A DNA stretch of 62,342 nucleotides, counting the filler, from Globobulimina sp. (Eukaryota): the NCBI GenBank assembly GCA_003354225.1. It is 35 parts of 35 records of this genome, joined end to end, with 100 filler letters (N's around TTAATTAATTAA, not from the genome) between each part and the next. Parts side by side here need not be neighbours in the genome. Positions count along the whole stretch, not along the records: positions 21,421 to 23,104 come from PIVH01013148.1; positions 23,205 to 24,888 come from PIVH01013149.1; positions 24,989 to 26,672 come from PIVH01013150.1; positions 26,773 to 28,456 come from PIVH01013151.1; positions 28,557 to 30,240 come from PIVH01013152.1; positions 30,341 to 32,024 come from PIVH01013153.1; positions 32,125 to 33,808 come from PIVH01013154.1; positions 33,909 to 35,592 come from PIVH01013155.1; 27 more parts are not named here. One strand, written 5' to 3'. The position numbers and the translations under genes were made by a program. Shown here in pieces: positions 1 through 62,342 of this stretch; within the stretch, counting starts at the first letter, position 1, and each line of letters opens with the position of its first letter. Below the pieces are notes generated by a model, which made no database searches, was not told the DNA's origin, and saw only the letters and a program-made list of their open reading frames with translations.

Positions 1-102
1 TTGCTATTTTGTACGTGACATTGCAATCCACGGCGAACCACAACAACAATGCGATCGATTTGGCCTTATCAATGCCGATATTATTCAGCAAACTTATCAA
101 AC

Positions 103-152
103 GCTGTCTATTGCTGTCTATTGCTGTCTATTGCTGTCTATTGCTGTCTATT
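103..152 (+). repeat. 10-bp tandem repeat (TTGCTGTCTA), about 5 copies
   Basis: Directly visible. It explains the spurious ORFs 9..200 and 49..240. Confidence 0.9.
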
Positions 153-435
153 CTATTATGCCTTTGCTGTGCTTGTGCTTGCTGTTGTTTATATCGCTGA
201 TAATCCTGCTGTTGTTTATATTGTTCGACAGATATTGTAGTAAATATTGTTGTGCTGTTGTTGTTGTTTATTATTTGCAATATTTGCTATTTCATTGTAG
301 AAATTAGGTGATGCATTTTGTGAGTTTTTAATAAAATAAAAACAATGTGTGACTTTTCAAACTGAATGCAAAAAATAAGTTAGTTCGGAGATATTGATGC
401 GATTGATTTTAATTTAATATTTGTAACAGCATCGA

Positions 436-765
436 CCGCCAATGGATTTGATTATGAAAATGCGCGGATTTGATATTTAATCATTTGACGATGGCGATAG
501 CTGTATAATCACGCGGCGATATGGCCGGTATATGTCAGTCAGGCAAGAGAGAGATGGCCGCAGTCGTATTTTACCAATGGATGGGAACAGGGAACAGGGA
601 ACTTTTCTGACTATTAAGCAATGTGTGCAGTTATATTATATGGTGCCGATGCAACCAGATTTGCCTTAGCCAACGCAGGAGATACGTTGGAAGACGCAAA
701 CTTTGAAACGGATGTGGCGAATGCAGCCATTTTGGGGTTGACCCGATTTGAGAACGTCGTGTTTG
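436..765 (+). pseudogene. Degraded eukaryote/archaea-type leucyl-tRNA synthetase fragment
   Basis: Pieces in shifting frames read DLIFNHLTMAI, ERWPQSYFTNG, GNF/LTIKQCVQL and YGADATRFALANAGDTLEDANFETDVANAAIL, collinear with the LeuRS region around KMSKS. KMSKS itself is absent and frameshifts are present. Confidence 0.75.
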
Positions 766-775
766 TTTTTGACCA

Positions 776-1686
776 TTATCGGTCAGGGAAGTTAATTCGA
801 TGTGCTGCGTTTCGGATATCATATATTGTAATCTGACAAATGCAGATCCGGATTATTATGTGGCTCACGTCAATGGTATACCATACGCGGCAAGAATTGC
901 CTTTACATAATGTATTGAGCCGGTTCTTCAAAATATCACTTAACCAGCTTTTATTATAATCTCTCTCTGCTTTAATAATATATTTTATGGATGATTTGTA
1001 TGATTCAATCGATGATGAAAATGATAATAAACTAAATCTATATTCTATCTCTCCAAACATACCACCTGTTGTATGAATAACAATTTTATTAATATTTGGA
1101 AATATGGGAAATATTTTGGGATTTATTACATTTAAATATGAATTATTCTCTGTATAAATAAGTAAATCACTTAATTCCTTAAAACGTGTTAATATTTGAT
1201 GAATACGAATCCTTAATTCTGTTTTTTTATTTACAAATAAATGAAATGAATCAATAATATATGGATCAATATCTTGTTTCTCTTTTTCTTGATTTAATTT
1301 ATTATTTATTAAGGCATTTAATATTAAAATATCTGATGCCAAAATATTTAGATTATTATCACCGAATTGGCTTGTAAATACACCAGATATGATATGATCC
1401 AATAAATAAAATGCATGGAAAAACTCTTTATAATTTTTAGCTGACTCAATTATTATTATTGACTCAATTTTTAATCTCATTCTTGTAAACATAAATAATC
1501 TCTCATTTTCATCTGAAAAATTTGAAATCCAGCTACAATCAAAATAATTTTGAAATGCGGCTTGTTGTTCATCATTTATTAATTGCATAATGATACCATC
1601 GCGTTTAGCAAATTTAATTGCAATTTCAATATCTTTTGTTGTGGAACAGGGTCCACTTAAAAATATGGCAAATGCGGAAAGAGTTA
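776..1686 (-). CDS. Protein with mono-ADP-ribosyltransferase-like (R-S-E type) motifs; 5' truncated by the contig end
   Basis: The frame is open to the contig end and reads GPCSTTKDIEIAIKFA (STS-like motif) then SWISNFSDENERLF (E-x-E-like motif). Confidence 0.5.
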
Positions 1687-1786
1687 NNNNNNNNNNNNNN
1701 NNNNNNNNNNNNNNNNNNNNNNNNNNNNNNTTAATTAATTAANNNNNNNNNNNNNNNNNNNNNNNNNNNNNNNNNNNNNNNNNNNN
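1687..1786. other. Artificial contig linker (N44-TTAATTAATTAA-N44); first of 34 such linkers spaced about 1,785 bp apart
   Basis: The same palindromic 12-mer (stop codons in all six frames) flanked by N runs recurs throughout. The intervening contigs shrink from 1686 to 1683 bp. Confidence 0.98.
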
Positions 1787-1898
1787 GTTTTTTAGGGGTA
1801 AAAAATACGTATCACAGATAGCGAATCTTGTCAATATTTATAATTATTTCAAATGGTTGTATTTTTACTGGTTAGGAAAACTCAACTCCGAAAGTTGA

Positions 1899-2252
1899 GT
1901 TAATGGTTATAAATGTGGCTTTTTGATTTGCTATGACAATTGCTTCCCTGAATTGTACACAGCCTATAAAGAAATGGGGGTAGGTTTACTTTTTCACTCT
2001 TTTCATAATGCTGAAAATAAGCATGAGACCTGTATAAAAGATCTCATGGCTGCAAATCTACTTGTACGTTCTGCCGATAATCAAATTTGGATTTCTGCCA
2101 GTAATTCATCAAAATCATATTCACCGCTTCCGGCTACAATCGCTAGGCCTGATGGCAGTGCAAATAAGGGCAAACGACATGCTACATGTATCGTTATTGA
2201 GGATTACCCTAAAGCCAAACTTGGCTGGACTTATGATAATACCAAAATCTAA
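1899..2252 (+). CDS. Carbon-nitrogen hydrolase (nitrilase superfamily), C-terminal half only; integron cassette 1
   Basis: GFLICYDNCFPE catalytic-Cys motif, RSADNQIWI and IARPDG. An in-frame TGA at 1896 removes the N-terminal half. The stop codon lies inside the R'' site of attC1. Confidence 0.8.
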   Translation, partial: VNGYKCGFLICYDNCFPELYTAYKEMGVGLLFHSFHNAENKHETCIKDLMAANLLVRSADNQIWISASNSSKSYSPLPATIARPDGSANKGKRHATCIVIEDYPKAKLGWTYDNTKI

Positions 2253-2318
2253 CATTTGTTTCCAGCGGGTGTTTTTCGTCGCAAGCGCCCAAAAACACCG
2301 TTGAAACTGGCGTTATAA
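2247..2318 (+). mobile_element. attC site 1 (integron cassette recombination site), 72 bp
   Basis: R'' ATCTAAC, 5-bp spacer, L'' TTTCCAGC, stem CGGGTGTTTTT/AAAAACACCG, L' GTTGAAA, 5-bp spacer, R' GTTATAA. An unpaired extra base is present in L''. Confidence 0.92.
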
Positions 2319-2340
2319 GTCTGTACAATAGGATCAAAAC

Positions 2341-2760
2341 ATGAAAAAACGACCATCATTCGAAGACATTTATATAGAATTTGCGGAGTTAATTTCAAAA
2401 AGATCAACTTGCAAGCGTTTAAATGTAGGAACTGTTATAACCACAACCGATTATCGAAAAGTATTAGCTGTTGGTTACAATGGGAATGCTTCTGGTTTAG
2501 AAAATAGTTGTGATCGTGAAGAGCCAGGTAATTGTGGGTGTCTCCATTCAGAAGATAATGCTACAATCAACTGCGATGCGCCTCGAGAAATTAAAAAATA
2601 TGTTTTCGTTACACATTTACCCTGCCCAATGTGTGCCAAAAGATTAATCAATCTTGGTTATGTCCAGAAAGTAATTTACAAAAACAGTTTTCGTAACACT
2701 GAATCATTAGAAATTTTTAGTAAAGTTGGGATTCCTATCTTACAATATAAGGTTACTTAA
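2341..2760 (+). CDS. dCMP deaminase family (Zn-dependent cytidine/deoxycytidylate deaminase); integron cassette 2
   Basis: RSTCKRLNVG, GYNG, H-x-E (HSE) and PCxxC (PCPMC) motifs. AGGA ribosome-binding site at 2330-2333. Confidence 0.92.
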   Translation: MKKRPSFEDIYIEFAELISKRSTCKRLNVGTVITTTDYRKVLAVGYNGNASGLENSCDREEPGNCGCLHSEDNATINCDAPREIKKYVFVTHLPCPMCAKRLINLGYVQKVIYKNSFRNTESLEIFSKVGIPILQYKVT

Positions 2761-2767
2761 CTTCGAC

Positions 2768-2860
2768 TTATAACCATTCATTGCTGCTGACCCTGACCAC
2801 AAGAGGCGAGCCTCTTATTCCCTCCTTGCGGTCGGCGGCCCCTGAACTCAACCGTTATGC
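2768..2860 (+). mobile_element. attC site 2, 93 bp
   Basis: R'' TTATAAC and R' GTTATGC with inner stem CTGACCACAAG/CTTGCGGTCGG. ACTTATAAC (2766-2774) is the exact reverse complement of GTTATAAGT (2312-2320) at the cassette start. Confidence 0.88.
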
Positions 2861-2884
2861 CTTACTCGGTAATGACAAAATCAC

Positions 2885-2913
2885 TTGGCATGTACATATA
2901 TTATACATATAAA
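2885..2913 (+). promoter_or_regulatory. Sigma70-type promoter of the TA cassette, with an overlapping imperfect palindrome (candidate operator)
   Basis: -35 TTGGCA (2885-2890), 17-bp spacer, -10 TATAAA (2908-2913). ATGTA...TACAT dyad at 2890-2908. Confidence 0.7.
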
Positions 2914-2919
2914 TAAACT

Positions 2920-3192
2920 ATGAAGATGACATGGGATCCAAATCAAGCGAATTTGAATTTCAACAAACACAATATTCGCTTTTCGGATGCAGAGTCTGTA
3001 TTTTATGATCCTTATGCCATTACTATAGAGGATATTTCATCTGAAGGAGAGCAGCGCCATATTACTATCGGAATGGATTCAATTGCACGAGTTTTAGTTA
3101 TTGTTTTTACATATCATGAAGATGAAATCAGATTAATATCTGCACGTCGTGTAACAAAAAAGGAAATACGCCAATATGAAACAGGAATATGA
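2920..3192 (+). CDS. brnT: BrnT family toxin (type II TA ribonuclease); integron cassette 3
   Basis: WDxxxAxxNxxKHxIxFxDAxxVFxDP N-terminus and IRLISARRVTKKE C-terminus; 90 aa. Confidence 0.92.
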   Translation: MKMTWDPNQANLNFNKHNIRFSDAESVFYDPYAITIEDISSEGEQRHITIGMDSIARVLVIVFTYHEDEIRLISARRVTKKEIRQYETGI

Positions 3193-3424
3193 CTTCAGTA
3201 AAGGTAAAAGGAGCGCTGTTTTACCACAAAAGGGTAAAACAAGGATTACAATTTATCTCGATAATGACGTTATCGAAGAATTCCGAAATCGTGCCGACAA
3301 ATCTGGAACCGGCTATCAAACATTGATCAACAAAGTATTAAAAGCTCATCTCAATAAATCCAATAATCCTATTGATGAAAATACTTTACGACGTGTCATT
3401 AGAGAAGAACTAAAAGCTGTTTAG
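3176..3424 (+). CDS. brnA: BrnA family antitoxin
   Basis: MKQEYDFSKGKR, ITIYLDNDVIEEFR and GYQTLINKVL motifs; overlaps the toxin by 17 bp. Confidence 0.9.
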   Translation: MKQEYDFSKGKRSAVLPQKGKTRITIYLDNDVIEEFRNRADKSGTGYQTLINKVLKAHLNKSNNPIDENTLRRVIREELKAV

Positions 3425-3438
3425 TACAATATCAGCAG

Positions 3439-3471
3439 GCATAACCCATTGCAGCGGACCACAAGGGGCGC
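3439..3471 (+). mobile_element. attC site 3 (left arm only; cut by the contig end)
   Basis: AGGCATAAC (3437-3445) is the exact reverse complement of GTTATGCCT (2854-2862). The following ATTGCAGCGGACCACAAG resembles the left arm of attC2. Confidence 0.8.
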
Positions 3472-3903
3472 NNNNNNNNNNNNNNNNNNNNNNNNNNNNN
3501 NNNNNNNNNNNNNNNTTAATTAATTAANNNNNNNNNNNNNNNNNNNNNNNNNNNNNNNNNNNNNNNNNNNNCGACAAAAAGCACCGCGATGATAGTAATT
3601 AAATCAAGCAAACATTGTAAATTGATATGCTTCGAAACATAACTTTGTTCCTTTTGATTGCATTCCAAATAACTGTTTTTAGATGTTTTTTGAAAGTTAT
3701 TTGTCGCTGACAATGAGTATCAAGACGGATAATTAGAAACAGATTTTTTCGTTGATATATATTGTGACTGCATGTTTCGATGTTGATCATGACACAGGAA
3801 AAATATTAAAAAAGTATGACAAAGTCATCTATTTCTTTGGCGATTTTAAAATAAACAAAATGTGTAAATACATACGTTTTCATTGTGACTGAAGACGGCT
3901 GAA

Positions 3904-4704
3904 TTAACTCGTTTGTGATACTTTTATTGGAAATTGTATAATTATCTGTCGCAGAGCCAAATGAATAATCTGATTTGTTATACCAATATACCGAATAAAT
4001 GCATCGTTGGCATAAATGATTGTTGTTAATATCTGAGAAGGAGCGTATGCCCCAATATATGCATTTGGACTGGTGGAGGTTTGTAAGGCAGCAACGAATA
4101 TATAGTCGTCAGTCTCTGCCGGGCACAATGACCGCAAATCTATCATCGATGTGCCATGGGAATAGGGTTGAAAATAACATTTTTGCCAACCAGATGCCTC
4201 TAAATTTGATAATGGATAATTGCTTACCACTCCACAACCATAGCATGGAGTTGATATTAATACACGCATAGAACATCCGGATGCTTTATACTGATCAGGT
4301 TCTTGATATTGTACATAACAACCGGCCGCGGGACACGTACAACTGCTACACCTTGGTGTTCTAGACCAGGTAACATTTCTTATGCCGCTCGAGTCCGGAT
4401 AATTATATAGCATACGATTTGTATCCCAATTATAAGCTTCTGATACATATATTGTATTTGTTGCCGATGCAGCTACAGTCCAATCACTAGGCAATGTATA
4501 GAAGGAATAATATTCACATCCATCAGTTGTACCATAGGGATCGGCGCCACTAATGGTCGCATAACACATTCCATCATAATGTACTGCGGGAAAACCAAAA
4601 CTGTTGCAATAACTGTCACATCCATAGGTTTTGCTGCTAAACAATGACAACGCGATTATTGTCAATATTGTTGATAATGAGAATGATGAGATCGTAGCTG
4701 CCAC
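3904..4704 (-). CDS. Secreted Cys/Tyr-rich eukaryotic protein of unknown function
   Basis: Hydrophobic signal-peptide-like N-terminus and many Cys. The ORF track starts it at GTG, so the true start is uncertain. Confidence 0.55.
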   Translation of the reverse strand: MAATISSFSLSTILTIIALSLFSSKTYGCDSYCNSFGFPAVHYDGMCYATISGADPYGTTDGCEYYSFYTLPSDWTVAASATNTIYVSEAYNWDTNRMLYNYPDSSGIRNVTWSRTPRCSSCTCPAAGCYVQYQEPDQYKASGCSMRVLISTPCYGCGVVSNYPLSNLEASGWQKCYFQPYSHGTSMIDLRSLCPAETDDYIFVAALQTSTSPNAYIGAYAPSQILTTIIYANDAFIRYIGITNQIIHLALRQIIIQFPIKVSQTS

Positions 4705-4820
4705 GCTTTCACTTTAATTTATTATATATAAAAACGGAAGTTTTTGATTAATATTTTTTACATAAAATAAAACAATATGTCTTTATTTCAAAATGCAATT
4801 ACTGTCATAATTCAAATACT

Positions 4821-4951
4821 TTCCCCGTGGTTTATTTTAGAGGGATTACTTTTTAGCACATTTTAGATCCTATGTATTGTTATCACCATCTCCCTGTATT
4901 GTGTGCGAGGATAAATCTAAAAAAAATCCCTCTAAATAAAACCACGGGGAA
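4821..4951. repeat. MITE-like foldback with 27-bp terminal inverted repeats
   Basis: TTCCCCGTGGTTTATTTTAGAGGGATT (4821-4847) matches the reverse complement of 4925-4951 at 25/27 positions. Confidence 0.75.
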
Positions 4952-5487
4952 CGTAATCGTTCACATATTGTTCGAGAGGAGAGAATGTTGATCAATTTAC
5001 AAACCATGATGATTGCGTTGTGTTTTGTGAGATAATGTTCTTGGCCATTATTGGTGCGGTCATGATAGCAACTACTGTTTTTCGCAGATAAAAAACTGAA
5101 CTTTTGCAAATCAGCAATGACAATAAATCAAAAACAAAATAATATTCATTCAAGATGACACATTCTACAAAAAAAACAATTCATGGATCAATTTCATGTC
5201 ATTGTTTTCATTTAAATTTCTTGTTTTGGATTTACTGTTTCTTTTTTTTCTTCTTCNNNNNNNNNNNNNNNNNNNNNNNNNNNNNNNNNNNNNNNNNNNN
5301 TTAATTAATTAANNNNNNNNNNNNNNNNNNNNNNNNNNNNNNNNNNNNNNNNNNNNTTAAAAATGAGAAGAAAATGCATTCTTGCTAAAGAACACGACAG
5401 AGTTAATTTTTCTAGACATTTAGTAAATGTGTCCACTTATTAAACGACTCTTTAATTATTGCACACCACACAACGGATACATGTCAC

Positions 5488-6411
5488 TCATTGTTGATTA
5501 ACATAAGCTAAATATGCATTAAACTCAAGTTTAGTTTGTCGTTTATTAACTGCTTGTTTTTGAAATTTGCCATCTTTAACATACAATATTCTGTCCGCAT
5601 ATACTTCCAAATCTCCATTATGTGTCACCATGATGCACGTCGTCTTTTTATTTTGGTTGATTGATAATATAATATCCATAATTTCGATTGTATTTCTTGT
5701 GTCTAAATCGCCAGTGGGCTCATCTAACAACAATATTTCCGGCTCATTTGCCAATGCTCGAGCTATGGTCACGCGTTGTTGCTCACCACCGGACAATTCT
5801 GATGGTAGATGTTCTAAGCGGTCGCCTAAGCCCACCAACTCTAATAAGGATATTGCCCGATTCTTACATGCCTTTTTGCTCAATGTTCCATGTATAATCA
5901 TCGGCAATTCTACATTCTCAAATGCTGACATTGTTGAGATTAAGTTGAATGTTTGAAATACGAAGCCAATCTTCCTTAGACGCAGGTTTGCTAAGTATCT
6001 ATCCGATGAATCTTTGTTAACTAAAGATGATAATATCTCAATTGTGCCTGTTGTGGGATAATCCAATGTGCCGAGCATATTTAGCAAAGTTGTTTTGCCT
6101 CCACCCGATGGTCCGCGTATCATTAAAAATTCGCCACGTTTGATGGCTCCAAATTCGGTGTCTCGCGCCAATGTGACACCGGATAATGCATTGATCACTT
6201 CATCACGACCGACAATGGTAAATTGCTTCCGGACATCTCGTACTTCAATTATGGCTTCGCCTAACTGTTTGCTTATATACTCACTCACATTATTATTAAG
6301 GTTGTTATTATTCGATCTCTCTTCGACAATATTGGAGGGAATATCTTCAGTTTTTTCATCATTTAAAAGTTCCGTACCATTGTGGCTGTTTGTTGATGCA
6401 TAGGTGCCCAT
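5488..6411 (-). CDS. ABC transporter ATP-binding protein, LolD/MacB/FtsE type, with a low-complexity N-terminal extension
   Basis: Walker A GPSGGGKT, Q-loop GFVFQTFNL, signature LSGGEQQRV, Walker B LLLDEPTGDLD and H-loop VTH. Confidence 0.93.
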   Translation of the reverse strand: MGTYASTNSHNGTELLNDEKTEDIPSNIVEERSNNNNLNNNVSEYISKQLGEAIIEVRDVRKQFTIVGRDEVINALSGVTLARDTEFGAIKRGEFLMIRGPSGGGKTTLLNMLGTLDYPTTGTIEILSSLVNKDSSDRYLANLRLRKIGFVFQTFNLISTMSAFENVELPMIIHGTLSKKACKNRAISLLELVGLGDRLEHLPSELSGGEQQRVTIARALANEPEILLLDEPTGDLDTRNTIEIMDIILSINQNKKTTCIMVTHNGDLEVYADRILYVKDGKFQKQAVNKRQTKLEFNAYLAYVNQQ

Positions 6412-6666
6412 GGTTTGTGGAGTAATAGTTTTTAAATCTCTGTGTTACTAAGAGCTGGATGAATATGCGGCACCAAATTGAACAGTACTGGTTTGACGCC
6501 TGATCAAAATGTCTGGTTTTTCACTTATGAGATTTGCACATTTCATAAATAAAAATGTTTAAATGTATAGCATAGTAATCGATTTATCATAGTAATAAAT
6601 TATGTGTGTTTTTACTTTTTTGAGTTTTTTCTCGAACAAGAAACAAGTCTGACAATTATAAGCTTT

Positions 6667-7021
6667 TTACTCTACATTATTTTCTTTACAATTACCAATT
6701 ATTATTCGTGTTTCATAATATCCAGGATAAATATCAATTATTTCTTGATCTTTATCAAAATAATTTGAGTTAAATAATAATGGTTTCTTAATACAGTACG
6801 ATTGATCGGCACCATGATCATATAAACATTGATTATACTGATTATATCCCCATAAATAATATTTATTATCCTCTGTTTTAATAATATTATGCTGTGCACC
6901 ACATTTAATATCAATAATTGTTTCCTTTTTTAATGTTTCATTTGGTTGCGGCAAATATACAGTTTCCTCTGAACCATTACCACATTGATACTCCGCATTC
7001 ATTCCAAAACAATATATCTTA
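6667..7021 (-). CDS. RCC1-repeat protein, C-terminal fragment
   Basis: FGMNAEYQCG, IIDIKCGAQHNII and YLWGYNQYNQC match the RCC1 repeat pattern. Confidence 0.75.
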
Positions 7022-7295
7022 TTTATTTATTTATTAAAATANNNNNNNNNNNNNNNNNNNNNNNNNNNNNNNNNNNNNNNNNNNNTTAATTAATTAANNN
7101 NNNNNNNNNNNNNNNNNNNNNNNNNNNNNNNNNNNNNNNNNAGTTTTGTATTAAAATACAGTTATGGCCGTGGAAGACCTTTAGTTTACACTGTGCGTTA
7201 TTGAAATATTCAATTTGTTTTAAAAGATTGTCAACGATGTCCATGATAAAAACTTATAAAATTAGCTAGTACGTTTTTTTTTAGTATTCTTGAAA

Positions 7296-8504
7296 ATGGG
7301 AAACAAAATACCCAGTGGAAACCTTCAAGAACGACAGATAAATGAGAAAATAAAAGAAAGGTTGCTTGAATTGTCCAAGTCAGGCCGGTTTGCCAAGAGA
7401 GTGCTGTTATTATCTACCAAATCAGCTGGTAATACCACTATTTGTCGATCTGTGAGTGCATATAGTTCAAGTCATAAACGTGAGACGCGGCAATTACAGC
7501 ACAAATGTCTAGAAATGGCAATGAATCTATGTCAAATGACTGGTGATCACCAAAGCTATGTTAAGTTGCAAAGTTTATCTGTTGACAAAGAAAATGATTT
7601 AGCAGAGATTGCTATGGTTGTATCTAATATATGGAACAGAAAAACATGTCAACAAAAATATTCATACCGTCACATTGATAGGAAATATGGTGATATAATG
7701 ATGGATAATATCGCATATTTCTTTGATAAAATTGGTTTGATTATGTCTCCAAAATATACACCGATTGAGGAAGATATTAGGCGATGCCACATTTTTTGTG
7801 GCCGTGCAATTGCAGAATCAGAATGTGCAAATTGCAGAATTTTTATGTGCAAATTAATTGATGTTCCAACATATTATTTGAATAATATAAAGAAGAGAGG
7901 TTATATGGTGTTTGATAATGTTGATGTTGTGATATTTATTGTTTCTTTGAGTGATTATGCTGTTTATAACCAATCTGTGAGCAAAAACGCAATGAAACAT
8001 TCAATGGAAATGTTTGATACAGTTCTAAATTGTAAGTGGTTGGACCATGGCAGCAGTATTGGCCTGATGTCATTATATTATACTGAAGTCATTTTATTTT
8101 TAAATAAATCTGATATATTTAAGGAGCAGATAAAAAATGGTATCTCTTTATCAGAGTGTTTTAGTGTTGCTGATGGATGGCACATTGAAGACGATTATGG
8201 AAATATAAAACTAAGTATGAGTGTACCATGCATTGTCAGGAATGTGTGCAAAGAGACTCATATGGAAATGGCTGTTGATATTATACTGTTAATTCAGAAA
8301 TATGTGGGCGTGACAGATAAGGATGAAGCAGAATTGGATGCATATTGCAGTGATGGTGCCAAGTTTATACAGAACAAGTTTGAAATGCTGATTAAAAATA
8401 AAAATAAACACGTTTATTCTTACATAACATGTGGTATTGATAAAGATCACATGGCGAAAATATTTTGGGATGTACGACAGATTCTGATGAGACGGGGAAG
8501 CTAA
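7296..8504 (+). CDS. Divergent heterotrimeric G-protein alpha subunit
   Basis: MGN N-terminus, helical domain YFFDKI..YTPIEEDI, FDNVDVVIFIVSLSDY, ILFLNKSDIF (G4) and YITCGID (G5). G1 and G3 are degenerate. Confidence 0.85.
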   Translation: MGNKIPSGNLQERQINEKIKERLLELSKSGRFAKRVLLLSTKSAGNTTICRSVSAYSSSHKRETRQLQHKCLEMAMNLCQMTGDHQSYVKLQSLSVDKENDLAEIAMVVSNIWNRKTCQQKYSYRHIDRKYGDIMMDNIAYFFDKIGLIMSPKYTPIEEDIRRCHIFCGRAIAESECANCRIFMCKLIDVPTYYLNNIKKRGYMVFDNVDVVIFIVSLSDYAVYNQSVSKNAMKHSMEMFDTVLNCKWLDHGSSIGLMSLYYTEVILFLNKSDIFKEQIKNGISLSECFSVADGWHIEDDYGNIKLSMSVPCIVRNVCKETHMEMAVDIILLIQKYVGVTDKDEAELDAYCSDGAKFIQNKFEMLIKNKNKHVYSYITCGIDKDHMAKIFWDVRQILMRRGS

Positions 8505-8587
8505 TTGTAAATTGTTTGTCCAAAGTGTGAATTGTTTTGTATGAAGAAACTAGGACTTCAAAACTTTAAGAAATCAATTTTAACAAT

Positions 8588-8677
8588 GGCTCCAACCCAC
8601 CGATGAAATTCTTGAGAAACCTAGGCTCCAACTAATTAGGAAACCTAGGCTCCAACCCACCGATGAAATTCTTGAGA
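8588..8677 (+). repeat. Nested direct repeat: 30-bp unit twice (period 60) interleaved with a 17-bp unit twice
   Basis: GGCTCCAACCCACCGATGAAATTCTTGAGA at 8588 and 8648; GAAACCTAGGCTCCAAC at 8616 and 8640. Confidence 0.85.
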
Positions 8678-9939
8678 CAGCTCTACAGTTTATCCTTGCT
8701 GTTATTCGTTATCATTGGCATTCCACAGTTACTCGTAAGACATGCACAGCGCTGTCGATCCATCAATAAAACACATATACAGTGGTGTATCGGATAAGAT
8801 GCAGACGCTATGACCACTTTTTCAATNNNNNNNNNNNNNNNNNNNNNNNNNNNNNNNNNNNNNNNNNNNNTTAATTAATTAANNNNNNNNNNNNNNNNNN
8901 NNNNNNNNNNNNNNNNNNNNNNNNNNTAATGTCGGGCATTTAATGTAACCATAAAAACAGTGTTGCGGAAAAGTTTTTAGACTGCCGCAAATCTGTTTCA
9001 CAACTACAAAAGCTCCACACTTCTGTTCCGCAAAAAAGGTGCCCTAATCAGGTTGTTTTCTCCCACCAAGTGTGATAAATCTGCATATGCACTGGGAGAT
9101 GATTGGCAGTCTTGTCGGGGATGTGGATGGTGGATCCAATACAAACCCACCATCCCTGTGGATTGTGGCGCACCTCAATACATCCTCGGCAAAATGCTGG
9201 CACTTTAGGTCAAAGCGAGGGGGTAAAATCTTGAACCTCAGCGAATACAAACCACCTTGATAGGATCCGACCCCTTGTACTTACAACTTGCATATTCCTA
9301 CTTGCTTTTACTTCGGATTTGAATGCGTTGAGTCTAATCCAAGGGCATGTAATTGAATTTATCTTATTTCATATGTAAAACCATTCATTCTGGCCATTAT
9401 TAATTGTTTTATGCTACATTCTGATTGATTTTAATACATATCGGTGATTTATTCATTCATTCAAAGCAAAATTTTGCTTTATTAATCCACCCTCTTCTTG
9501 TCCATCCAGCTTTGATACATCTCATTTATCAAATTTTAGGTACTTTATCACTTTTTACTTGTTTGAGATTGCCAATTAATGACTAATTGCCCATTTCCAT
9601 CGCCTTTTGCAGGAATTCCAGTGGAAAATTGATATATTTTTATATTAATAGATGGGGAATCCACTGCAAATCCTGTCCCTCCGTTAAATTAGTTTTGTTT
9701 TTGATTACGCAAAATGCGTAATCAAGGTAGATACTCTACCAGTGTGCTACCCTCATTTCCATATACATTACATCCAGCGGAAATATAATCATTTTGAGCA
9801 ATGTTTTATAGTCAGTAACATCAAAATCCATTCCTAATATTCGAAATATTTTATTATCCTCCTTTATTTTACCATCTACTTTGAATTGATGCTGCCGAAA
9901 TGATTTCCATGTACCATTATCCTTTTACTCCACTTTATA

Positions 9940-10611
9940 GCATCTTTCACGTAATCTAGCAATAATGCCCGCCGCTGAGCATCTAGTTCAGCCACAACTT
10001 CATCAAGTAATAAGATGGGAACCTCGCCGGTTTGCCGTGTCATCCAATTAATTTCAGCCATTTTCAAAGCCAGAATGGCCGTGCGCTGCTGGCCACGAGA
10101 CCCATAACTGCTCAGAGAACGGCCGTTTAGCAAAAACTGCCAATCATCTCGGTGTGGCCCCACACTCGTCGCACCACGCGCCAAATCTGCACTCAACGAC
10201 TGTTCAAGCAACTCAGCAAACCGTTCAGCCACAGCCGATTCATCCTGAAAATGAGATTGCCACCATGCAATCCATTCTTTAACGTCCGCATCATCCCCAT
10301 TGTTCCCCGATTTATTGCGCCACAAACCAGGCAAATAATTAAAGCGTACCGTTTCAGTACCTTCCGTCAGCGCCCCATAATGAATCTGATGCACCTCTCG
10401 CGCCAACTCATCCACAAACTTTGCCCGCCGAGTCAGAACCTGGCTGCCCAACTGAACCAACTTATCCGTATAAATCGGGATCATCTCGCGGGAACTCAAT
10501 CCCTCAGCCACTTGGCGTAAAAGAGCATTCCGCTGCTCCAACACCTTATTGTAATTAGAGAGTGTACGGCAGTAAAGACCATCAATCTGGCATAATGTAA
10601 TATCCAAATAA
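9940..10611 (-). CDS. recF: Bacterial DNA replication/repair protein RecF, internal to C-terminal fragment
   Basis: YNKVLEQRNALL, TSVGPHRDD, YGSRGQQRTAILALKMAE and PILLLDEVVAELDAQRR. Similarity stops after LLDYVKDA. Confidence 0.93.
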
Positions 10612-10711
10612 NNNNNNNNNNNNNNNNNNNNNNNNNNNNNNNNNNNNNNNNNNNNTTAATTAATTAANNNNNNNNNNNNNNNNNNNNNNNNNNNNNNNNN
10701 NNNNNNNNNNN

Positions 10712-12396
10712 ATTAGTAAATTGTTGAATCGGAACATTAATGTTTATTGTGATGACTCCCAAGACTCAACTAAATATAAACATTATGGAGGCTATCGTTT
10801 ATCAAATAATAATGATCCTCCAATCATGTTATATTGGGACTCAATTAATGTTCATTACAAATATTTAATTGATAAATCTGTTGAGTTAGGCCTCCCCAAT
10901 AATACTGCTACATATGAAATGGACTGTGATGGTGATGGACATGAGAATGTCTGTTTAAGTGATGCAGAATTGGAATATGAGAGCGAAGAGAATCAAGAGA
11001 TGTTGTCTGAAATGAGTTGCTATACATTTGTGCAATATCATCCATTTTGGTTTCTATACAGCAATAAATTGCTACTAAATTGTCTGCATTTGTTTGATAT
11101 GAATATAGATAGTATGGATGAATTAGAAGATGTTAGTTTGGACAATATTTTATCATTTAAACGATTTAAAACACCAGAAAACCAGTTGCAATTCTTTTTG
11201 GAAAACACATTTGAATGGTTTAATGATATCATCACAAACAATGAATATATTCAGAAAGTGTCAATATTTTTTATTAAACAGAATTACGACCGTTTAAAAC
11301 AAGCATTGAGCAAAAGCAAAAATTCATATATTCAAACAGTGATTGACCATCCTAAAACAAATCATATTTTGAGCGCACAGATTTATATTTCATTACAGGT
11401 CAGTTTCACACAATATGAGGCATTATATTCTGAATATTATCAGTATTTTGGATTGGTTCGAACAAATATTACTCGAATTCGGAAATTGGATGTGTTATCT
11501 AGAATAAAATGTGTTATCAAAGATCAATTGTTTGCATATAAATATGATTTTTCTGATGCTGTTATGATAACTAAATATTTATTTGATATTCACCTCACAA
11601 ATCAGGAATTAATAGAAATTTGTTTGTCGTTCAGTGATGACATGTTTAATAATTGGTTGTATCACTGCATTCAAAATGAACGGCAACAAGCAGAACGAGT
11701 TATATTAAATGCACACAAAATCAGTTTATTTTACTGTCACTCTCCTGCAATACATTTTAAGTGGAGATTTGTTAAACAACATATTATGAATAAATATAAT
11801 ATATCTCCAAATAATATTGGAGTCAAAAATTCAGCTGAGTGGAAACTACAAATCAAACGACGTTTAATTACTTCAAATATTAGTCATATTGACTTTGATT
11901 ACCATAGCTTATTGCAATATATCGATTTATCCAAGTCGAATGGTATGAAAACTATATTTGTGCAGAGTTGGTACGCTAATGAAATACCGAAACATATGAG
12001 TGAAGGCTATTTGAAACATTTTTGAAAAGTGATTAAATTATGTATCAAACAGAAACAATGCAATTTTATTGAATATCAATTTTTGAATAGTGATAAGAAA
12101 ATAAAAACTGCATCGAATTTAATTAAATATATACGTGCATTGGACACCACAATTGACACTGCTCAAATTAGCGATGCGCAAATTATTAAAAGACATAATA
12201 TGTTAGTCAACTTATCTGATGGTGCATTGGAACAGGAAATATGTTTGAAGTTTGTGAAATGGTTCAATGATAAATTATTGCATTTATATAATAATTTGGA
12301 ATTGAATAATCGATTACTGAGCAGATATCGAAAAAGAATAGAGGATAATCCAGATAATGATTCATTGATTAAGATGGCAAATATTAATATCAAATT
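10712..12396 (+). CDS. Long intron-free hypothetical reading frame interrupted by one in-frame TGA (12023-12025)
   Basis: ORFs 10721..12025 and 12029.. are in the same frame and together span the whole contig. No recognisable domain. Confidence 0.55.
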
Positions 12397-13119
12397 NNNN
12401 NNNNNNNNNNNNNNNNNNNNNNNNNNNNNNNNNNNNNNNNTTAATTAATTAANNNNNNNNNNNNNNNNNNNNNNNNNNNNNNNNNNNNNNNNNNNNCCAT
12501 TGATTTGCAAACACAATATGGACAAATAGAAACAATATACTGTCATATGACAACGCTACACTGTCAGATAGAAACAATATAGGGTCAAATGGAAACAGTA
12601 TTTGTAGACTTGCGAGTATGTGCAGTATATTGTTTCAGTTGTACGTACAACCTTGTTTTAGATTTATTGCATGGCTCTGAAAATTCTTGCCATATATTAT
12701 TCCACCAAACACACATCCAAACGAACCAGATATCCCGCCGCCATACATTCCACTCAATAGGCCTCTCTGATAATGCTGCAAATTATTTTCTGTTCAAAAA
12801 GTTTTTCCATTTTTTTCAGCAAACTTATCAAACAGCCATTGCTTTCACGAAACATCAGCTAGGCAATATGAGGGAAGGATGGTGCAATGAATTGAAAGTT
12901 TTTTTGTCAAAATAATAGCAATGACTGTTCGGACTTTCTGTAATTTACACGACGTATATTGTTCGGAATGTATTATGCATATTGTGATCACACGACGATG
13001 CAGCTGCATTAATTAATGATAAGACGACGCAAAGTCGGTCTAATTTACTTCATGCAAAATAACCAATCAATTGATTTCGTACTAAATTAATACCGCAAGC
13101 AAACTAACAAATTTTCAAC

Positions 13120-14117
13120 ATGATGGATTTGCTTTTATTGCAGCTATTTTGTTTGAATATCATTAATTCGACATTTATTCCTTCACAAAATGTGAAAGCA
13201 GTTCCAGGCAAAACATTTTTTGTTCATTCTGCCCTCAAACTTGTACAAATTGCAGGAAAAGGAGAAGGTTTAATTGTTACAAAGAATGTATCATTCGGTG
13301 AAGGATTGATTGTCGAACATCCATGGATTGTGGGACTGCATAGCGATGCATTACATGATTTATATCCAGCAGCCATACAACAGGAACTTGATGAAATGCG
13401 TTGTATTGAACAAGGACAAAAAGGAATTACTGCTCAAAAAATATGGTCTAATCTGCCAAGTAAGTACTCTACACTCTACACTCTACATTACAAATAAATA
13501 ACTTTGCATTCATAAATGTTACAGTAAGCTATGGATTTTCTTCGGTGATACGAATTTTAAGACAGAAAGGCCTTTTTCCTGCAAATGTGAGTCAGAGTGA
13601 TGTAAACAATTTCCTTCGTTTTCAAACATGTGCAATCAATGGTAATCTTTATGGAGTTTCATCAAAAATCAATCATGGATATCCAACCAACATTGCAATC
13701 CACGCCAATCAAGAAAATGGCAAAATTGTTGTATTTGCAACTGACGACTTAGCAGCGGGTACCGAATTAAGATGGGATTATTTTAGTTTACTATCAAACG
13801 GTGAGTATATAAGTAAAGCAATGGAAGCGTATGGCATTGACGTTTGGAATAATGAACCATTTGTTGGTGAACATGGAAAATCTGCATTGGAATTATGGGA
13901 CAGAATTAAAGAGTTGAAAAAGGAAAAAACAGTGTATGCATTGATGGCTGTTCTTGCAACTGGTCACTTGGATTTATTGTACAGCAATGGATTTTGTTCA
14001 TATTTTATTGATGCCATGCGTGCAAAAAGAGAATACATTGACTTTGTTGACTTTCTAAGAAAATACCGTATAATTAACATTTCATATTTCATCATGCATC
14101 AAAAAAGCTTTTTTTAA
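13120..14117 (+). CDS. SET-domain lysine methyltransferase, 2 exons (intron 13460-13524)
   Basis: GKGEGLIVTKNVSFGEGLIVEHP (SET-N), SKINHG and FATDDLAAGTELRWDY (SET-C). Removing the 65-bp GTAAGT..ACAG intron joins the two ORFs in frame. Confidence 0.85.
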
Positions 14118-14783
14118 CATATATAAAATGTTATCTTTTAACGATATACGCTTTATTCAATTTGTTACTGTTTCAAATGGANNNNNNNNNNNNNNNNNNN
14201 NNNNNNNNNNNNNNNNNNNNNNNNNTTAATTAATTAANNNNNNNNNNNNNNNNNNNNNNNNNNNNNNNNNNNNNNNNNNNNAAATATATTGCTGTTGACA
14301 GCAATGGTGTTCGTGTGGGTACTGGCGGAGAGTGGACCCGGTTGAAAATTTATAGGATCAATGTGTGATATTGATTGAGCAAAAATAGGACCTGTTTTCT
14401 TTAGAATAGGACCTGTTTGAAACACTTTTCTTTTGAAATTGTATACATTATCCTTGCACTTGCATGTAAATCCCCATAGGATCTCAAATTGTTGTACCAG
14501 TTTTTTAGAAACACGTTGCCAAACTCGATATTACAAGTTGCCAAACCCGCGGTCTTTCCAAAAGGTTAACAGCCGAAAATGTTTCCTGTGTTGAGTGTAA
14601 GGACAAGCATTTAAAAAATAGTTAAAAAATGTTATAGCATTTAAAAATCTTAGCCCGCAATTGTTTCCACACCTTTATCTTCATTAACATTCCACCCCTC
14701 ATTAATAGCTAATACATATCATTTACCCATTATTTCTATCAATTAATTAATTAATTTATTTTAATTTTCGTCTTAATACTATA

Positions 14784-15683
14784 ATGAATGAGTTCGAGGA
14801 AGGCAAACAAGAACAAGAACAAGAGGAAGAACAAGAGGAAGAGAGAGAGGATCATGAACATGCGTATGATGACTTACTTATTTTAATGGATTGGGACGAC
14901 ACATTATTCCCCACTTCAATAATGAACTCTATTTTAGCCAGTCGCGATAGCAACGATTTAGCATTAGTTTGTGATGAATTTATTGACTTATTAGCACAGT
15001 TAGGCAAGATCACCTTGTCATTGTTAGGTGAATTGATACATAAATACGGCGCCCACTGCATCCATATTGTCACCAATAGCTTAGAGGGATGGATCGCGGA
15101 GTCACTGTCCTATGCAACATGCATTAATAAGATATACGGCGAGATTCAATCCTTATTGATCCAGCATCATATCACTATGATATCCGCTCAAACTGCCTAC
15201 AAACTTAAGACAAAATGCCACACTCTGCAACAACAAGAAAAGTCTACGCCAACGCTGTGGAAACAGTTATGTTTTGAAGATATTTTCAAGAGTCACCAAC
15301 GGGAATTTTCTCATATTTTGTCGATTGGCGATCAGTGGACAGACCATTATGCAGTTAAACAATGTATAGATTCATTGTATGATAACAAGAAAATGCCCGT
15401 TCATCATGCGATAAAATTAAAAATGAATCCCGATTTAAATGATATGTGCAATGAAATAGTTTATATTCAAACGTGCTTTTACCAAATATTTGATATTATT
15501 TCTTATAAAAAAAATCCATTTACAAACAATCCGCAAGCGATCACGCCGGTTATTATTGATTACCAACACGAAGAAAATAAATATCATCAACAGCAACAAT
15601 GTCTAAATGTAAATGTAAATCTCAATGTAAATGTAAATGTAAATGTTGTTACAAATCATTCACCAAAACAGTGCATGAAATAA
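14784..15683 (+). CDS. HAD-superfamily hydrolase (DWDDTL type)
   Basis: Motif I LMDWDDTLFPT, IVTNS..GWI, a conserved Lys (WKQ) and LSIGD. Acidic N-terminus; the NV repeat tail comes from (AAATGT)n. Confidence 0.8.
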   Translation: MNEFEEGKQEQEQEEEQEEEREDHEHAYDDLLILMDWDDTLFPTSIMNSILASRDSNDLALVCDEFIDLLAQLGKITLSLLGELIHKYGAHCIHIVTNSLEGWIAESLSYATCINKIYGEIQSLLIQHHITMISAQTAYKLKTKCHTLQQQEKSTPTLWKQLCFEDIFKSHQREFSHILSIGDQWTDHYAVKQCIDSLYDNKKMPVHHAIKLKMNPDLNDMCNEIVYIQTCFYQIFDIISYKKNPFTNNPQAITPVIIDYQHEENKYHQQQQCLNVNVNLNVNVNVNVVTNHSPKQCMK

Positions 15684-16830
15684 ATGTAAATTATTATGTA
15701 TATCTATATATTTTTCATTATCCATACATGTATTTTTATTTATTGTTTTTTAAATTGTTTTTTTCTCCATATTTTTGTACTTTTATTACAAAAACGTTAA
15801 GAATGTGTTTTATAGGATTTTTTAGAGTGTTTTGTATGATCAACGCTAACATAAAATGTTTGTATTGCAAATTATTATGTTAATGTGCTTCAAATTTGTT
15901 AATTGTCTTTTTTTTTTTTTTTTTGTGCTTTTTTTTTTTGTTTTTTTTTTTTTTATTTTCTTTGTTNNNNNNNNNNNNNNNNNNNNNNNNNNNNNNNNNN
16001 NNNNNNNNNNTTAATTAATTAANNNNNNNNNNNNNNNNNNNNNNNNNNNNNNNNNNNNNNNNNNNNAGTCTAATGCCATTCAATAAAGTCTTGTTCTGCC
16101 GGCATACCCCTCGCCATTAAAGCATCCCAATCAAAACTATGAGCTGCACTGCCTACACAACCAAAATTTATATCTCATTCCTTGAGCTGCAGTCTTGAAA
16201 TCTACACCAATATTGCATCTTTGCATCCAAAACCAACTACAATATTACTATAATCCTCGCATGTGATATCTTTACATTCGAGTTGCGACCTATGTGCAGA
16301 TAATACGATATAATTTAAATCTTGGTCAGTACATCTTGTTGCTGATGGATTTTTAGTTACGAGATAATCAAAGCACCATACATTTGAGCCATATGATGCT
16401 ATGTCCTGTCGTATTGAAGTATGCGTAACTTGGAAGATGTTATCGTCGCATTGTTGCTCTCTGCTGGTATCATATGATATATAAGAATGATATGAATACA
16501 ATAAGCAAATGGTTTTTCATATGTTTTTGCCAAAGTTGGGAGCTGTTTGGTGTATTAATACGCATTTGAAGACTTTGAAGCAAAGAGTCACTCTCACCAC
16601 ACTTAAAAACTTTTGTCCTGCAACTTGACGGATCGGAAACTTGTTTTGCTAGTTACAGATACACATACAGATTTTTCTTTTTTTTGATTATCATCACATT
16701 ATTTTTTGTATATTAAATTTAATAAGAAACAAAATTGCACATAAACAATAAAACAGATTAAAACACGGCACAAAATATGTTAATTATGTTATTTAATACT
16801 GTATATTGCAACATTGTACAGTTTGAACAT

Positions 16831-17751
16831 TTATAAATGTTGTTTTGCAGTGATTATCGGAAATGATTTGCTTATTTTGCTAGTTACAGATTCATTTAAT
16901 TTCATTTGTGTATTAATTTTGTTTTGTCTTTGCTTATCGTCGCATGATTTGATAATGGGATGGATTTTATTTTGAATACACTCATTATTTTTGTTTGTAT
17001 AATTATAAACAATAAATTTATGTCTTATGGCATCCTCAGACGTATATCTTGCGAATGGATTTAAATCCAACAAAGATGATAATAAATCAATCAAATACAT
17101 AAATTCTTTATTAATATTAATATTGACATTCGATTGTAAATTATTAATTAATTGTAATTTTCGCACATTTTTTAATTTGAGATATGATGATTCATTACTA
17201 ATTTGAAGGTCATTTACATACTGATCATAATGGAATGATTTATGTGGATTATAGACATATCGTGGAAATGTACATAGCTTCGCACCTATTTTATACACAA
17301 CATCTGCTGGATTCAGTTTGTTCGCTGTAAACAAACGCTTTCTTTTATTCAACTTATTCAAAGATGTTAATTCAAATAAAATGCAGCCAATACTCCACAT
17401 ATCAATTAATGGCGATATTTCTCCAGAATTTCCCAGTAAAACTTCAGGTGATCGATACCATAATGATTGGAGTTGGAATGATTTTAATTTTTTGCGTCTA
17501 TTAATATCTATGGCATTGCCAAAGTCTATGATTTTGATCTGGGGACTTTTTGATAAGATCTTGTCATTTGTTTCAACATTATAACAATCCGTATAATTAA
17601 TTAAGATATTATCTGGTTTTAAATCCGAATGTATACACTCACCAATTCCATGAAGGAAAGACATGGCAAACAATATTTGCACTGAAATACAACGAATTGT
17701 TGATAGAGATATGGCACAATTTGTATATTGGTGGAATCTCATATATTGTGA
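16831..17751 (-). CDS. CMGC protein kinase (DYRK/HIPK-like), C-lobe fragment
   Basis: IHSDLKPDNILI, IKIIDFG, LQSLWYRSPEVLLG and IDMWSIGCILFEL. Confidence 0.9.
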   Translation of the reverse strand, partial: SQYMRFHQYTNCAISLSTIRCISVQILFAMSFLHGIGECIHSDLKPDNILINYTDCYNVETNDKILSKSPQIKIIDFGNAIDINRRKKLKSFQLQSLWYRSPEVLLGNSGEISPLIDMWSIGCILFELTSLNKLNKRKRLFTANKLNPADVVYKIGAKLCTFPRYVYNPHKSFHYDQYVNDLQISNESSYLKLKNVRKLQLINNLQSNVNININKEFMYLIDLLSSLLDLNPFARYTSEDAIRHKFIVYNYTNKNNECIQNKIHPIIKSCDDKQRQNKINTQMKLNESVTSKISKSFPIITAKQHL

Positions 17752-17898
17752 NNNNNNNNNNNNNNNNNNNNNNNNNNNNNNNNNNNNNNNNNNNNTTAAT
17801 TAATTAANNNNNNNNNNNNNNNNNNNNNNNNNNNNNNNNNNNNNNNNNNNNTTCAAACAGTTTAATTTACAAAATTTTGAAAATAATACATTATAAAA

Positions 17899-18636
17899 TT
17901 AATTTTTATGTCCCGCTTCTACATTAATCACAGATAAATAACATAAATTTGGGTATATTTTAATTAATTTTGGTAATATACCCAATGCATTGTATAAACA
18001 ATCCAATTCTAAATATTTTATATTATTTAATGCATATTTTATATCATTTGGATAGTTCTCATAAATCAATGCATTTTTTTCATAAATCTCAATATTTTGA
18101 ATACATTTAACAATCCAGAAATTTTCCAATTTATTTTGTAAATAATTATCATTGCTTTCCGCACATTTTTTATCAATCTCAATTGCAATGCAATTATTAT
18201 ACCCTTTGGAATAACTTGCTTGCGAATGAATAAATTTTACTTTTACTTTAAATTTATCATTTTCATTTTTTAAATTTGGTAAAGTTATACCATTGATATC
18301 GATATCGATATCGGTACACGTTGTATTATATGAATATTTTAATGATAATCGTAAATCGTTCCAAATTATTTTGTTTTCTTCATCAAGCAATATTGTCTGA
18401 ATTGGTTTGCAAACAACTAAGCATTGTATTCTTTCCTTTGGTAATAAATATTTTAGAATTAAGATTATGCATTGTTCACATAAGTCAATCAGCTGCGGGT
18501 TATTATTATTATTATTATTATGCTTTATATCCATCATATTGTAATCATGATCATCAACACGTGGATCTATCATATCTTCATCATCTGATTCTGACGATCG
18601 CGAGAATTCAGTTTCATCTGATTCTGGATCTATCAT
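17899..18636 (-). CDS. F-box protein, probably followed by LRR-like repeats
   Basis: LIDLCEQCIILILKYLLPKERIQCLVVCK..W is F-box-like; IKYLEL and YPNLCYLSV are LRR-like. Confidence 0.7.
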   Translation of the reverse strand: MIDPESDETEFSRSSESDDEDMIDPRVDDHDYNMMDIKHNNNNNNNPQLIDLCEQCIILILKYLLPKERIQCLVVCKPIQTILLDEENKIIWNDLRLSLKYSYNTTCTDIDIDINGITLPNLKNENDKFKVKVKFIHSQASYSKGYNNCIAIEIDKKCAESNDNYLQNKLENFWIVKCIQNIEIYEKNALIYENYPNDIKYALNNIKYLELDCLYNALGILPKLIKIYPNLCYLSVINVEAGHKN

Positions 18637-18842
18637 TTGTCTACGTCATCATTTAATACCAATATCCCAGCATCGACCAACGATCTCTTCCGTGAGGGTT
18701 TTGTGCTCAGCTCCGACGACATGTTAGGTAGTAAAGGTTTTGGATGACTTGGAAAAAACTGTAATTTTATAATTGTGACAATATTTTATTTTTATTGGTC
18801 CAATATGATCAAGGAGAGTTTCGGTTGTATCTACTTAAATTA

Positions 18843-19536
18843 TTATTCGGATATTCTTCTAAATTGAATGTGACCTCTATCGGTAAATTCGTTATATGTT
18901 TTATTTCCGTTATATGTTTTCTTTTTTGCATCGAAATGAGTATTAATTATATTTGTGGCACGTTCTCTTTGTGTTTGTTGAATGCATCCTGGTTTTTCTA
19001 TCATTTGTTTCAAAATATTATTACCATCATACTCCTTAATCTTTTGAATGCAGAGATCAACCATTTCTTCATTCGACAATAAGAATTCCATCAAATCAAA
19101 AGCTTTTGACATCGATTCAGCAGTATGTACTCTTGAATCACTACAACTTTTTATAAAATGCAATAAAGCCTCAATCAGTTTATATTCAATTACTATTACA
19201 ATCAAATGACTTAATCGATTATTATTCGAATTCGAATTCGCATCATAGTTAAAATTATCCATAATCACATCAAATAATGGAAGAACCAGATCAATGGACA
19301 CATTAATTTCCTCATTATTAAATCTAGAAATCATTGTTTTCATTATTTGTGAGCTCCAAAGAGATTCAAAATTGCCATATGAGATATGATTGCATATCCA
19401 ATAAACTTCATACATTGAATAATCCATCTTTGTTTTAGCTAATATTCCATTTAAACATTCCCATATTTCGTATTTATCAATCAATGCATCCAAAGTCTCC
19501 AAGCTGCAAAATTGTGTTATCCGCTGTAATGTGGTC
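18843..19536 (-). CDS. ARM/HEAT-like helical repeat protein, C-terminal fragment
   Basis: EVYWICNHIS and the RERATNIINTHF ending resemble importin-alpha-like ARM proteins. Confidence 0.45.
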
Positions 19537-19923
19537 NNNNNNNNNNNNNNNNNNNNNNNNNNNNNNNNNNNNNNNNNNNNTTAATTAATTAANNNNNNNN
19601 NNNNNNNNNNNNNNNNNNNNNNNNNNNNNNNNNNNNTCGATAAGTTGTATACATTTAATTCAATTATCTGAGAAACGCTTTGCAAATCCAGAAACGTTTT
19701 TCTATAGGTTTTTTATAATTGAATTTTCGGTATACAAAAGGGGGGGGTTATCTTTTGGAATATATCGTTGAGGTAACATTTGCGCGTTCTTCAGTTAGAA
19801 AGAAGAGCTCTCGGAACAGTATTTAATTTGTAGGAAAAAATAAATTGAAAAAAATAAGCTTCATTATTTTAAACAAAACAATTTAAATATAATATTCTGA
19901 AAGAATAGGAATATGGTTTTCAT

Positions 19924-20676
19924 TCAATTTGCACAGTGAATACCCACATTTCCTGTAATTCCATCAGCAAATATCGGCAAATTTGGTGGGAAATGAGTAA
20001 AATATATGAATAATACACCATATAATATAAGAATAGCTACAGATATAAACTGTGAATAAATTGATGGTTTGCCATTCAATATAAATATAAGATATCCGAT
20101 AAATTGAGAGATAATAATCGATAAATAAAATATTATAACATCAATGATAAGAATATGTTTCATAAACAATGTGTACGAATAGAACAACGTCAAAGTAAAT
20201 ACAATGGAGACAGTCACATTTATAAATTTGGAGAGTATGAAATAATGTGTTTTTATCGGATTATTTATAAACGGAAATTCAATGAATGAATACCATATTA
20301 CAGGCCAATAATTCATATTTAAATGTTCAAATACTGATTCATTTGTGGTCATAAATGCAGCAATCGGTGGCCAACAATCAAACCATTCGAATGTAAAATG
20401 TAATAACGTTCCTATTATCATATTAAATAATATACCAATGATTGATGAGAGCAATAGTTTTTTTTTAGTTTTTTTTTGAGGCCTTTGATATTTCACTACT
20501 TCATCACGATTATTATAGTCTTGATTCATAACAAGAAGTTCATTTTGTTTAATTGTAAACGACTGTTTATACGCATGTGGAATATTATCATCTGGTATGT
20601 CATCCTCTGGCATAATGAGCGATAATGAAACCTCTTCTAAATCTGTATCGCTTGAATGAATTGAATCGGCTGCCAT
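19924..20676 (-). CDS. Multi-pass membrane protein resembling bacterial DUF6512, with a eukaryote-like acidic N-terminal extension
   Basis: GTLLHFTFEW, NESVFEHL and FIYFTHFPPNLPIFAD recalled as DUF6512 signatures; about 5 TM segments. Confidence 0.7.
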   Translation of the reverse strand: MAADSIHSSDTDLEEVSLSLIMPEDDIPDDNIPHAYKQSFTIKQNELLVMNQDYNNRDEVVKYQRPQKKTKKKLLLSSIIGILFNMIIGTLLHFTFEWFDCWPPIAAFMTTNESVFEHLNMNYWPVIWYSFIEFPFINNPIKTHYFILSKFINVTVSIVFTLTLFYSYTLFMKHILIIDVIIFYLSIIISQFIGYLIFILNGKPSIYSQFISVAILILYGVLFIYFTHFPPNLPIFADGITGNVGIHCAN

Positions 20677-20742
20677 TATTATTATTGTACAGTACAGTAC
20701 TGAGTGTAAATAAATATCTATAGCGCTAGCACTTTTAGCTTA

Positions 20743-21320
20743 ATGATGGACAACAAAATCCATTTATCAGAACCTCCAATTTATAACCACCACCGATCGA
20801 AGGCATTGTATTATCGATCGAATGTCGATGGTAACGAATACATCATATTAATTCAATCGCGAGGCCCAAACAGACGTATATGCAAATACGATATAAAAAA
20901 TGATAAATATATTGCGATTTGCGCAAACAATATTATACTGAATACAAAATCACACTCATCAACAACATTATTCCCATTCAAATTTTCGAAATTATCACAA
21001 ATTATCAGTGTTGAAAACGAAAAAAAACAATTGCTCACAATATGTACAAATAAAAATCAATTGGCAACATTAAATTTAAATAATTTAAATTACACAAAAA
21101 ATTATCAATCACCAACTAATTATAATAAACTGCACACAAACAACCATAATATCCATCGCAACCTAATATGGCCTCTCATATTTAGCATCTTTGTATGCAA
21201 CAATTGCATATTATTGTCATTAATATACAGTGTAGTTTTATATTTTGTATCCATCAAAATTGCCAATTTTACGCATCAATTTGAGAAAGATATTAAATGC
21301 GTGATACCGCATTTCGAATT
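20743..21320 (+). CDS. Hypothetical protein (propeller-like N-terminal part plus TM hairpin), 3' truncated
   Basis: Open to the contig end. ICKYDIKNDKY is reminiscent of a kelch blade, followed by two hydrophobic segments. Confidence 0.45.
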
Positions 21321-21420
21321 NNNNNNNNNNNNNNNNNNNNNNNNNNNNNNNNNNNNNNNNNNNNTTAATTAATTAANNNNNNNNNNNNNNNNNNNNNNNN
21401 NNNNNNNNNNNNNNNNNNNN

Positions 21421-21811
21421 AATCTGCAATCCATTGCAATTTATTATTTGTATTTGTATTGGTTTTTGAATGTTCAATGCATTTCCAAATCCATTCAAAC
21501 CGATTGTTATTATTTTCAGAGTCACTGACAATATCTAGAATATTTTCAAAATCTGTTTTATTAAAATCATTCATAAAGTTATAACCAGTTAATTGATTCC
21601 TATATATAAACTGTGATAATTCATCACATATTTTAATATCATCATCATTAATATTCTCTATATTGCAATATTGGTTTGATATAATTTGCAGATATTCTCT
21701 TTTATAATGCACCAAAACAAGTATCCATTTCGATAGTTTTTCTGGTTTATTTAAATCATTCAAATTCACCATAGCAATATAATTCGATGCATCCAAAGTA
21801 CAGTGTGACAT
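21421..21811 (-). CDS. Hypothetical protein, 3' truncated
   Basis: ATG-initiated ORF open to the contig end, with protist-like composition. Confidence 0.45.
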
Positions 21812-21924
21812 ACTGACAGACTAAACGAATAACGACATATTCAACTGGATAAGTAAAAGCTGAGTGAATTATAATTGAACAGTTAACAAACTAACCGTGT
21901 AACAATGAGGTGTGCTCTATTAAG

Positions 21925-22608
21925 TTAACAGTATAACAATTCAACAGCACATCCGCTATGATATGTACGTATTACCGCCCTGTATTTTGTTCTCTCGATA
22001 TTTCTATGAGCAATCCCCATATCTGCACCATTCACACTATATTTAAGTGTGAAATTGGTAAGATCCAGATACATATCTATTATATCGCCAGTTTTACATT
22101 TAACGCCATATTGTGCTCCAGACCCCGTGCCATTGGCATTCATCATATATCCAACAGCGACTCTATAAACATAGCCACATTTAAAAACACCATGTCTCTG
22201 CTCCCAAAAATTTTGAATTGGCTGGTTCATCGCATTTGTTTTCCATATCCCAACAACCATTGCGTATCCCAGCGTTGATGACAGTTGTTTTATTCTGAAT
22301 TTCCAATGGTGTGAGCCATACTGCACAGTGTTTTTGCCATAAACCGAACAATAGCCGGTGCCTCCAATATGAGTGATACAATTTTTATTTAGGGAGTGCT
22401 TTGGGAAAATATATTGAGTGTCCCATTCGTCATACAAATGATAAAACACCGCACATATATTTTGAATGATATCTGGGAAATAATAATATGAATTTGTTTT
22501 GGAAATACTGCCAAATATATTGCTTTGTTGTTCTCTCAAATAACCATAAACAATCGATTTACTTCTGTTATTCACATGCTTTGATTTCTCGAATAAATTG
22601 AAAGTCAT
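21925..22608 (-). CDS. SPRY/B30.2-like domain protein with N-terminal GY-module
   Basis: HHWKFRIKQ, MVVGIW, YGVKCKTGDIIDMYLDLTNFTLKYSVNG and YRAVI match the SPRY pattern. Confidence 0.8.
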   Translation of the reverse strand: MTFNLFEKSKHVNNRSKSIVYGYLREQQSNIFGSISKTNSYYYFPDIIQNICAVFYHLYDEWDTQYIFPKHSLNKNCITHIGGTGYCSVYGKNTVQYGSHHWKFRIKQLSSTLGYAMVVGIWKTNAMNQPIQNFWEQRHGVFKCGYVYRVAVGYMMNANGTGSGAQYGVKCKTGDIIDMYLDLTNFTLKYSVNGADMGIAHRNIERTKYRAVIRTYHSGCAVELLYC

Positions 22609-22839
22609 ACACAGTGTATAGGTAATTTAATTCTTTTCGTTGGTAATTAAAATTGATCTTAGATCCCATTGTTGCAAACTAAGGAACATTCTTTTTTTGA
22701 GTTAGCATCTAATGTGCTACAACATGCAGGCATTCAGATATTAAAAAGGCCCAAGCAATACAACATAACTAAATGCTGACATCATTGTGTCACTTCGAGA
22801 AATCTTGAAATGGCTTTTCGCCGTGATTTCTCGAGCGAG

Positions 22840-23104
22840 CTATTCATAGTTTATGTTCAACGCTGCCAACTTATCCAAAACATTTTGTTTTGTGTTTATT
22901 TCAACAATCTGCTCTCCATTCAAAATCTCACCATTTGTTTGTCGCTGTTCCAATGTTGTAATATCTTTATATTTTTCATTTAGTTTTCTTATTTTATTCC
23001 GCTTTTTTTTATCATCTTCTTGTTTATCTATTTTGTTCCTTTCCATTCGCATCTCCTCTGATAACATCACACCGCTTCCATAGGAAAAGTTACCTTTTCC
23101 CCAA
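22840..23104 (-). CDS. C-terminal coiled-coil hairpin of the PYM/eIF2A C-terminal type (fragment)
   Basis: KKRNKIRKLNEKYKDITTLEQRQTNGEILNGEQIVEINTK pattern. Confidence 0.45.
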
Positions 23105-23204
23105 NNNNNNNNNNNNNNNNNNNNNNNNNNNNNNNNNNNNNNNNNNNNTTAATTAATTAANNNNNNNNNNNNNNNNNNNNNNNNNNNNNNNNNNNNNNNN
23201 NNNN

Positions 23205-23618
23205 GGAAGTGATAATATTGCTAGATTAGATCGATGGATTTCAGCTGAGAATAATGATGGAATTGAAATGATTCAAAAAGGAGTTAAATCGTTTGATGAT
23301 TTTTTTAGTGTCACATTATTGCAAAATAAAGTGGTTTTATGGCTGTTAAGGATATTAACATTTTTTATGATAAGTGGTGGAGCGTATATTTGGTGTGGAT
23401 TCTTAAATGAATTAGTGATCGAATTGCCAGTTGTTAATAAATTAACATTTAATTCTATACCAATATTAAGTTTAATATTTGGATTATTTTGCTATTCCAT
23501 ATTGTTTGGTGTTTGTTGGACATTTTATCATCCATTTGGTGGAAGCATTATTGTTGCGGTTGCTATTATTTTAATAGTTTGTATTCAAACTGGGTATGTG
23601 TTTATATATTTTGTTTAA
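23205..23618 (+). CDS. TMEM43-like membrane protein, C-terminal fragment
   Basis: WLLRILTFFM, LPVVNKL and CWTFYHP with four C-terminal TM segments, as in TMEM43. Confidence 0.6.
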   Translation, partial: GSDNIARLDRWISAENNDGIEMIQKGVKSFDDFFSVTLLQNKVVLWLLRILTFFMISGGAYIWCGFLNELVIELPVVNKLTFNSIPILSLIFGLFCYSILFGVCWTFYHPFGGSIIVAVAIILIVCIQTGYVFIYFV

Positions 23619-23958
23619 TGTTTGCTCTTTTTGTTTATGCAATGAAATGTTCAGATTACTTTCAATGGAACAGAATGGAACACACAATGATAAGGAATAC
23701 AACAAAGTGACGCAAAACGAACAAGAGGAATATTCCGAATATAGCAGTGGTTATAATATCGACGACTGATGTGATTGCATAGCAAATTGAGGATTGCTGA
23801 CGATGTTGATTTTTTTGTTGTTGAATGGCATCAATTAAATGCTAAATAACACGTGGAAATGTTATAATTTGTGATTAGAATATTTAATTTTCATGAATTT
23901 ATCTTGACGACCTAAACGTTCTTAGTTAGAAAAAAAGTACTGAACCTATATCACCAGG

Positions 23959-24888
23959 ATGGGCTGCACTTTTTCTAAAAAGAAGAACTATGCAAATCGT
24001 TATAAAACTAAGATTGCGTCGAGCAATGCTTATGACTTGAAATTTCCCATAGAAACCAAATTGCTGTGTTTCATATTTTCATTCTTTATATATCATATTC
24101 TGTGGAATTTATTCATTTTATATTCAGACTGGACAATTTTGGATTTACAAATCTCAAAACAACTGCAATTATATGCATTGAATGCAAAGATTGTGTTCCC
24201 CAAAATTTTAGCAGACAAAATTAACAAATTATCATATTTGCAAAATGATACTGATGTTATCATTGCTGGCATGGTCCGTAATGCACAAAATACTTTACCT
24301 GACCTTCTGAAGCAAGTCGAATTATTCGCTTGCTCATTTCACTCCGCTCATATTGTTATTTTTGAAAGCAACTCTCATGATTTGACACCATTGATTTTGA
24401 ATAATTGGTTGAAAGCAATGAAATCATCAAATAATATGAACAAATCAGCAGATAAAATATGTCAACATTACAACAAAATGATTCATATAACATTGTTACA
24501 GCCACAATACGAATTGCTAAGTGTTCGGAAATTGTATCAACACCATCGGAGAGCAAAGATGAAACACTCAAATTTCAATAAAGAAGATGTGAGAATTGGT
24601 AAATATGTGCAATATAGGAATCTGATGTTAAATTATATTCAAAAAGTGCAAAAAGCAAATAATATTAATATTGATTATTTAATTTGGATGGATTTTGATT
24701 TAGTTGGTTTTGATATGCAGCGGTATTTAACGGAGTTTATGCATATGCACAAAAAGGAGAAATACTATCATGTATTGTGTGGAAACGGTATTAAATATAA
24801 CGGTTGGTATTATGATACATATTCGACTGTTTTCGGAGATTTTAATGATGAAAATGATGGAAATGATTGGGCGTATTTAGAATATCAC
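23959..24888 (+). CDS. GT-A glycosyltransferase, CAP59/GT69-like; 3' truncated
   Basis: VIIAGMVRN, IVIFESNSHDLT, RIGKYVQYRN, DxD motif WMDFDL, LCGNG and YYDTY; N-terminal TM anchor. Confidence 0.75.
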
Positions 24889-25159
24889 NNNNNNNNNNNN
24901 NNNNNNNNNNNNNNNNNNNNNNNNNNNNNNNNTTAATTAATTAANNNNNNNNNNNNNNNNNNNNNNNNNNNNNNNNNNNNNNNNNNNNACATCAATTTGG
25001 TGGAAAAAAAAAAAACATTTTAAAAAAAAAAAAAAAGAATCTTTAAAAAAAAAAATTTAAAATAAATTTATATTTGTTAGTTTTTTTTTTTTTTTACAGT
25101 TTCTTGTTTGATAAGGTATCGAGTCAGAAATATCACGATTAAACAATATACTTTCAAAC

Positions 25160-26593
25160 GTGTCAATATTTTTGACAAACGAAATATATTGTGAACAAAT
25201 AGATACCATTATACTCATTTTACAAACAAAATGTAACATCACAAATGATCAAATTAAAACACACTCCAACAACTTGGCGTTTTGTATCAACAGAAAGTAT
25301 TGGTCACAAATATTTGCATTATATAATAACTCGATTGCAGTTCAAAATATAGTAAATATAAATAATGAATCGTCTATCAATTATAAACAAAATGAAGAAT
25401 ACGAAGAGTTAGTGTTGATTTTTAAAGAGAGTTTACCATCTGATAAAGACACGAAAAATAAATTTATTCAAATGCTGAATAATATTAATAACAACAGAAA
25501 CAAACAGACGTACACACTGAATCCAAGAATATTACAGTTTGCAGGAGAAAGTAAAAAAGGTTTTTGTAAATCATGTAATGTAAAAATCGGAAAACATGAA
25601 GGCAGTTTTTGCGACAATGGTGATGATTGCATAATATTAGAAATAGATAAAGAAAATAAAACAAACGATAGACACACACATTCAAATAATGGTTTGTCGT
25701 TCCATGCAGAGTGTTGCGCGCATTTACATTTTGATCATATTGACTTATGCGGAGGATGCATTTTAAAAGCACAACACGAGTTAAGAGAGTTTCCAACGTT
25801 TAAGAAATATGGTAAAAATAAAAGAGAAAAAAACAAGTTTGTGGATGAAATAAATCTAGTTTTACAACAAAAATATGTTTCAGTGCAATGTTATTTTGCT
25901 TACGTTTGGATAATACTATTTATTGGCCAGTCTGTTGATAAAGACTTTGAATTATATTTCGCGTGCCCAATGCATTCATTATATTTATATAATAAAAGTA
26001 TTGCAACATATTCAATGGAACTTCAAATATTAAAATATTGTGATAAATATGATATTTCAACACCAAACACTTTACCAGAACCTGTTTTGTTTGCAAGAAA
26101 CGTATCGAGAACAATTTCGATGAGTGACACTGTGTTACAAACTGTAAATCAAAGTTTACAAAACATTTATAAAAAAGCAACTATCAATTTTGTCGCACAT
26201 TCGCATGATAATCATTGTATGGGTATGCTTCAGGTTAATTATCCATCAGCAAGAGCGAAAAGTATACAACAAAAACAAATACGACTTCTTTTAAACAAGA
26301 AAATAATATCTGCCACCAAATATAATAACAAATCAAGAATAATTAATAAACACGAGAAAATTGTCGGTTTTGAAGATTTAGAGAATTTCACTGTGAAAAT
26401 GAATTTTGTGATTTATTGGATGTACTTTTCGTATAAATTTAACGAATCGAAAGCAAGAACACTATATATTGAAAATATGTTAAAGAAACCTGGTGCAAAA
26501 ACTGTGTCTGTACCACGCAATTATAGTTTAGCAGTAAAGCAAATAAGTACAGAACAAACATCAAGGGATGAAAAGGACAGAACAGTAAAATAA
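25160..26593 (+). CDS. Hypothetical protein with a PHD-like Zn finger
   Basis: 477-aa intron-free ORF with CKSC..CDNGDDC..FHAEC..CGGC (C4-H-C3 spacing). The start codon is uncertain. Confidence 0.55.
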   Translation: MSIFLTNEIYCEQIDTIILILQTKCNITNDQIKTHSNNLAFCINRKYWSQIFALYNNSIAVQNIVNINNESSINYKQNEEYEELVLIFKESLPSDKDTKNKFIQMLNNINNNRNKQTYTLNPRILQFAGESKKGFCKSCNVKIGKHEGSFCDNGDDCIILEIDKENKTNDRHTHSNNGLSFHAECCAHLHFDHIDLCGGCILKAQHELREFPTFKKYGKNKREKNKFVDEINLVLQQKYVSVQCYFAYVWIILFIGQSVDKDFELYFACPMHSLYLYNKSIATYSMELQILKYCDKYDISTPNTLPEPVLFARNVSRTISMSDTVLQTVNQSLQNIYKKATINFVAHSHDNHCMGMLQVNYPSARAKSIQQKQIRLLLNKKIISATKYNNKSRIINKHEKIVGFEDLENFTVKMNFVIYWMYFSYKFNESKARTLYIENMLKKPGAKTVSVPRNYSLAVKQISTEQTSRDEKDRTVK

Positions 26594-26772
26594 TATTTTT
26601 TATATAAAAAAAAGGAATTTTATTCAAAGAGGAAGAGGAAGAGGAAGAGGTTATTTTGCTCGCAGCGGAAGANNNNNNNNNNNNNNNNNNNNNNNNNNNN
26701 NNNNNNNNNNNNNNNNTTAATTAATTAANNNNNNNNNNNNNNNNNNNNNNNNNNNNNNNNNNNNNNNNNNNN

Positions 26773-28456
26773 CCCATTCGAACTAATTTTCATTTTCTTA
26801 CCTTTTGGTATTTGCATATTAATATCCTCGCCAATCTCATCCAATTTCCTTTTGGTTCCACTCAATTTATTATTATTATCGTCATTTGATCGTATTGTCG
26901 ATGCCAATCCATTCTCATTTCCATCATTTTCTTCATTTATACCAAACGAAACTGATTTTGAGTTCAATTTTTCTCCATTTTCCGACGAAGAAATAATATC
27001 AAATTCTTGCTGCATTGGCAAATCTGTTGACATTTAGAAACATATTTTTTTATCAAAAAAATAAAAATAATATTATACCACTTTGCAACTGATTCAATTG
27101 CATTTCATCATTTTCCTCAGAAACAGAAACTGATTTTTCCTTCGAATTCGCATCTTCGTTTTCTTTCATATCAATATCAATGTCGTCATCATCTTTATCG
27201 TTATCATTGTTATTATTCTGTGCCTTATCATCGTCCATATCATCAATTAATGGATTAAAACTATTTTGTGTCTCTGAAAAAGTTAATATTGGATCATCCA
27301 AATCCTTTAAACCGACATATTCTTTTTTTTTACGTGCGACTGCTTTCCGTCTACTTCGCGTACTCACTATCGATTTTTTACGTTTTTTGTTTCTTTTCTT
27401 GTTTTCTTTGTTAATATCTGTAATGTCTACGTCCCGCGATTTGGTTTCTGTGCTTTCATTTTCTTTTTCTTTTGCTTTTTCCTGAAATTTATGATATATT
27501 GTATGAATTAACGGATATTCTTTTTTCATTCGTTTTGAATCGATAATTAATTTAATTTGGGGATTGTTATCAATACAACAATGAGTACACGTCATCTCCA
27601 TATACGTAGTGAAACATTTACAGATCAAATCATATAACAACACATTATCCGATTCTGTCGACTCTGAGCTCTGAGGGAAACACTCAAAACTTTCATTGTT
27701 AATGTAATATAACAATTTATTTGATATTTTTTCGCACCAAATATTAATATATTCAGTTTCTGATAATTTTGATAAATATCTATTGAATGATTTGATAAAA
27801 TGCTTGGCCGATTTTATCCATTTATGTGACAGTGAATCAATCTCATTATTTCGATGCATTATATATAAAAAAGTGGAGGTTATTAATTCAAACAATTGCT
27901 TATTATGTTGAATATCGGCTGATTCTAACAATAAATGCAAACAATTAATTAATAGTAAATCGGTTGCGATCTCGTTTTGTAATTTAAATTGTTTGCATTT
28001 ACACCATTTCATGAAAATTAATTCGTGATTGGCGTCGCATAAACAATTATAAATATTTGTTATAAATGCATTTAAATTTGATTTATTTAAATCATTGACC
28101 AATTTGTGAGTAATATCGATTGCATTTGATGCTAACATGGAACATTTGTGAGCAATCTCATTTTTTTCATTTGGTTCAAACCATTCTATTTTAAATATTA
28201 CGCTATTATTTGCATTGAATTTGATATCAAAAATAGTGATGAATTTAAATAATAATTCCAATGACTGTTGAGAGAGTGATATTATTTTATTATAAATATC
28301 TTTTTTATTCTCGTTAATAATATTATTTGTATTTAATAATTGTTGAATTGATTGGATTGGAAGTAAATCATTAAATATTTGGTGGAAAATATGTGATAAA
28401 ACGCGACACAAATTTCTTAATGTACCACTATCATTGTTTTGAATTTCAGTCATTTT
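26773..28456 (-). CDS. Large nuclear-type protein fragment (helical repeats then acidic/basic disordered tail), 2 exons (intron 27024-27078)
   Basis: A 55-bp GT..AG intron joins ORFs 27053..28453 and 26725..27033 in frame. NLS-like basic clusters and a KSVSF motif are present. Confidence 0.6.
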
Positions 28457-28556
28457 NNNNNNNNNNNNNNNNNNNNNNNNNNNNNNNNNNNNNNNNNNNN
28501 TTAATTAATTAANNNNNNNNNNNNNNNNNNNNNNNNNNNNNNNNNNNNNNNNNNNN

Positions 28557-30180
28557 TTGGTTTTGTTTGTTTATAAATAAAATTAAAAAACTCATCATAT
28601 GACATAACAGATTCTGTTCTGTCACGAATTAAATAAATGGTACAAAATTCTTTATTTTTATCACTTTGAGATTCCGATATTATTTCAATTGATTGATAGC
28701 GATAATTTATTGATTGCAAATATTGCAAAATTGTGTTTAATTTCGAAATATATTTATTATTATTATTATCTATTAATGATAGAAAAGAATATTGTTTCCC
28801 ATTTTGTTGATTCTTTTCATTTTTTTTTATAAATGTTTGTATGATGTCAGATTTTACATTTTTTCCAATACGGATAATAAATGATTGTCCATTGTCTAAT
28901 AAATATATTCCATTCGCAGAGACTGATTTTAATGTTAATGGAGCCTCAAAGGGCAAATAATATTCGTCATTGAAGGTCTCCTCATCCAATGACAATATAT
29001 CATCGATGCGGTACAAAGAGGGCCGGATTAATAACTCGATGTTATTATTATTTATATGCAATATGCAGATTAATAAAGCGATACGAATGTCGATATTCAT
29101 CCATTGCGATACGTCACGAATGTCGGCAAAGGCACTACATTTTAACAGACCCAATGTATTTAATGGTAAATATCGGATAGATAATGGATACTCACTCTCC
29201 ACGCTGCAATATTTGCAATACTTACAATAACTTTGCAAGACTCCGATGCAGCAATCTTGGATAAACATGCGCGACGACGCAATATCTTTGGATAACATTT
29301 TAAACACCGCCTGTTTGGCGATCAGCGCAGTCATCACCGACAAGTTCACATTGTTAAATAACTCGTCATAGGACGAGGTCACACCGATTCTTTTTGTACA
29401 ACAACGGATTCTTCGCTGACCCGAATTATTTGTATACAATAAAGCAGATTGAATATAAATGTATGGCACATTTATTGTATTATTATTATTATTGGTCTTA
29501 TCATTGCTGGACTCCTCATTCGAACTGCTTTGTTGACTGTGCTCTAATAATATTGTGACTGTTTTATCACAATCGATGGTAGGGATTGATAGCAAATCCG
29601 CGGATCGCCGATAAAAACATCCATAATAATGCTTAATGCAAATACCTTTGGATACTCTTATTCGCATCACCGACTCCCATCCTTTTTGTCTGTTCAATAA
29701 TTTGTACAAATCGTTGCAAAATGCATTACTATTTAGGCCATCATTGTATTGGTTGTAATAAAATAGTTCGCCGCCGCTACAGCGACAGATCCCTTTTATG
29801 GTTGAGATGTCCACATATTCCGAATCTGAGTCAGAACCGCAAAATTGAAATAAATCACAAGAGATTTGATATTTTGTTAAAGAAATTGCCAAATCCATAA
29901 AAAAATTATTTGAACGTTTTAGTAACTTATCATATTCATTTGCATTGTTTACATTTGTATTTATGCTTCGATTCATTACTTTTCCTTTTCCCAAAGAGGG
30001 CAAACCATAGGAAAAACAAACTATTTTCCCTCCAATCTCTTTTAAGGCAGAAAAGCCACATTCCAATGCGGTGCCTAATGCATTATCACAAGACGCGGAT
30101 TCATTGTCTGTCTCATGCAAACTTGGCAATATTGTCAAAAAATGGTCAATTAATTCATGTGATTCTGATAAAGAAGTCAT
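28557..30180 (-). CDS. SEC24: COPII coat subunit Sec24 (trunk, beta-sandwich, helical and gelsolin-like domains), partial
   Basis: GGKIVCFSYGLPSLGKG, GWESVMRIRVSKG, IQSALLYTNNSGQRRIR, LPLNTLGLLK, GIYLLDNG and SYDEF. Confidence 0.93.
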
Positions 30181-30604
30181 AATCTAAAAGTATTTTAAGT
30201 GTAAAAAAATAAATTGAAATGATGTGTAATCTTATTATCTNNNNNNNNNNNNNNNNNNNNNNNNNNNNNNNNNNNNNNNNNNNNTTAATTAATTAANNNN
30301 NNNNNNNNNNNNNNNNNNNNNNNNNNNNNNNNNNNNNNNNATGAAAAAAACCATAAGTATTTAGGTCATATAATAAGTAAAAGTTTATTAGGGAATAATA
30401 AAAAGATAGAATGGAATCCGTATCTTGATACTTCTGAGGATGATATTTCTGTGAAAATTATACATGCAATCAATGATATGGAAAATGTAGATGTATATCA
30501 TGATTGAGTTAGATTAAAAACATATTGTTTTTGTGTAATATTGTGTAGCACCGACAGCAGCTGAACTTTGAAGCAAGTTTTCTAATCTAAAGCACTCAAA
30601 GTCA

Positions 30605-32024
30605 ATGGCTTCTACACCAAGCAAAATTGAGATAGAATTGTGGTTAAAAGAAAGAAATCTGGACCAATTAATAAACGAATTTAAACAAAGAAATATCAGC
30701 ATAGAAGAATTATGTGAATTTGAGGAGCACGATTTAAAGTTAAAAAGAAAACATGCTGTGCGCTATGCACATATTAATAATTATATAAAAATCGTATATT
30801 AAACAGAGAATTTGGAATAGGTTTTGGTTTAGATACATTTGATTCAGCTCGCTTTGCAAAATATGTTGCAAAATTCAAACAAGAACACAATACTGCAATA
30901 TCACGAGCTGTGGTCATTACAGCAAATGAAGAGCAACTTTTACAGAAATTAGAAGCTCGAAAAAATGATATTTTACATTTAATAAATAGGGCAGATTCCG
31001 ATTCATCCGCAGCCAAACAAATAAACGCGAAAAACGCAAAGTTTATCGAGCGAAAATTTGTTGAATTAATTACAAAAATCCAGCAAAAGAAACAAAATAT
31101 TTTAACAGATATTGCTGCAACACAGGCAGCCAAACAATCCATCATTCAAAAGAATGCTCAGATATTACATGAATACTTAACCAATATAGAAAATATCAGC
31201 AATACGTACAATAAATGGTTAGTACAAAATACAATGACTCGGTACCAACGTAAAGATAAATTGTCTAAGTTAGTGGAAGAAGAATGTGACTCTAAATTAT
31301 TGCCACAAATTGCTGATGTTCAAGTGGTATACAACAATGCTTTGATTTTACCGTTTTTATCAGAAATATGTAAGATTGTGAATATTGGATTATTTTTCCC
31401 GCTAATTTCAGAGTTTGAAACAATTCATATTGGCTCTCGTCATGCAACTATAAAATGGAAGGCAAAGTTAAGTAAAGCACAGTTGATTTATACTGAACAG
31501 GACCAACTTAACATGGATCATATTATGATGAGTTTGCAATGTCAAAAAGTTCAAACACGAGAAGCAAAAGATGCTGATCACGATTTTGAAGATGAAACTA
31601 AAGAATTGGAAGAAACTCAATTGATCCATTGTATTGATTATGAACTGGATGAAGAAGAATATGAATATAGTTTTGATGATTTAACTCCAGGTTCAACGTA
31701 TTCGATAACGTTGAAATGTATATCAATGTTAAAAAAATCATTGATATCTCAACATCACAAAGATGATTTGAATACGTTTAAAATCATTGAAAAACATTTT
31801 CAAACATTGCGCAAATTTAAACAGTTTACTTTCAGGTATAAATACCTTACTTATTATAGTGCACATACTGTGTATATTTAGTTATAAATAATATTTCTGT
31901 CCAGTTCTAGTTTGGAGAGAGTTAATATTGTAAATGATGGCAAAACTGCTCGTTATGGGAATGTAAGTGATGGCTTATTATGTTGTGTTATTTTGGGGGA
32001 TAAAATTGATACACATATTGAAAA
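30605..32024 (+). CDS. SAM + coiled-coil + FN3-like + start of SPRY-like domain; introns 30739-30806 and 31836-31904
   Basis: IELWLKERNLDQLINEFKQRNI (SAM) and ATIKWK..YSFDDLTPGSTYSITL (FN3). Both GT-AG introns preserve the frame. Confidence 0.75.
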
Positions 32025-32128
32025 NNNNNNNNNNNNNNNNNNNNNNNNNNNNNNNNNNNNNNNNNNNNTTAATTAATTAANNNNNNNNNNNNNNNNNNNN
32101 NNNNNNNNNNNNNNNNNNNNNNNNAGAA

Positions 32129-33541
32129 ATGAACAAAGGCAAATATTTGACATGCATCCATGGCGAGATTTATGACATCACTGATTTTATCAAAATCCAC
32201 CCAGGGCGGCAGAGACTGATTCAAAACAGTATTGCCATTGATGCGACTTGCTTGTTTGAGTCATACCATCCATTCACAAACAAACCACGTTTATTTTTGA
32301 AAAATATGCAAATCGGAATATTAACAAACTATGAAACCAAATCAAAATTTGACACTAAATTTGCGCTGTCTCTTAAAGAAAAGTGCAGAAAGTATATGAA
32401 AAATAAAACATTGAGAGAGTGTATTTCAAATTATTTGATCATATCACTGGCGATCATCCAAGGAATATCGTCTCATCTTTTATTATTATTCCATCCAAAC
32501 TTATTCACGGCATTGTTTTCTGTCTTATCCATGAATTATTGGATTTTGGTTTCACATTTGTCGTCACATTACATTTTGTCATCAAAGGAAACCATAAATG
32601 AATTAATCAATTATTTAAATATAATATTGCCATTTTCGTATGGCGACATCATTAGCTGGTCATCCTTTCATGTCATCAGTCATCATTCTTACACAAGTAC
32701 AGTGTATGATTATGAACAGGAAGCCTATAACACATTTAAGAGTACAAACATAAAACCAAAATACCGTTTTATGTATTTTATAAATGGGTTAATTTCTCAA
32801 ATTTTTGTTGTCATTCATGAAAGAAATAATTTGAAAATATTTTACGGTACTCGGATTTATCAGAAATTGTTATCGTTATTTTTCATGTTTCTGATTGGTT
32901 GGTTTGGTTATTTTAATTTTATGTTGAGCGGTGTACCAATCCCAAAAAGAGGTGTCATGTATCTGCCAATAAAACTGCAAAATAAAACACGGGAAAATAA
33001 TGACGGAGTTGGATCTGAATTGGGAGGCCCGCTTTCTTTCAAATTTAGCAACGACGAAGAATGTCAGTATTATCTAGCGTTGCACAGTTTAAGTATGCTT
33101 ATTTATTGGTTATTATTCATTTTCACAAATTCTCTGTCCTCCTCAATATTTTGGTTTGGTTTTATATATGTATTGAACAATCTCAGTTTCAATGTCTTAC
33201 AAAATCCACTGCACACTCACGCTGGCAATAAAAATGTATTCAAACAAGACTGGTATAAACATCAAATCATCAATTCTGCCTCGTCATCAGTTGCTTTCGC
33301 AAAGGATACAAATAAATTTAAAGAAATTTGCAATACGATTTTTGGCTGTGGGTTCTTTGTGAATCATATCGGACATCATTGTTTCCCAGGAATTTCTGTT
33401 GGTCATTTGAATGGATTACAAAAGATAATTGAGAATCATTGCAAAGAAAATCATGTCACATTCACTAAACAAAGCACAGCCAAAGACCTCGCTGAAATGC
33501 TCTTTAAGGATATGCAGGAAACGGATATACTAAAACCTTAA
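32129..33541 (+). CDS. Cytochrome b5-fused membrane fatty acid/sphingolipid desaturase-like protein
   Basis: IYDITDFIKIHPGR..DATCLFESYH (cyt b5); His boxes HLSSH, HVISHH and HIGHH followed by CFP. Confidence 0.88.
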   Translation: MNKGKYLTCIHGEIYDITDFIKIHPGRQRLIQNSIAIDATCLFESYHPFTNKPRLFLKNMQIGILTNYETKSKFDTKFALSLKEKCRKYMKNKTLRECISNYLIISLAIIQGISSHLLLLFHPNLFTALFSVLSMNYWILVSHLSSHYILSSKETINELINYLNIILPFSYGDIISWSSFHVISHHSYTSTVYDYEQEAYNTFKSTNIKPKYRFMYFINGLISQIFVVIHERNNLKIFYGTRIYQKLLSLFFMFLIGWFGYFNFMLSGVPIPKRGVMYLPIKLQNKTRENNDGVGSELGGPLSFKFSNDEECQYYLALHSLSMLIYWLLFIFTNSLSSSIFWFGFIYVLNNLSFNVLQNPLHTHAGNKNVFKQDWYKHQIINSASSSVAFAKDTNKFKEICNTIFGCGFFVNHIGHHCFPGISVGHLNGLQKIIENHCKENHVTFTKQSTAKDLAEMLFKDMQETDILKP

Positions 33542-33908
33542 TCGATATGCAATGTCGCTATCTCGCGCTTATTTATTATTGTTTCAATTGGATGTATTCT
33601 TTACACATTCCATTAATTCTCAAATTCCAGTACTGACGTCTCCTTGCTCAAAGTCAAAGATGAAATGTGTTATGGCGGCGAAATAGTTATAGAATTGACT
33701 TTGGCCAACTAAGTGATTTTCGAGACCGTTACATTTCATGTCTCCAATGTCTACACTTGTCTTTTAGATTGGCGATCCTAAATATGAATCTCATTGATTA
33801 TTTTCGTANNNNNNNNNNNNNNNNNNNNNNNNNNNNNNNNNNNNNNNNNNNNTTAATTAATTAANNNNNNNNNNNNNNNNNNNNNNNNNNNNNNNNNNNN
33901 NNNNNNNN

Positions 33909-35592
33909 ATTCAGAAAAACAACAAATACAAATGCCGGGCGATGAAAAGGAAAATGATTTTGACAAAAATTGGATGATGCGGGAGTTGAAGCAAATTAAT
34001 TTGAACATTGAAACTATTAAATTACCGAAACAATATATTGCTGAAAGAGTAAATATAATAAATAAGTTAGTCAATAACAAACAAACTGTGTTTAAATTAG
34101 AATCATGTTATTATGGGTTATGCGCTGATGCTGCTTCCTCGAAATTGCATTGTATACATTTCTGGAAGCCACATGTTAAGCGATCGAAGGTAAGTTTTTT
34201 AACAAATTTGTTGCATATATTACCTTCATGACACAAATATATTTCTAAATGTGTGTATACTGTGCATTTTGTTGCATAATCAAAGGACGTTCACTTGTTT
34301 GAATATATGCCAGCTGACGATGTTTGGGGAAGAATTAGAATGAGTGTATCATGCAAATATTGGTTAACTGTGATACCAAATAAAGGCATAGTTAAGTTAT
34401 GTGGTGTAATGAGAGACGACAGTCAGTTATGGAGAGTGGAACAAGTAAATGTGTTGGGAAATGAACATAAGATTTGGATTCGAATTGTTAATAAAATGGG
34501 ATATAAATTGATTTTTGCGTGGAAGCATTCCATTTATTGCTTGAATTCATCAATGCCATTATTGTCTGTTTCAGATAAAATACATGAAATTGATGCTTTA
34601 TGCATTGATATATTCTCTGTGGCAAAAAATAATTTCACCACAAAATTTAGTGTATACCATGAAAAATATAAAAATGTTTCAAGTCAAGAGATATTGCGCC
34701 GTATTGGAGGAACATTGAACCAACATTCATTTTGGAGGTTGCCAGTGCAGGGAAACAAAGCCCATCCAACAAAATTCGATTGCTATAAAGCAAAATTAAA
34801 GAATATTGCAAAGGTATTATGGGAGGTTAAAGAGAGATATATCCAGTCATTGTATAGTAAGCAAACAGATATAATCGATGTTGATGTTGAGATTAAAAAA
34901 GCAAAACATGTGATGGAAATTGAACAAGTTATTGAAAGCGATGATATTTATGGTTGGCTGCTACATTTTGTTGCATTGCCACAACATTATGACATATTTA
35001 TTGCAGAAGGTTTTGAAGATTTTGAAACTATTTTAGAAATTGATGAAGAGGATTTAATTCAAATGAATATCAATCAAAAACAACATCGCATTAAGATACT
35101 TGAAGCAGTGCAGCAAATAAAGTCAAACACTGCACATAAAATGCCATCCATCGAACAAGCAGCGACTCAGTCCTCTATGCAAATGTCGTCCATTCAGCAA
35201 CAAGCAGCCCATCAACGGTCGCCATCAATGGGACAAACTCAACAATCACAGCCAGCGCAATCCATGCAAAGCGGACCGCAGTCTGCATCTATTTATGCCG
35301 GTTCTGCCTCAATCACTCGCCCATCGGGTTTAACTGCATCGCGGCTCCCGCCGATAACTAAGAGACACTGTGCTGCCCAGTTGGCACAGAGGATTGATGC
35401 GGCTGCGAGGCCACGGCGCCGGAGGCCACCACCATTTGTTGGCGGGCAAACAAGTGCGCCGATGTTGGAAGTGAATCCATTGACTTCTGAAATGTTACAG
35501 GATGCCAAACCCTCAGAGAAGAAGCGTTTAATTGGAGAACGATTATTTCCAAAAATTCAAGTGGTGGAACCTCGATTAGCTGGAAAAATCAC
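33909..35592 (+). CDS. Multidomain protein: unknown N-terminal region + SAM + Q/S-rich linker + MLLE (PABC) domain; intron 34190-34285
   Basis: A 96-bp GTAAGT..AAAG intron joins the ORFs in frame. IYGWL..LPQHYDIFIAEGFEDFETI (SAM); PLTSEMLQDAKPSEKKRLIGERLFPKIQVVEPRLAGKI (MLLE). Confidence 0.8.
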
Positions 35593-35692
35593 NNNNNNNN
35601 NNNNNNNNNNNNNNNNNNNNNNNNNNNNNNNNNNNNTTAATTAATTAANNNNNNNNNNNNNNNNNNNNNNNNNNNNNNNNNNNNNNNNNNNN

Positions 35693-36370
35693 TTCATTTC
35701 TTTTATAAGTTTCAATTGTTGATTTTTTTTTATTTATTTTTTTCCATGTTCTCTTATTGGTGGTTGGAATGAATGATTTAATTACTCTCAATAAATTATT
35801 TAATTCTTTAATTTCAGTTGTTTTTAATTTATTATCTTTGCTTAATAATATTTTTGTTGATAATTGTTTAATAAGAACATTTAATTTCAATTTCTGACTA
35901 TTTATAGACTGTAATTTTCTTCTCAGGATTCTGTTTTTTCTCTTTGCCTCCTTGAGCTTATGTGTTAATTTATGATTTGCATTTTTTTGATTGGAACTTC
36001 TTCCAGTTAATGATTTATTATTTTTGTATAATGTTTTAAATTTTTTTGTTGCGATCGCTATTTTTAGGCAGGCGGGCAAAGAAGATTGCTGTTTATGTGC
36101 TGTTTGTTCAGATTTTTCTATTCGTAGTCGTTTCATTGGTTTTGGATTGCTTTCAATATTATTATATGTATCTTCATCCATTTCCAAAAACTGTCTAATT
36201 TTAGGATTATGTACGGTATTTGCAATATCTGTTAGTGGCGATCCAGGTCGATTGTCACCACCTTTTCCAAATTGTATTCCATTATCCCGTTTGGTTTTAT
36301 CTCGTAATCGTTTTTGCGCCCAATATGCAGCAAGTCCAGCCATGAAATGTTTTAAGTGGCTACTTTGCAA
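35693..36370 (-). CDS. Lys-rich hypothetical protein, 3' truncated
   Basis: Long ORF open to the contig end with coiled-coil character. The start codon is uncertain. Confidence 0.4.
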
Positions 36371-37510
36371 TGAATTGAATTCAACATAATGGCGTACAAC
36401 AAAAGTGATATATCAACAAAAGTGATTGTAATCAGTTAATTCATCATTAAATACATCAGGAAAGTACATAAAATGGCTTTTTGTTTCAAAGCCTGTCTAT
36501 TCAAGCAACTGTTTATCGACATATTTAAAAACAACTTATTTGCCACACCATCAAACATTATTGGATTCAACGCATAAAATATGAATTAAAATTGGATTTT
36601 TTTGCATTAATTGAAGTAAAATCATCAACAACAACAAATTTATTCCGTCAACTCACTTATTATATTTATTTTAAACTGTTATACGACGCCGCAATTCAAC
36701 CAACAAAATATGATTTATTTTACGTGGCGGAATCGCAAATTTCACGCAAAGCGCCGTAGGGAATTCTCCAAAGCAAACCAATCGATTTTATGGAGGATTA
36801 TGGGACATTTAATGGTCATTCACAACATACATAAAAATCAATTTTGCCTAAAAGACGGATTTGGCAACAAAGACAACAACATATTATGCAATTATTTTGC
36901 ATGCGATTTATTTGTGTCAGAAAAATCTGGAATATCCCACATTGACATTGAAACAAATTCATTTTTGTGACATGTTTCATTGACATCTTTTATGTGTATT
37001 TAATGTGTTTTATTTATTTTTAAATATTTAATTTATATTGTTGCGTTTATGGCGTTTTTTTTCAAGTTTTCTGAAAAACATGATTTAAAACTCGTAATTT
37101 TTTGCGAACTAAGATGGCTGCGGTAAAATGGAATCCGTTAGACAAGTTTGGCTGATATTCATGCAAGACACTCATTTTGATCTTATAATGAAGTGTGTAT
37201 AATATGAAAGAGTTCTGTTGAAGTCTTCATTATAAAAAAAACAATAATTCAAAAATGCCAAAAAAATCGACACGTGGGATCCTTTGACATCGTCATAGCC
37301 GTAAACTTATGCAATGTGATATAGCCCGAATACAGCATTCGAAATCTGTTCAATTTTGGTGCCGGACGCGGTGCAANNNNNNNNNNNNNNNNNNNNNNNN
37401 NNNNNNNNNNNNNNNNNNNNTTAATTAATTAANNNNNNNNNNNNNNNNNNNNNNNNNNNNNNNNNNNNNNNNNNNNGGGAGACGAATTTATGTTGTTCGT
37501 GTTTTCAATT

Positions 37511-37706
37511 TTTTCGTGTGCGGGTTACATTTATTTCGTGTGTGGGAAACATTTATTTCGTGTGCGCGGGTTATATTTTTGCAATGTCATCTTCTTCATA
37601 ATCCATCTTATATGTCATCTAAATAAGAAATAAACAATTCACTGATAAAAATATAACGCACACACAAGAAAAAAGTGACCCACACACGAATAAAATATAT
37701 AACGCA
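37511..37706. repeat. About 22-bp tandem repeats (TTTCGTGTGYGGG..ACATTTA) with inverted copies downstream
   Basis: Three tandem units at about 37511-37575; inverted CCCACACACGAATAAA and similar at about 37650-37706. Confidence 0.6.
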
Positions 37707-37787
37707 ACTAATTAGAACGCGCACATTATTCAAAATAAATAAAAAATATGTAATAATATTTATATTTATATATATAATAACTTGAAG

Positions 37788-38985
37788 GTGGTGCGTCGGT
37801 GAGCCAGATGGTGGAACAGTTGTATTTATTTATGAAGCAGGATGTTGGGGGGATCATTTTAACGATGCAAACCATAAACATATAGCTGTATGCGATCCAA
37901 TACCAACAACAGCACCAACACCCGCACCAACAGATTATCCCACTTTAAGTCCAACAATGGACTGTGAAGGACGGGGTGACATTATACATATTAATTGGGA
38001 TCATTTATTAAATAGCAATAATATATCTGATTCATTATCAGCTGCGGTAATTAATGTTCACACAGACCACATTTCATTAGATACAGCGATTAATGTCGAA
38101 GTAGCATATTTGGGTTCATCGTCAGCAGGATTTAATAATGGAATTATCGAATTAGGCACAACATACATTATTGATTTTAAATCATTTGATGGCAATCAAG
38201 ACTCAATTGATGAACCTGGGAATTGTCAAAATCGGTTACATGATTCGTTTGTGTTGGTTAATAAAATGGATTGGTGGTCGTACAGTGCATTGCCATATGG
38301 AACTAATCAAATTGGCAACGATACGTATTTAGCGTATCCAACAATGGCAAGTTATTGGTCCGTTCAAAATAAAATTGCTGATTCATGTCAACCAATATTG
38401 TATTCTGGCTCTTTTAGTTTGGACGATTTGTTAGGATGCGAGGATTATTATGGTAATAAATTATATGAAATTTCAGAAACGGCCACTGATATCACATTAA
38501 AATGGACGATTAATGTCGACATAGTATCGCCGCGACTTAATACCAATGATAACGATATATATCGAGTATATCCATTGGACAAACATGATATTTTAATGAC
38601 ATTTACTAAATCAAACGATATCATATCATCTACATTATCACAACAAGTGTTTTTTATAACTATTGATTCATTATACATTGTTGGAGGAGTCATTAATATT
38701 ATATTTTATACGGAGGCTGCAGACTATATTTTTTTAACAAATCCAATTTTAATAGCAACGCCTTTGAGCAATTTTCAACATACAATTACTTCTCTGACGG
38801 TATGTGTTTTGTTAAGTACTTTAAAATAACTTTATATTTGTATGATGTTTGATAAGTGCTTTAAAATAACTTTTTCGCAATTAATTGAAAACGTATTTAT
38901 ACAAATATTTAGTATACAAATTGTATATCATCAACTTCATATACATGTGGGCAACGATGGAAATTAGCAATTACAGATTTACAAA
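37788..38985 (+). CDS. Secreted/surface protein fragment with PT-rich (PTTAPTPAPT) linker and Cys/Trp-containing domain; intron 38800-38912
   Basis: The frame is open upstream of 37957 through CDPIPTTAPTPAPTDYPTLSPT. A phase-0 GTATGT..TTAG intron continues into YTNCISSTSYTCGQRW. Confidence 0.65.
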
Positions 38986-39160
38986 ATCAATTTACAATCA
39001 CAGAGCAGATACCTAAAATGAAAATAATAGATTTTCTAACTGCTATATTTAAGATGTTTAACTTAACTGCTTATGTTGATGATGTAGGTACAATAGTAGT
39101 TAGAACTTTAGATAGTTACTATGCAGCAAGTACAACTGTTTACAACATAGATAAATATTT
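38986..39160 (+). CDS. Phage-like structural/tail protein fragment
   Basis: FTITEQIPKMKIIDFLTAIFKMFNLTAYVDDVGTIVVRTLDSYY resembles virion proteins of marine Bacteroidota-type phages (recalled, not searched). Confidence 0.55.
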
Positions 39161-40176
39161 NNNNNNNNNNNNNNNNNNNNNNNNNNNNNNNNNNNNNNNN
39201 NNNNTTAATTAATTAANNNNNNNNNNNNNNNNNNNNNNNNNNNNNNNNNNNNNNNNNNNNAGAGAGAGGGGATTCTATTTGTTGATGTTTCCAAAACCTA
39301 TACTGGAGGCGGAATTTCGTAGATTAATTTCTTTCTTCCCTTCTTTCTTTATATGGTGAGCCCTTCGTTTTTAAACACTCAAACCTTTATGTGCGCGACT
39401 TAAATTAGACCTAAAATCGTTCAAAAATCGAAATACATGAGCTCAAATTGTCAAAAATTACGTCGTTTTGCCGAACTCCGCCTATGTTTGTGCGTCGTCG
39501 TATGCTCACTTTAAAATGTGTCTATCAGCCTCGTAGTGAGCTCAGCCAACTGTTAAAACGTTCAGTCAGCTGCTAAAGGTATTTATTACTATTTTAACCA
39601 CCAAAAAACCTTCGGCAAACGTGTATTTTATTTTTCTATCAATAAAACGACCTGGTAAACGTTTTTGTAGTCTTTTTTTAGGTTAGCATTTCGAATTAAA
39701 ACGTAGGTCCGGCCTACAATCGTTTTTACGAAAGTCAAACAACAAAAACGGCGCTAAAAAAGTGCCTAAAATCATCAAAAAGACATTTTTTGTCAATTTT
39801 TTATGCTTTCCTTATTGCTACATCTGTACCTTGGTCACAAACAGGTGTCACATTTCTTTTTCAAATTGTAGTAAGCACTGCCTTGCTACCAAATCAAAAT
39901 TTAGGCCATTTTTTCTCATATTCCCCCCATTCAAAAAACTCCCTCCTTTTTCTTTTAAATATTTCCTCCTTTTTTGCAAATTTTCCAATTCCTGATCAGT
40001 TTTGGACATTTTGCTCAAATTGACGAAAGATTTTAAAGAATTTTCAGGTTAATTTTTTGGATTGGTCAATATTGGTCGAAAATTGTGCCTTTTTGCGATT
40101 TTTATTCGTCAACGGCAGGTTTTTTTTCTCCTGCCAACAATTTTAGTTAGAGTTAACCTTCACTCTATCAATCACA

Positions 40177-40944
40177 ATGGACATCAATGTCCTCAAACAA
40201 TGCCATATTCAGGCTAAAAACGTACTGTACCAACTGTACCTAAATGTACAAAACGTTTTGGAGTATTGCAATAGTTTGCCACTGACAGAGTACAGTTTTT
40301 CTGATATCCATCTTTTGTGGAAATATCTACAAGATAAAACAGCTATTTTAGAGTCAGCCCTCTCTCAATACGAGGATATCAATTGGAAGATGGAAGAACT
40401 GTATGTTCAAATGGGAGACACACAAGAAGGAGAAGCATTTTTCGAAACCTTCCAGGAAGAACTCTTGGGCTTTCTCACACAGGTCGATCAGTCAATCCAT
40501 CAACTTCAATCATTTGGTATGAAGTCTTCCTTTCACAAGTCAGGTAACAAACATGCTATTACTCACAATAAATTTGTGTACAGTGTTATCCAAACTTTGG
40601 AGCAATATTTTGCTAAAACTGGTAGCACAACCGTAGCAAAAACCGCTACTGCTAGTTCAGTCAAAAACGACAGCAACCGTACACAACAAGTGGAGCACAA
40701 AAACGTGTTGCCACTCTGTTCAAGTACCCCTTTGGCCTCCGGGTCTTTTCAAATATCAACTGTTGAGCTGAGGAACAGTTCACTGCCACAAAAAGTGTCA
40801 GTATCAACAGTTGCAGAGCTCAAACAAATCTCTCAATTGGGCTCGACACCAGAATGTGTCAAATTAGAATTTTCAAATGTTGTCTGTCGACTGCTAGCTA
40901 CAATACAATTTTTTCAGGTTAACCCCACAACAATTCCCCTGACA
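40177..40944 (+). CDS. Hypothetical helical protein, possibly retroelement Gag-like; 3' truncated
   Basis: Intron-free ORF with codon style unlike neighbouring contigs; helical N-terminus followed by an S/T-rich region. Confidence 0.4.
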
Positions 40945-41044
40945 NNNNNNNNNNNNNNNNNNNNNNNNNNNNNNNNNNNNNNNNNNNNTTAATTAATTAA
41001 NNNNNNNNNNNNNNNNNNNNNNNNNNNNNNNNNNNNNNNNNNNN

Positions 41045-42116
41045 ATCATATTTTAATGCTTCTAAATCAATATCATTATCGCATAACATTTGATAAAAAT
41101 CGTCATATAAATTGTTTGATTTCAGTATTTGAATTAATTTCTCGTCAGCATTAAAGTGTACGTTTGGAGGTTGCAATGGTTCATAAATTTGTTGCGCTGC
41201 AGATTCCTGTTTCAACTCAACATTGTTATTTGCATGAATCACCTCAAATGATTCAACAACATGTAAAGTAGAATGATGTCCAATGTCATAATCTTGCAAT
41301 GATTTGGTTGTCTCACTCAGTACATTTCCTTTATGGAGTAATCTTTGATACGTCGGTTGAATATTTAATTCGCTTTGGATCTTTGTTTTGATATTTTTTA
41401 TAGTATTCGTTGCGTCAACTTCCAATGTGATGGTTTTACCGGTGATTGTTTTGATAAATCTATGCATGTTATATTTATATATTTGTCACATTACTCTGAA
41501 GAAATAAAGAAAACAAAATTATATAAGCACACATTTTTATTTTACGTAATATTAATATAACCGTACAACCTCCGTTAATATTATAATCAGATAATAACTT
41601 GGTATCTTCTAATTGTTTTCCATTAAAAATTAATTTTTGTGTATTCAATTCAAAATTTTCTTGTTCATAAATTTTTCGCTTGACAGACTCTATGGATTCA
41701 TTCAAGGTAACGTTTAATGTAATGATTTTTTGTTGGATTATTTTGATAAAAATGGAGATTGGATTATTATCAAAATGGCTGGAACTGATCACATCAATAT
41801 TCTCCATTGGATTTATCGAAGAAATTTGACCTGAAACAGACATTGAATAACTATCATTCATGATATCATCATCGGAGTTATATTGGTTATTTCCAGTGCT
41901 TATTTCATTGATTACTAAAGAAATGTCGTTGTTTTCTGGTCGCTCCATTACCTGTGTAGAATTGAGAAATGTTGTTATTTGTGTTTGGAAAAATTTAAAT
42001 CACATAACATTTTGTTTAGAATTGGATGTTTTATCACAGTGTTCAATATGCTCCGAAAATATGGAATTTCTAATGCTCTGCTTGCAGTGTGGACATTGTT
42101 GCTCACAAATTGACAT
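41045..42116 (-). CDS. UBZ-like Zn finger + two tandem ubiquitin-like domains + start of SAM; introns 41952-42008 and 41460-41532
   Basis: Exon 1 MSICEQQCPHCKQSIRNSIFSEHIEHC; ISIFIKII..LIFNGKQLEDTKLLSDYNI; IFIKTITGKTITLEV..QRLLHKG..LQDYDI. Both splices are in frame. Confidence 0.85.
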
Positions 42117-42133
42117 TGTAAGAAGAGTTTGCA

Positions 42134-42728
42134 ATGAGTGACTTTACGGACTTAGTACCTAATGAGCAACCAAACTCAGTTAGTTCACATATTATAGATA
42201 AACCAAACTCACTCAGTTCACATAAAAGTGATAAAACTGTCTCCTTTTCTCCTGCCCATCACGATTTATCCTCTACCACTGCCAGTATATATCATCAAAA
42301 CAATGCCAATAACAATGAAGAATTGAGATTAACACAAAAACACATCAAACAACAAAAATGTTTGGTAGTTTTCCATGCAATATTCTTATTATTAATCAGT
42401 GCCTTATCATTACCATTATTAATGCGCAAAGAAAGAATAGTAAATGACTATTATGACAATGATGCTCAATGTTGTTATTGTTTATGGATTGGACACATTT
42501 CCAATGCAACCAATGGCCATAAAATAGCATGGTCTCCATGCGTTGATAAAGCGGATTTATATAATTATAAATCCGACGATCCAGATAAGTGCAAATCTGA
42601 TGATGCCACTAAACCATATTGTTCTCCATTTCCGTCAGATGATAAACCTTTATCATGGTGGCAATGGAAAAAATGCACAACATCATCAGTTGTTGGCTTG
42701 TACAAATTTCATAAATGGTATCCATACT
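42134..42728 (+). CDS. Membrane protein with Cys-rich luminal loop, 3' truncated
   Basis: S/H-rich N-terminus, one TM segment, then CCYC and further Cys; open to the contig end. Confidence 0.6.
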
Positions 42729-42828
42729 NNNNNNNNNNNNNNNNNNNNNNNNNNNNNNNNNNNNNNNNNNNNTTAATTAATTAANNNNNNNNNNNNNNNN
42801 NNNNNNNNNNNNNNNNNNNNNNNNNNNN

Positions 42829-43076
42829 TTTGTAGGCGGCAGAACCAGCCTCATCTTGCGTTGTATTGCAACCTAACCAGTCCAGAAATGAACATTATGT
42901 TTTAATCGCCATCATAAAATTCACCATATTGCTGTTTTGGCCATGCTACAGTGTACAACTTTAAATTTCTCAATTCGCCAAATTAAAATGCCACACTCAC
43001 CACCTACACCTTGCCATGCTTCTTCTTTGCCTGCGGCATCAGTTCTCATTTGTTTATGTTCCGCCGTGCCATAATT
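42829..43076 (-). pseudogene. Degraded gelsolin/severin/fragmin N-terminal fragment
   Basis: NYGTAEHKQMRTDAAGKEEAWQGVGGECGILIWRIEKFKVV / AWPKQQYGEFYDGD* / NVHFW / LGCNTTQDEAGSAAYK in shifting frames. Not in the ORF track. Confidence 0.85.
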
Positions 43077-43133
43077 TGACTGCCATTTTCAAGGTGAGGT
43101 CTTTGCACTTATGTTGAAGTAAACGTTTTTGAG

Positions 43134-44390
43134 TTGAAGACAATGTCTCAGTTTTGCGAGTTCAATGCAAGATGTGAGACATTAAAACGAATCTCAAACT
43201 ATTTACATTTGTATCAAACCTTGGCACCCACTGATTATTCAATTTTGAATGAAACAAAATACCCATCCATAATTAAAGATTTTCAACATGTTTTGAACAA
43301 TCATTTATTTATAAAACATTTGTCAATGGATACTATTCTGGGGAACTATACTGTACTCAGTCAAACAACAACAAAATATATTAAAAAATGTCAATTAAAA
43401 CAATGCAAAACATTATCTGAGCAGTGGGAAACCATAAATCATGCAATTCGACACAAATTAAACTTACATTACAAAACAATGACAAAATCATTGGAGCGCA
43501 CAAAAGATGAATTTTATACCACTCACATTTCTTTAATGCATTACATATTTGTTCATTTAATTGAATATTCTGCCCATTTGGTGGGGATTACATTGATTGA
43601 CATCCATCGTAAATGTATGGCAATATCTACATTTGACGAAACACGCAAAGAGGAAGCGGATGACAGCGAAAACAGAACAATATTCATTGTAAATGGTTAT
43701 GCCAAACAGATATGGAAACAGTGCAAAATGATAATGTGGTACCCATCGAAAGCTGTACTTGATTTAATTGAATTGTATGTAGACATTGCGGACATATTCG
43801 ATGAAAGATACTGTCATAAAAATATAAAAATTGATCGCAAAACAATTGAATATGAGAATAACAGTTACATTTATTCACAAACAATACGACGGAGCGAAAC
43901 AAGAACAAATGTCTGGTATCATGTGTTTGGTCGCGACATTGTGAAAAAAGGAGATGTAAAAGTATGGAAATTTAAAATCTATTCCTCATTAAATCGCGGC
44001 TCGCTTATCATTGGAATCATTGAATCAAAGCAAAAAAATATCAATATTGGCGGTGCCGGGGTGGATTTCTCGGATTATGAGTATGGATTTGGTCTATGTA
44101 CCGATAATGGAACGGTTTACCACAATGACCGTATAATAAAAAACATGGGCTGGTTGATATGTGGCCGTACCAATGATATTATTGTGATGGAATTAGATAT
44201 GAAATCATTTCAGAATTATGGTGTATTGAAATATAAAATCAATGATAATAAACAAATCACAGTTTATACAGAAATTGATATGGGGAAAAGTTGGCAATTA
44301 GCTGTGGCATTGCATGATAATTCTGAGTTGGCATTGGTACCAAATACAGATCAATATAATGAAGATCAGGATGATGAGACTAGCAAATAA
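43134..44390 (+). CDS. Helical N-terminal region + GY-module + SPRY/B30.2-like domain
   Basis: VFGRDIVKKGDVKVWKFKI, LIIGIIE, TNDIIVMELDM..LKYKIND and WQLAVAL. Confidence 0.78.
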   Translation: MKTMSQFCEFNARCETLKRISNYLHLYQTLAPTDYSILNETKYPSIIKDFQHVLNNHLFIKHLSMDTILGNYTVLSQTTTKYIKKCQLKQCKTLSEQWETINHAIRHKLNLHYKTMTKSLERTKDEFYTTHISLMHYIFVHLIEYSAHLVGITLIDIHRKCMAISTFDETRKEEADDSENRTIFIVNGYAKQIWKQCKMIMWYPSKAVLDLIELYVDIADIFDERYCHKNIKIDRKTIEYENNSYIYSQTIRRSETRTNVWYHVFGRDIVKKGDVKVWKFKIYSSLNRGSLIIGIIESKQKNINIGGAGVDFSDYEYGFGLCTDNGTVYHNDRIIKNMGWLICGRTNDIIVMELDMKSFQNYGVLKYKINDNKQITVYTEIDMGKSWQLAVALHDNSELALVPNTDQYNEDQDDETSK

Positions 44391-44664
44391 TTTTAAATAT
44401 GATAATGTACAAATATGGAGATCGCGGCAAAACGCGTTGGATATAGACGTGGATTGCATGTCTGTCTGGATCACCATTATGACACCATATTTATTTGTAT
44501 GATCACTTTTGTNNNNNNNNNNNNNNNNNNNNNNNNNNNNNNNNNNNNNNNNNNNNTTAATTAATTAANNNNNNNNNNNNNNNNNNNNNNNNNNNNNNNN
44601 NNNNNNNNNNNNTTTTAAAAAGAAAAATTTGTTTGTGTATAATTAAATAACTAGGTTCGAATGA

Positions 44665-44792
44665 AAGAGCATGAGGACCTTTGTCCATAAGTGGTTCTAT
44701 TTTTTGTATCCTCGCACTCAGTGCACAATTTCCCTTTATGTGCGGGGATAGAAAAAAATAGAATACTTATGGACAAAGGTCCTCATGCTCTT
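44665..44792. repeat. Foldback/MITE-like element with perfect 28-bp inverted repeats extending imperfectly to about 53-bp arms
   Basis: AAGAGCATGAGGACCTTTGTCCATAAGT (44665-44692) is the exact reverse complement of 44765-44792. Confidence 0.9.
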
Positions 44793-44878
44793 ACTTCCGA
44801 AAACTAAGACTTAACTAAGTTTTTTTTAGTTGATTCTCTCACGGACTCTCGCCGTGTTTTTAAGTGTTTTGAAAAGCA

Positions 44879-45703
44879 ATGTCTTCAATTTGTCCGCCAC
44901 TTGTTGAATATTTGGTGTTTGGCTATGTCAAAAATGTGGAACAGGAATTCATATTAAGCCATGACGTGCCGTTTGTGATCAAAAAAATGTTCATTCGATA
45001 TTATTTCATCAATGAATATTTTGCAGATATTGGTACCAATATTGTGTTGCGCAAAAATAAAAAATGCGTATCCGTCGCAAAAAACAAATTCCAGACAGCA
45101 TATGGTTCAATAATTATTGATTTCCGACAGAATAAATTCTATAAATGGAAATTTAAAATAATGGATGCAAAACCAGGAAATATTTCTATCGGAATAGATA
45201 AAGTTGATTCATTATTACTGGATGGATGTTTTGCAGCATATGGGCCCCGACATGCATGCATAAATCGGGAAGCATGCAACGGTGATATTATTGTGATGAC
45301 AGTGACTGGCACATCGATGCTCAAAATAAAATTTGACGTTAATGGAGCCATCGATGGATTTTTAGGCGGCGGTGAGTTGGATTGGGAGGGAGGCAAATAT
45401 AAAATGGCAGTCTCAGTCAGTCAAAATGCTACAATTGAATTGATGGATTATATTGAAATTGAGATTGATAATTTTAAGGATACGAAATTAAATTCATTTG
45501 ATACATTTCTGCAGAATGTTGATTATGAAAAAGATGCAGAAAATGAAACAGATTTTGTGATTGACTATGATCAAAATGAAGTGCAAGATGTAGATATTGG
45601 TTTAACGCAATTTGATCAGGACATAAACTCGCAATTTGATGCAAATGAAACACAGGATGTGGATGTTGCGTTAACTGAATTTGATCCAAACATAAATGAA
45701 TAA
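44879..45703 (+). CDS. GY-module + SPRY/B30.2-like domain + acidic repeat tail
   Basis: TAYGSIII, YKWKFKI, ISIGID, NGDIIVMTV..FDVNG and YKMAVSV. The tail has two copies of DxNExQDVDxxLTxFDxxIN. Confidence 0.78.
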   Translation: MSSICPPLVEYLVFGYVKNVEQEFILSHDVPFVIKKMFIRYYFINEYFADIGTNIVLRKNKKCVSVAKNKFQTAYGSIIIDFRQNKFYKWKFKIMDAKPGNISIGIDKVDSLLLDGCFAAYGPRHACINREACNGDIIVMTVTGTSMLKIKFDVNGAIDGFLGGGELDWEGGKYKMAVSVSQNATIELMDYIEIEIDNFKDTKLNSFDTFLQNVDYEKDAENETDFVIDYDQNEVQDVDIGLTQFDQDINSQFDANETQDVDVALTEFDPNINE

Positions 45704-45723
45704 ATTTTCTTTGCCAGTCCAGT

Positions 45724-46044
45724 GTGCCTTTACGAAACTCAATGTCTGCCTTCTTGGTCGAATTGATAGACCAGTTATTGAATAAAATCCAATATAGCCA
45801 AGATAGAATTTTATTGCACAACGTCTCATATAACCAAGCTGTTCAAGACGACAGTAAATCATTTGATGCATCATTAACCGGGGGATACAGTTTGTGGTTG
45901 TTAAGTATCCTAGTAATAACGGCCCAGTGGATTGATAAAAAGGCTGTTCAAAGTAAGCTAAACAAGTTAACGAATCAGGTGTTTACTAAGTCCTTAGTTA
46001 AAAATAAAGGACGGGTAACACTGGCTGAACTGTTAAAGCAATAG
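45724..46044 (+). CDS. Possible bacterial gene 3' fragment
   Basis: ORF followed immediately by an intrinsic-terminator-like hairpin; sequence style differs from the upstream gene. Confidence 0.3.
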   Translation: MPLRNSMSAFLVELIDQLLNKIQYSQDRILLHNVSYNQAVQDDSKSFDASLTGGYSLWLLSILVITAQWIDKKAVQSKLNKLTNQVFTKSLVKNKGRVTLAELLKQ

Positions 46045-46051
46045 TTATCAT

Positions 46052-46099
46052 AAAGCGGTAGGCTGCTAGGTAATAAGGTGCAGCTAGCCGCTTTTTTTT
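46052..46099 (+). terminator. Rho-independent terminator-like hairpin
   Basis: Imperfect AAGCGGTAGGCTGC / GCAGCTAGCCGCTT stem followed by a T8 run, about 8 bp after a stop codon. Confidence 0.5.
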
Positions 46100-46395
46100 C
46101 ATTTCTTTCTGGAGCTTTTAGTGACCAGCATTACGTATTAGAAATTATCGAAATCTTTGCTGGCTGAATAATTTCACCAACTTCAATATAGTAAATTTGG
46201 AGCAATGCGGCTTTAACAAGATAGAGATAGCATTAAAAATTAACTGAGTAAGTCACAATCGAGGGTGCCTAATCCAAACTCAAATAAGGATTTTANNNNN
46301 NNNNNNNNNNNNNNNNNNNNNNNNNNNNNNNNNNNNNNNTTAATTAATTAANNNNNNNNNNNNNNNNNNNNNNNNNNNNNNNNNNNNNNNNNNNN

Positions 46396-47983
46396 GATGC
46401 AACAATAGTTCTTCCATTTTGTCCCGGAGGAATATTTTGTTCATTTTCAGGAGAAATTCTAACACCATCAATAGTAAATGGTTGTTCTATAGCAAAACTA
46501 CCTCCAGCATTGGCTGCATCAATAGCCTGAACACTCCAAACATAATTACCAGGCACTAAATGAAGTGTATGTGTATTACTTTGGATTGGACCTCTTTGTG
46601 ATATTAATCGTTTCCCATTAAGGGATTCATTTTGCCTAAAAGAGTTTACAGGATTAATATATTTATTTGAGTCTATGTCATAAACATAAAGATTATAGGA
46701 CAATCCTTTGGTTTGATTATTATCTGAGGCTTCATTCCAACTGAGAGTTACTTCATTTGCGTTAACAGTACTTTGTAATTAGCAATCTCATCAGGCGTAC
46801 TGTTTACTGTTAAAATTTCATTTCTGTAAATTTTTGAAACCCATTCTGAGCCAGTATACCCAATTATTAATATATCTAAATCCCCATCATTATCATAATC
46901 CCCACATGCTACATTGCTATTTTCCAAATCAGTAACTGAGGCATCTACAAGTTCAGTAAAATTTCCATTACCAGTATTGATGTATATTTTTGTTACAGGA
47001 TTATAATTAGCTTCACCTGTTAAAATTATATCTAAATGGCTATCGTTATTGAAATCTGCCCAGGAAACTTTAGCATCTTGCACATTTATTAGCGGAATAC
47101 CAATTTGCTCTACGAAATTGTTTTCACCATTATTCTTGTAGATTTTGGTTATTTCTCCATCTATAGAACGTCCTGTCATTAATATATCTAAATCCCCATC
47201 ATTATCATAATCACCCCAGGCAGAACAACTAAATGATATGTTGGTTAGTTCAATATCACTTTGTTCTACAAAAACACTTTTCCCATCGTTTCTATAAATG
47301 ATGGTGTTTCGATAATTATTTGAGGCATAGCCAGTTAGTAGGATGTCTAAATCTCCATCATTATCATAATCACCCCAATCTCCATTTCCATACGAAGTAT
47401 TGAGAATTTCAATGTTCACTTGCTCTATAAAACCATCCACTCCGTTATTTTTGTATATTTTTGTAACAGGATCTGTATCATTCGGCGTTCCTGCTTTCCC
47501 AGTTAAAAGAAGATCAAAATCTCCATCATTGTCATAATCACCCCAATCTATAGTACCATAATATACCCCAGTAATTACAATGTTTTTCCTTTCTATGAAT
47601 TGAACCCCATCATTATTTTCATAAATATTTGTGATATATTCTGCTCCGGTATATCCTGCAATTGAAATATCCAAATCGTTATCGTTGTCAAAATCTATCC
47701 ATTTTACGGTACAATTTCTTACTCCAATTAGATTAATTTGGGTTTGTTCGGAAAAACTATTATCTCCATTATTCTTATAAACCCTAGATATATTATCATT
47801 CCCTGTATAACCAGCTAATAAAATATCCAGATCTCCGTCGTTGTCATAATCACCCCAATCAACGCTGCCCAAACCGACTCCTTCTAAAGAAATGCTTGTT
47901 TGTTCAGTAAACTCTTGAGCAATTAAATAATTTCCTACTATTAGAAAGCTGAAAATTGCAAGAAGTGATTTAAACTTTTTCAT
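46396..47983 (-). CDS. Bacterial secreted FG-GAP/VCBS-repeat protein with FN3-like domain (Bacteroidota style); 1-bp frameshift near 46777
   Basis: Signal peptide MKKFKSLLAIFSFLIVGNYLIAQ and seven WGDYDNDGDLD-type repeats. A shifted frame continues LQSTVNANEVTLSWNEASDNNQTKGLSYNLYV into ORF 46344..46703. Confidence 0.9.
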
Positions 47984-48178
47984 AATTACATTTGATTAAT
48001 AAACATTAGGGATTGTTGAAAGAAAGGTCGTTGAAATCTAAATCATTCAATAATTATCTTTTTCAAATAAGTATTTTTNNNNNNNNNNNNNNNNNNNNNN
48101 NNNNNNNNNNNNNNNNNNNNNNTTAATTAATTAANNNNNNNNNNNNNNNNNNNNNNNNNNNNNNNNNNNNNNNNNNNN

Positions 48179-49852
48179 GATATTAGCTACGGTTGACACC
48201 GCCTTGAATGGCAGCAATGCGATATTGGATTTTACCGAGAAAGAGAAGCAAATATGTTATACGCCGGAAGGGGCGTTATGTACTTTTGAAGATGATCATA
48301 AATCGCGTTCTGAGGCTGACAAAGCGCGAAAAGGCAAACGGAAACGCAAGAAAAGGCCAACCAATCTCGGTCTGAAAGGAAAGAACACCAAAGGTACGGC
48401 AGTGACGGATAAATTATTGGTGCAAAAGGTGCGGGAAAAGGGCACAAAGCGATTGATAACAGACGAAGAATGGGAGGAAGAGCAGCGGAGAGAAATTGCC
48501 CTCAAATCGGGTGCGGCGGAGAAGGAACGACAAGTTTTAATTGAACAGCAGTCGACGGTGCGGCGGAAATTAGAAACGATTCGTTTCCGCTTATTTTCTG
48601 TATTTCGCTTATTTAAAAGACTGATAATGATAAATAGGAAGGACTTCGCAGAGTATTTGAGTTTGAAATATTTGAAGTTTATAGTCCCGTTTAGTGTGTC
48701 TGAGTTGTTGCGGCAGAATATCGCGGATGGCATGAATGTGATATTAAATAGTTTTAGTGCGCCCATTCGAAAACAGTCCAATACCTTCGCTGCGTTGCTG
48801 ATTAAGCATTACGTGCATAAACAGAAATTGTTTGAGGACAACGAGGTGCGGTCTATGATTGTTAGGACGATGGAGCAGTTGAAGAAAGACTCGGAGGTGC
48901 CAGATATTCGCGTGATGTTTAGCAAAATAAAGAGGCGGCGGAGGTTTGACAGGAATAAGGAGGGTGGAAAGGGAGAGGGAGCGCCTGTACATAGAGGGAG
49001 AGGAAGGGGACGAGGTAGAGGTCGTGGCAGAGGTCGAGGTGTGTCCGCATTGAGAGGACGAGGAAGAGGCAGAGGTCGAGGAAGGGGAAGAGGTCGAGGA
49101 AGAGGTGTGGTGACTGCACCTGCGCCCTCTCGTATGCCTGAAGAGAAAAAGGTTTGTGTTGGTCTGATATATGCACTTTATTTAGATGCTGAAATACGAA
49201 GTTTCTAAATGTATTTTATTTGCATAAAGGCAAAGTGCTAGATTTTGTTTGGATATATCTTTAAATTCAATATGATATATTAATGACTTTTTGTATATGT
49301 TTTTAGGGCGAAGATGATGAGGAAGATGCGGATCTATTTACAGCTTCATATGATACAACCAATAGATGGAGCATTGCTTCATTTGTCGCGTTATTTCCCT
49401 TTATGGAGAGTTGTTTGATGGATGTTGTGGATCCAAGAAGGAAAAACAACAAACTTAAATATAAAATATCCAAATTATTTCCAAATTGGATATTATCGCT
49501 CATCATTCACCAATGCCATGCTGCGTTAAATGTCAATATAAATGGACTAAAATTCCCCTGTTATCGCGTCTCGTATGTCTTATTAAAATGCATTGAATAT
49601 TTCCCCGCCTGCGCTAAAGCAATAAGTTACGGGTTATGTCAATTAAGTCCTTCGATGCGCGAACGGCCAGAAAATACCGCTTCAAACACCGATGACCTGA
49701 AAGAGGAACTAAATAACAGTGAGCTGCGAGCCATATTACATCGCGACGGCTGTTTAGCGAAAGTGGCGCGATGTCGTAAAGCCGCCTTACTGGCATTGTC
49801 ATTAAACGAATGTGTATTATATCCTCAATCCAATTTAGTAAAATCGTATTGA
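48179..49852 (+). CDS. GCN1: GCN1 (eIF2-alpha kinase activator, HEAT repeats), internal fragment; intron 49152-49306
   Basis: ICYTPEGAL, EEWEEEQRREIALK..QQSTVRRKL, SFVALFPFM and ELRAIL..GCLAKVARCRKAALLAL are collinear with the GCN1 mid-region (recalled). The splice is in frame. Confidence 0.7.
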
Positions 49853-50470
49853 GAAAAATTANNNNNNNNNNNNNNNNNNNNNNNNNNNNNNNNNNNNNNN
49901 NNNNNTTAATTAATTAANNNNNNNNNNNNNNNNNNNNNNNNNNNNNNNNNNNNNNNNNNNNCTATACAATATTATCAATATTTTCGACAGAGTTTTGGTT
50001 TGAGGTTACAGTCTGCATAAAAAATCTCCGAAAAAAACGTCAATATCAATATCTCACCGCAAAACTGGAACTCTTCCGATACTTAGCCTTGCGTTTATCC
50101 ACCACGCCGTAAAAACGTATGACAACATCGCATTGAAAAGGTAATACACTTTCCAAGTCGCCATTTTCTGCGCTGATTTTGGAAATAAATCGCGTCGCAG
50201 CCACCAAATATTGCGATATCAATTTGATACTATCATTTATTTTCACTTCCGGTGCGAATTGAAAATTTGGCGCAATTCTGTGGGATTATTATAATTATCA
50301 TGAATATGCTGCATTTACTTCAAACTAAGTCAACATTCTTAATTTCCCGCAATTGTTTCTATGGACTGTTTCCTACCAAATAACATTCAGTTTATTCTAG
50401 TATCGGATTTAAATTTGATCCAATCCAAATATTTAAGGCATATTTGAATTGCATTCGAATGAACTGAATG

Positions 50471-51253
50471 TTATTTGGCAATCATTAGGAAAGAATTAAG
50501 AATGCGCAACTTATTTGGAAACAACTTTAAAATTACATATACAGTGTACCTGTTACAGTAACTCACAATGGCTTGCTTTAGTTCTTCTGCTTTATTTGGA
50601 TCCCGTTTGGATAGGTTTTGGCAGTATGTGTTGGATAGAAACCAGTCGTTAAGAGACAATGCACAATTTGTGCCATCAAAATTATATTTGACCCTATCCC
50701 GCTGGAAGGAGTCAACCATATATCGAAGGTATGGAAAGCCATTATTAACGCGAGAGACAGTTAGTAAATTCATGAGGGACTGTTCATGAATGCCATGGAA
50801 ACCCAATGTGTGGTAAACATGTTTGGTGTAGATATCAACTGATTGTTTGAAATCGTTTTGCTCAAAATGCAATTTTATATTTTTTGGATGGGGATATTTG
50901 TGGTTTGGATCGCGTTTTATTTTTCCTTTTGTGAGGCGAGAGACACTTAATATTTTTAGGATTTTATAGATTTCATTTTGTTTTAATACTTGAATGTCTG
51001 CCTCGGCATCATTTTCTGCTTTGATTTCAAATGAAAATGGAAAATCATCGGCGTTGCAATAATCGACTAAAGTGCAGGTATCTGCTGGATGTTGCAGCTC
51101 GTCGATGACATCCGTTTCATCAAAGCCTTGTTCATCGCACCATTCAGAGAATAAGCCTGGTTTGTGCTCACCATTTGGGTAATAATCATCTCTGCCTTGT
51201 TTGGTGTATAGTTCGCCTAATCCTTTGTCGATTCGCTGAATTGTGGTCGTCAT
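50471..51253 (-). CDS. Hypothetical protein with an unnamed ~70-aa N-terminal domain; probably further exons downstream
   Basis: ATG-initiated 260-aa ORF; the N-terminal domain is shared with the divergent gene at 51315. Confidence 0.7.
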   Translation of the reverse strand: MTTTIQRIDKGLGELYTKQGRDDYYPNGEHKPGLFSEWCDEQGFDETDVIDELQHPADTCTLVDYCNADDFPFSFEIKAENDAEADIQVLKQNEIYKILKILSVSRLTKGKIKRDPNHKYPHPKNIKLHFEQNDFKQSVDIYTKHVYHTLGFHGIHEQSLMNLLTVSRVNNGFPYLRYMVDSFQRDRVKYNFDGTNCALSLNDWFLSNTYCQNLSKRDPNKAEELKQAIVSYCNRYTVYVILKLFPNKLRILNSFLMIAK

Positions 51254-51314
51254 TGTCGTTCAGTAAAGTCACTTCAACAAAACTTCAATATCAATAGATT
51301 GTTTCTATCAAATC

Positions 51315-51644
51315 ATGGCAGCCAACGTTAACATTGATAAAATAGATAAAGCACTGCAAATGTATTATGAACAATTGAATCAACAATATTTGGATGCTGA
51401 TGGTATTGGCAAATTCAACGCATTTTGTGTTTAGTATCAAATATATTTTGTTCTTTGTTTTTGATATAATATTATTTGCAATATTGTAGGAGGAGAATGG
51501 CTTTGAAGTTATGATAGCAACTACTTGCATATTAGTATGTTATTTTAATATAGAAATACTATTTAATAATAGGAGGACGATATAAACACGGAAATGGAGA
51601 TGGAAAATGCCGAAGATTGCGTATTGGTCGATTTCGATGAATCA
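51315..51644 (+). CDS. Gene with a paralogous N-terminal domain; exons 51315-51428, 51490-51507 and 51573-end; 3' truncated
   Basis: Phase-0 GT-AG introns of 61 and 65 bp give MAANVNIDKIDKALQMYYEQLNQQYLDADGIGKFNAFC-EENGFE-EDDINTEMEMENAEDCVLVDFDES. Not in the ORF track. Confidence 0.8.
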
Positions 51645-51744
51645 NNNNNNNNNNNNNNNNNNNNNNNNNNNNNNNNNNNNNNNNNNNNTTAATTAATTAA
51701 NNNNNNNNNNNNNNNNNNNNNNNNNNNNNNNNNNNNNNNNNNNN

Positions 51745-52008
51745 ACGAGAGTATATTCGTTACTTTGTCAGTTAAAAGAAAAGAATGACAATTTGAATAT
51801 AAATAAGATTATAATATTTTTTGTGTTGAAAAGTCATTATCATTTGAAGGACAGTGATGATTTAAAAACAAATATAAATATAAATATAAAAGAGATTTTT
51901 AATTTTTGCAATAAATTGAATGTCGCTCCACAAACTGTCAACAAAATACATGAAATTATAAGGCAAGAAATTAATTTACAGGATGGCTATGATGAGGTGT
52001 TTGTATAA
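51745..52008 (+). CDS. C-terminal fragment of a hypothetical protein
   Basis: Frame is open from the contig start to the stop at 52008. Confidence 0.4.
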   Translation, partial: TRVYSLLCQLKEKNDNLNINKIIIFFVLKSHYHLKDSDDLKTNININIKEIFNFCNKLNVAPQTVNKIHEIIRQEINLQDGYDEVFV

Positions 52009-52025
52009 AACAATGTTATGCATAT

Positions 52026-52721
52026 TTATTTTTTCAGTTGCAATTGTGCGTCAGTCATTAATTGAAATAACGTATCTTCATTGCCATCCAAATTATGATA
52101 TCTCGCGATTCTATCAAATAATTGTTTATATAATGATGCATTGCTATCGGTATACATTTTTATTTTACGTCTCAATGCGTCAATCTCTTTTGAAGTGGCA
52201 TCGATTAAGTTATACTTTGAATCCTTCAGCTCTTGATATAAAACTTTGAAATTTCTTGTTTCCTTAACATATTTTGTGACTTCTTCCTCCCACGCTTCGT
52301 TTACTATTGCTATTTGGAGCTGCGCTTTGTCGCTCTCCTCGCCATCTTTCAACTCTTCGATTTCATTTTGGAGATCTTCACATTCTGCCCGCGAATCTTC
52401 CGATGTTCGCTTTTCTGTTAAAAACCTTGATTTCCAATTATCAATTTTAACATTAAAATTATCATTATTTTGCAATTGATATTTCTCAATTTGTTTCCTC
52501 AAGTTTTCCACCAATTTCATTCCTAATTTATTTGTTTCAGCCATTTTATCATTTTCCTTTTGATAATGTTTAATTAATTTTAGACCTTTTTCTTCTCTTT
52601 TCCCCCATTCAATTCTTTCAATTTGCACACTCCGAAATAATTTCATATACTCTGCCCTCCAAACTTCAACTTGTTCATTTATGGTCATTGTATCATTGAT
52701 AAAATCCAAACGTATTTCCAT
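52026..52721 (-). CDS. Coiled-coil protein
   Basis: E/K-rich heptad pattern. The likely start is MEIRLDF at 52721 or the next Met. Confidence 0.6.
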   Translation of the reverse strand: MEIRLDFINDTMTINEQVEVWRAEYMKLFRSVQIERIEWGKREEKGLKLIKHYQKENDKMAETNKLGMKLVENLRKQIEKYQLQNNDNFNVKIDNWKSRFLTEKRTSEDSRAECEDLQNEIEELKDGEESDKAQLQIAIVNEAWEEEVTKYVKETRNFKVLYQELKDSKYNLIDATSKEIDALRRKIKMYTDSNASLYKQLFDRIARYHNLDGNEDTLFQLMTDAQLQLKK

Positions 52722-52811
52722 TTTGTAGCAATGCAAAGCAGAATAGAATGCAAAGCAGAATTTTAATAGAATACAAAGCACAACAAAAAAACTTTTGAGG
52801 ATCATCAAAAT

Positions 52812-53297
52812 ATGCAAAACCTGTTACTAAAACGCACATGTTTCATTATAAAGCAAGGATATTTGTCAAATTATAAATATGTCATAAGATTGCATGCTTC
52901 CAATACCACAAATAATGAAAGTTGCATTACGTTGCGGTGGATAAAAGACGGTGATGACTGTAATGATAAGAGTACAGTAATAGTAACAACGAATGTAGCC
53001 ATTGGGATATCTCTGTTAGAAGCAGCGCATAAAAACGGTATTGATTTGGAAGGTGCATGCGAATCTTCATTGGCATGTTCAACATGTCATGTAATTTTAG
53101 AGGACAATATTTATGACAAACTGGATGAACCAAATGATGATGAATATGATATGTTAGATTTAGCATTTGGTTTAAAAGAAACCTCAAGATTGGGATGCCA
53201 AATTATTTTAAATCAATCAATGGATAACATGTTAATTACATTGCCAACTGCAACACGGAATTTTTATATCGATGGACACAAACCACAGCCACATTAA
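52812..53297 (+). CDS. Mitochondrial adrenodoxin-type [2Fe-2S] ferredoxin (Yah1/FDX2-like)
   Basis: EGACESSLACSTCHV, DMLDLAFGLKETSRLGCQI and NFYIDGHKPQPH; basic transit-peptide-like N-terminus. Confidence 0.95.
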   Translation: MQNLLLKRTCFIIKQGYLSNYKYVIRLHASNTTNNESCITLRWIKDGDDCNDKSTVIVTTNVAIGISLLEAAHKNGIDLEGACESSLACSTCHVILEDNIYDKLDEPNDDEYDMLDLAFGLKETSRLGCQIILNQSMDNMLITLPTATRNFYIDGHKPQPH

Positions 53298-55413
53298 ACA
53301 CATTTAAGTGATTCAACAAACACTGTCAAACAGTTTATCCTTGCACTCAGTCAGCGATCTCGAAAAATGCTATTTGTATACACTACATAGTATAATGATT
53401 TTACTAATTCTTATTCACTCTGAAAAGNNNNNNNNNNNNNNNNNNNNNNNNNNNNNNNNNNNNNNNNNNNNTTAATTAATTAANNNNNNNNNNNNNNNNN
53501 NNNNNNNNNNNNNNNNNNNNNNNNNNNATAAAAACTGCTTTTGATAGTTGCATACGCTATGTAACTATCAAAAGCGATTTTCAGATGATATGAAGTACAC
53601 TTCGAATTTAAAATTGAAGAACGGACATAAATTATATAAATACAAACCAAAACATGAACCAAACAAAACAAATTTAAATGTAAAATGTGTGGCACAACAG
53701 AACAGAAAATTTAATGAAAAACAAGAAATTGTTCAAAGTAGTCAAAAAGAGACACAAAATCATATATATGAACTCATGGGTTTATAAATCCTAAAAGCGC
53801 TGACATAATTTTTCATTTATTCTATTTGATTGATTATAGTTTATTCTTATTTTCTGAAGGGTAGAGATTCAATAGAATACACAATGTGTTGATATGATAC
53901 TGTTGTCATTTGTTTTGCGATTGCAAAGATAAAAGTAAAAAACAATCACAGACACGTGCTATGTAACAGCATCAGTGTGAACTAGATATGTTTGGAAAAT
54001 GTCAAGACAAATAATGATGATGAAATTTGTTCGCAATGTGGACATAATTATTGATAAAATTTGCTGTTAACTATTCACTGTTTTAATTGTTTTAATTTAT
54101 AACAAGTGTTTTAATTGTTTTTAAACTAAAAAAAGAAAAAAAAAAGAAGAAAAAAGATTCCTCTAACTAAAAAAAATTCTTCTTGGGTTTTTGGGGCCTG
54201 CCCCCTCCTAGGTTAACAATGTGCGATGTAGCACCTTTTATTATATACGTTATGATGTTATATAAGCTTTTATAAAACATCTCATCACAAATTAAATAAT
54301 AAGTATAATAATAAAACATCTCATCACAAGTAACTAAATAATGATAAATATTGCTAAATAGGACCAATTCTGAATGATTATGGTTCGTATTTTACAAATG
54401 ATCGAAGATAAACAGAGCTATCTTTATCTTGAAATGCAACCATTGTTAGAAACCGCCCATTCGTTATATTGACACACAAACAGCGGGAACAGTGTCTGCA
54501 TTGCTGCAACATCTAAATAATAAACTATACTTTTTATAAATACTCACAAGATAACGGTCAGAATTTCAATACTGGAATGAAAATGGACTGCTTATGGCCC
54601 AAATAACATTTCCTGTTTTCATATCTAAAGCTTGTAAATCGTTGTTACTGTCAAATATTATGCAAATATTGCAGTTATTCTACAGAAGACATGACCATCT
54701 GTGCTGTAAATTAAATATTCTACATCACAAAGAATAGGATGTTGTGATTCAAGCATCAAATCTTTGCTAAATCTGTATAATGTCACAGTGGATATATCGT
54801 TCGAATGATTGCTTTATGTTTGTTATTAATATCTGTTACAATAAAAATATTTCAATTGGAATACAAATAAGGGAGTCACATAAACATACAACAATATCAA
54901 ATTTATTCTTGTTGCAGTTATTATTATTATGATTATCACCATTCCCATTTGACTTTTTGCTTCCTGCAAAATGGTCGATGGAAACGTACAGCATAAATCA
55001 CCAGCATAAATCTTTTTGCTTTACTGAATAATCACCAGCATAAATCTAAATATATCCATAATGGCCCTGGATTAATAATGCAGTTGGCCCTGGATTAGCA
55101 TTCACGGGATTAATATATAAACAAACGGGATTACTGACGTGCACCATTATTACCGTATTTTGAACAATTCTGTCATGCATAATATCCATTACTGTGGTGG
55201 AAAGCATCCANNNNNNNNNNNNNNNNNNNNNNNNNNNNNNNNNNNNNNNNNNNNTTAATTAATTAANNNNNNNNNNNNNNNNNNNNNNNNNNNNNNNNNN
55301 NNNNNNNNNNAAACAAGGAATTGGACCAAAATAATTCGACGACTTGCAGCCAGTTCTGGGCAAATCCGTCTCCTGTAGTCGCCCTTGTACTAAGTTTTTA
55401 GTTAAACACAACC

Positions 55414-56832
55414 ATGGCAGTTAAACATTTGCTTGAGCTACACACCACAGATAATATAATCATCGCGGATCAAATTGTTGCATTATTATCAGCAACATTT
55501 CTAATTATTATTCTACTTTGGGTGATTCTAAACTTTAAAAAAGAGCAATCGCTCAGCAAACCACTGTCACTCTCTTGCATTGTCTCAATAACATGTTTCA
55601 CATTATTTGCATTGATAGGCAGCATTGGTTGGACCAACGTAATATTTCCAATCTCGCCATTAAGCTGCAAAATCATCTATCCCTTAGGTTTAATCAATTA
55701 CAATATCGCCAAAATATCCATGTATTGGTTATTTACTTTAAGAATACAAGTCATATTTGAACATTCCGCCTTGGCATATAATGCAAACTTATTACTTATA
55801 TATCGAATGATTGCCGCTGTAATACCGTCCATCTTATGGTGCATATGGATATATTTATCATTTATCGATCTGAAACCGCATAAAGTAACTATCTATTCAC
55901 ATTGTTTTCCGCTCACATTCCGCAATGTAGCCATGGCCTCACATATAGCCGGTGCTTTAGCATGGAGCGATTTGATATTCTCCGCAATCGCTGTTTATAT
56001 GTTTATATACAAACTGTATCAAGTGACCCACTTAGCAAATGATAACATGACCGATAACGCAGCAAAAAATAAGCTAAGACACTCTCTATTATCCCCTACT
56101 AAAATCAACCAAAAATGGATGAACACCATACGCAAATCCACGGTGTTGTGCATAATCGCGATAGTATCGACATGGTCATATGTCTTAGGCACCGCATATA
56201 TACTGAGACAATGCGGTTTTTTTATATCATTTGATGGCGTAATTAATGCAATATGTCTATCGTTTTTGTTTAATTTTGCAAATAAATATTATAATAAATG
56301 TTTTAGAAACACTTTTGAACGATGTTGTATTGATATAATATGTTGTTGTTATTGGTGTAAAGAGAAACATAAACACAAATCAATGGGTGGTGCCACGGGA
56401 GTGTCAATAAACGCAGATAAGAATTACGATGTTGTAATTGTGTCAAATGCGGATGATTTAAATGATTTTAGTCTTTCCAGCAGCGAAGATATCTATAATA
56501 ATGATGGTGACATTGAAAATATGTTAATGAAACCGACTGTGGATAGTGATGCCATGGAACATATTGAAGATGATAGTCATGACACTGTAATGGCGGCAGC
56601 TTATGTAAGTCCAATTTATTCAATGATAACAGAAAAGGAAAAAATAAATAAAAAAAGAAACAATGCATCATTTTCAGGGAGTGAATCAAGTGTTACCTTT
56701 ATGTTATTGGATATGAGTGAAGAGGAAAATAATGATGATGATGATGAATATTATGAGGGAGATCAGGTCATTGATGCGTTAAAAGAAGAGGATGATGATG
56801 CGGCACAAATAGCGGATGATGAGCAAGACTGA
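55414..56832 (+). CDS. 7-TM GPCR-like receptor with palmitoylation-type Cys cluster and acidic tail
   Basis: Seven hydrophobic segments, Cys at the start of TM3 (LSCKI), and CCIDIICCCYWC after TM7. Confidence 0.75.
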   Translation: MAVKHLLELHTTDNIIIADQIVALLSATFLIIILLWVILNFKKEQSLSKPLSLSCIVSITCFTLFALIGSIGWTNVIFPISPLSCKIIYPLGLINYNIAKISMYWLFTLRIQVIFEHSALAYNANLLLIYRMIAAVIPSILWCIWIYLSFIDLKPHKVTIYSHCFPLTFRNVAMASHIAGALAWSDLIFSAIAVYMFIYKLYQVTHLANDNMTDNAAKNKLRHSLLSPTKINQKWMNTIRKSTVLCIIAIVSTWSYVLGTAYILRQCGFFISFDGVINAICLSFLFNFANKYYNKCFRNTFERCCIDIICCCYWCKEKHKHKSMGGATGVSINADKNYDVVIVSNADDLNDFSLSSSEDIYNNDGDIENMLMKPTVDSDAMEHIEDDSHDTVMAAAYVSPIYSMITEKEKINKKRNNASFSGSESSVTFMLLDMSEEENNDDDDEYYEGDQVIDALKEEDDDAAQIADDEQD

Positions 56833-57839
56833 ATGTACTTAATTATGACTGACTGTATAATATTTGTTGTTGTTTGTTGATCAAAATAGTGAGTTTTTAC
56901 TTTTTAATTTAATTTAATACATTAGGTGAAAGGATACGCGTACATTGGATTCACATTTCAAATTATTCAAAAATCATGTCTTGCCCCTTTACGNNNNNNN
57001 NNNNNNNNNNNNNNNNNNNNNNNNNNNNNNNNNNNNNTTAATTAATTAANNNNNNNNNNNNNNNNNNNNNNNNNNNNNNNNNNNNNNNNNNNNATTCAAT
57101 CTTTTTAATGATAAAAACACTTTGCTACACTCATTATGTGTACAAGTTAGTGTATGTTTAGTAATATTAAAATTGGTCAAAATCCGATCCAACTGTTTTT
57201 TAGGTGCTTTTTTACTGTGTTTTGCAGCAATAATTGCCGGTGGTATAAAGCCATGAATCTGTATTTGATGAATAATCATTGTTGGTCGATCCACAAATAT
57301 TTCCATGCAATCATGACAGCAAACGACTTAAAAATAGTGTTTTCAATAGAAATTATTATATGAGAAATTTCCAGAAAAATTTCCTTTTTGGATATAACAT
57401 ACATGTAAATCGACAGAGAGAACGATGTTTATTTATTTCATTGAGATTTTTCTCGATCAATGCAGCACATACACATTTTGTATGGTTATTTGTGATAAAT
57501 GTATTGCTTTGATTGAGTGTATGATGCGATTTAATGCATTTTAACTGGGGCTCAATAGGGACGGCGATTGACGTCAAATGTGATGTGCTTGAGATGGCAT
57601 GGTTGCGCTATCGGCGTGGGTCTGTTGTTTGTGTTTATTTTGTATTTGTATTGATTTGTATGTCATTTTTAGGTTTGTGATATAGGAGGAACATACAATG
57701 AAAACATCATAGAATTGGTTGCAATGATATGTATGGTTTAATCACTAGTTGAAATACAAACGTCAGGACTATTGTGACAAAAGATGTAAAAAACTTTAAG
57801 GTAACTAAAAAAGGAAAGCTATGACGCGACACACATCAA

Positions 57840-58776
57840 TTAAAAGCTTGGTATAATATTTAATTTTTTATTTAATTTTTTATCTATTTTTAATTCCATA
57901 TCTGTCAAAGATTTTACATTTTCTTCTTTCGACATATATTTATTTATAACGTCAATAATTTCGTGATCAATACCTTGCAATTCCGTACCGTTACGACGTA
58001 GATATCCATATATAATCAGTTTATTATTACATTCCACGTTTTTACCTTTATATTTTAAATTTTTTATAAACTCTTTCATAAATAATTTATATTCATCTTG
58101 TTTATAATTTTGTAATTTCAACTCAATAAAACTAACTAAATCACGATATATATCATAGTTTTTGAGTTTCTTTGTATTAATTAATGAGATGATATAACAA
58201 TTTAACTCATTGATATCATGATAACTTTTTTCAACTTTGAGCCATAGTTTATATATTTTCATTTGTTGTTTCATGCTTTGATTCATGAAAAACGATAAAG
58301 CATAATTCCTAAATAAGTCGCAAACAGTTTGTGAATATCCCGGTCGATCACCGCCGCCTTGTTCAACAAACAATTCTCTTTCGAAGAACCACTGATATAT
58401 ACAATGCCGAACATTTTTTTCTTTTTCAATGTACGGAATACCAACATAAATATACTAAACATAATTATTTCAAATGTTGAATTACAGACTGTATTATTTC
58501 TATTTTGTTTCCGGTATATTCAACATTTGAAAGTTTCCAAATGTTGCAGTATGAGTACAAGTCTGTACAACCTTGAATTTTCTTAACAATTTATTGCATA
58601 TTCTTGCTATTTTGTTATAATCATTATATTTTAATAACTCTTTGTCAAAAAAGCGTTTTGCGAAATATATTGGATTGGGATTATTGTTATGCGCGGATTG
58701 TAGCGAATTTTGTGGTGGTATTCTATCAAATATTACATCATAAAACGAAGAACGATCAAAATATGTCGGCAAAAAA
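57840..58776 (-). CDS. Hypothetical multi-exon protein with C-terminal GY-module; 5' truncated
   Basis: ORFs 58500..58772 and 57840..58373 lie on the same strand, separated by AT-rich intron-like DNA. Exact splice sites were not resolved. Confidence 0.55.
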
Positions 58777-58877
58777 NNNNNNNNNNNNNNNNNNNNNNNN
58801 NNNNNNNNNNNNNNNNNNNNTTAATTAATTAANNNNNNNNNNNNNNNNNNNNNNNNNNNNNNNNNNNNNNNNNNNNA

Positions 58878-59514
58878 TTCAAAACCAATTTTACCGATCC
58901 GGGAATAATAGAGAGAGCCTCACAAAATTATCCTATGTTTGGTCCGCTAAATGAGTTCGATAGATTTTGCAGTACATGCAATGTTATAAGAGCATCAAAA
59001 GCAAAACATTGCTCAATTTGTGATAACTGTGTGAATGGATTTGATCATCATTGTATGTCGCATATTCGCCACATTATTATTATATAAATTAAATACATAA
59101 TACATAGGTCCTTGGGTAGGAACATGCGTCGCCGCACGTAATCTTCGTTATTTTGTTGGATTTTTAGGATGTACCGGTTTACATGCAATGCAAATCGGTA
59201 TTGTCTGTTTAGTAAATTTATTTGTATCGAAATTAAACATTTCAACCACTATTGGTTTAGTTGATATTGTATTGTTAATATATACCGCAATTATATCGTG
59301 TATGTTATTGGGAATGAGTGGCGATTATTTTGTTATGATCGGAAATGGATTAACATTAAATGAAAAAATAAAGTATGGACATAGAGTTTTAACATCTGCC
59401 GAACAAGAGACTGAAGCGAGAGAACAACAATCAAATAGAAACACATTCTCTCGCAATATTTGTACTTCATTCTGTTATCCATTGGCTCCGTCTGATGTGT
59501 TTGAGTCAGCTTGA
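58878..59514 (+). CDS. DHHC palmitoyltransferase, 5' truncated; intron 59053-59107
   Basis: [52 protein letters not shown] across a 55-bp GTATGT..ATAG intron, and GLTLNE (TTxE-like). Confidence 0.93.
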
Positions 59515-59845
59515 TCGAATTACTGATATATCACAAAAGTGATGAAACGATTGTATGCAATTATTTATTTAGTTGTAATCTATAACGCATTTATTTACAC
59601 CATTGTGATAAAACCAGATAAGTATATTGCAACTTACAACCAATATAGTAAATTCTTAACATTACATGAGGTTCAATGACAACTACAGCTTCTTGAGTTT
59701 CTTGCAAGTACATGGATAATATAAATGCTCCCAACAAAAGTGATCGACGAAAGTTATACAATATGGATATAAACACCTGTCAAGATATCAATAGTATGTA
59801 CTATGTACACTCACATATCATATAAATAAACCAACTGCTCCAGAT

Positions 59846-60559
59846 ATGGATGATGCAACTCATACAAATCCAAATCATAACAATACCAATGAGATTACTA
59901 TAAATTCATTTAGCCCATCAGCCAGTGCTACGTTGCCTACTTTGCGACAACGCAGTTCCACATTTTCAACAGACGACGAACATAAAAACAATGACAATCA
60001 CAATTCAGATACTTCGGAATACACCGAGGCACAACAAAAATTTAATTACCATTACAATTTATTGGTTTATATGTTAAGTAACTGTTACATATGTGGTATG
60101 TTTGTTTATTTACATACTTAATTTTCATTAATCAAAGGCGACATCCTCAACAACATGCTCGTATTGCTTATGATGCTCAAATATCTGCAATATTTATATC
60201 AATTTGGTGTATGTTTAATATGTTTTTTGGGTTTTCAGCAAACCCATCATCACAATTAATATTAATACCAACGACCATCGGTAATATTAATATAAATCCA
60301 TTGAGCATAGCAGCACAAACATCAAATATTGAGAAATTGTATCATCGTCAGGAAATATTTTATAATTTATTGGTTTTCTTAATAGCAATGCTGGTGATTC
60401 ATAAAGATATTTATATGTGTTCTGCACAACTTTGTATGCCAATGTATGTACTGTCTTTCACTGTCACTGTCACTGTCACTGTCACTGTCACTGTCAGTAT
60501 GTCTTAGATCAGAATCATCAGATTAGATATACACAACACAGGTTACTTCTTTTCAATTT
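59846..60559 (+). CDS. Multi-exon membrane protein of unknown function, 3' truncated
   Basis: N/S/T-rich first exon, then hydrophobic segments in ORF 60091..60507. Confidence 0.45.
60459..60497 (+). repeat. (CACTGT)n hexamer microsatellite
   Basis: About 6 copies directly visible. Confidence 0.9.
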
Positions 60560-60660
60560 NNNNNNNNNNNNNNNNNNNNNNNNNNNNNNNNNNNNNNNNN
60601 NNNTTAATTAATTAANNNNNNNNNNNNNNNNNNNNNNNNNNNNNNNNNNNNNNNNNNNNT

Positions 60661-61567
60661 AATGCAATCATTGGTTTGGCCAACGGGACATCAGCGGGTT
60701 GGGGCAATGTTGGTGGTGATTCTTTCATTTGCAAATTGCAAGGTTGGCTACAAACATTTGGCGCAGTCTCTATGGGGCTGTGGTTTGTTACAGTTAAAAT
60801 TACAATATTTCTAAATCTCTGTTTGATTTTTTAATAAAAACAGTACTGTATATTTTCAGATTGCTGCAGTTTGTATATCGATTAAAAAATGTAGTGTTTG
60901 GTGGAAAACGAAAACACTAAACGACATTAAAAAAATGGAAATAAAACTCATTGTTTCTGTAGCAGTGTTTGCCTTTATTTGTGCCTCTGTGCCATGGAAT
61001 TATTATTCTTATGGAGGTGGATGGTGTTGGATATCTGCGGATAAAATAGGAACTTTATTTCGTTATTTATGTTATTATGGATGGTTAATGGCATGTTTAT
61101 TGTTTACAATAATTGTTTACTGCGAGTTATTTCGTATAATACGAAATGAGGATAAATTAATTCAATGCCAATCTGAAGAGAGTACTAATCATAGCATAGC
61201 CAGTACAGATACAGAGAGAGTAAATGCAATGTCAGTGGAATCTCCGCAAAGTGTAGCTCCATCGATATTGGATACTAACAAAAGACGAAAAAGAATGTTT
61301 GAGCAAATGAGGCTGTATCCGTGGGCATTGATTATTGGTCAAGGACCGGGTGCATGTCGGAGAGTTCTTGAATTAATTTCTGGTGAACCTGCACCTTTTA
61401 CATTGGTTGTAATTCACGCTCTCTGTTCTGGCTTATTTGGATTTATCACCGCCATAATTTATGGCACAAAAACTTGGCAAATCTATAAAACACAATTTCA
61501 ACTCATGTTTTGCAGCAATATATATGATGATGAAAGTCATGAAACCGTGCATAAGGTAGTTGTGTAA
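60661..61567 (+). CDS. cAMP-receptor-like (CAR/GCR1-type) GPCR, 5' truncated; probable intron 60793-60859
   Basis: ICKLQGWLQTFG..LWFVT-IAA (TM3), GGWCWIS (ECL2), LYPWALII (TM6) and GLFGFITAIIYG (TM7). Confidence 0.88.
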
Positions 61568-61836
61568 ATCTTTTCCGTGAGAATTTGTGTGATTCATTGT
61601 TGTACTTTAGAACATTCATTTATTTGAAACAGATTTAGTATAGCATTACATCTTGAAAATGTAGCTTTTCAACTAAGATTAAAACTTTCAAATTCACCAC
61701 TAAAATCGAACGATATCGGCATAGAGTTACATGTGAAACATATTGAGATTATTGTCCAAACGAAACGTACGAGGCTACAAAGCAAAAAAGTAAAATGTAT
61801 TTTTATACACAAAATAAAAAAATAAGAAAAATATAG

Positions 61837-62342
61837 TCACATCACTAATAAAAACGCAGTCAATTTATAGATATTTGTTTTATTAAAAAGAAATTTACTT
61901 GCTAAGATTTGAGAGCTAAATGGAATTAAATCTCTCAAATCAATATTAATCATAGCCTCATCCGTATGATCCAATGATATTATCTTATTTGTATTATTTG
62001 GTGCTGATACTCTTAAATTATTAATAAATGCTAATGTAAAGCCAAATAATTGATATTTTGATGTGGTTTGTAATAAAATCCATTCATTATCACCAAACAT
62101 TTGCTTATTTTGTATCCATATTTCATAATAAAATGTTGCCATGTTTTTTGATTTTCTATCAGGTGTTATAGATATTTGTTGATTATATGGTAATATTATA
62201 TCATTCTTATTTTCTTCTTTTTCTTCCTTTATTTTTAGTTCTTTGACCAATCGATTTAATACAACGCCGCCAGTCACAGCCTGATGATATAAGATATTAT
62301 GTTGTTTTATGAGAGATATCCATTCATTCTTTGGTTGCACAC
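61837..62342 (-). CDS. Hypothetical protein fragment
   Basis: Frame is open from the window end for 167 aa. Confidence 0.45.
   Translation of the reverse strand, partial: VQPKNEWISLIKQHNILYHQAVTGGVVLNRLVKELKIKEEKEENKNDIILPYNQQISITPDRKSKNMATFYYEIWIQNKQMFGDNEWILLQTTSKYQLFGFTLAFINNLRVSAPNNTNKIISLDHTDEAMINIDLRDLIPFSSQILASKFLFNKTNIYKLTAFLLVM

Follow-up and report, generated by a model that had tools for sequence, protein, structure and literature searches.

The contig at positions 1787-3471 of the DNA analysed here is very probably a piece of a bacterial integron cassette array, or else of an attC cluster that lacks an integrase. It carries three gene units, all co-oriented and each with an attC-type site behind it. 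An earlier sequence-only reading had proposed a cassette array of three co-oriented, attC-closed units, and this was borne out by a covariance model match for attC2, by the core of attC3 and by the flanks of homologous genes. The window, i.e., the whole stretch of 62,342 nt that was analysed, is made up of 35 contigs of 1683-1686 nt each, joined by N/TTAATTAATTAA/N spacers, and the array is exactly one whole contig, 1685 nt long with a GC content of 36.8%. The other contigs of the window are AT-rich; the contigs are mutually unrelated.

Results

Organisation of the array contig

The following features were assigned, in order along the contig.

1787-1899, minus strand: last 113 nt of a probable IS4-family insertion sequence (IS), the end nearest the transposase start, with the transposase on the minus strand
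1900-1906, no strand: putative 7-bp target-site duplication TTAATGG; in metagenome array L071 this heptamer stands before the opposite IS end
1900-2252, plus strand: carbon-nitrogen hydrolase gene (amidohydrolase/nitrilase superfamily), 3' part, about codons 138-254, stop TAA at 2250-2252
2247-2318, plus strand: attC1, 72 nt; R'' ATCTAAC at 2247-2253, R' GTTATAA at 2312-2318
2313-2854, plus strand: cassette 2, 542 bp, comprising the start TTATAAGTC, the dCMP/cytidine deaminase-like gene and attC2; the start pairs with its own R'' over 10 nt
2341-2760, plus strand: dCMP/cytidine deaminase-like gene, 139 aa; dCMP_cyt_deam_1 (PF00383), E 5e-14, 52.5 bits (cut-off 25)
2766-2862, plus strand: attC2, R1 family member; R'' within ACTTATAAC at 2766-2774, R' GTTATGC at 2854-2860
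2855-3471, plus strand: cassette 3, incomplete, holding brnT and brnA and running into attC3; its start TTATGCCT pairs with AGGCATAA at 3437-3444
2920-3192, plus strand: brnT, predicted type II toxin (RNase), 90 aa; PF04365, E 5.9e-27, 94.2 bits (cut-off 34.5), profile positions 1-77 of 77
3176-3424, plus strand: brnA, predicted antitoxin, 82 aa; PF14384, E 1.3e-10, 41.9 bits (cut-off 26.1)
3437-3471, plus strand: attC3, 5' part only; R'' within AGGCATAAC at 3437-3445, followed by the 24-nt R1 core and cut by the contig end

No integrase gene (intI), attI or Pc was found on the 1685-nt contig, in agreement with the earlier statement that it lacks intI. Given a contig of only 1.7 kb this absence is uninformative, and a complete integron and an integrase-less array are therefore indistinguishable here. 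A promoter scan of the contig returned four sigma-70-like sites against 6.4 expected, one of them at 2301-2329, just upstream of the deaminase gene, so that cassette promoters are unsupported. An Rfam scan of the contig gave four chance matches only; Rfam holds no attC family.

Cassette boundaries and closure

The core consensus of attC sites is RYYYAAC for R'' at the 5' end and GTTRRRY for R' at the 3' end. AAC and GTT triplets were present at every visible attC end of the contig. The full heptamer consensus was found in the R'' of attC1 (ATCTAAC) only, with TTATAAC, GCATAAC, GTTATAA and GTTATGC departing from it at one to two positions, and ATAAC/GTTAT ends are the rule in the attC family, here called R1, to which attC2 and attC3 belong. 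The crossover points lie between G2312 and T2313 in attC1 and between G2854 and T2855 in attC2. The bottom strand of attC is what an integron integrase would fold, with cleavage falling between G and TT in the R' core; a cassette therefore starts with bases that derive from its own attC and that pair with the R'' of that site.

Such pairing was observed in both cassettes whose starts are on the contig. In cassette 2, GTTATAAGT at 2312-2320 is the exact complement of the R'' sequence at 2766-2774, and in cassette 3, GTTATGCCT at 2854-2862 is that of the sequence at 3437-3445. The exact 9-bp complements already pointed out from the sequence were thus confirmed, the first of them extending to 10 nt. 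Shuffles of this AT-rich contig contained on average 6.9 exact 9-mer inverted pairs 200-1000 nt apart, and at least one such pair starting with GTT occurred in 10.7% of 2000 shuffles. Because these pairs are common by chance, the 9-mer matches alone are not significant; their significance lies in their position at both ends of each cassette.

We counted closure over 15 junctions from related arrays and the contig, three of the rows being out of register. At true junctions 68 of 90 variable positions were complementary, and complementarity was complete (6/6) at eight of the 15, including both junctions of the contig, while mismatched control pairings averaged 2.67 of 6 and reached at least five in 10 of 210 cases. 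The rule breaks at some junctions of L071, whose cores are degenerate.

The R1 family of attC sites

The covariance model R1 is based on 15 attC sites, all from cassette arrays in other genomes, and no window sequence went into it. It matched positions 2767-2862 (attC2) at 65.7 bits (E 3.8e-16), and its only two other matches over the whole 62-kb window scored 11.8 and 9.0 bits. attC2 is 81% identical to the site of L009/L056. With filters off the model reported neither the cut attC3 nor attC1; the core of attC3 is nevertheless a member of the family, being identical at 24/24 positions to L002 and L030 and at 23/23 to L011 by BLASTN, with pattern matches as well. Within the contig, attC2 and attC3 are therefore alike and attC1 is different.

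Sites of the R1 family occur in a short form of ~90-105 nt and a long form of ~146 nt with a conserved 60-nt centre. The consensus fold contains an 11-nt bulge, and a compensatory change was seen in one of 15 pairs. Four R1-family sites, including attC2, folded no better than shuffled sequences (z of -0.40, 0.06, -1.91 and 0.72), so that the hairpin is unsupported by energy alone. At E<=0.001 there were 35 R1 matches across five genomes. In L056, six R1 sites within 3 kb lie between VapBC, TPR, Amphi-Trp, TfoX_C and unknown ORFs, and in L071 five sites lie between HD_3, YefM/YoeB, Phd/ParE, an unknown ORF and the 5' part of an amidohydrolase gene; some of the L071 sites have degenerate cores, with AAT for AAC or GAA for GTT. 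We read R1 as an attC family that forms cassette arrays in Desulfobacula and related metagenome-assembled genomes (MAGs).

Integron integrases (TIGR02249) scored above the curated cut-off in two of the five R1-family genomes, at seven places with 345-452 bits; the 14 control genomes gave none. These matches are on contigs other than those with R1 sites. No full-length intI was found beside the inspected R1-family arrays, and none within 6 kb upstream in L056; in L040, the vicinity of a full intI contained only a weak site (27.3 bits). A loose regular expression for attC ends, applied to integrase-flanking loci, returned mostly noise and was dropped.

These distributions bear on whether the cassettes are still mobile. 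The cassettes may lie in an attC cluster with no integrase or in a decayed array, being inherited but no longer mobilised, a reading to which we give a minor but appreciable share of belief. It draws on the lack of intI adjoining the inspected R1-family arrays, on the degenerate cores at some L071 sites, on the tolerance of an IS in cassette 1 (see below) and on the three of five R1-family genomes with no TIGR02249 match above cut-off. The genomes in question are, however, fragmented MAGs that break at repeats, and in one of them (G001) a partial intI of 137 bits lies where a contig ends; moreover, the exact closure of cassettes 2 and 3 over 9-10 nt suggests little decay since their insertion.

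The poor folding of the R1-family sites, together with an attC match that rests on our own model and not on a curated attC model, could also be taken to mean that the repeats are some other intergenic element, e.g., a REP-like element or a terminator, and not recombination sites. We consider this extremely unlikely, since closure complementarity varies from junction to junction while the repeat itself stays constant, AAC and GTT cores are located at the ends, and one repeat stands behind each gene unit in a single orientation. The cargo is also typical of cassettes (toxin-antitoxin pairs and small unknown ORFs), and integron integrases occur in genomes with the R1 family.

attC1

By contrast with attC2 and attC3, attC1 was not matched by R1 (best 3.3-6.1 bits), and when used as a DNA query it gave a best E of 0.07 in the five attC-family genomes and no match in the plasmid collection. 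Its R'' overlaps the TAA stop of the amidohydrolase gene. The bottom strand folds into an R stem, a 3x3 unpaired spacer, an L stem and a long stem with bulges of 2-3 nt, at -12.8 kcal/mol (z -2.59), and two of 200 shuffles folded equally well. Its 5' half resembles the site behind a homologous amidohydrolase gene in L063. The RYYYAAC end, the hairpin, the position and this look-alike 5' half argue for an attC, and we regard attC1 as a different, short type from attC2 and attC3. Of the two covariance model matches by which the sequence-only reading was to be judged, at 2247-2318 and at 2768-2860, only the latter was obtained with R1, a family-specific model.

An interrupted amidohydrolase gene in cassette 1

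Pfam CN_hydrolase (PF00795) matched 1899-2249 with profile positions 142-207 of 256 (E 4.8e-5), i.e., the C-terminal part only. The fragment retains the ICYD cysteine motif and is 89% identical over 117 aa to P0001, a protein of 254 aa. Homologues in metagenome contigs have attC-like sites on their flanks, with R'' overlapping the stop codon. The earlier description of a nitrilase fragment therefore stands in so far as the C-terminal CN_hydrolase part is present, but the gene is not simply truncated, as the end of a probable IS4-family element fills 1787-1899.

Several observations point to this end. In the six closest BLASTN matches, DNA-level similarity to amidohydrolase genes ends at 1899-1902, and the 14-nt terminal inverted repeat CTCCGAAAGTTGAG is found at 1886-1899. 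L071 carries the other (5') half of a gene of the same amidohydrolase family, broken at the same codon, and its inverted repeat agrees with that of the contig at 13 of 14 positions. The putative target duplication was deduced from these two different records, each with one IS end, and the reading frame is consistent across both. Among 301 genomes from the order to which G003 belongs (Desulfobacterales), eight carry related IS ends. One copy (L087), deleted at its 5' side, has perfect 14/14 inverted ends and encloses a partial ORF matching the IS4 family transposase NF049925 at 216.8 bits (cut-off 250), with a Y-2-R-3-E-6-K-type stretch in this transposase remnant. No full-length copy was seen among the related copies. 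We conclude that the amidohydrolase gene was probably interrupted by an IS4-family element at about codon 138, a result new to this analysis.

Three other explanations of the break were set aside. A BLASTP gapped extension upstream of 1899 was read as spurious, with DNA identity of 23-67% there and of 60-97% (mostly 70-90%) downstream. Recoding of the in-frame TGA at 1896-1898 was rejected, as brnT, whose profile match is full-length, itself stops at a TGA and the TGA in question sits in the IS end. Truncation by the integrase at an internal GTT was dropped in favour of the IS, which accounts for the inverted repeat and the duplication.

Depth of coverage raises a further alternative. In the sequencing run X1, the only run in which the contig was found (Logan contigs), depth was 58.6 on a contig with 1787-1899 and about 5 elsewhere (5.3 on 1875-2412), and a second contig of this run continues past 1900 with different letters. 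The left 113 nt, which share the AT-richness of the window's other contigs, might thus be foreign, derived from the eukaryote or from some other abundant source organism and attached by mis-assembly so that a chimeric join cut the gene. A multi-copy IS would, however, also give high depth and several continuations, and a low-depth Logan contig crosses the boundary from 1875 to 1905. Furthermore, the 14-nt end repeat is the inverted match of the sequence after the same gene break in L071, related ends recur in the Desulfobacterales-order genomes, including the copy around the transposase remnant, and none of the window's other contigs matched 1787-1899 significantly. A chimera is accordingly very unlikely, and we retain the IS insertion.

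Cargo of cassettes 2 and 3

The deaminase domain of cassette 2 scores well above its Pfam cut-off and contains the zinc motifs HSE and PCPMC. Against TIGR02571 (ComEB) the protein reached 64.4 bits, under the cut-off of 219, and against the anti-phage dCTP deaminase NF041025 34.7 bits (cut-off 400). With the ComEB score below the equivalog cut-off, the product is best called deaminase-like. It has 2811 relatives, the best of them 86% identical. No close relative was found in the set of 301 Desulfobacterales-order genomes, of which four had matches at E<=1e-20, with a best identity of 41%. A copy 67% identical is present in phage contig L096, among tightly packed genes and, by eye, with no attC-like flank.

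In cassette 3 the toxin gene comes first, and brnT and brnA overlap by 17 nt (3176-3192). Among viral contigs BrnT had a single match, at 27% identity.

Source organism

As run X1 may be the source sample itself, the evidence from this run is not independent. The run contains at least three other R1-type attC centres, as well as several different flanks at 2856-2858 and at 3447, and the summed depth of attC3 reaches up to 30, as a repeat would give. The "long array" of the earlier reading agrees with these further R1-family sites in the same run, a support that is indirect only. Positions 2414-2527 and 2870-2926 were uncovered in run X1; these are holes in low-depth contigs and carry no meaning.

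Membership of attC2 and attC3 in a family that occurs in Desulfobacula and in a few other MAGs makes a Desulfobacterales-like (Desulfobacula-like) sediment bacterium the most likely host. This assignment used a pattern search demanding an exact 19-base motif. The bacterial origin proposed earlier is upheld, and the host is probably Desulfobacterales-like and so not wholly uncharacterised. That the array had instead been transferred into the genome of the eukaryote could be argued from its assembly with the eukaryote's contigs and from a GC content near theirs. We give this next to no credence: the contig has no eukaryote-like flank, all four genes show an overlapping or compact arrangement of bacterial type, and a depth of ~5 would point to a minor component of the run.

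Discussion

We propose that the contig stems from three promoterless-looking, co-oriented cassettes, each with an attC at its end. Cassette 1 would once have carried a carbon-nitrogen hydrolase of the 254-aa type, into whose gene an IS4-family element entered at about codon 138, duplicating 7 bp. As the assembly broke inside this multi-copy IS, only its last 113 nt and the 3' part of the gene remain. Cassette 2 would bring a small dCMP/cytidine deaminase and cassette 3 a BrnT/BrnA toxin-antitoxin pair; toxin-antitoxin cassettes are thought to stabilise large arrays. The host bacterium would have been sequenced at low depth along with the source of the other contigs.

The finding carries little weight for biology at large, as integron arrays bearing toxin-antitoxin cassettes are already familiar, Desulfobacterota included; passages of PMC8618304 record integrons in that group. 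The same passages describe conserved attC sites and common toxin-antitoxin cassettes in chromosomal integrons. More locally, the contig can be flagged as bacterial and as coming from a minor component of the run, and the R1 family and its covariance model recognise cassette arrays of Desulfobacula-like sediment bacteria. A probable IS4-family insertion that interrupts a cassette gene at one and the same site in both data sets offers a small example of array decay. The small deaminase, together with the HD-domain nucleotidase cassette of L071, might conceivably be phage-defence cargo.

A bolder reading, which we think rather improbable, is that R1 is a distinct architectural variant of attC, with a conserved one-sided bulge of 11 nt, a long form with a conserved 60-nt centre, adherence to the closure rule and a hairpin energy no better than random. 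Its sequence is strongly conserved in one metagenome array, in two unclassified MAGs and in several species-level MAGs of Desulfobacula. If this were true, the fold seen by its integrases would differ from the R/L-box hairpin of textbooks, and a host factor might sit on the conserved bulge; the identical IS insertion in a gene of one cassette family, found in two independent data sets, would then represent one widespread sediment lineage.

Comparison with known systems

The contig as an array fragment resembles the arrays of sedentary chromosomal integrons in its small, co-oriented cassettes, each ending in an attC site, in the conservation of attC within an array family, in the presence of toxin-antitoxin cassettes and in cassette starts complementary to their own R''. 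It differs from the Vibrio superintegron, with its VCR-type attC sites, in an attC family that is probably unrelated in sequence and that occurs in short and long forms, and no integrase, attI or chromosomal surroundings are visible on the contig. A cluster of attC sites lacking an integron integrase is known as a CALIN, a class defined with IntegronFinder, and the contig is also like a CALIN in having attC sites and cassettes with no intI on the record, as in the related L056 and L071, although it spans only 1.7 kb. With IS4-family elements it shares the 14-nt inverted repeats, a short putative duplication of the target and the existence of a related copy that retains part of a transposase, but only 113 nt of the element are on the contig. 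Finally, the predicted pair in cassette 3 is like BrnT/BrnA type II systems, with both Pfam cut-offs exceeded and a leading toxin gene that overlaps its partner, presumably the gene order of the Brucella prototype; here, however, it is packaged as an integron cassette.

Cassette anatomy of the contig

The 62,342-base window consists of 35 contigs of 1683–1686 nt each, joined by N spacers with TTAATTAATTAA in the middle, and features are not to be read across these spacers. The finding occupies exactly one contig (1787–3471; 1685 nt, GC 36.8%), and its neighbours are AT-rich (28–42% GC). Contigs 8927–10611 (41.5%) and 48179–49861 (42.2%) are higher in GC than the rest and might also be foreign. 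The genes (Pfam) and sites on the contig are:

1899–2249, plus strand: carbon-nitrogen hydrolase (amidohydrolase), C-terminal part (profile positions 142–207 of 256)
2247–2318: attC1, a 72-nt imperfect palindrome after the amidohydrolase gene, from ATCTAAC (2247–2253, overlapping the TAA stop) to GTTATAA (2312–2318)
2341–2760, plus strand: dCMP/cytidine deaminase domain
2766–2862: attC2, a 97-nt site after the deaminase gene, from ACTTATAAC (2766–2774) to GTTATGCCT (2854–2862)
2920–3192, plus strand: BrnT
3176–3424, plus strand: BrnA
From 3437: attC3, after brnA, starting with AGGCATAAC (3437–3445) and cut by the contig end

These genes and the three attC-type sites confirm what had been observed in the sequence-only reading, as do the two 9-mer complements between a cassette start and the R'' of its own attC, which are exact as claimed, the first reaching 10 nt. 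On their own such complements are unremarkable: when the contig was dinucleotide-shuffled, a shuffle contained a mean of 6.9 exact 9-mer inverted pairs 200–1000 nt apart, and a pair starting with GTT was present in 10.7% of 2000 shuffles. The weight of the pairs comes from their position, one at the G/TT closing a palindrome and its partner at the AAC opening the next. Neither an intI nor an attI or Pc was found on the 1685-nt contig.

A family of attC sites

Rfam has no attC family, therefore relatives of attC2 and attC3 were sought. A degenerate pattern common to both was found at 30 loci among species-representative genomes, nine of which, as judged by eye, have the site in full, 3' half included, i.e., Desulfobacula MAGs (L002, L009, L011, L017, L019, L021), a Desulfobulbaceae MAG (L016) and poorly classified MAGs (L013, L030). 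A covariance model, R1, trained on 15 sites from these nine loci with the window sequence excluded, matched attC2 (2767–2862) at 65.7 bits (E 3.8e-16) when run against the whole window, where the only other matches up to E 10 scored 11.8 and 9.0 bits. Because attC3 is truncated at the contig end, R1 did not report it; over its 24-nt core it matches L002 and L030 exactly. With a score of 3.3–6.1 bits attC1 lies outside the family; the covariance-model check proposed for the sites, made here with this family-specific model, gave a match at attC2 and none at attC1.

Across the nine picked loci and ten others R1 gave 22 matches at E ≤ 0.01. Among the other 21 pattern loci it matched only L023, and there not at the pattern site; these 21 pattern matches were rejected as chance. 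The L023 matches are weaker (35.5, 22.8 and 21.9 bits), lie on one strand of a Thermoanaerobaculia MAG chromosome (L023:223–7124) and may represent a related array of attC sites in a different phylum.

R1-family sites fold no better than shuffles (z −0.40, 0.06, −1.91 and 0.72), and compensatory changes are almost absent from them. In L002, L009/L056, L017, L019 and L030 (e.g., L017:2134–2280) the site takes a long form of about 146 nt, whose consensus fold includes a small internal hairpin supported by two compensatory pairs. The centre of an attC site is usually variable; the ~60-nt centre of the long form is itself conserved between different MAGs.

As a DNA query, attC1 gave no significant match in five attC-family genomes or the plasmid collection. 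In the fold of its bottom strand, a 5-bp stem of the core sites is followed by an unpaired 3x3 spacer, a second 5-bp stem and then a long stem interrupted by 2–3 nt bulges (−12.8 kcal/mol, z −2.59; 2 of 200 shuffles were as good), the arrangement given for attC sites in textbooks. Over its first 20 nt attC1 resembles the site that metagenome contig L063 has after a homologous amidohydrolase gene, and in L057, L058 and L063 the RYYYAAC core is likewise made of that gene's last codons and stop. Closure of cassette 2 gives an independent placement of the 3' boundary of attC1. A sigma-70-like site (2301–2329; TTGAAA, 17 nt, TACAAT; 10/12) spans this 3' end together with the first bases of cassette 2 and lies 12 nt ahead of the deaminase start codon, in a promoter scan that found 4 sites on the contig against 6.4 expected by chance.

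Related arrays and integron integrases

The five genomes behind L002, L009, L011, L013 and L030 hold 35 R1 sites at E ≤ 0.001. L056 has six sites within 3 kb, on one strand throughout, and between them lie genes for VapB/VapC, a TPR protein, an Amphi-Trp protein and a TfoX_C protein, as well as an ORF that matches no family. Two of the five genomes contain, at seven places in all, matches to the integron integrase model TIGR02249 that exceed its curated cut-off (345–452 bits), whereas the 14 control genomes contain none; a partial match (137 bits) lies at a contig end in a third genome. No R1-family array directly beside a full-length intI was found at the loci inspected, with no intI candidate within 6 kb upstream of L056, which is weak evidence either way because MAGs break at repeats. 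At L040 the only site found, of 27.3 bits and sharing the outer boxes, lies 4 kb from a full intI. In the Desulfobacula MAG G003, 38 residues on the minus strand match the N-terminal end of the integron integrase model (L054:4878–10232, G003:C158; E 1.4e-4) ~2.3 kb from two plus-strand R1 matches (45.6 and 26.5 bits), the layout of an integron whose integrase has decayed.

The metagenome locus L071 (1–3340) has five R1-family sites (63.6–88.3 bits), two with degenerate cores (AAT for AAC, GAA for GTT). Between them lie an HD_3 (YfbR-like 5'-deoxynucleotidase) gene, the toxin-antitoxin pairs YefM/YoeB and Phd/ParE, and an unassigned ORF, and the locus ends in the 5' part of an amidohydrolase gene of the same family as ours, the N-terminal part being 77% identical to the 254-aa homologue P0001.

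As a test of closure, the six variable bases beyond GTT/AAC were scored at each of 15 consecutive junctions in the related arrays and our contig, and 68 of 90 were complementary, with eight junctions at 6/6; this count includes three rows out of register, one of which is 6/6 when in register, the other two being the L071 sites with degenerate cores. Deliberately mismatched pairings (210) gave a mean of 2.67 of 6, and ten reached at least 5.

Interruption of the amidohydrolase gene

The 117-aa amidohydrolase piece is 89% identical to 254-aa proteins, hence about 137 residues are missing. BLASTN alignments to six homologous loci begin at contig positions 113–116 (window 1899–1902), with DNA identity of 60–97% (mostly 70–90%) downstream of the break and 23–67% upstream. 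The 5' part in L071 loses homology at the same codon, being followed by CTCAACTTTCTGAG, which is an inverted match (13/14) to the CTCCGAAAGTTGAG that precedes the break in the window (1886–1899). In both records the gene side of the break carries TTAATGG, with a consistent reading frame. Such a pattern is characteristic of a transposable element that has terminal inverted repeats and duplicates 7 bp of its target. The "nitrilase fragment" of the sequence-only reading is thus partial, as stated, and is not a bare truncation, the gene having most probably been split by an IS. The L071 cassette start, GTTATATGTC, is only partly complementary to the window R'', so the two are related cassettes and not proven halves of one molecule.

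Relatives of the 113-nt IS end occur in 8 of 301 genomes of G003's order, the Desulfobacterales. The copy at L087 has perfect 14-nt inverted ends around a 225-aa ORF, which matches the IS4-family transposase model NF049925 (216.8 bits, cut-off 250) at positions 250–437 of 449 only, so that this copy of the element is 5'-deleted. Solo or much shortened ends lacking a transposase ORF are present in several genomes of the order (L088:1501–1600, L090, L083:1501–1598) and may be MITE-like derivatives.

In X1, the only sequencing run holding the contig, a 1061-nt contig with a depth of 58.6 ends in 1787–1899, and the cassette part falls on contigs of depth 4.3–9.6. Another contig continues past 1900 with different letters, and a low-depth contig starting at 1875 crosses the IS/gene junction. 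That 1787–1899 was joined to the amidohydrolase part as a plain chimera is very improbable; a multi-copy IS explains all of these depths, the alternative continuation and the junction-crossing contig.

Further cassettes and host

Three X1 contigs link the attC3 5' core to the attC2 3' half through three different centres, and several different sequences follow 2856–2858 and precede 3447 (depths 4–8). At least three more cassettes with R1-family sites are therefore present in the sample, which fits a longer array without measuring its length; X1, read as Logan contigs, may be the source sample and is thus not independent.

The cassette-array interpretation is supported, and two points are added to it, the IS insertion and a likely type of host. 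The array had been assigned to an uncharacterised bacterium; the host is likely Desulfobacterales-type, as suggested by the R1 family in Desulfobacula MAGs, reached through an exact-motif search, and by the IS ends, and both the sites and the ends can move between hosts.

Cargo and proposed working of the array

The zinc motifs of the deaminase are intact. It scores well short of the equivalog cut-offs set for ComEB and anti-phage dCTP deaminase, and its PADLOC dCTPase match is weak; it may act in nucleotide salvage or in phage-directed nucleotide depletion. Among its 2811 relatives identity reaches 86%, and most of them lie on short metagenome contigs; none exceeds 41% identity in the 301 genomes of G003's order. 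A 67% identical copy sits on a contig of phage origin, where inspection by eye showed no attC-like flank.

The anatomy, the attC family and the closure rule are shown by the data above; the working we propose follows the established biology of integrons, drawn in part from PMC8618304. An IntI recombinase would bind the folded bottom strand of attC and cut between G and TT, and cassettes would be excised as circles and inserted at attI. BrnT/BrnA would make losing their own part of the array costly. Cassettes distant from the promoter Pc would be silent unless they bring their own promoter, as toxin-antitoxin cassettes often do.

Follow-up and report, generated by a model that had tools for sequence, protein, structure and literature searches.

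Deoxycytidylate (dCMP) deaminases of the DCTD/ComEB kind are single-domain proteins of about 140 aa, with a protomer of about 15-20 kDa, that carry HxE, PCxxC and G(Y/W)NG motifs; among the solved enzymes, we take 4P9C (138 aa) to be the dCMP deaminase of cyanophage S-TIM5, and 2HVV and 2HVW are presumably from Streptococcus mutans. The marks of DCTD are given as HxE, PCxxC and an allosteric G(Y/W)N(A/G) motif, dCTP being the activator and dTTP the inhibitor (PMC12088426), and a Cys-rich loop before HxE appears to provide a second-zinc site in solved enzymes (PMC4683357). Members of the same Pfam family can take unexpected substrates, and phosphate state or base modification can shift within the fold: a phage enzyme is described as specific for 5mdCTP, and 7FH4, the PBCV-1 enzyme, as also using dCTP (bioRxiv 10.1101/2024.12.05.627091). 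The anti-phage deaminases, represented by AvcD, the NCBIfam family NF041025 and the PADLOC dCTPase profile, share the superfamily fold and the zinc motifs; AvcD has in addition an N-terminal P-loop kinase-like domain and an antitoxin sRNA. Cassettes of sedentary chromosomal integrons consist of one promoter-less ORF and an attC site, and toxin-antitoxin (TA) cassettes occur among them; recombination takes place at G|TT, and the bases after the G at the 5' end of a cassette belong to the R' box of its own attC. Integron cassettes are now read as stores of defence and resistance genes, and each unexplained cassette invites such a reading. In the literature surveyed, mostly titles and abstracts, no dCMP, deoxycytidylate or cytidine deaminase was found described as integron cassette cargo.

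The stretch of DNA analysed here (the window) comprises 62,342 bases and is made up of 35 unrelated pieces of 1683-1686 bp each, joined by linkers of the form N...TTAATTAATTAA...N. One piece, at 1787-3471 (GC 0.368), carries a dCMP deaminase gene at 2341-2760 on the plus strand, with a genuine context of only 1685 bp. Among sequencing runs, the sequence was listed for one study and for no RNA run. The reading preferred here, to which a probability of roughly 0.65 is given, is that of an orthodox housekeeping-type dCMP-to-dUMP enzyme captured as an accessory integron cassette. The element is of a known kind and its cargo of a new type, which gives the finding modest interest.

The deaminase gene was called as an ORF of 139 aa with an ATG start, and a Shine-Dalgarno-like AGGA can be read in the sequence at 2330..2333 (plus strand), 7 nt before the ATG. 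An earlier, sequence-only reading had described a compact 139-aa zinc deaminase with HSE and PCPMC, and the translation shows both, as the catalytic motif H69-S70-E71 (HxE) and the zinc motif P94-C95-P96-M97-C98 (PCxxC). The allosteric-site motif G45-Y-N-G48 is also present, aligned with GWNG of 4p9c and GYNG of 2hvv, and a Cys-rich loop (C57/C65/C67) precedes HSE, as in DCTD enzymes. All three of the DCTD motifs given in PMC12088426 are present, and the sequence is that of a dCMP-family deaminase with a single domain, of the DCTD/ComEB kind. The Pfam domain dCMP_cyt_deam_1 (PF00383) matches residues 11-113 with 52.5 bits against a cut-off of 25, phrog_174 of the PHROGs collection ('dCMP deaminase') matches with 113.8 bits, and the solved dCMP deaminases 4p9c (E 1.5e-21) and 2hvv (E 1.6e-18) align over nearly the whole length; 1vq2, 7fh4 and 2w4l are weaker structure-sequence matches (7FH4, E 1e-5). 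The sequence matches to solved dCMP deaminases are decisive, so structure prediction was superfluous.

The window enzyme differs from described DCTD/ComEB enzymes in several respects: it is only about 35-40% identical to the phage enzymes, it has phenylalanine at position 117, it is borne by a cassette instead of a chromosome or phage, and it is not a ComEB equivalog, scoring 64.4 bits with TIGR02571 (ComEB) against a cut-off of 219.45. Its similarity to the anti-phage deaminases is local. NF041025 (anti-phage dCTP deaminase) scores 34.7 bits, far short of its cut-off of 400, and its alignment is confined to residues 68-127, while the PADLOC dCTPase match (E 1.2e-9) has its best stretch at residues 4-53, on profile positions 340-388 of 630. 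The kinase-like extra domain of AvcD is absent, as the sequence-only reading had rightly said, the 139-aa ORF being bounded by attC sites; no adjacent antitoxin sRNA is visible at the window deaminase, and the allosteric motif of the housekeeping enzymes is retained. The match to 7FH4, although within the same Pfam family, is weak, and the window protein falls tightly into a clade of which the only member with DNA examined (L081, discussed below) is chromosomal.

Evidence for a cassette comes from attC sites and from the cassette ends. The integron integrase family TIGR02249 was sought in 401 genomes of one phylum, with 136 above the curated cut-off; 16 stretches upstream of such integrases gave 18 attC seeds, chosen by eye, and a 19th seed adjoins the integrase of another genome. 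In the alignment of the 19 seeds the R-box and L-box pairs hold with covariation, and a covariance model, R1, was built from them without the window sequence and run over the whole window, on both strands and with filters off. Its two best matches in the window are attC1 (2245..2320, plus strand; 25.7 bits, E 0.0014, full model) and attC2 (2766..2862, plus strand, 97 nt; 16.9 bits, E 0.15), whereas the third (14.8 bits, E 0.49) lies on a different piece; this attC family is absent from the other pieces of the window. Both sites are on the coding strand, attC1 directly 3' of the stop codon of a hydrolase fragment and attC2 directly 3' of the deaminase stop codon. The boxes of attC1 are R'' ATCTAAC (2247-2253) and R' GTTATAA (2312-2318), both on the plus strand, which places the crossover G|TT between 2312 and 2313; its bottom-strand hairpin has a free energy of -12.8 kcal/mol (z -2.3). 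Those of attC2, also on the plus strand, are R'' CTTATAAC (2767-2774) and R' GTTATGC (2854-2860). Taken alone attC2 is marginal; folded in situ, it does not outdo shuffled sequences (z -0.45 in one calculation, about -0.1 to -0.2 in another). Its 16.9 bits are nevertheless in range, since R1, a short-site model, gives the long attC sites of true arrays 14.8-29 bits. The start of a third site, attC3 (3437..3471, plus strand; R'' GGCATAAC, 3438-3445), is cut by the contig end and resembles attC2 (86% identity between 2779-2792 and 3447-3460, and 93% between 2795-2808 and 3457-3470).

In a control search of 989 kb with default filters, R1 produced 53 matches. Fifty of these fall within the 16 integrase-adjacent stretches (18 are the seeds, 32 are new), and in every case the strand is the one that the orientation of the integrase predicts; the other three are the two window sites and the weakest match of all (14.4 bits), inside the deaminase ORF of one relative (L049). 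An Rfam scan returned one match only, below threshold (22.6 bits against 60, E 0.99). A simple scoring of palindromes, by their AAC...GTT ends and by the pairing of R boxes and arms, was tried as well and rejected: the strict version found nothing, the window included, and the relaxed version gave 31 for attC1 (among the 12 best in 1.24 Mb), 21 for attC2 and less than 22 for a true attC of an integron (L168), with false matches in AT-rich pieces of the window. It was used only for seed picking, and R1 took its place.

If recombination occurs at G|TT, the 5' end of a cassette is expected to be complementary to the start of its own attC. At the ends of the deaminase cassette, GTTATAAGTC (2312-2321) perfectly reverse-complements GACTTATAAC (2765-2774), in 10 of 10 nt; at the ends of the next cassette, which carries brnTA, GTTATGCCT (2854-2862) perfectly reverse-complements AGGCATAAC (3437-3445), in 9 of 9 nt, and there only one GTT x AAC pair existed. 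By comparison, the in-situ pair of attC2 agrees in 6 of 8 positions (8-mers compared by hand), and the own-cassette end match of the true integron L168, read by eye, is 7/8. When the same R-box end test was applied to the window and the 154 testable loci of relatives, 8/8 was reached only in the window; six of the 154 reached 7/8, with about 7.6 expected by chance (an estimate based on 3.35 pairs in each locus). When the deaminase cassette is circularised in silico, its junction forms one long hairpin closed by the 10-nt helix (-13.3/-15.3 kcal/mol, z -2.05/-1.67). The cassette so delimited extends over 542 bp on the plus strand, 2313..2854; it begins with TTATAAGTC..., contains one ORF, and then continues through its own attC as far as the G of GTTATGC. 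Its first base is 2313, the 2312 of the sequence-only reading being the G of GTT. Two independent tests thus agree in supporting the deaminase as the sole credible ORF of an integron cassette, and the earlier view of it as the only cargo of a mobile cassette beside a TA cassette held up, through the R1 sites, the end complementarity and the Pfam matches of the neighbouring genes.

Those neighbours are brnT and brnA downstream and a hydrolase fragment upstream. The brnT toxin gene (2920..3192, plus strand, 90 aa) matches PF04365 with 94.2 bits over profile positions 1-77 of 77, and the brnA antitoxin gene (3176..3424, plus strand, 82 aa), which overlaps brnT by 17 nt, matches PF14384 with 41.9 bits; the attC2/BrnTA DNA, searched for in 208 and 301 genomes of two phyla, gave only weak matches inside brnA. 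Upstream, a 5'-truncated carbon-nitrogen hydrolase fragment of 109 aa (1923..2252, plus strand) begins at an ICYD motif and matches PF00795 with 17.7 bits, below the cut-off of 23.2, over profile positions 147-207 of 256 only. Its 5' junction agrees with its own attC in 4 nt only and so fails the cassette-end test, which fits a damaged cassette; to all appearances this cassette is degenerate, and parts of the array are decaying. The deaminase cassette is like those of sedentary chromosomal integrons in having one promoter-less ORF with its attC, in the G|TT junction, in the mutual likeness of the attC sites of the array and in the accompanying TA cassette, and differs from them in that its cargo is a housekeeping-type nucleotide enzyme and that the integrase is not in view.

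A search of 5.8 billion proteins returned at least 2811 relatives of near length (76-244 aa), the best 120 of which are 69-86% identical to the window protein, all but two of these being 137-154 aa long. Longer forms are few: 31 were found, several with inteins and two (P0138 and P0144) with P-loop kinase-like domains. The relatives examined, 60-86% identical to the window protein, belong to a very conserved family. In an alignment of 170 members, 79 of the 139 columns are at least 90% conserved, HSE is conserved as LHSE across the 170 relatives, and GYNG is conserved at 90% or more. Matches in phage records are below 60% identity in 1363 of 1364 cases (35-40% for the full-length matches listed), those in a plasmid collection are all below 60% (29-35% for the matches listed), and records annotated 'ComE operon protein 2' are about 29-33% identical. 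A quick maximum-likelihood tree was made from 176 rows, with ComEB and phage sequences as its root; its columns are few and many of its forks unresolved. Phylum labels cluster on it (17 changes, where shuffled labels need 31.1 on average). P0001 (86% identity, from a contig of 13,968 bp) is the partner of the window protein (SH-aLRT 97), within a clade of 12 members, metagenome proteins that bear no label. The larger clade to which the protein belongs is separate from ComEB and very conserved, and is found in Bdellovibrionota, Lysobacterales, Myxococcota and bacteria of the FCB group.

Where the genes of relatives lie was followed in 162 loci, 80 from species genomes (52-76% identity), 80 from metagenomes (63-79%) and two from viral contigs. 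Neighbours that recur within two genes are an RNase_T exonuclease (35 of 162), peptidase M1 (21), EF-G (20), an Exo_endo_phos nuclease (10) and RibD (7); most neighbour clusters, 273 of 333, are singletons. For Bdellovibrionota the pattern suggests a core synteny that has been conserved, and for the other groups chromosomal positions that are scattered. Neither thyA nor any other pyrimidine gene lies near the window deaminase on its 1685-bp contig or among the conserved neighbours in the 162 loci, and the neighbours scanned include no comEA or comEC. The sequence-only reading had proposed to settle the matter by phylogeny and gene context, with ordinary thymidylate-synthesis surroundings as the alternative; ordinary contexts are largely what was found, of a general housekeeping sort and not thymidylate operons. 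It had also proposed a count of relatives flanked by attC sites or placed in defence islands. Among the 80 loci from genomes R1 gave a single match, at chance level and inside an ORF; in the 82 from metagenomes and viral contigs it gave none. PADLOC profiles, run on 260 of the 508 neighbour proteins, matched eight at E<=1e-12, each a lone match and, by name or Pfam, a protease, an ABC ATPase, a methyltransferase, ThiF, a kinase, DndA/SspA, a LolE-type transmembrane protein and QatD; these look like widespread domains, with no defence-island signal.

L081, the nearest relative with DNA examined, is 79% identical to the window protein (dN 0.14, dS saturated) and lies on a contig of GC 0.359, flanked on one side by a collagenase-like gene and on the other, at a distance of 56 nt, by a Fib_succ_major gene; R1 finds no attC at this locus. 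Two other loci were considered as arrays and rejected. At L034, a candidate second cassette-borne copy, the repeats turned out to be a 190-bp palindromic element 119 nt upstream, together with its termini in inverted form about 1.8 kb apart, and they do not enclose the gene; the best integrase match in the genome (88.6 bits) stays below the cut-off, and the locus gives no R1 match. L023 has small ORFs and a true intI on another contig, and no attC was found in its intergenic DNA.

At four of the columns with a conservation of 85% or more, the window protein carries another residue than the family: E72D, V75T, N107Y and Y117F. Position 117 is Y in 168 of the 170 aligned members and F in two, the window protein and P0001; position 107 is N in 146 of 170, and its Y is likewise common to P0001, the only member that shares both N107Y and Y117F with the window protein. 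The residue aligned to 117 is Tyr in the monophosphate-specific enzymes 4p9c, 2hvv, 1vq2 and 2w4l, and Cys in 7FH4. With five structures and a weak alignment, the correlation between this residue and the substrate is only a lead; the sub-lineage of the window protein and P0001 could have altered specificity or regulation. The literature gave nothing usable on the role of the Tyr aligned with position 117; a substrate-stacking Tyr (Y315) is described in APOBEC, a residue whose homology to position 117 is not established. F117 and Y107, the decaying neighbour cassette and the lack of a pyrimidine gene nearby are points against the preferred reading, as are the unexpected substrates of some members of this Pfam family.

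The sequence-only reading had taken cassette packaging to imply an accessory role, possibly that of a defence or resistance system; this last step finds no support in the orthodox motifs, the large conserved family and the NF041025 score far below its cut-off. In its anti-phage form, a lone deaminase domain would lower dCMP/dCTP and starve phage replication, as a minimal nucleotide-depletion cassette. Integron cassettes do store streamlined defence genes, at least 16 of 179 Vibrio cholerae cassettes being reported as active (PMC12409362), and the weak local matches to PADLOC dCTPase and NF041025, the rare Y117F (the dCTP-accepting 7FH4 also being without Tyr at the aligned position) and the rare fusions of the family to P-loop kinase-like domains point the same way. 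Yet those matches cover short stretches, the allosteric GYNG is kept, the 542-bp cassette is without trigger, antitoxin or sensor, the single R1 match in the 162 loci of relatives is at chance level, the eight PADLOC matches among 260 neighbours are all lone and apparently of widespread domains, and the main text of the integron-defence preprint, supplements aside, names no deaminase; this form is very improbable. Alternatively, the enzyme might detoxify modified or analogue cytosine nucleotides (5-methyl- or 5-hydroxymethyl-dCMP, or a cytosine-analogue monophosphate) and so provide resistance or pool sanitation. In favour of this are mSCD-B5, which prefers 5mdCTP and 5hmdCTP (bioRxiv 10.1101/2024.12.05.627091), a vertebrate dCTP deaminase of the same fold that is reported to metabolise gemcitabine and decitabine (PMC12184417), and the lineage-specific Y117F and N107Y. 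The changes are few, however, with four among the well-conserved columns; the nearest relatives are 79-86% identical, and the sole one with DNA examined is chromosomal; and modified-cytosine deaminases lie beside thymidylate-synthase homologues in 104 of 149 contigs (bioRxiv 10.1101/2024.12.05.627091), whereas none is present here, which leaves detoxification a quite unlikely role. Both readings draw on the cassette context only and are unsupported. A further variant, highly improbable, holds that the sub-lineage of the window protein and P0001 is neofunctionalised, with relaxed phosphate or base specificity (for example, dCTP/dCDP or 5-modified dCMP), and has become a minimal one-domain, integron-spread module for nucleotide-pool defence or sanitising that dispenses with the kinase-like domain and sRNA of AvcD; it points to 7FH4, the solved relative that uses dCTP and is without Tyr at the aligned position. 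Should the Y117F lineage truly have altered specificity, a long shot, no known nucleotide-pool defence module would be smaller.

That the gene is a silent passenger, an unexpressed or decaying capture with no present function for its host, is unlikely. Cassettes of chromosomal arrays are described as mostly promoter-less and silent (PMC13108822), the gene of the upstream cassette is truncated, position 117 has lost its near-universal Tyr, and promoter-like sites number four, against 6.4 expected from shuffles (TTGAAA-17-TACAAT at 2301-2329 is among the candidates). Against these stand an intact ORF with start codon, Shine-Dalgarno sequence and all catalytic and allosteric motifs, and the sharing of Y117F with P0001, 14% diverged, from which it follows that the change predates their split and has been kept. 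The last alternative, that there is no integron and that its likeness comes from palindromes arising by chance, or from a chimeric assembly in a short contig, can draw on a contig of only 1685 bp with no integrase in view, on the marginal score and unremarkable in-situ fold of attC2, and on the occurrence of the sequence in only one probable source study. It is hardly credible, given that, in 62 kb, the two best R1 matches follow exactly upon two successive stop codons, both on the coding strand, that all 50 other matches of at least 14.8 bits in the 989-kb control belong to integrase-adjacent arrays on the expected strand, and that own-cassette complementarities of 10 nt and 9 nt occur in none of the 154 relatives' loci tested.

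For the preferred reading, a housekeeping-type dCMP deaminase captured as an accessory cassette, the following course of events is proposed. The 1685-bp contig would be a fragment of an integron cassette array, which may be a sedentary chromosomal integron or an integrase-less attC cluster. By sequence, H69/E71 with C95/C98 form the catalytic centre, and G45-Y-N-G48 the dCTP/dTTP allosteric site; by analogy to its family, the enzyme is most likely a homohexamer, with dCTP activating and dTTP inhibiting it, that converts dCMP to dUMP. Such dTTP feedback control would argue against uncontrolled nucleotide depletion. The dUMP would feed thymidylate synthesis, and the presumed benefit would be an additional dCMP-to-dUMP route, for the supply of thymidylate or the rebalancing of salvaged deoxynucleotides. 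The gene probably derives from a chromosomal housekeeping lineage of low-GC environmental bacteria; its nearest relative with DNA examined lies on a 36%-GC contig beside a Fibrobacter-type gene. It may now serve as an optional module of pyrimidine salvage. Integrase recombination at G|TT would move the cassette, its expression would rely on a promoter upstream or on read-through, and the neighbouring BrnT/BrnA cassette may help to retain the array.

As a nearly unchanged housekeeping enzyme carried as cassette cargo, the window deaminase is a counter-example to the reading of cassettes as defence or resistance stores, and suggests that metabolic spare parts, for instance for pyrimidine salvage, are kept in arrays. 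The window gene and L081, 79% identical, with similar G+C content and a plain chromosomal position for the latter, form a rare before-and-after pair for the birth of a cassette. Among the loci of relatives, a small clade (L147, L150 and L151; L161 is the same contig as L150) adjoins a Mu-type portal gene.

The left end of the contig (1787..1905) is AT-rich (GC 0.29) and non-coding; R1 finds no full attC in it. The contig stops 119 nt left of the first junction, with the head of the array (intI/attI) outside view. This left end terminates in AATG|GTTATAA (1902-1912), a perfect reverse complement (11/11) of the start of attC2, which could be the remnant 3' half of an attC or an attI-like junction.

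The stretch at positions 1-62,342 consists of 35 unrelated pieces of approximately 1685 bp each, separated by linkers of the form N...TTAATTAATTAA...N, and most of the pieces are AT-rich (GC 0.28-0.42). The integron piece probably has a bacterial source within a mixed assembly. By eye, some ORFs of the window have a eukaryote-like look; one example, at 5488-6411 (-), encodes an ABC ATPase whose N-terminus is rich in Asn. Integron integrases scoring over the curated cut-off were found in a high share of the genomes sampled from a single phylum, that of a Desulfuromonas MAG (136/401; G216-G613).

The cassette upstream of the deaminase carries as its sole cargo a carbon-nitrogen hydrolase reduced to its C-terminal portion, from the ICYD motif on (1923-2252). 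The 5' junction of this cassette (AATG|GTTATAA; 1896-1912) mirrors the start of attC2, the site downstream of the deaminase, rather than the start of its own attC, which suggests either that the cassette was rearranged in the past or that the left contig end holds an attI-type junction.

Relatives of the window deaminase are found in chromosomal and in phage settings. In Bdellovibrionota (L025-L069 and L121-L159) synteny is conserved, with the genes for EF-G (-), an RNase_T-like exonuclease, the dCMP deaminase and peptidase M1 in order, and in many cases an Exo_endo_phos nuclease comes next; the arrangement fits a nucleotide-salvage neighbourhood in these predatory bacteria. The deaminases of L147, L150, L151, and L161 (the last on the same contig as L150) form a well-supported clade and are longer (198-241 aa by the ORF calls of this analysis). 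Their neighbours are a Mu-type portal gene and a large gene without assignment, and the clade represents the family in phages or prophages.

Still longer is a 450-aa phage protein annotated as 'putative head morphogenesis protein' (L167:2956-4305; KX853510.1, Virus Rctr197k), whose N-terminal deaminase domain shares 72% identity with the window protein over residues 1-98 of the latter. PF00383, at residues 25-114, is its only Pfam match, and the protein may be either a deaminase fused to a capsid-associated protein or the product of a mis-called gene. Several longer members contain intein/Hint domains (PF07591, PF14890, and PF13403) inside the deaminase (P0141, P0145-P0147, P0155, P0158, and P0164). 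Two others of 320-333 aa, P0138 and P0144, which are 66-69% identical, have P-loop kinase-like domains (AAA_18, CoaE, and AAA_17) in addition to the deaminase, an architecture that recalls the anti-phage dCTP deaminase AvcD, the likeness being one of domain content.

At one locus of a relative, L034, the deaminase is preceded, at a distance of 119 nt, by a palindromic element of 190 bp. The element and its inverted termini occupy L034:5693-5882, 7556-7620, and 9330-9381. With the same termini found again in inverted orientation approximately 1.8 kb apart, the repeats look like a MITE/IS pair rather than attC sites.

Follow-up and report, generated by a model that had tools for sequence, protein, structure and literature searches.

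Several described systems resemble the one reported here. The F-box (PF00646/PF12937) shares with our GY box the register of its first helix and the partners SPRY, Kelch and RCC1; FBXO45 joins an F-box to a SPRY domain. However, the GY box has an extra conserved GYIR helix upstream, a free position in the protein, no helices 2–3 and no Pfam match. The SOCS/VHL box of SPSB proteins is likewise a short helical element with a Pro-led hydrophobic helix and a SPRY partner, but the GY box lacks the BC-box signature, and EloC, Cul2 and Cul5 were not recognised in the bin. According to PMC4353913, an F-box reduced to helix 1 still binds Skp1, and truncated viral and bacterial F-boxes (PRANC; cowpox CP77 cut to helix 1) indicate that one helix-1-type element suffices for this contact. 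These bind the canonical Skp1 of the host and follow ankyrin repeats, whereas the GY box is cellular, expanded and found beside remodelled Skp1 paralogs.

Trypanosome TbCul-E/F/G with Skp1.2–1.4 combine new Skp1 paralogs, extra cullins and Kelch/LRR receptors without an F-box, as found here; in the text available from that source (PMC12816148), no docking box is named and each complex has three to four receptors, whereas the foraminifer has a candidate box in more than 100 copies, known from sequence alone. In C. elegans, CUL-6, SKR-3,4,5 and FBXA-158 also pair a lineage-specific cullin and Skp1 paralogs with an F-box receptor, but the report (bioRxiv 10.1101/586834) describes true F-boxes, and an immune or stress role was shown there.

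The GY box and its copies in the window

The window, the whole stretch of Globobulimina sp. DNA analysed (62,342 nucleotides, filler included), consists of 35 unlinked contigs of about 1.7 kb with N spacers between them. The sequence-only reading had quoted four peptides in it as copies of an unnamed module. These are real: all four are in frame, and they were the top four of 1,037 window ORFs (39.4, 38.7, 17.0 and 13.1 bits) with an HMM trained without any window copy, against 10.5 bits for the next real ORF and 8.9 for the highest-scoring reversed one. With a narrower leave-out HMM, the copies at 43665 (E 0.11) and 57933 (E 0.0097) were matched over their first helix only, the best reversed match being 0.064, and these two copies are therefore regarded as degenerate. 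The window thus holds two strong and two weak copies (Table 1).

Table 1. Positions of the GY boxes and of the domains associated with them in the window
Feature	Position	Strand	Context and evidence
G-alpha, degenerate P-loop and switch II, host of inserted box	7296..8504	+	Pfam G-alpha E 1e-36; motif check
Degenerate GY box inserted just after NKxD region of G-alpha	8208..8306	+	Below 8 bits itself; same-site boxes in paralogs
PRY-SPRY (B30.2-type) after copy 1	21934..22425	-	Pfam SPRY E 2e-5
GY box copy 1, strong	22441..22575	-	N-terminal in 227-aa ORF (21925-22608)
GY box copy 2, degenerate	43665..43781	+	Internal in ORF 43098-44390; 13.1 bits, reversed maximum 8.9
SPRY-like domain after copy 2	43797..44348	+	Family SPRY profile E 8e-17; no Pfam match
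GY box copy 3, strong	44894..45004	+	N-terminal in ORF 44879-45703; 39.4 bits; E 4e-8 with narrower HMM
SPRY-like domain after copy 3, then acidic tail	45017..45469	+	Family SPRY profile E 7e-18
GY box copy 4, weak, Pro replaced	57933..58034	-	Near end of open frame 57840-58454; no SPRY; 17.0 bits

Three copies had been placed directly before SPRY, and this was borne out. Pfam SPRY matched only the 21925 ORF among the window box ORFs, and a profile built on the SPRY part of this family matched immediately downstream of the box in all three ORFs (E 1e-40, 7e-18 and 8e-17). In the AlphaFold2 model of the copy-1 ORF, helices span residues 5–9, 14–32 and 46–56, and PRY strands follow helix B directly. 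The SPRY part (range 59–227) superposed on the TRIM67 PRYSPRY domain (VIA Z 21.0, rmsd 1.9, 153 aligned). The box lies outside the SPRY fold, as the top structural matches cover only model residues from about 50–63 to 227. Among 97 box ORFs of at least 120 aa, a SPRY-biased sample, 39 have SPRY after the box and the other 58 have a box without SPRY; in a less biased pattern sample, SPRY was found in only 4 of 18. The suggested repertoire of SPRY receptors is therefore too narrow.

The GY box is a helix-loop-Pro-helix module with the pattern [LV][VI]xG[YF]IR...[IV]PxxIxxx[CI]xx[YF]Y. The proposed module stands, but not its length of about 35 residues: it has about 45, with a short helix upstream. 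The loop is about 6 to 18 residues long, helix B has a Pro cap, and the site in the host protein may be N-terminal, internal or C-terminal (>100 loci). No family was matched by 34 members in Pfam or by the box in NCBIfam, and no match was found among PDB sequences. An ESM Atlas search with the box gave no usable match, and fold searches with the copy-1 model returned lists taken up by SPRY. Two single-protein queries of viral contigs, a weak test, revealed no relatives, and a sequencing-run search listed no RNA holder. In the literature on foraminifera and Reticulomyxa (SPRY, Skp1, cullin, F-box, WD40), mostly open papers without supplements, the box and the Skp1 paralogs are undescribed, although the genome paper on Reticulomyxa or the trypanosome Skp1 tree may mention them. 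The GY box is a real, conserved module without a recorded family, as the sequence-only reading had supposed.

Expansion, host proteins and fusions with Skp1

Our searches found at least about 110 copies in the genome, where several hundred are probably present, and 2,869 protein clusters match the box. The large expansion that had been read from the window is thus real, but the density is lower than the window suggests: a blind sample of 20 contigs (132 kb) contained one clear and one borderline match, which rules out extrapolating the window (4–5 copies per 59 kb) to the genome. No match above 9.7 bits occurred in 102 kb of BTB/F-box loci.

The partner domains are SPRY, Kelch, MATH, TLDc and RCC1, and C-terminal copies follow Kelch-type propellers. 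G-alpha, USP, kinase, EF1A-like, Ras-like, myosin, DnaJ and ubiquitin-like proteins are also hosts, with degenerate copies among the first four. Two boxes were present in 9 of 150 outside proteins, which is unusual for F-boxes. A weaker copy had been suspected in the window G-alpha; its own score does not support it, but in the paralogs L186, L187 and L188 a clearer box is inserted at the same site. In a query-biased set, 5 of 17 G-alpha loci have a box, and the switch II motif is absent from all five, whereas it is kept or nearly so in all six box-less loci showing that region.

With an independent HMM, the box was identified in at least 6 of 18 Skp1-family loci and in none of 29 BTB, 30 F-box and 7 cullin loci. 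The profile of the fusion module matched the box family with hhalign (Prob 97.1%, E 5e-11). Fusions L138 and L142 were picked up by no profile other than one trained on them, and L147 and L154 were recognised only by eye; a search with the L147 insert matched only itself, so its box remains a by-eye call. L155 was left out, as its box match belongs to a different gene, encoded on the opposite strand. The alignment of outside fusions comprised about 27 clusters, some with ids from the Rosalina and Elphidium transcriptomes according to PMC6783311, and orthologous fusions persist across species. The tree, of only 105 columns and with unsettled bootstrap and some chimeric-looking tails, requires at least three label changes on starred branches. 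A metagenome scan added two true fusions, while L252 and L253 were dropped as chance archaeal-type matches; ESM Atlas with a fusion gave only BTB-type leads under 0.85.

Compared with Skp1B, the 30 fusions are 82% identical in helix 6 and 86% in helix 7, and down to 25% in the N-terminal half, for which 17 divergent solo copies show 51%. An NY dipeptide is kept in 13 of the 30 fusions versus 17 of the 17 solo copies. The box is situated a few residues ahead of Skp1 strand 1, which by the general geometry of Skp1 is probably too far from helices 5–7 for binding in cis.

Skp1 paralogs, cullins and the F-box register

Beside canonical Skp1 (L049), the genome has the paralogs Skp1B (L048, L139) and Skp1C (L140, L047). 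They keep helices 5–7, and their remodelled, near-invariant tail is without canonical helix 8. L048 lacks the helix 7–8 loop and has a replaced tail, both parts being present in L049; it exceeded the Skp1_POZ cut-off, and its PDB matches (33/33) were all Skp1, with a best E of 1e-12. Skp1B is conserved, its best 120 homologs being 59–100% identical, and the exact Skp1B tail pattern occurs in 110 of 151 Skp1-type proteins, the canonical tail in one. PMC12101541 places the core of the F-box site in helices 5–7 and describes helix 8 as dispensable. In one contig of a viral collection, the encoded Skp1 has a comparably short tail and the 3 kb flanking it on each side contain no box, so the short tail need not be tied to the box.

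Four of the seven cullin loci form an extra group, the types being assigned mostly by eye. Neither Cul2 nor Cul5 was recognised among the seven, and no Elongin C was found among the Skp1_POZ or Skp1-like matches, the best candidates of which were scored in this fragmented, incomplete bin.

Helix B and the native F-box helix 1 have a common pattern (P-1, P, P+2 D/E, P+3, P+7, P+8, aromatic P+10 and P+11), scored on 91 of 112 boxes and 17 of 30 F-boxes. Exactly those 19 helix-1 columns were aligned by hhalign, although weakly (Prob 2.75%, P 0.017). Helices 2–3 and a VCKxW-type motif are absent after helix B in the consensus and the model. The comparison that the sequence-only reading had suggested was negative in Pfam, with none of 34 members matching F-box (at E up to 10), SOCS/BC-box, VHL or LisH models. 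It is also observed that a Pro-capped amphipathic helix by itself gives much of the F-box helix 1 pattern.

A Skp1- or Elongin C-binding box had been proposed. The Skp1 half gains indirect support from the fusions, the Skp1 paralogs and the helix-1 register, all sequence-based, whereas Elongin C is an unlikely partner, no EloC, Cul2 or Cul5 being recognised in the incomplete bin and the BC box being unmatched. What is new is the candidate partner, Skp1B/C.

Possible role of the box

Our analysis somewhat favours the GY box as a portable docking module that would bring the protein carrying it to an SCF-type ubiquitin ligase specific to this lineage. Helix B would sit in the groove of Skp1 helices 5–7 as F-box helix 1 does, and helix A may replace the missing F-box helices 2–3 and Skp1 helix 8. 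Skp1B/C and the extra cullins would serve the GY boxes, and canonical Skp1 the canonical F-boxes. The target for ubiquitination would be captured by whatever the box is attached to, be it a SPRY, Kelch, MATH, TLDc or RCC1 domain or a degenerate signalling-protein copy. That the partner domains are typical of cullin receptors supports this, and the trypanosome cullins with new Skp1 paralogs and F-box-less Kelch/LRR receptors, as described in PMC12816148, may serve as precedent.

The Skp1 fusions may nevertheless mean that Skp1 is a bait and not the partner, because the box is promiscuous (G-alpha, USP, kinase, EF1A-like and others). The box would then dock elsewhere, directly on a cullin N-terminus, on a DDB1- or CTLH-type platform or on some foraminiferal protein yet to be recognised, the fusions being a bait class that catches F-box proteins. 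The fusions keep the box-binding half and lose the cullin-facing half, as if the box had replaced the docking function, and the box is similarly grafted on degenerate G-alpha (switch II lost in 5/5 box loci), USP and kinase. However, we judge such docking unlikely: it offers no ligand family for the near-invariant tail of helix-8-less Skp1B/C, and it would explain neither the register match to F-box helix 1 nor why 30 F-box and 29 BTB loci have no box. A LisH-like module for homo- or hetero-oligomerisation, or a localisation handle with no ligase role, is more improbable still: the first helix, L-[IV]-x-x-Y-[IL], resembles LisH helix 1, and two-box proteins and internal insertions exist, but the short GY turn between helices was not found, the loop is variable, a Pro caps helix B, and the two LisH matches of the genome are other proteins with no score against the box HMM.

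A SOCS/VHL-type combination of BC box and cullin box, binding Elongin B/C and Cul2 or Cul5, is a very improbable identity for the GY box. Its order of helix, spacer and Pro-led hydrophobic pattern is that of a cullin box (hydrophobic-P-x-x-hydrophobic-x-x-x-hydrophobic), with P0, P+3 and P+7 hydrophobic after the spacer, and C-terminal copies follow propellers. F-box helix 1 fits this pattern equally, however, and in the column frequencies of the first helix the Leu and Cys positions of a BC box ([STP]LxxxC/Axxx-hydrophobic) are variable; the Elongin C and cullin searches above also stand against it. Barely credible is a translated footprint of a selfish DNA element inserting in frame, with no protein function. 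Insertions do occur in frame in unrelated, often degenerate genes, but all synonymous codons are used at conserved residues, no stable DNA hairpin was found (mean z −0.38 over 60 copies; 6 below −2), and orthologous fusions have persisted.

Returning to docking on an SCF, a bolder form of it is possible but doubtful. Foraminifera may run a parallel second SCF, composed of the GY box, helix-8-less Skp1B/C and extra cullins with several hundred receptors, many being boxes grafted on catalytically degenerate housekeeping copies (G-alpha, USP, kinase, EF1A-like GTPase, cullin-blind Skp1). These would be decoy baits through which the natural partners of those proteins, or symbiont or viral effectors that target them, are degraded; together they would amount to a natural library of integrated-decoy degraders.

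Even with another partner, the GY box, matched by 2,869 clusters, is a domain not yet on record and merits a family model. If SCF docking is correct, it would be a new adaptor-box class for cullin-RING ligases, in which a box and its Skp1 have changed together; the trypanosome data hint at such change without naming a box. With its need for a dedicated Skp1 paralog, a 45-residue box would also be a candidate handle for orthogonal degradation, and in each foraminiferal genome well over a hundred unnamed proteins would gain a job.

The GY box family and its partners

The four peptides quoted in the sequence-only reading are in frame at their positions on the 35 unlinked contigs (about 1.7 kb each, from a eukaryote bin of 70 Mb and 48,370 contigs), and in three of them the GY box, a helix-loop-Pro-helix module, lies directly upstream of an SPRY-type domain, as proposed. 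An HMM trained without these copies scored them at 39.4, 38.7, 17.0 and 13.1 bits, against a reversed-sequence maximum of 8.9. In the family alignment a short helix with LKxID comes first, followed by helix A with the pattern K-x-[LIT]-V-x-G-[YF]-I-R-x-x-Q-x-L, a variable loop and a second conserved segment (I-P-x-[LD]-[IV]-x-x-[IL]-[CI]-[LI]-x-[YF]-Y). The suspected G-alpha copy gains from clearer boxes at the same site in L186, L187 and L188, but is itself too degenerate for an HMM score; the G-alpha locus L196 has its box at another site.

Features with coordinates in the window and in two other loci
Feature	Source	Position	Strand
GY box	window	22441-22575	-
GY box	window	43665-43781	+
GY box	window	44894-45004	+
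GY box	window	57933-58034	-
Degenerate GY box in G-alpha	window	8208-8306	+
RecF-like ORF, contig bacterial-looking by eye	window	9876-10655	-
Ordinary F-box protein, E 0.008, under Pfam cut-off	window	17899-18645	-
ORF ending in MLLE-like stretch resembling that of L153	window	34280-35644	
FG-GAP/VCBS-repeat ORF, contig bacterial-looking by eye	window	46344-47995	-
L147, canonical-type Skp1 with box-like helix pair between helix 2 and strand 3, by eye	G000:C28028	234-938	-
L256, Skp1 with short helix-8-less tail resembling foraminiferal Skp1C type	viral collection	2881-3528	+

The AlphaFold2 model of the 21925 protein (88 sequences; pLDDT 90.2, pTM 0.83) has helices at residues 5-9, 14-32 and 46-56, with a beta sandwich downstream of them. 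Its best matches in fold searches including Foldseek were PRY-SPRY domains whose alignment starts near residues 50-63, so in this model the GY box is outside the PRY-SPRY fold.

Two 50-aa queries found 22 and 23 more places in the genome, with only two contigs in common. Exact DNA patterns gave 46 matches versus 4 in the control for VFGYIR, and 164 versus 35 for [LF][VIM]xGYI[RS]. Fetched loci held 109 distinct boxes of at least 15 bits, most of which had been in the HMM training set, versus 1 in reversed sequence; a blind sample of 132 kb held one clear and one borderline box, and 102 kb of scored BTB/F-box loci held none. These counts point to a few hundred copies in the genome, with a wide error. 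The predicted genome-wide family is coherent; its implied density was too high, the window being richer than the genome average. Seven loci (L054, L066, L067, L069, L091, L100 and L104) form a recent subfamily in which a propeller-like domain is followed by a C-terminal box that is almost the same in each.

Outside this genome, 2,869 of 1.84 billion representatives matched at E 0.001 or better; one outside protein, P0051, has two boxes, each followed, by eye, by RPEL-like actin-binding repeats. No family in Pfam, NCBIfam or PDB sequences matched, and a literature search whose coverage lacks most subscription papers found neither the box nor this genome's helix-8-less Skp1 paralogs described. 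The GY box is a real module, undescribed within that coverage.

Among 73 box-bearing ORFs of the genome, Pfam recognised SPRY in 10, TLDc, EF-Tu-type GTPase and RCC1 in two each, and Ras/Roc, MATH+SAM, UBA, UCH, TPR and kinase in single cases; 51 had no Pfam match. Another 21 ORFs also included Kelch, myosin head, ubiquitin-like and DnaJ-type domains, the box of one kinase ORF among them (L221) scoring only 3.7 bits. Several enzyme partners look degenerate: the USP has Asp at the catalytic Cys position, and the kinase L014 lacks the HRD and DFG motifs. The G-alpha switch II motif is absent in all five box-bearing loci and kept, or nearly so, in all six box-less loci showing the region.

Skp1 paralogs, box-Skp1 fusions and cullins

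Skp1-family matches occurred on 18 contigs, one being canonical (L049). The paralogs Skp1B (L048 on G000:C37101; L139) and Skp1C (L140, L047) have an altered helix 6 in common and lack the canonical helix 8. Skp1B is strongly conserved: identity is 59-100% for its best 120 homologs and 80-95% for its orthologs in dozens of clusters, and its exact tail pattern is in 110 of 151 fetched Skp1-type proteins. According to PMC12101541, the core site for the F-box is made up of Skp1 helices 5-7, with helix 8 supplying a second site that is dispensable. No GY box lies within 3 kb either side of the L256 Skp1. L153 (G000:C38186), listed together with L050 (G000:C32654), is by eye a degenerate Skp1B behind a PABP-C-like (MLLE) helical domain.

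An outside protein, P0266, led to a family with the GY box immediately upstream of Skp1 strand 1, and the profile of this fusion module matched the GY box family (Prob 97.1%, E 5e-11). An HMM built without fusions found the box in five Skp1 ORFs of the genome and in a frame, probably an exon, just upstream of a sixth (L146). The boxes of L138 and L142 were detected only by a profile trained on fusions, and those of L147 and L154 were recognised solely by eye; no relatives of the L147 insert were found. Control loci had no box (BTB 0/29, F-box 0/30, cullin 0/7). One public contig, possibly of source-sample origin, covers the entire L138 stretch and a second-study contig spans its Skp1 domain and most of its box, differing from it 33 times over 604 bases; since these contigs cover the fusion, an assembly chimera is unlikely. 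Close outside relatives of the genome's fusions carry the identifiers MMETSP0190 and MMETSP1385, which are Rosalina sp. and Elphidium margaritaceum in PMC6783311; on this ground the genome is probably that of a foraminiferan.

A tree of 62 rows and 105 columns, rough and with unsettled bootstrap, requires the fusion label to change at least three times on starred branches; it places fusions next to Skp1B and Skp1C and, in the case of L147, a by-eye call, next to canonical Skp1. Helices 6 and 7 of 30 fusions are 82% and 86% identical to Skp1B; N-half identity is 25%, versus 51% in 17 divergent solo copies. The NY dipeptide of Skp1, which has a role in cullin docking, is retained in 13 of the 30 fusions versus all 17 solo copies. 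The Skp1 N-terminal region is given as the cullin-docking part in PMC12101541. Fusions L138-L145 and P0273-P0301 also have a conserved motif (a helix, then G[YF]C) just upstream of the box. Several begin with a SAM domain and L146 with a UBA; P0294 and P0297 have a C-terminal NZF-like finger.

Four of the seven cullin loci form an extra group, whose identity to the remaining three does not exceed 48%: L082, L088 and L089 are 59-62% identical among themselves, and L087 is 40-53% identical to these. The C-terminal part of L088 is nearest Cul4 and Cul3, and its N-terminal part matches Cul4B only, weakly. By eye, a ubiquitin/NEDD8-like domain follows the cullin C-terminus within the last open frame of L089. 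Canonical F-boxes are also present (88 matches, E 0.1 or better).

Possible role of the GY box

The residue pattern of helix B of the GY box agrees with that of native F-box helix 1 at each position, down to the aromatic residue ten positions after the Pro, although its score against the F-box profile is weak (Prob 2.75%). The box is not an F-box by membership, having neither helices 2-3 nor a Pfam match. PMC4353913 reports that an F-box of which only helix 1 is left can retain Skp1 binding. Judged from sequence, the GY box probably acts in the manner of an F-box. As precedents for the whole system, the trypanosome cullins come nearest, working with new Skp1 paralogs and with receptors that have no F-box (PMC12816148); the C. 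elegans CUL-6/SKR system is a looser one.

We lean towards binding of helix B to Skp1B/C. The main rival, which we consider possible though clearly less probable, has the box docking on something else, with Skp1 as one bait of many; the fusions do not separate it from the favoured reading, and it agrees equally well with the grafting of the box onto degenerate proteins such as G-alpha. A LisH-like oligomerisation module is unlikely, the box not being recognised as LisH. The Elongin C box, the other half of the original proposal, is very improbable: the box did not pass as a BC-box, and no EloC, Cul2 or Cul5 was recognised in this incomplete bin. The footprint of selfish DNA, also a worse fit, seems the least probable.

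In the favoured Skp1B/C reading, helix B would enter the helix 5-7 groove and helix A would complete the helical bundle, so that whatever domain the GY box is attached to would be delivered to a cullin ligase specific to the lineage. The box-Skp1 fusions would then be regulators of, or receptors for, other GY box proteins.
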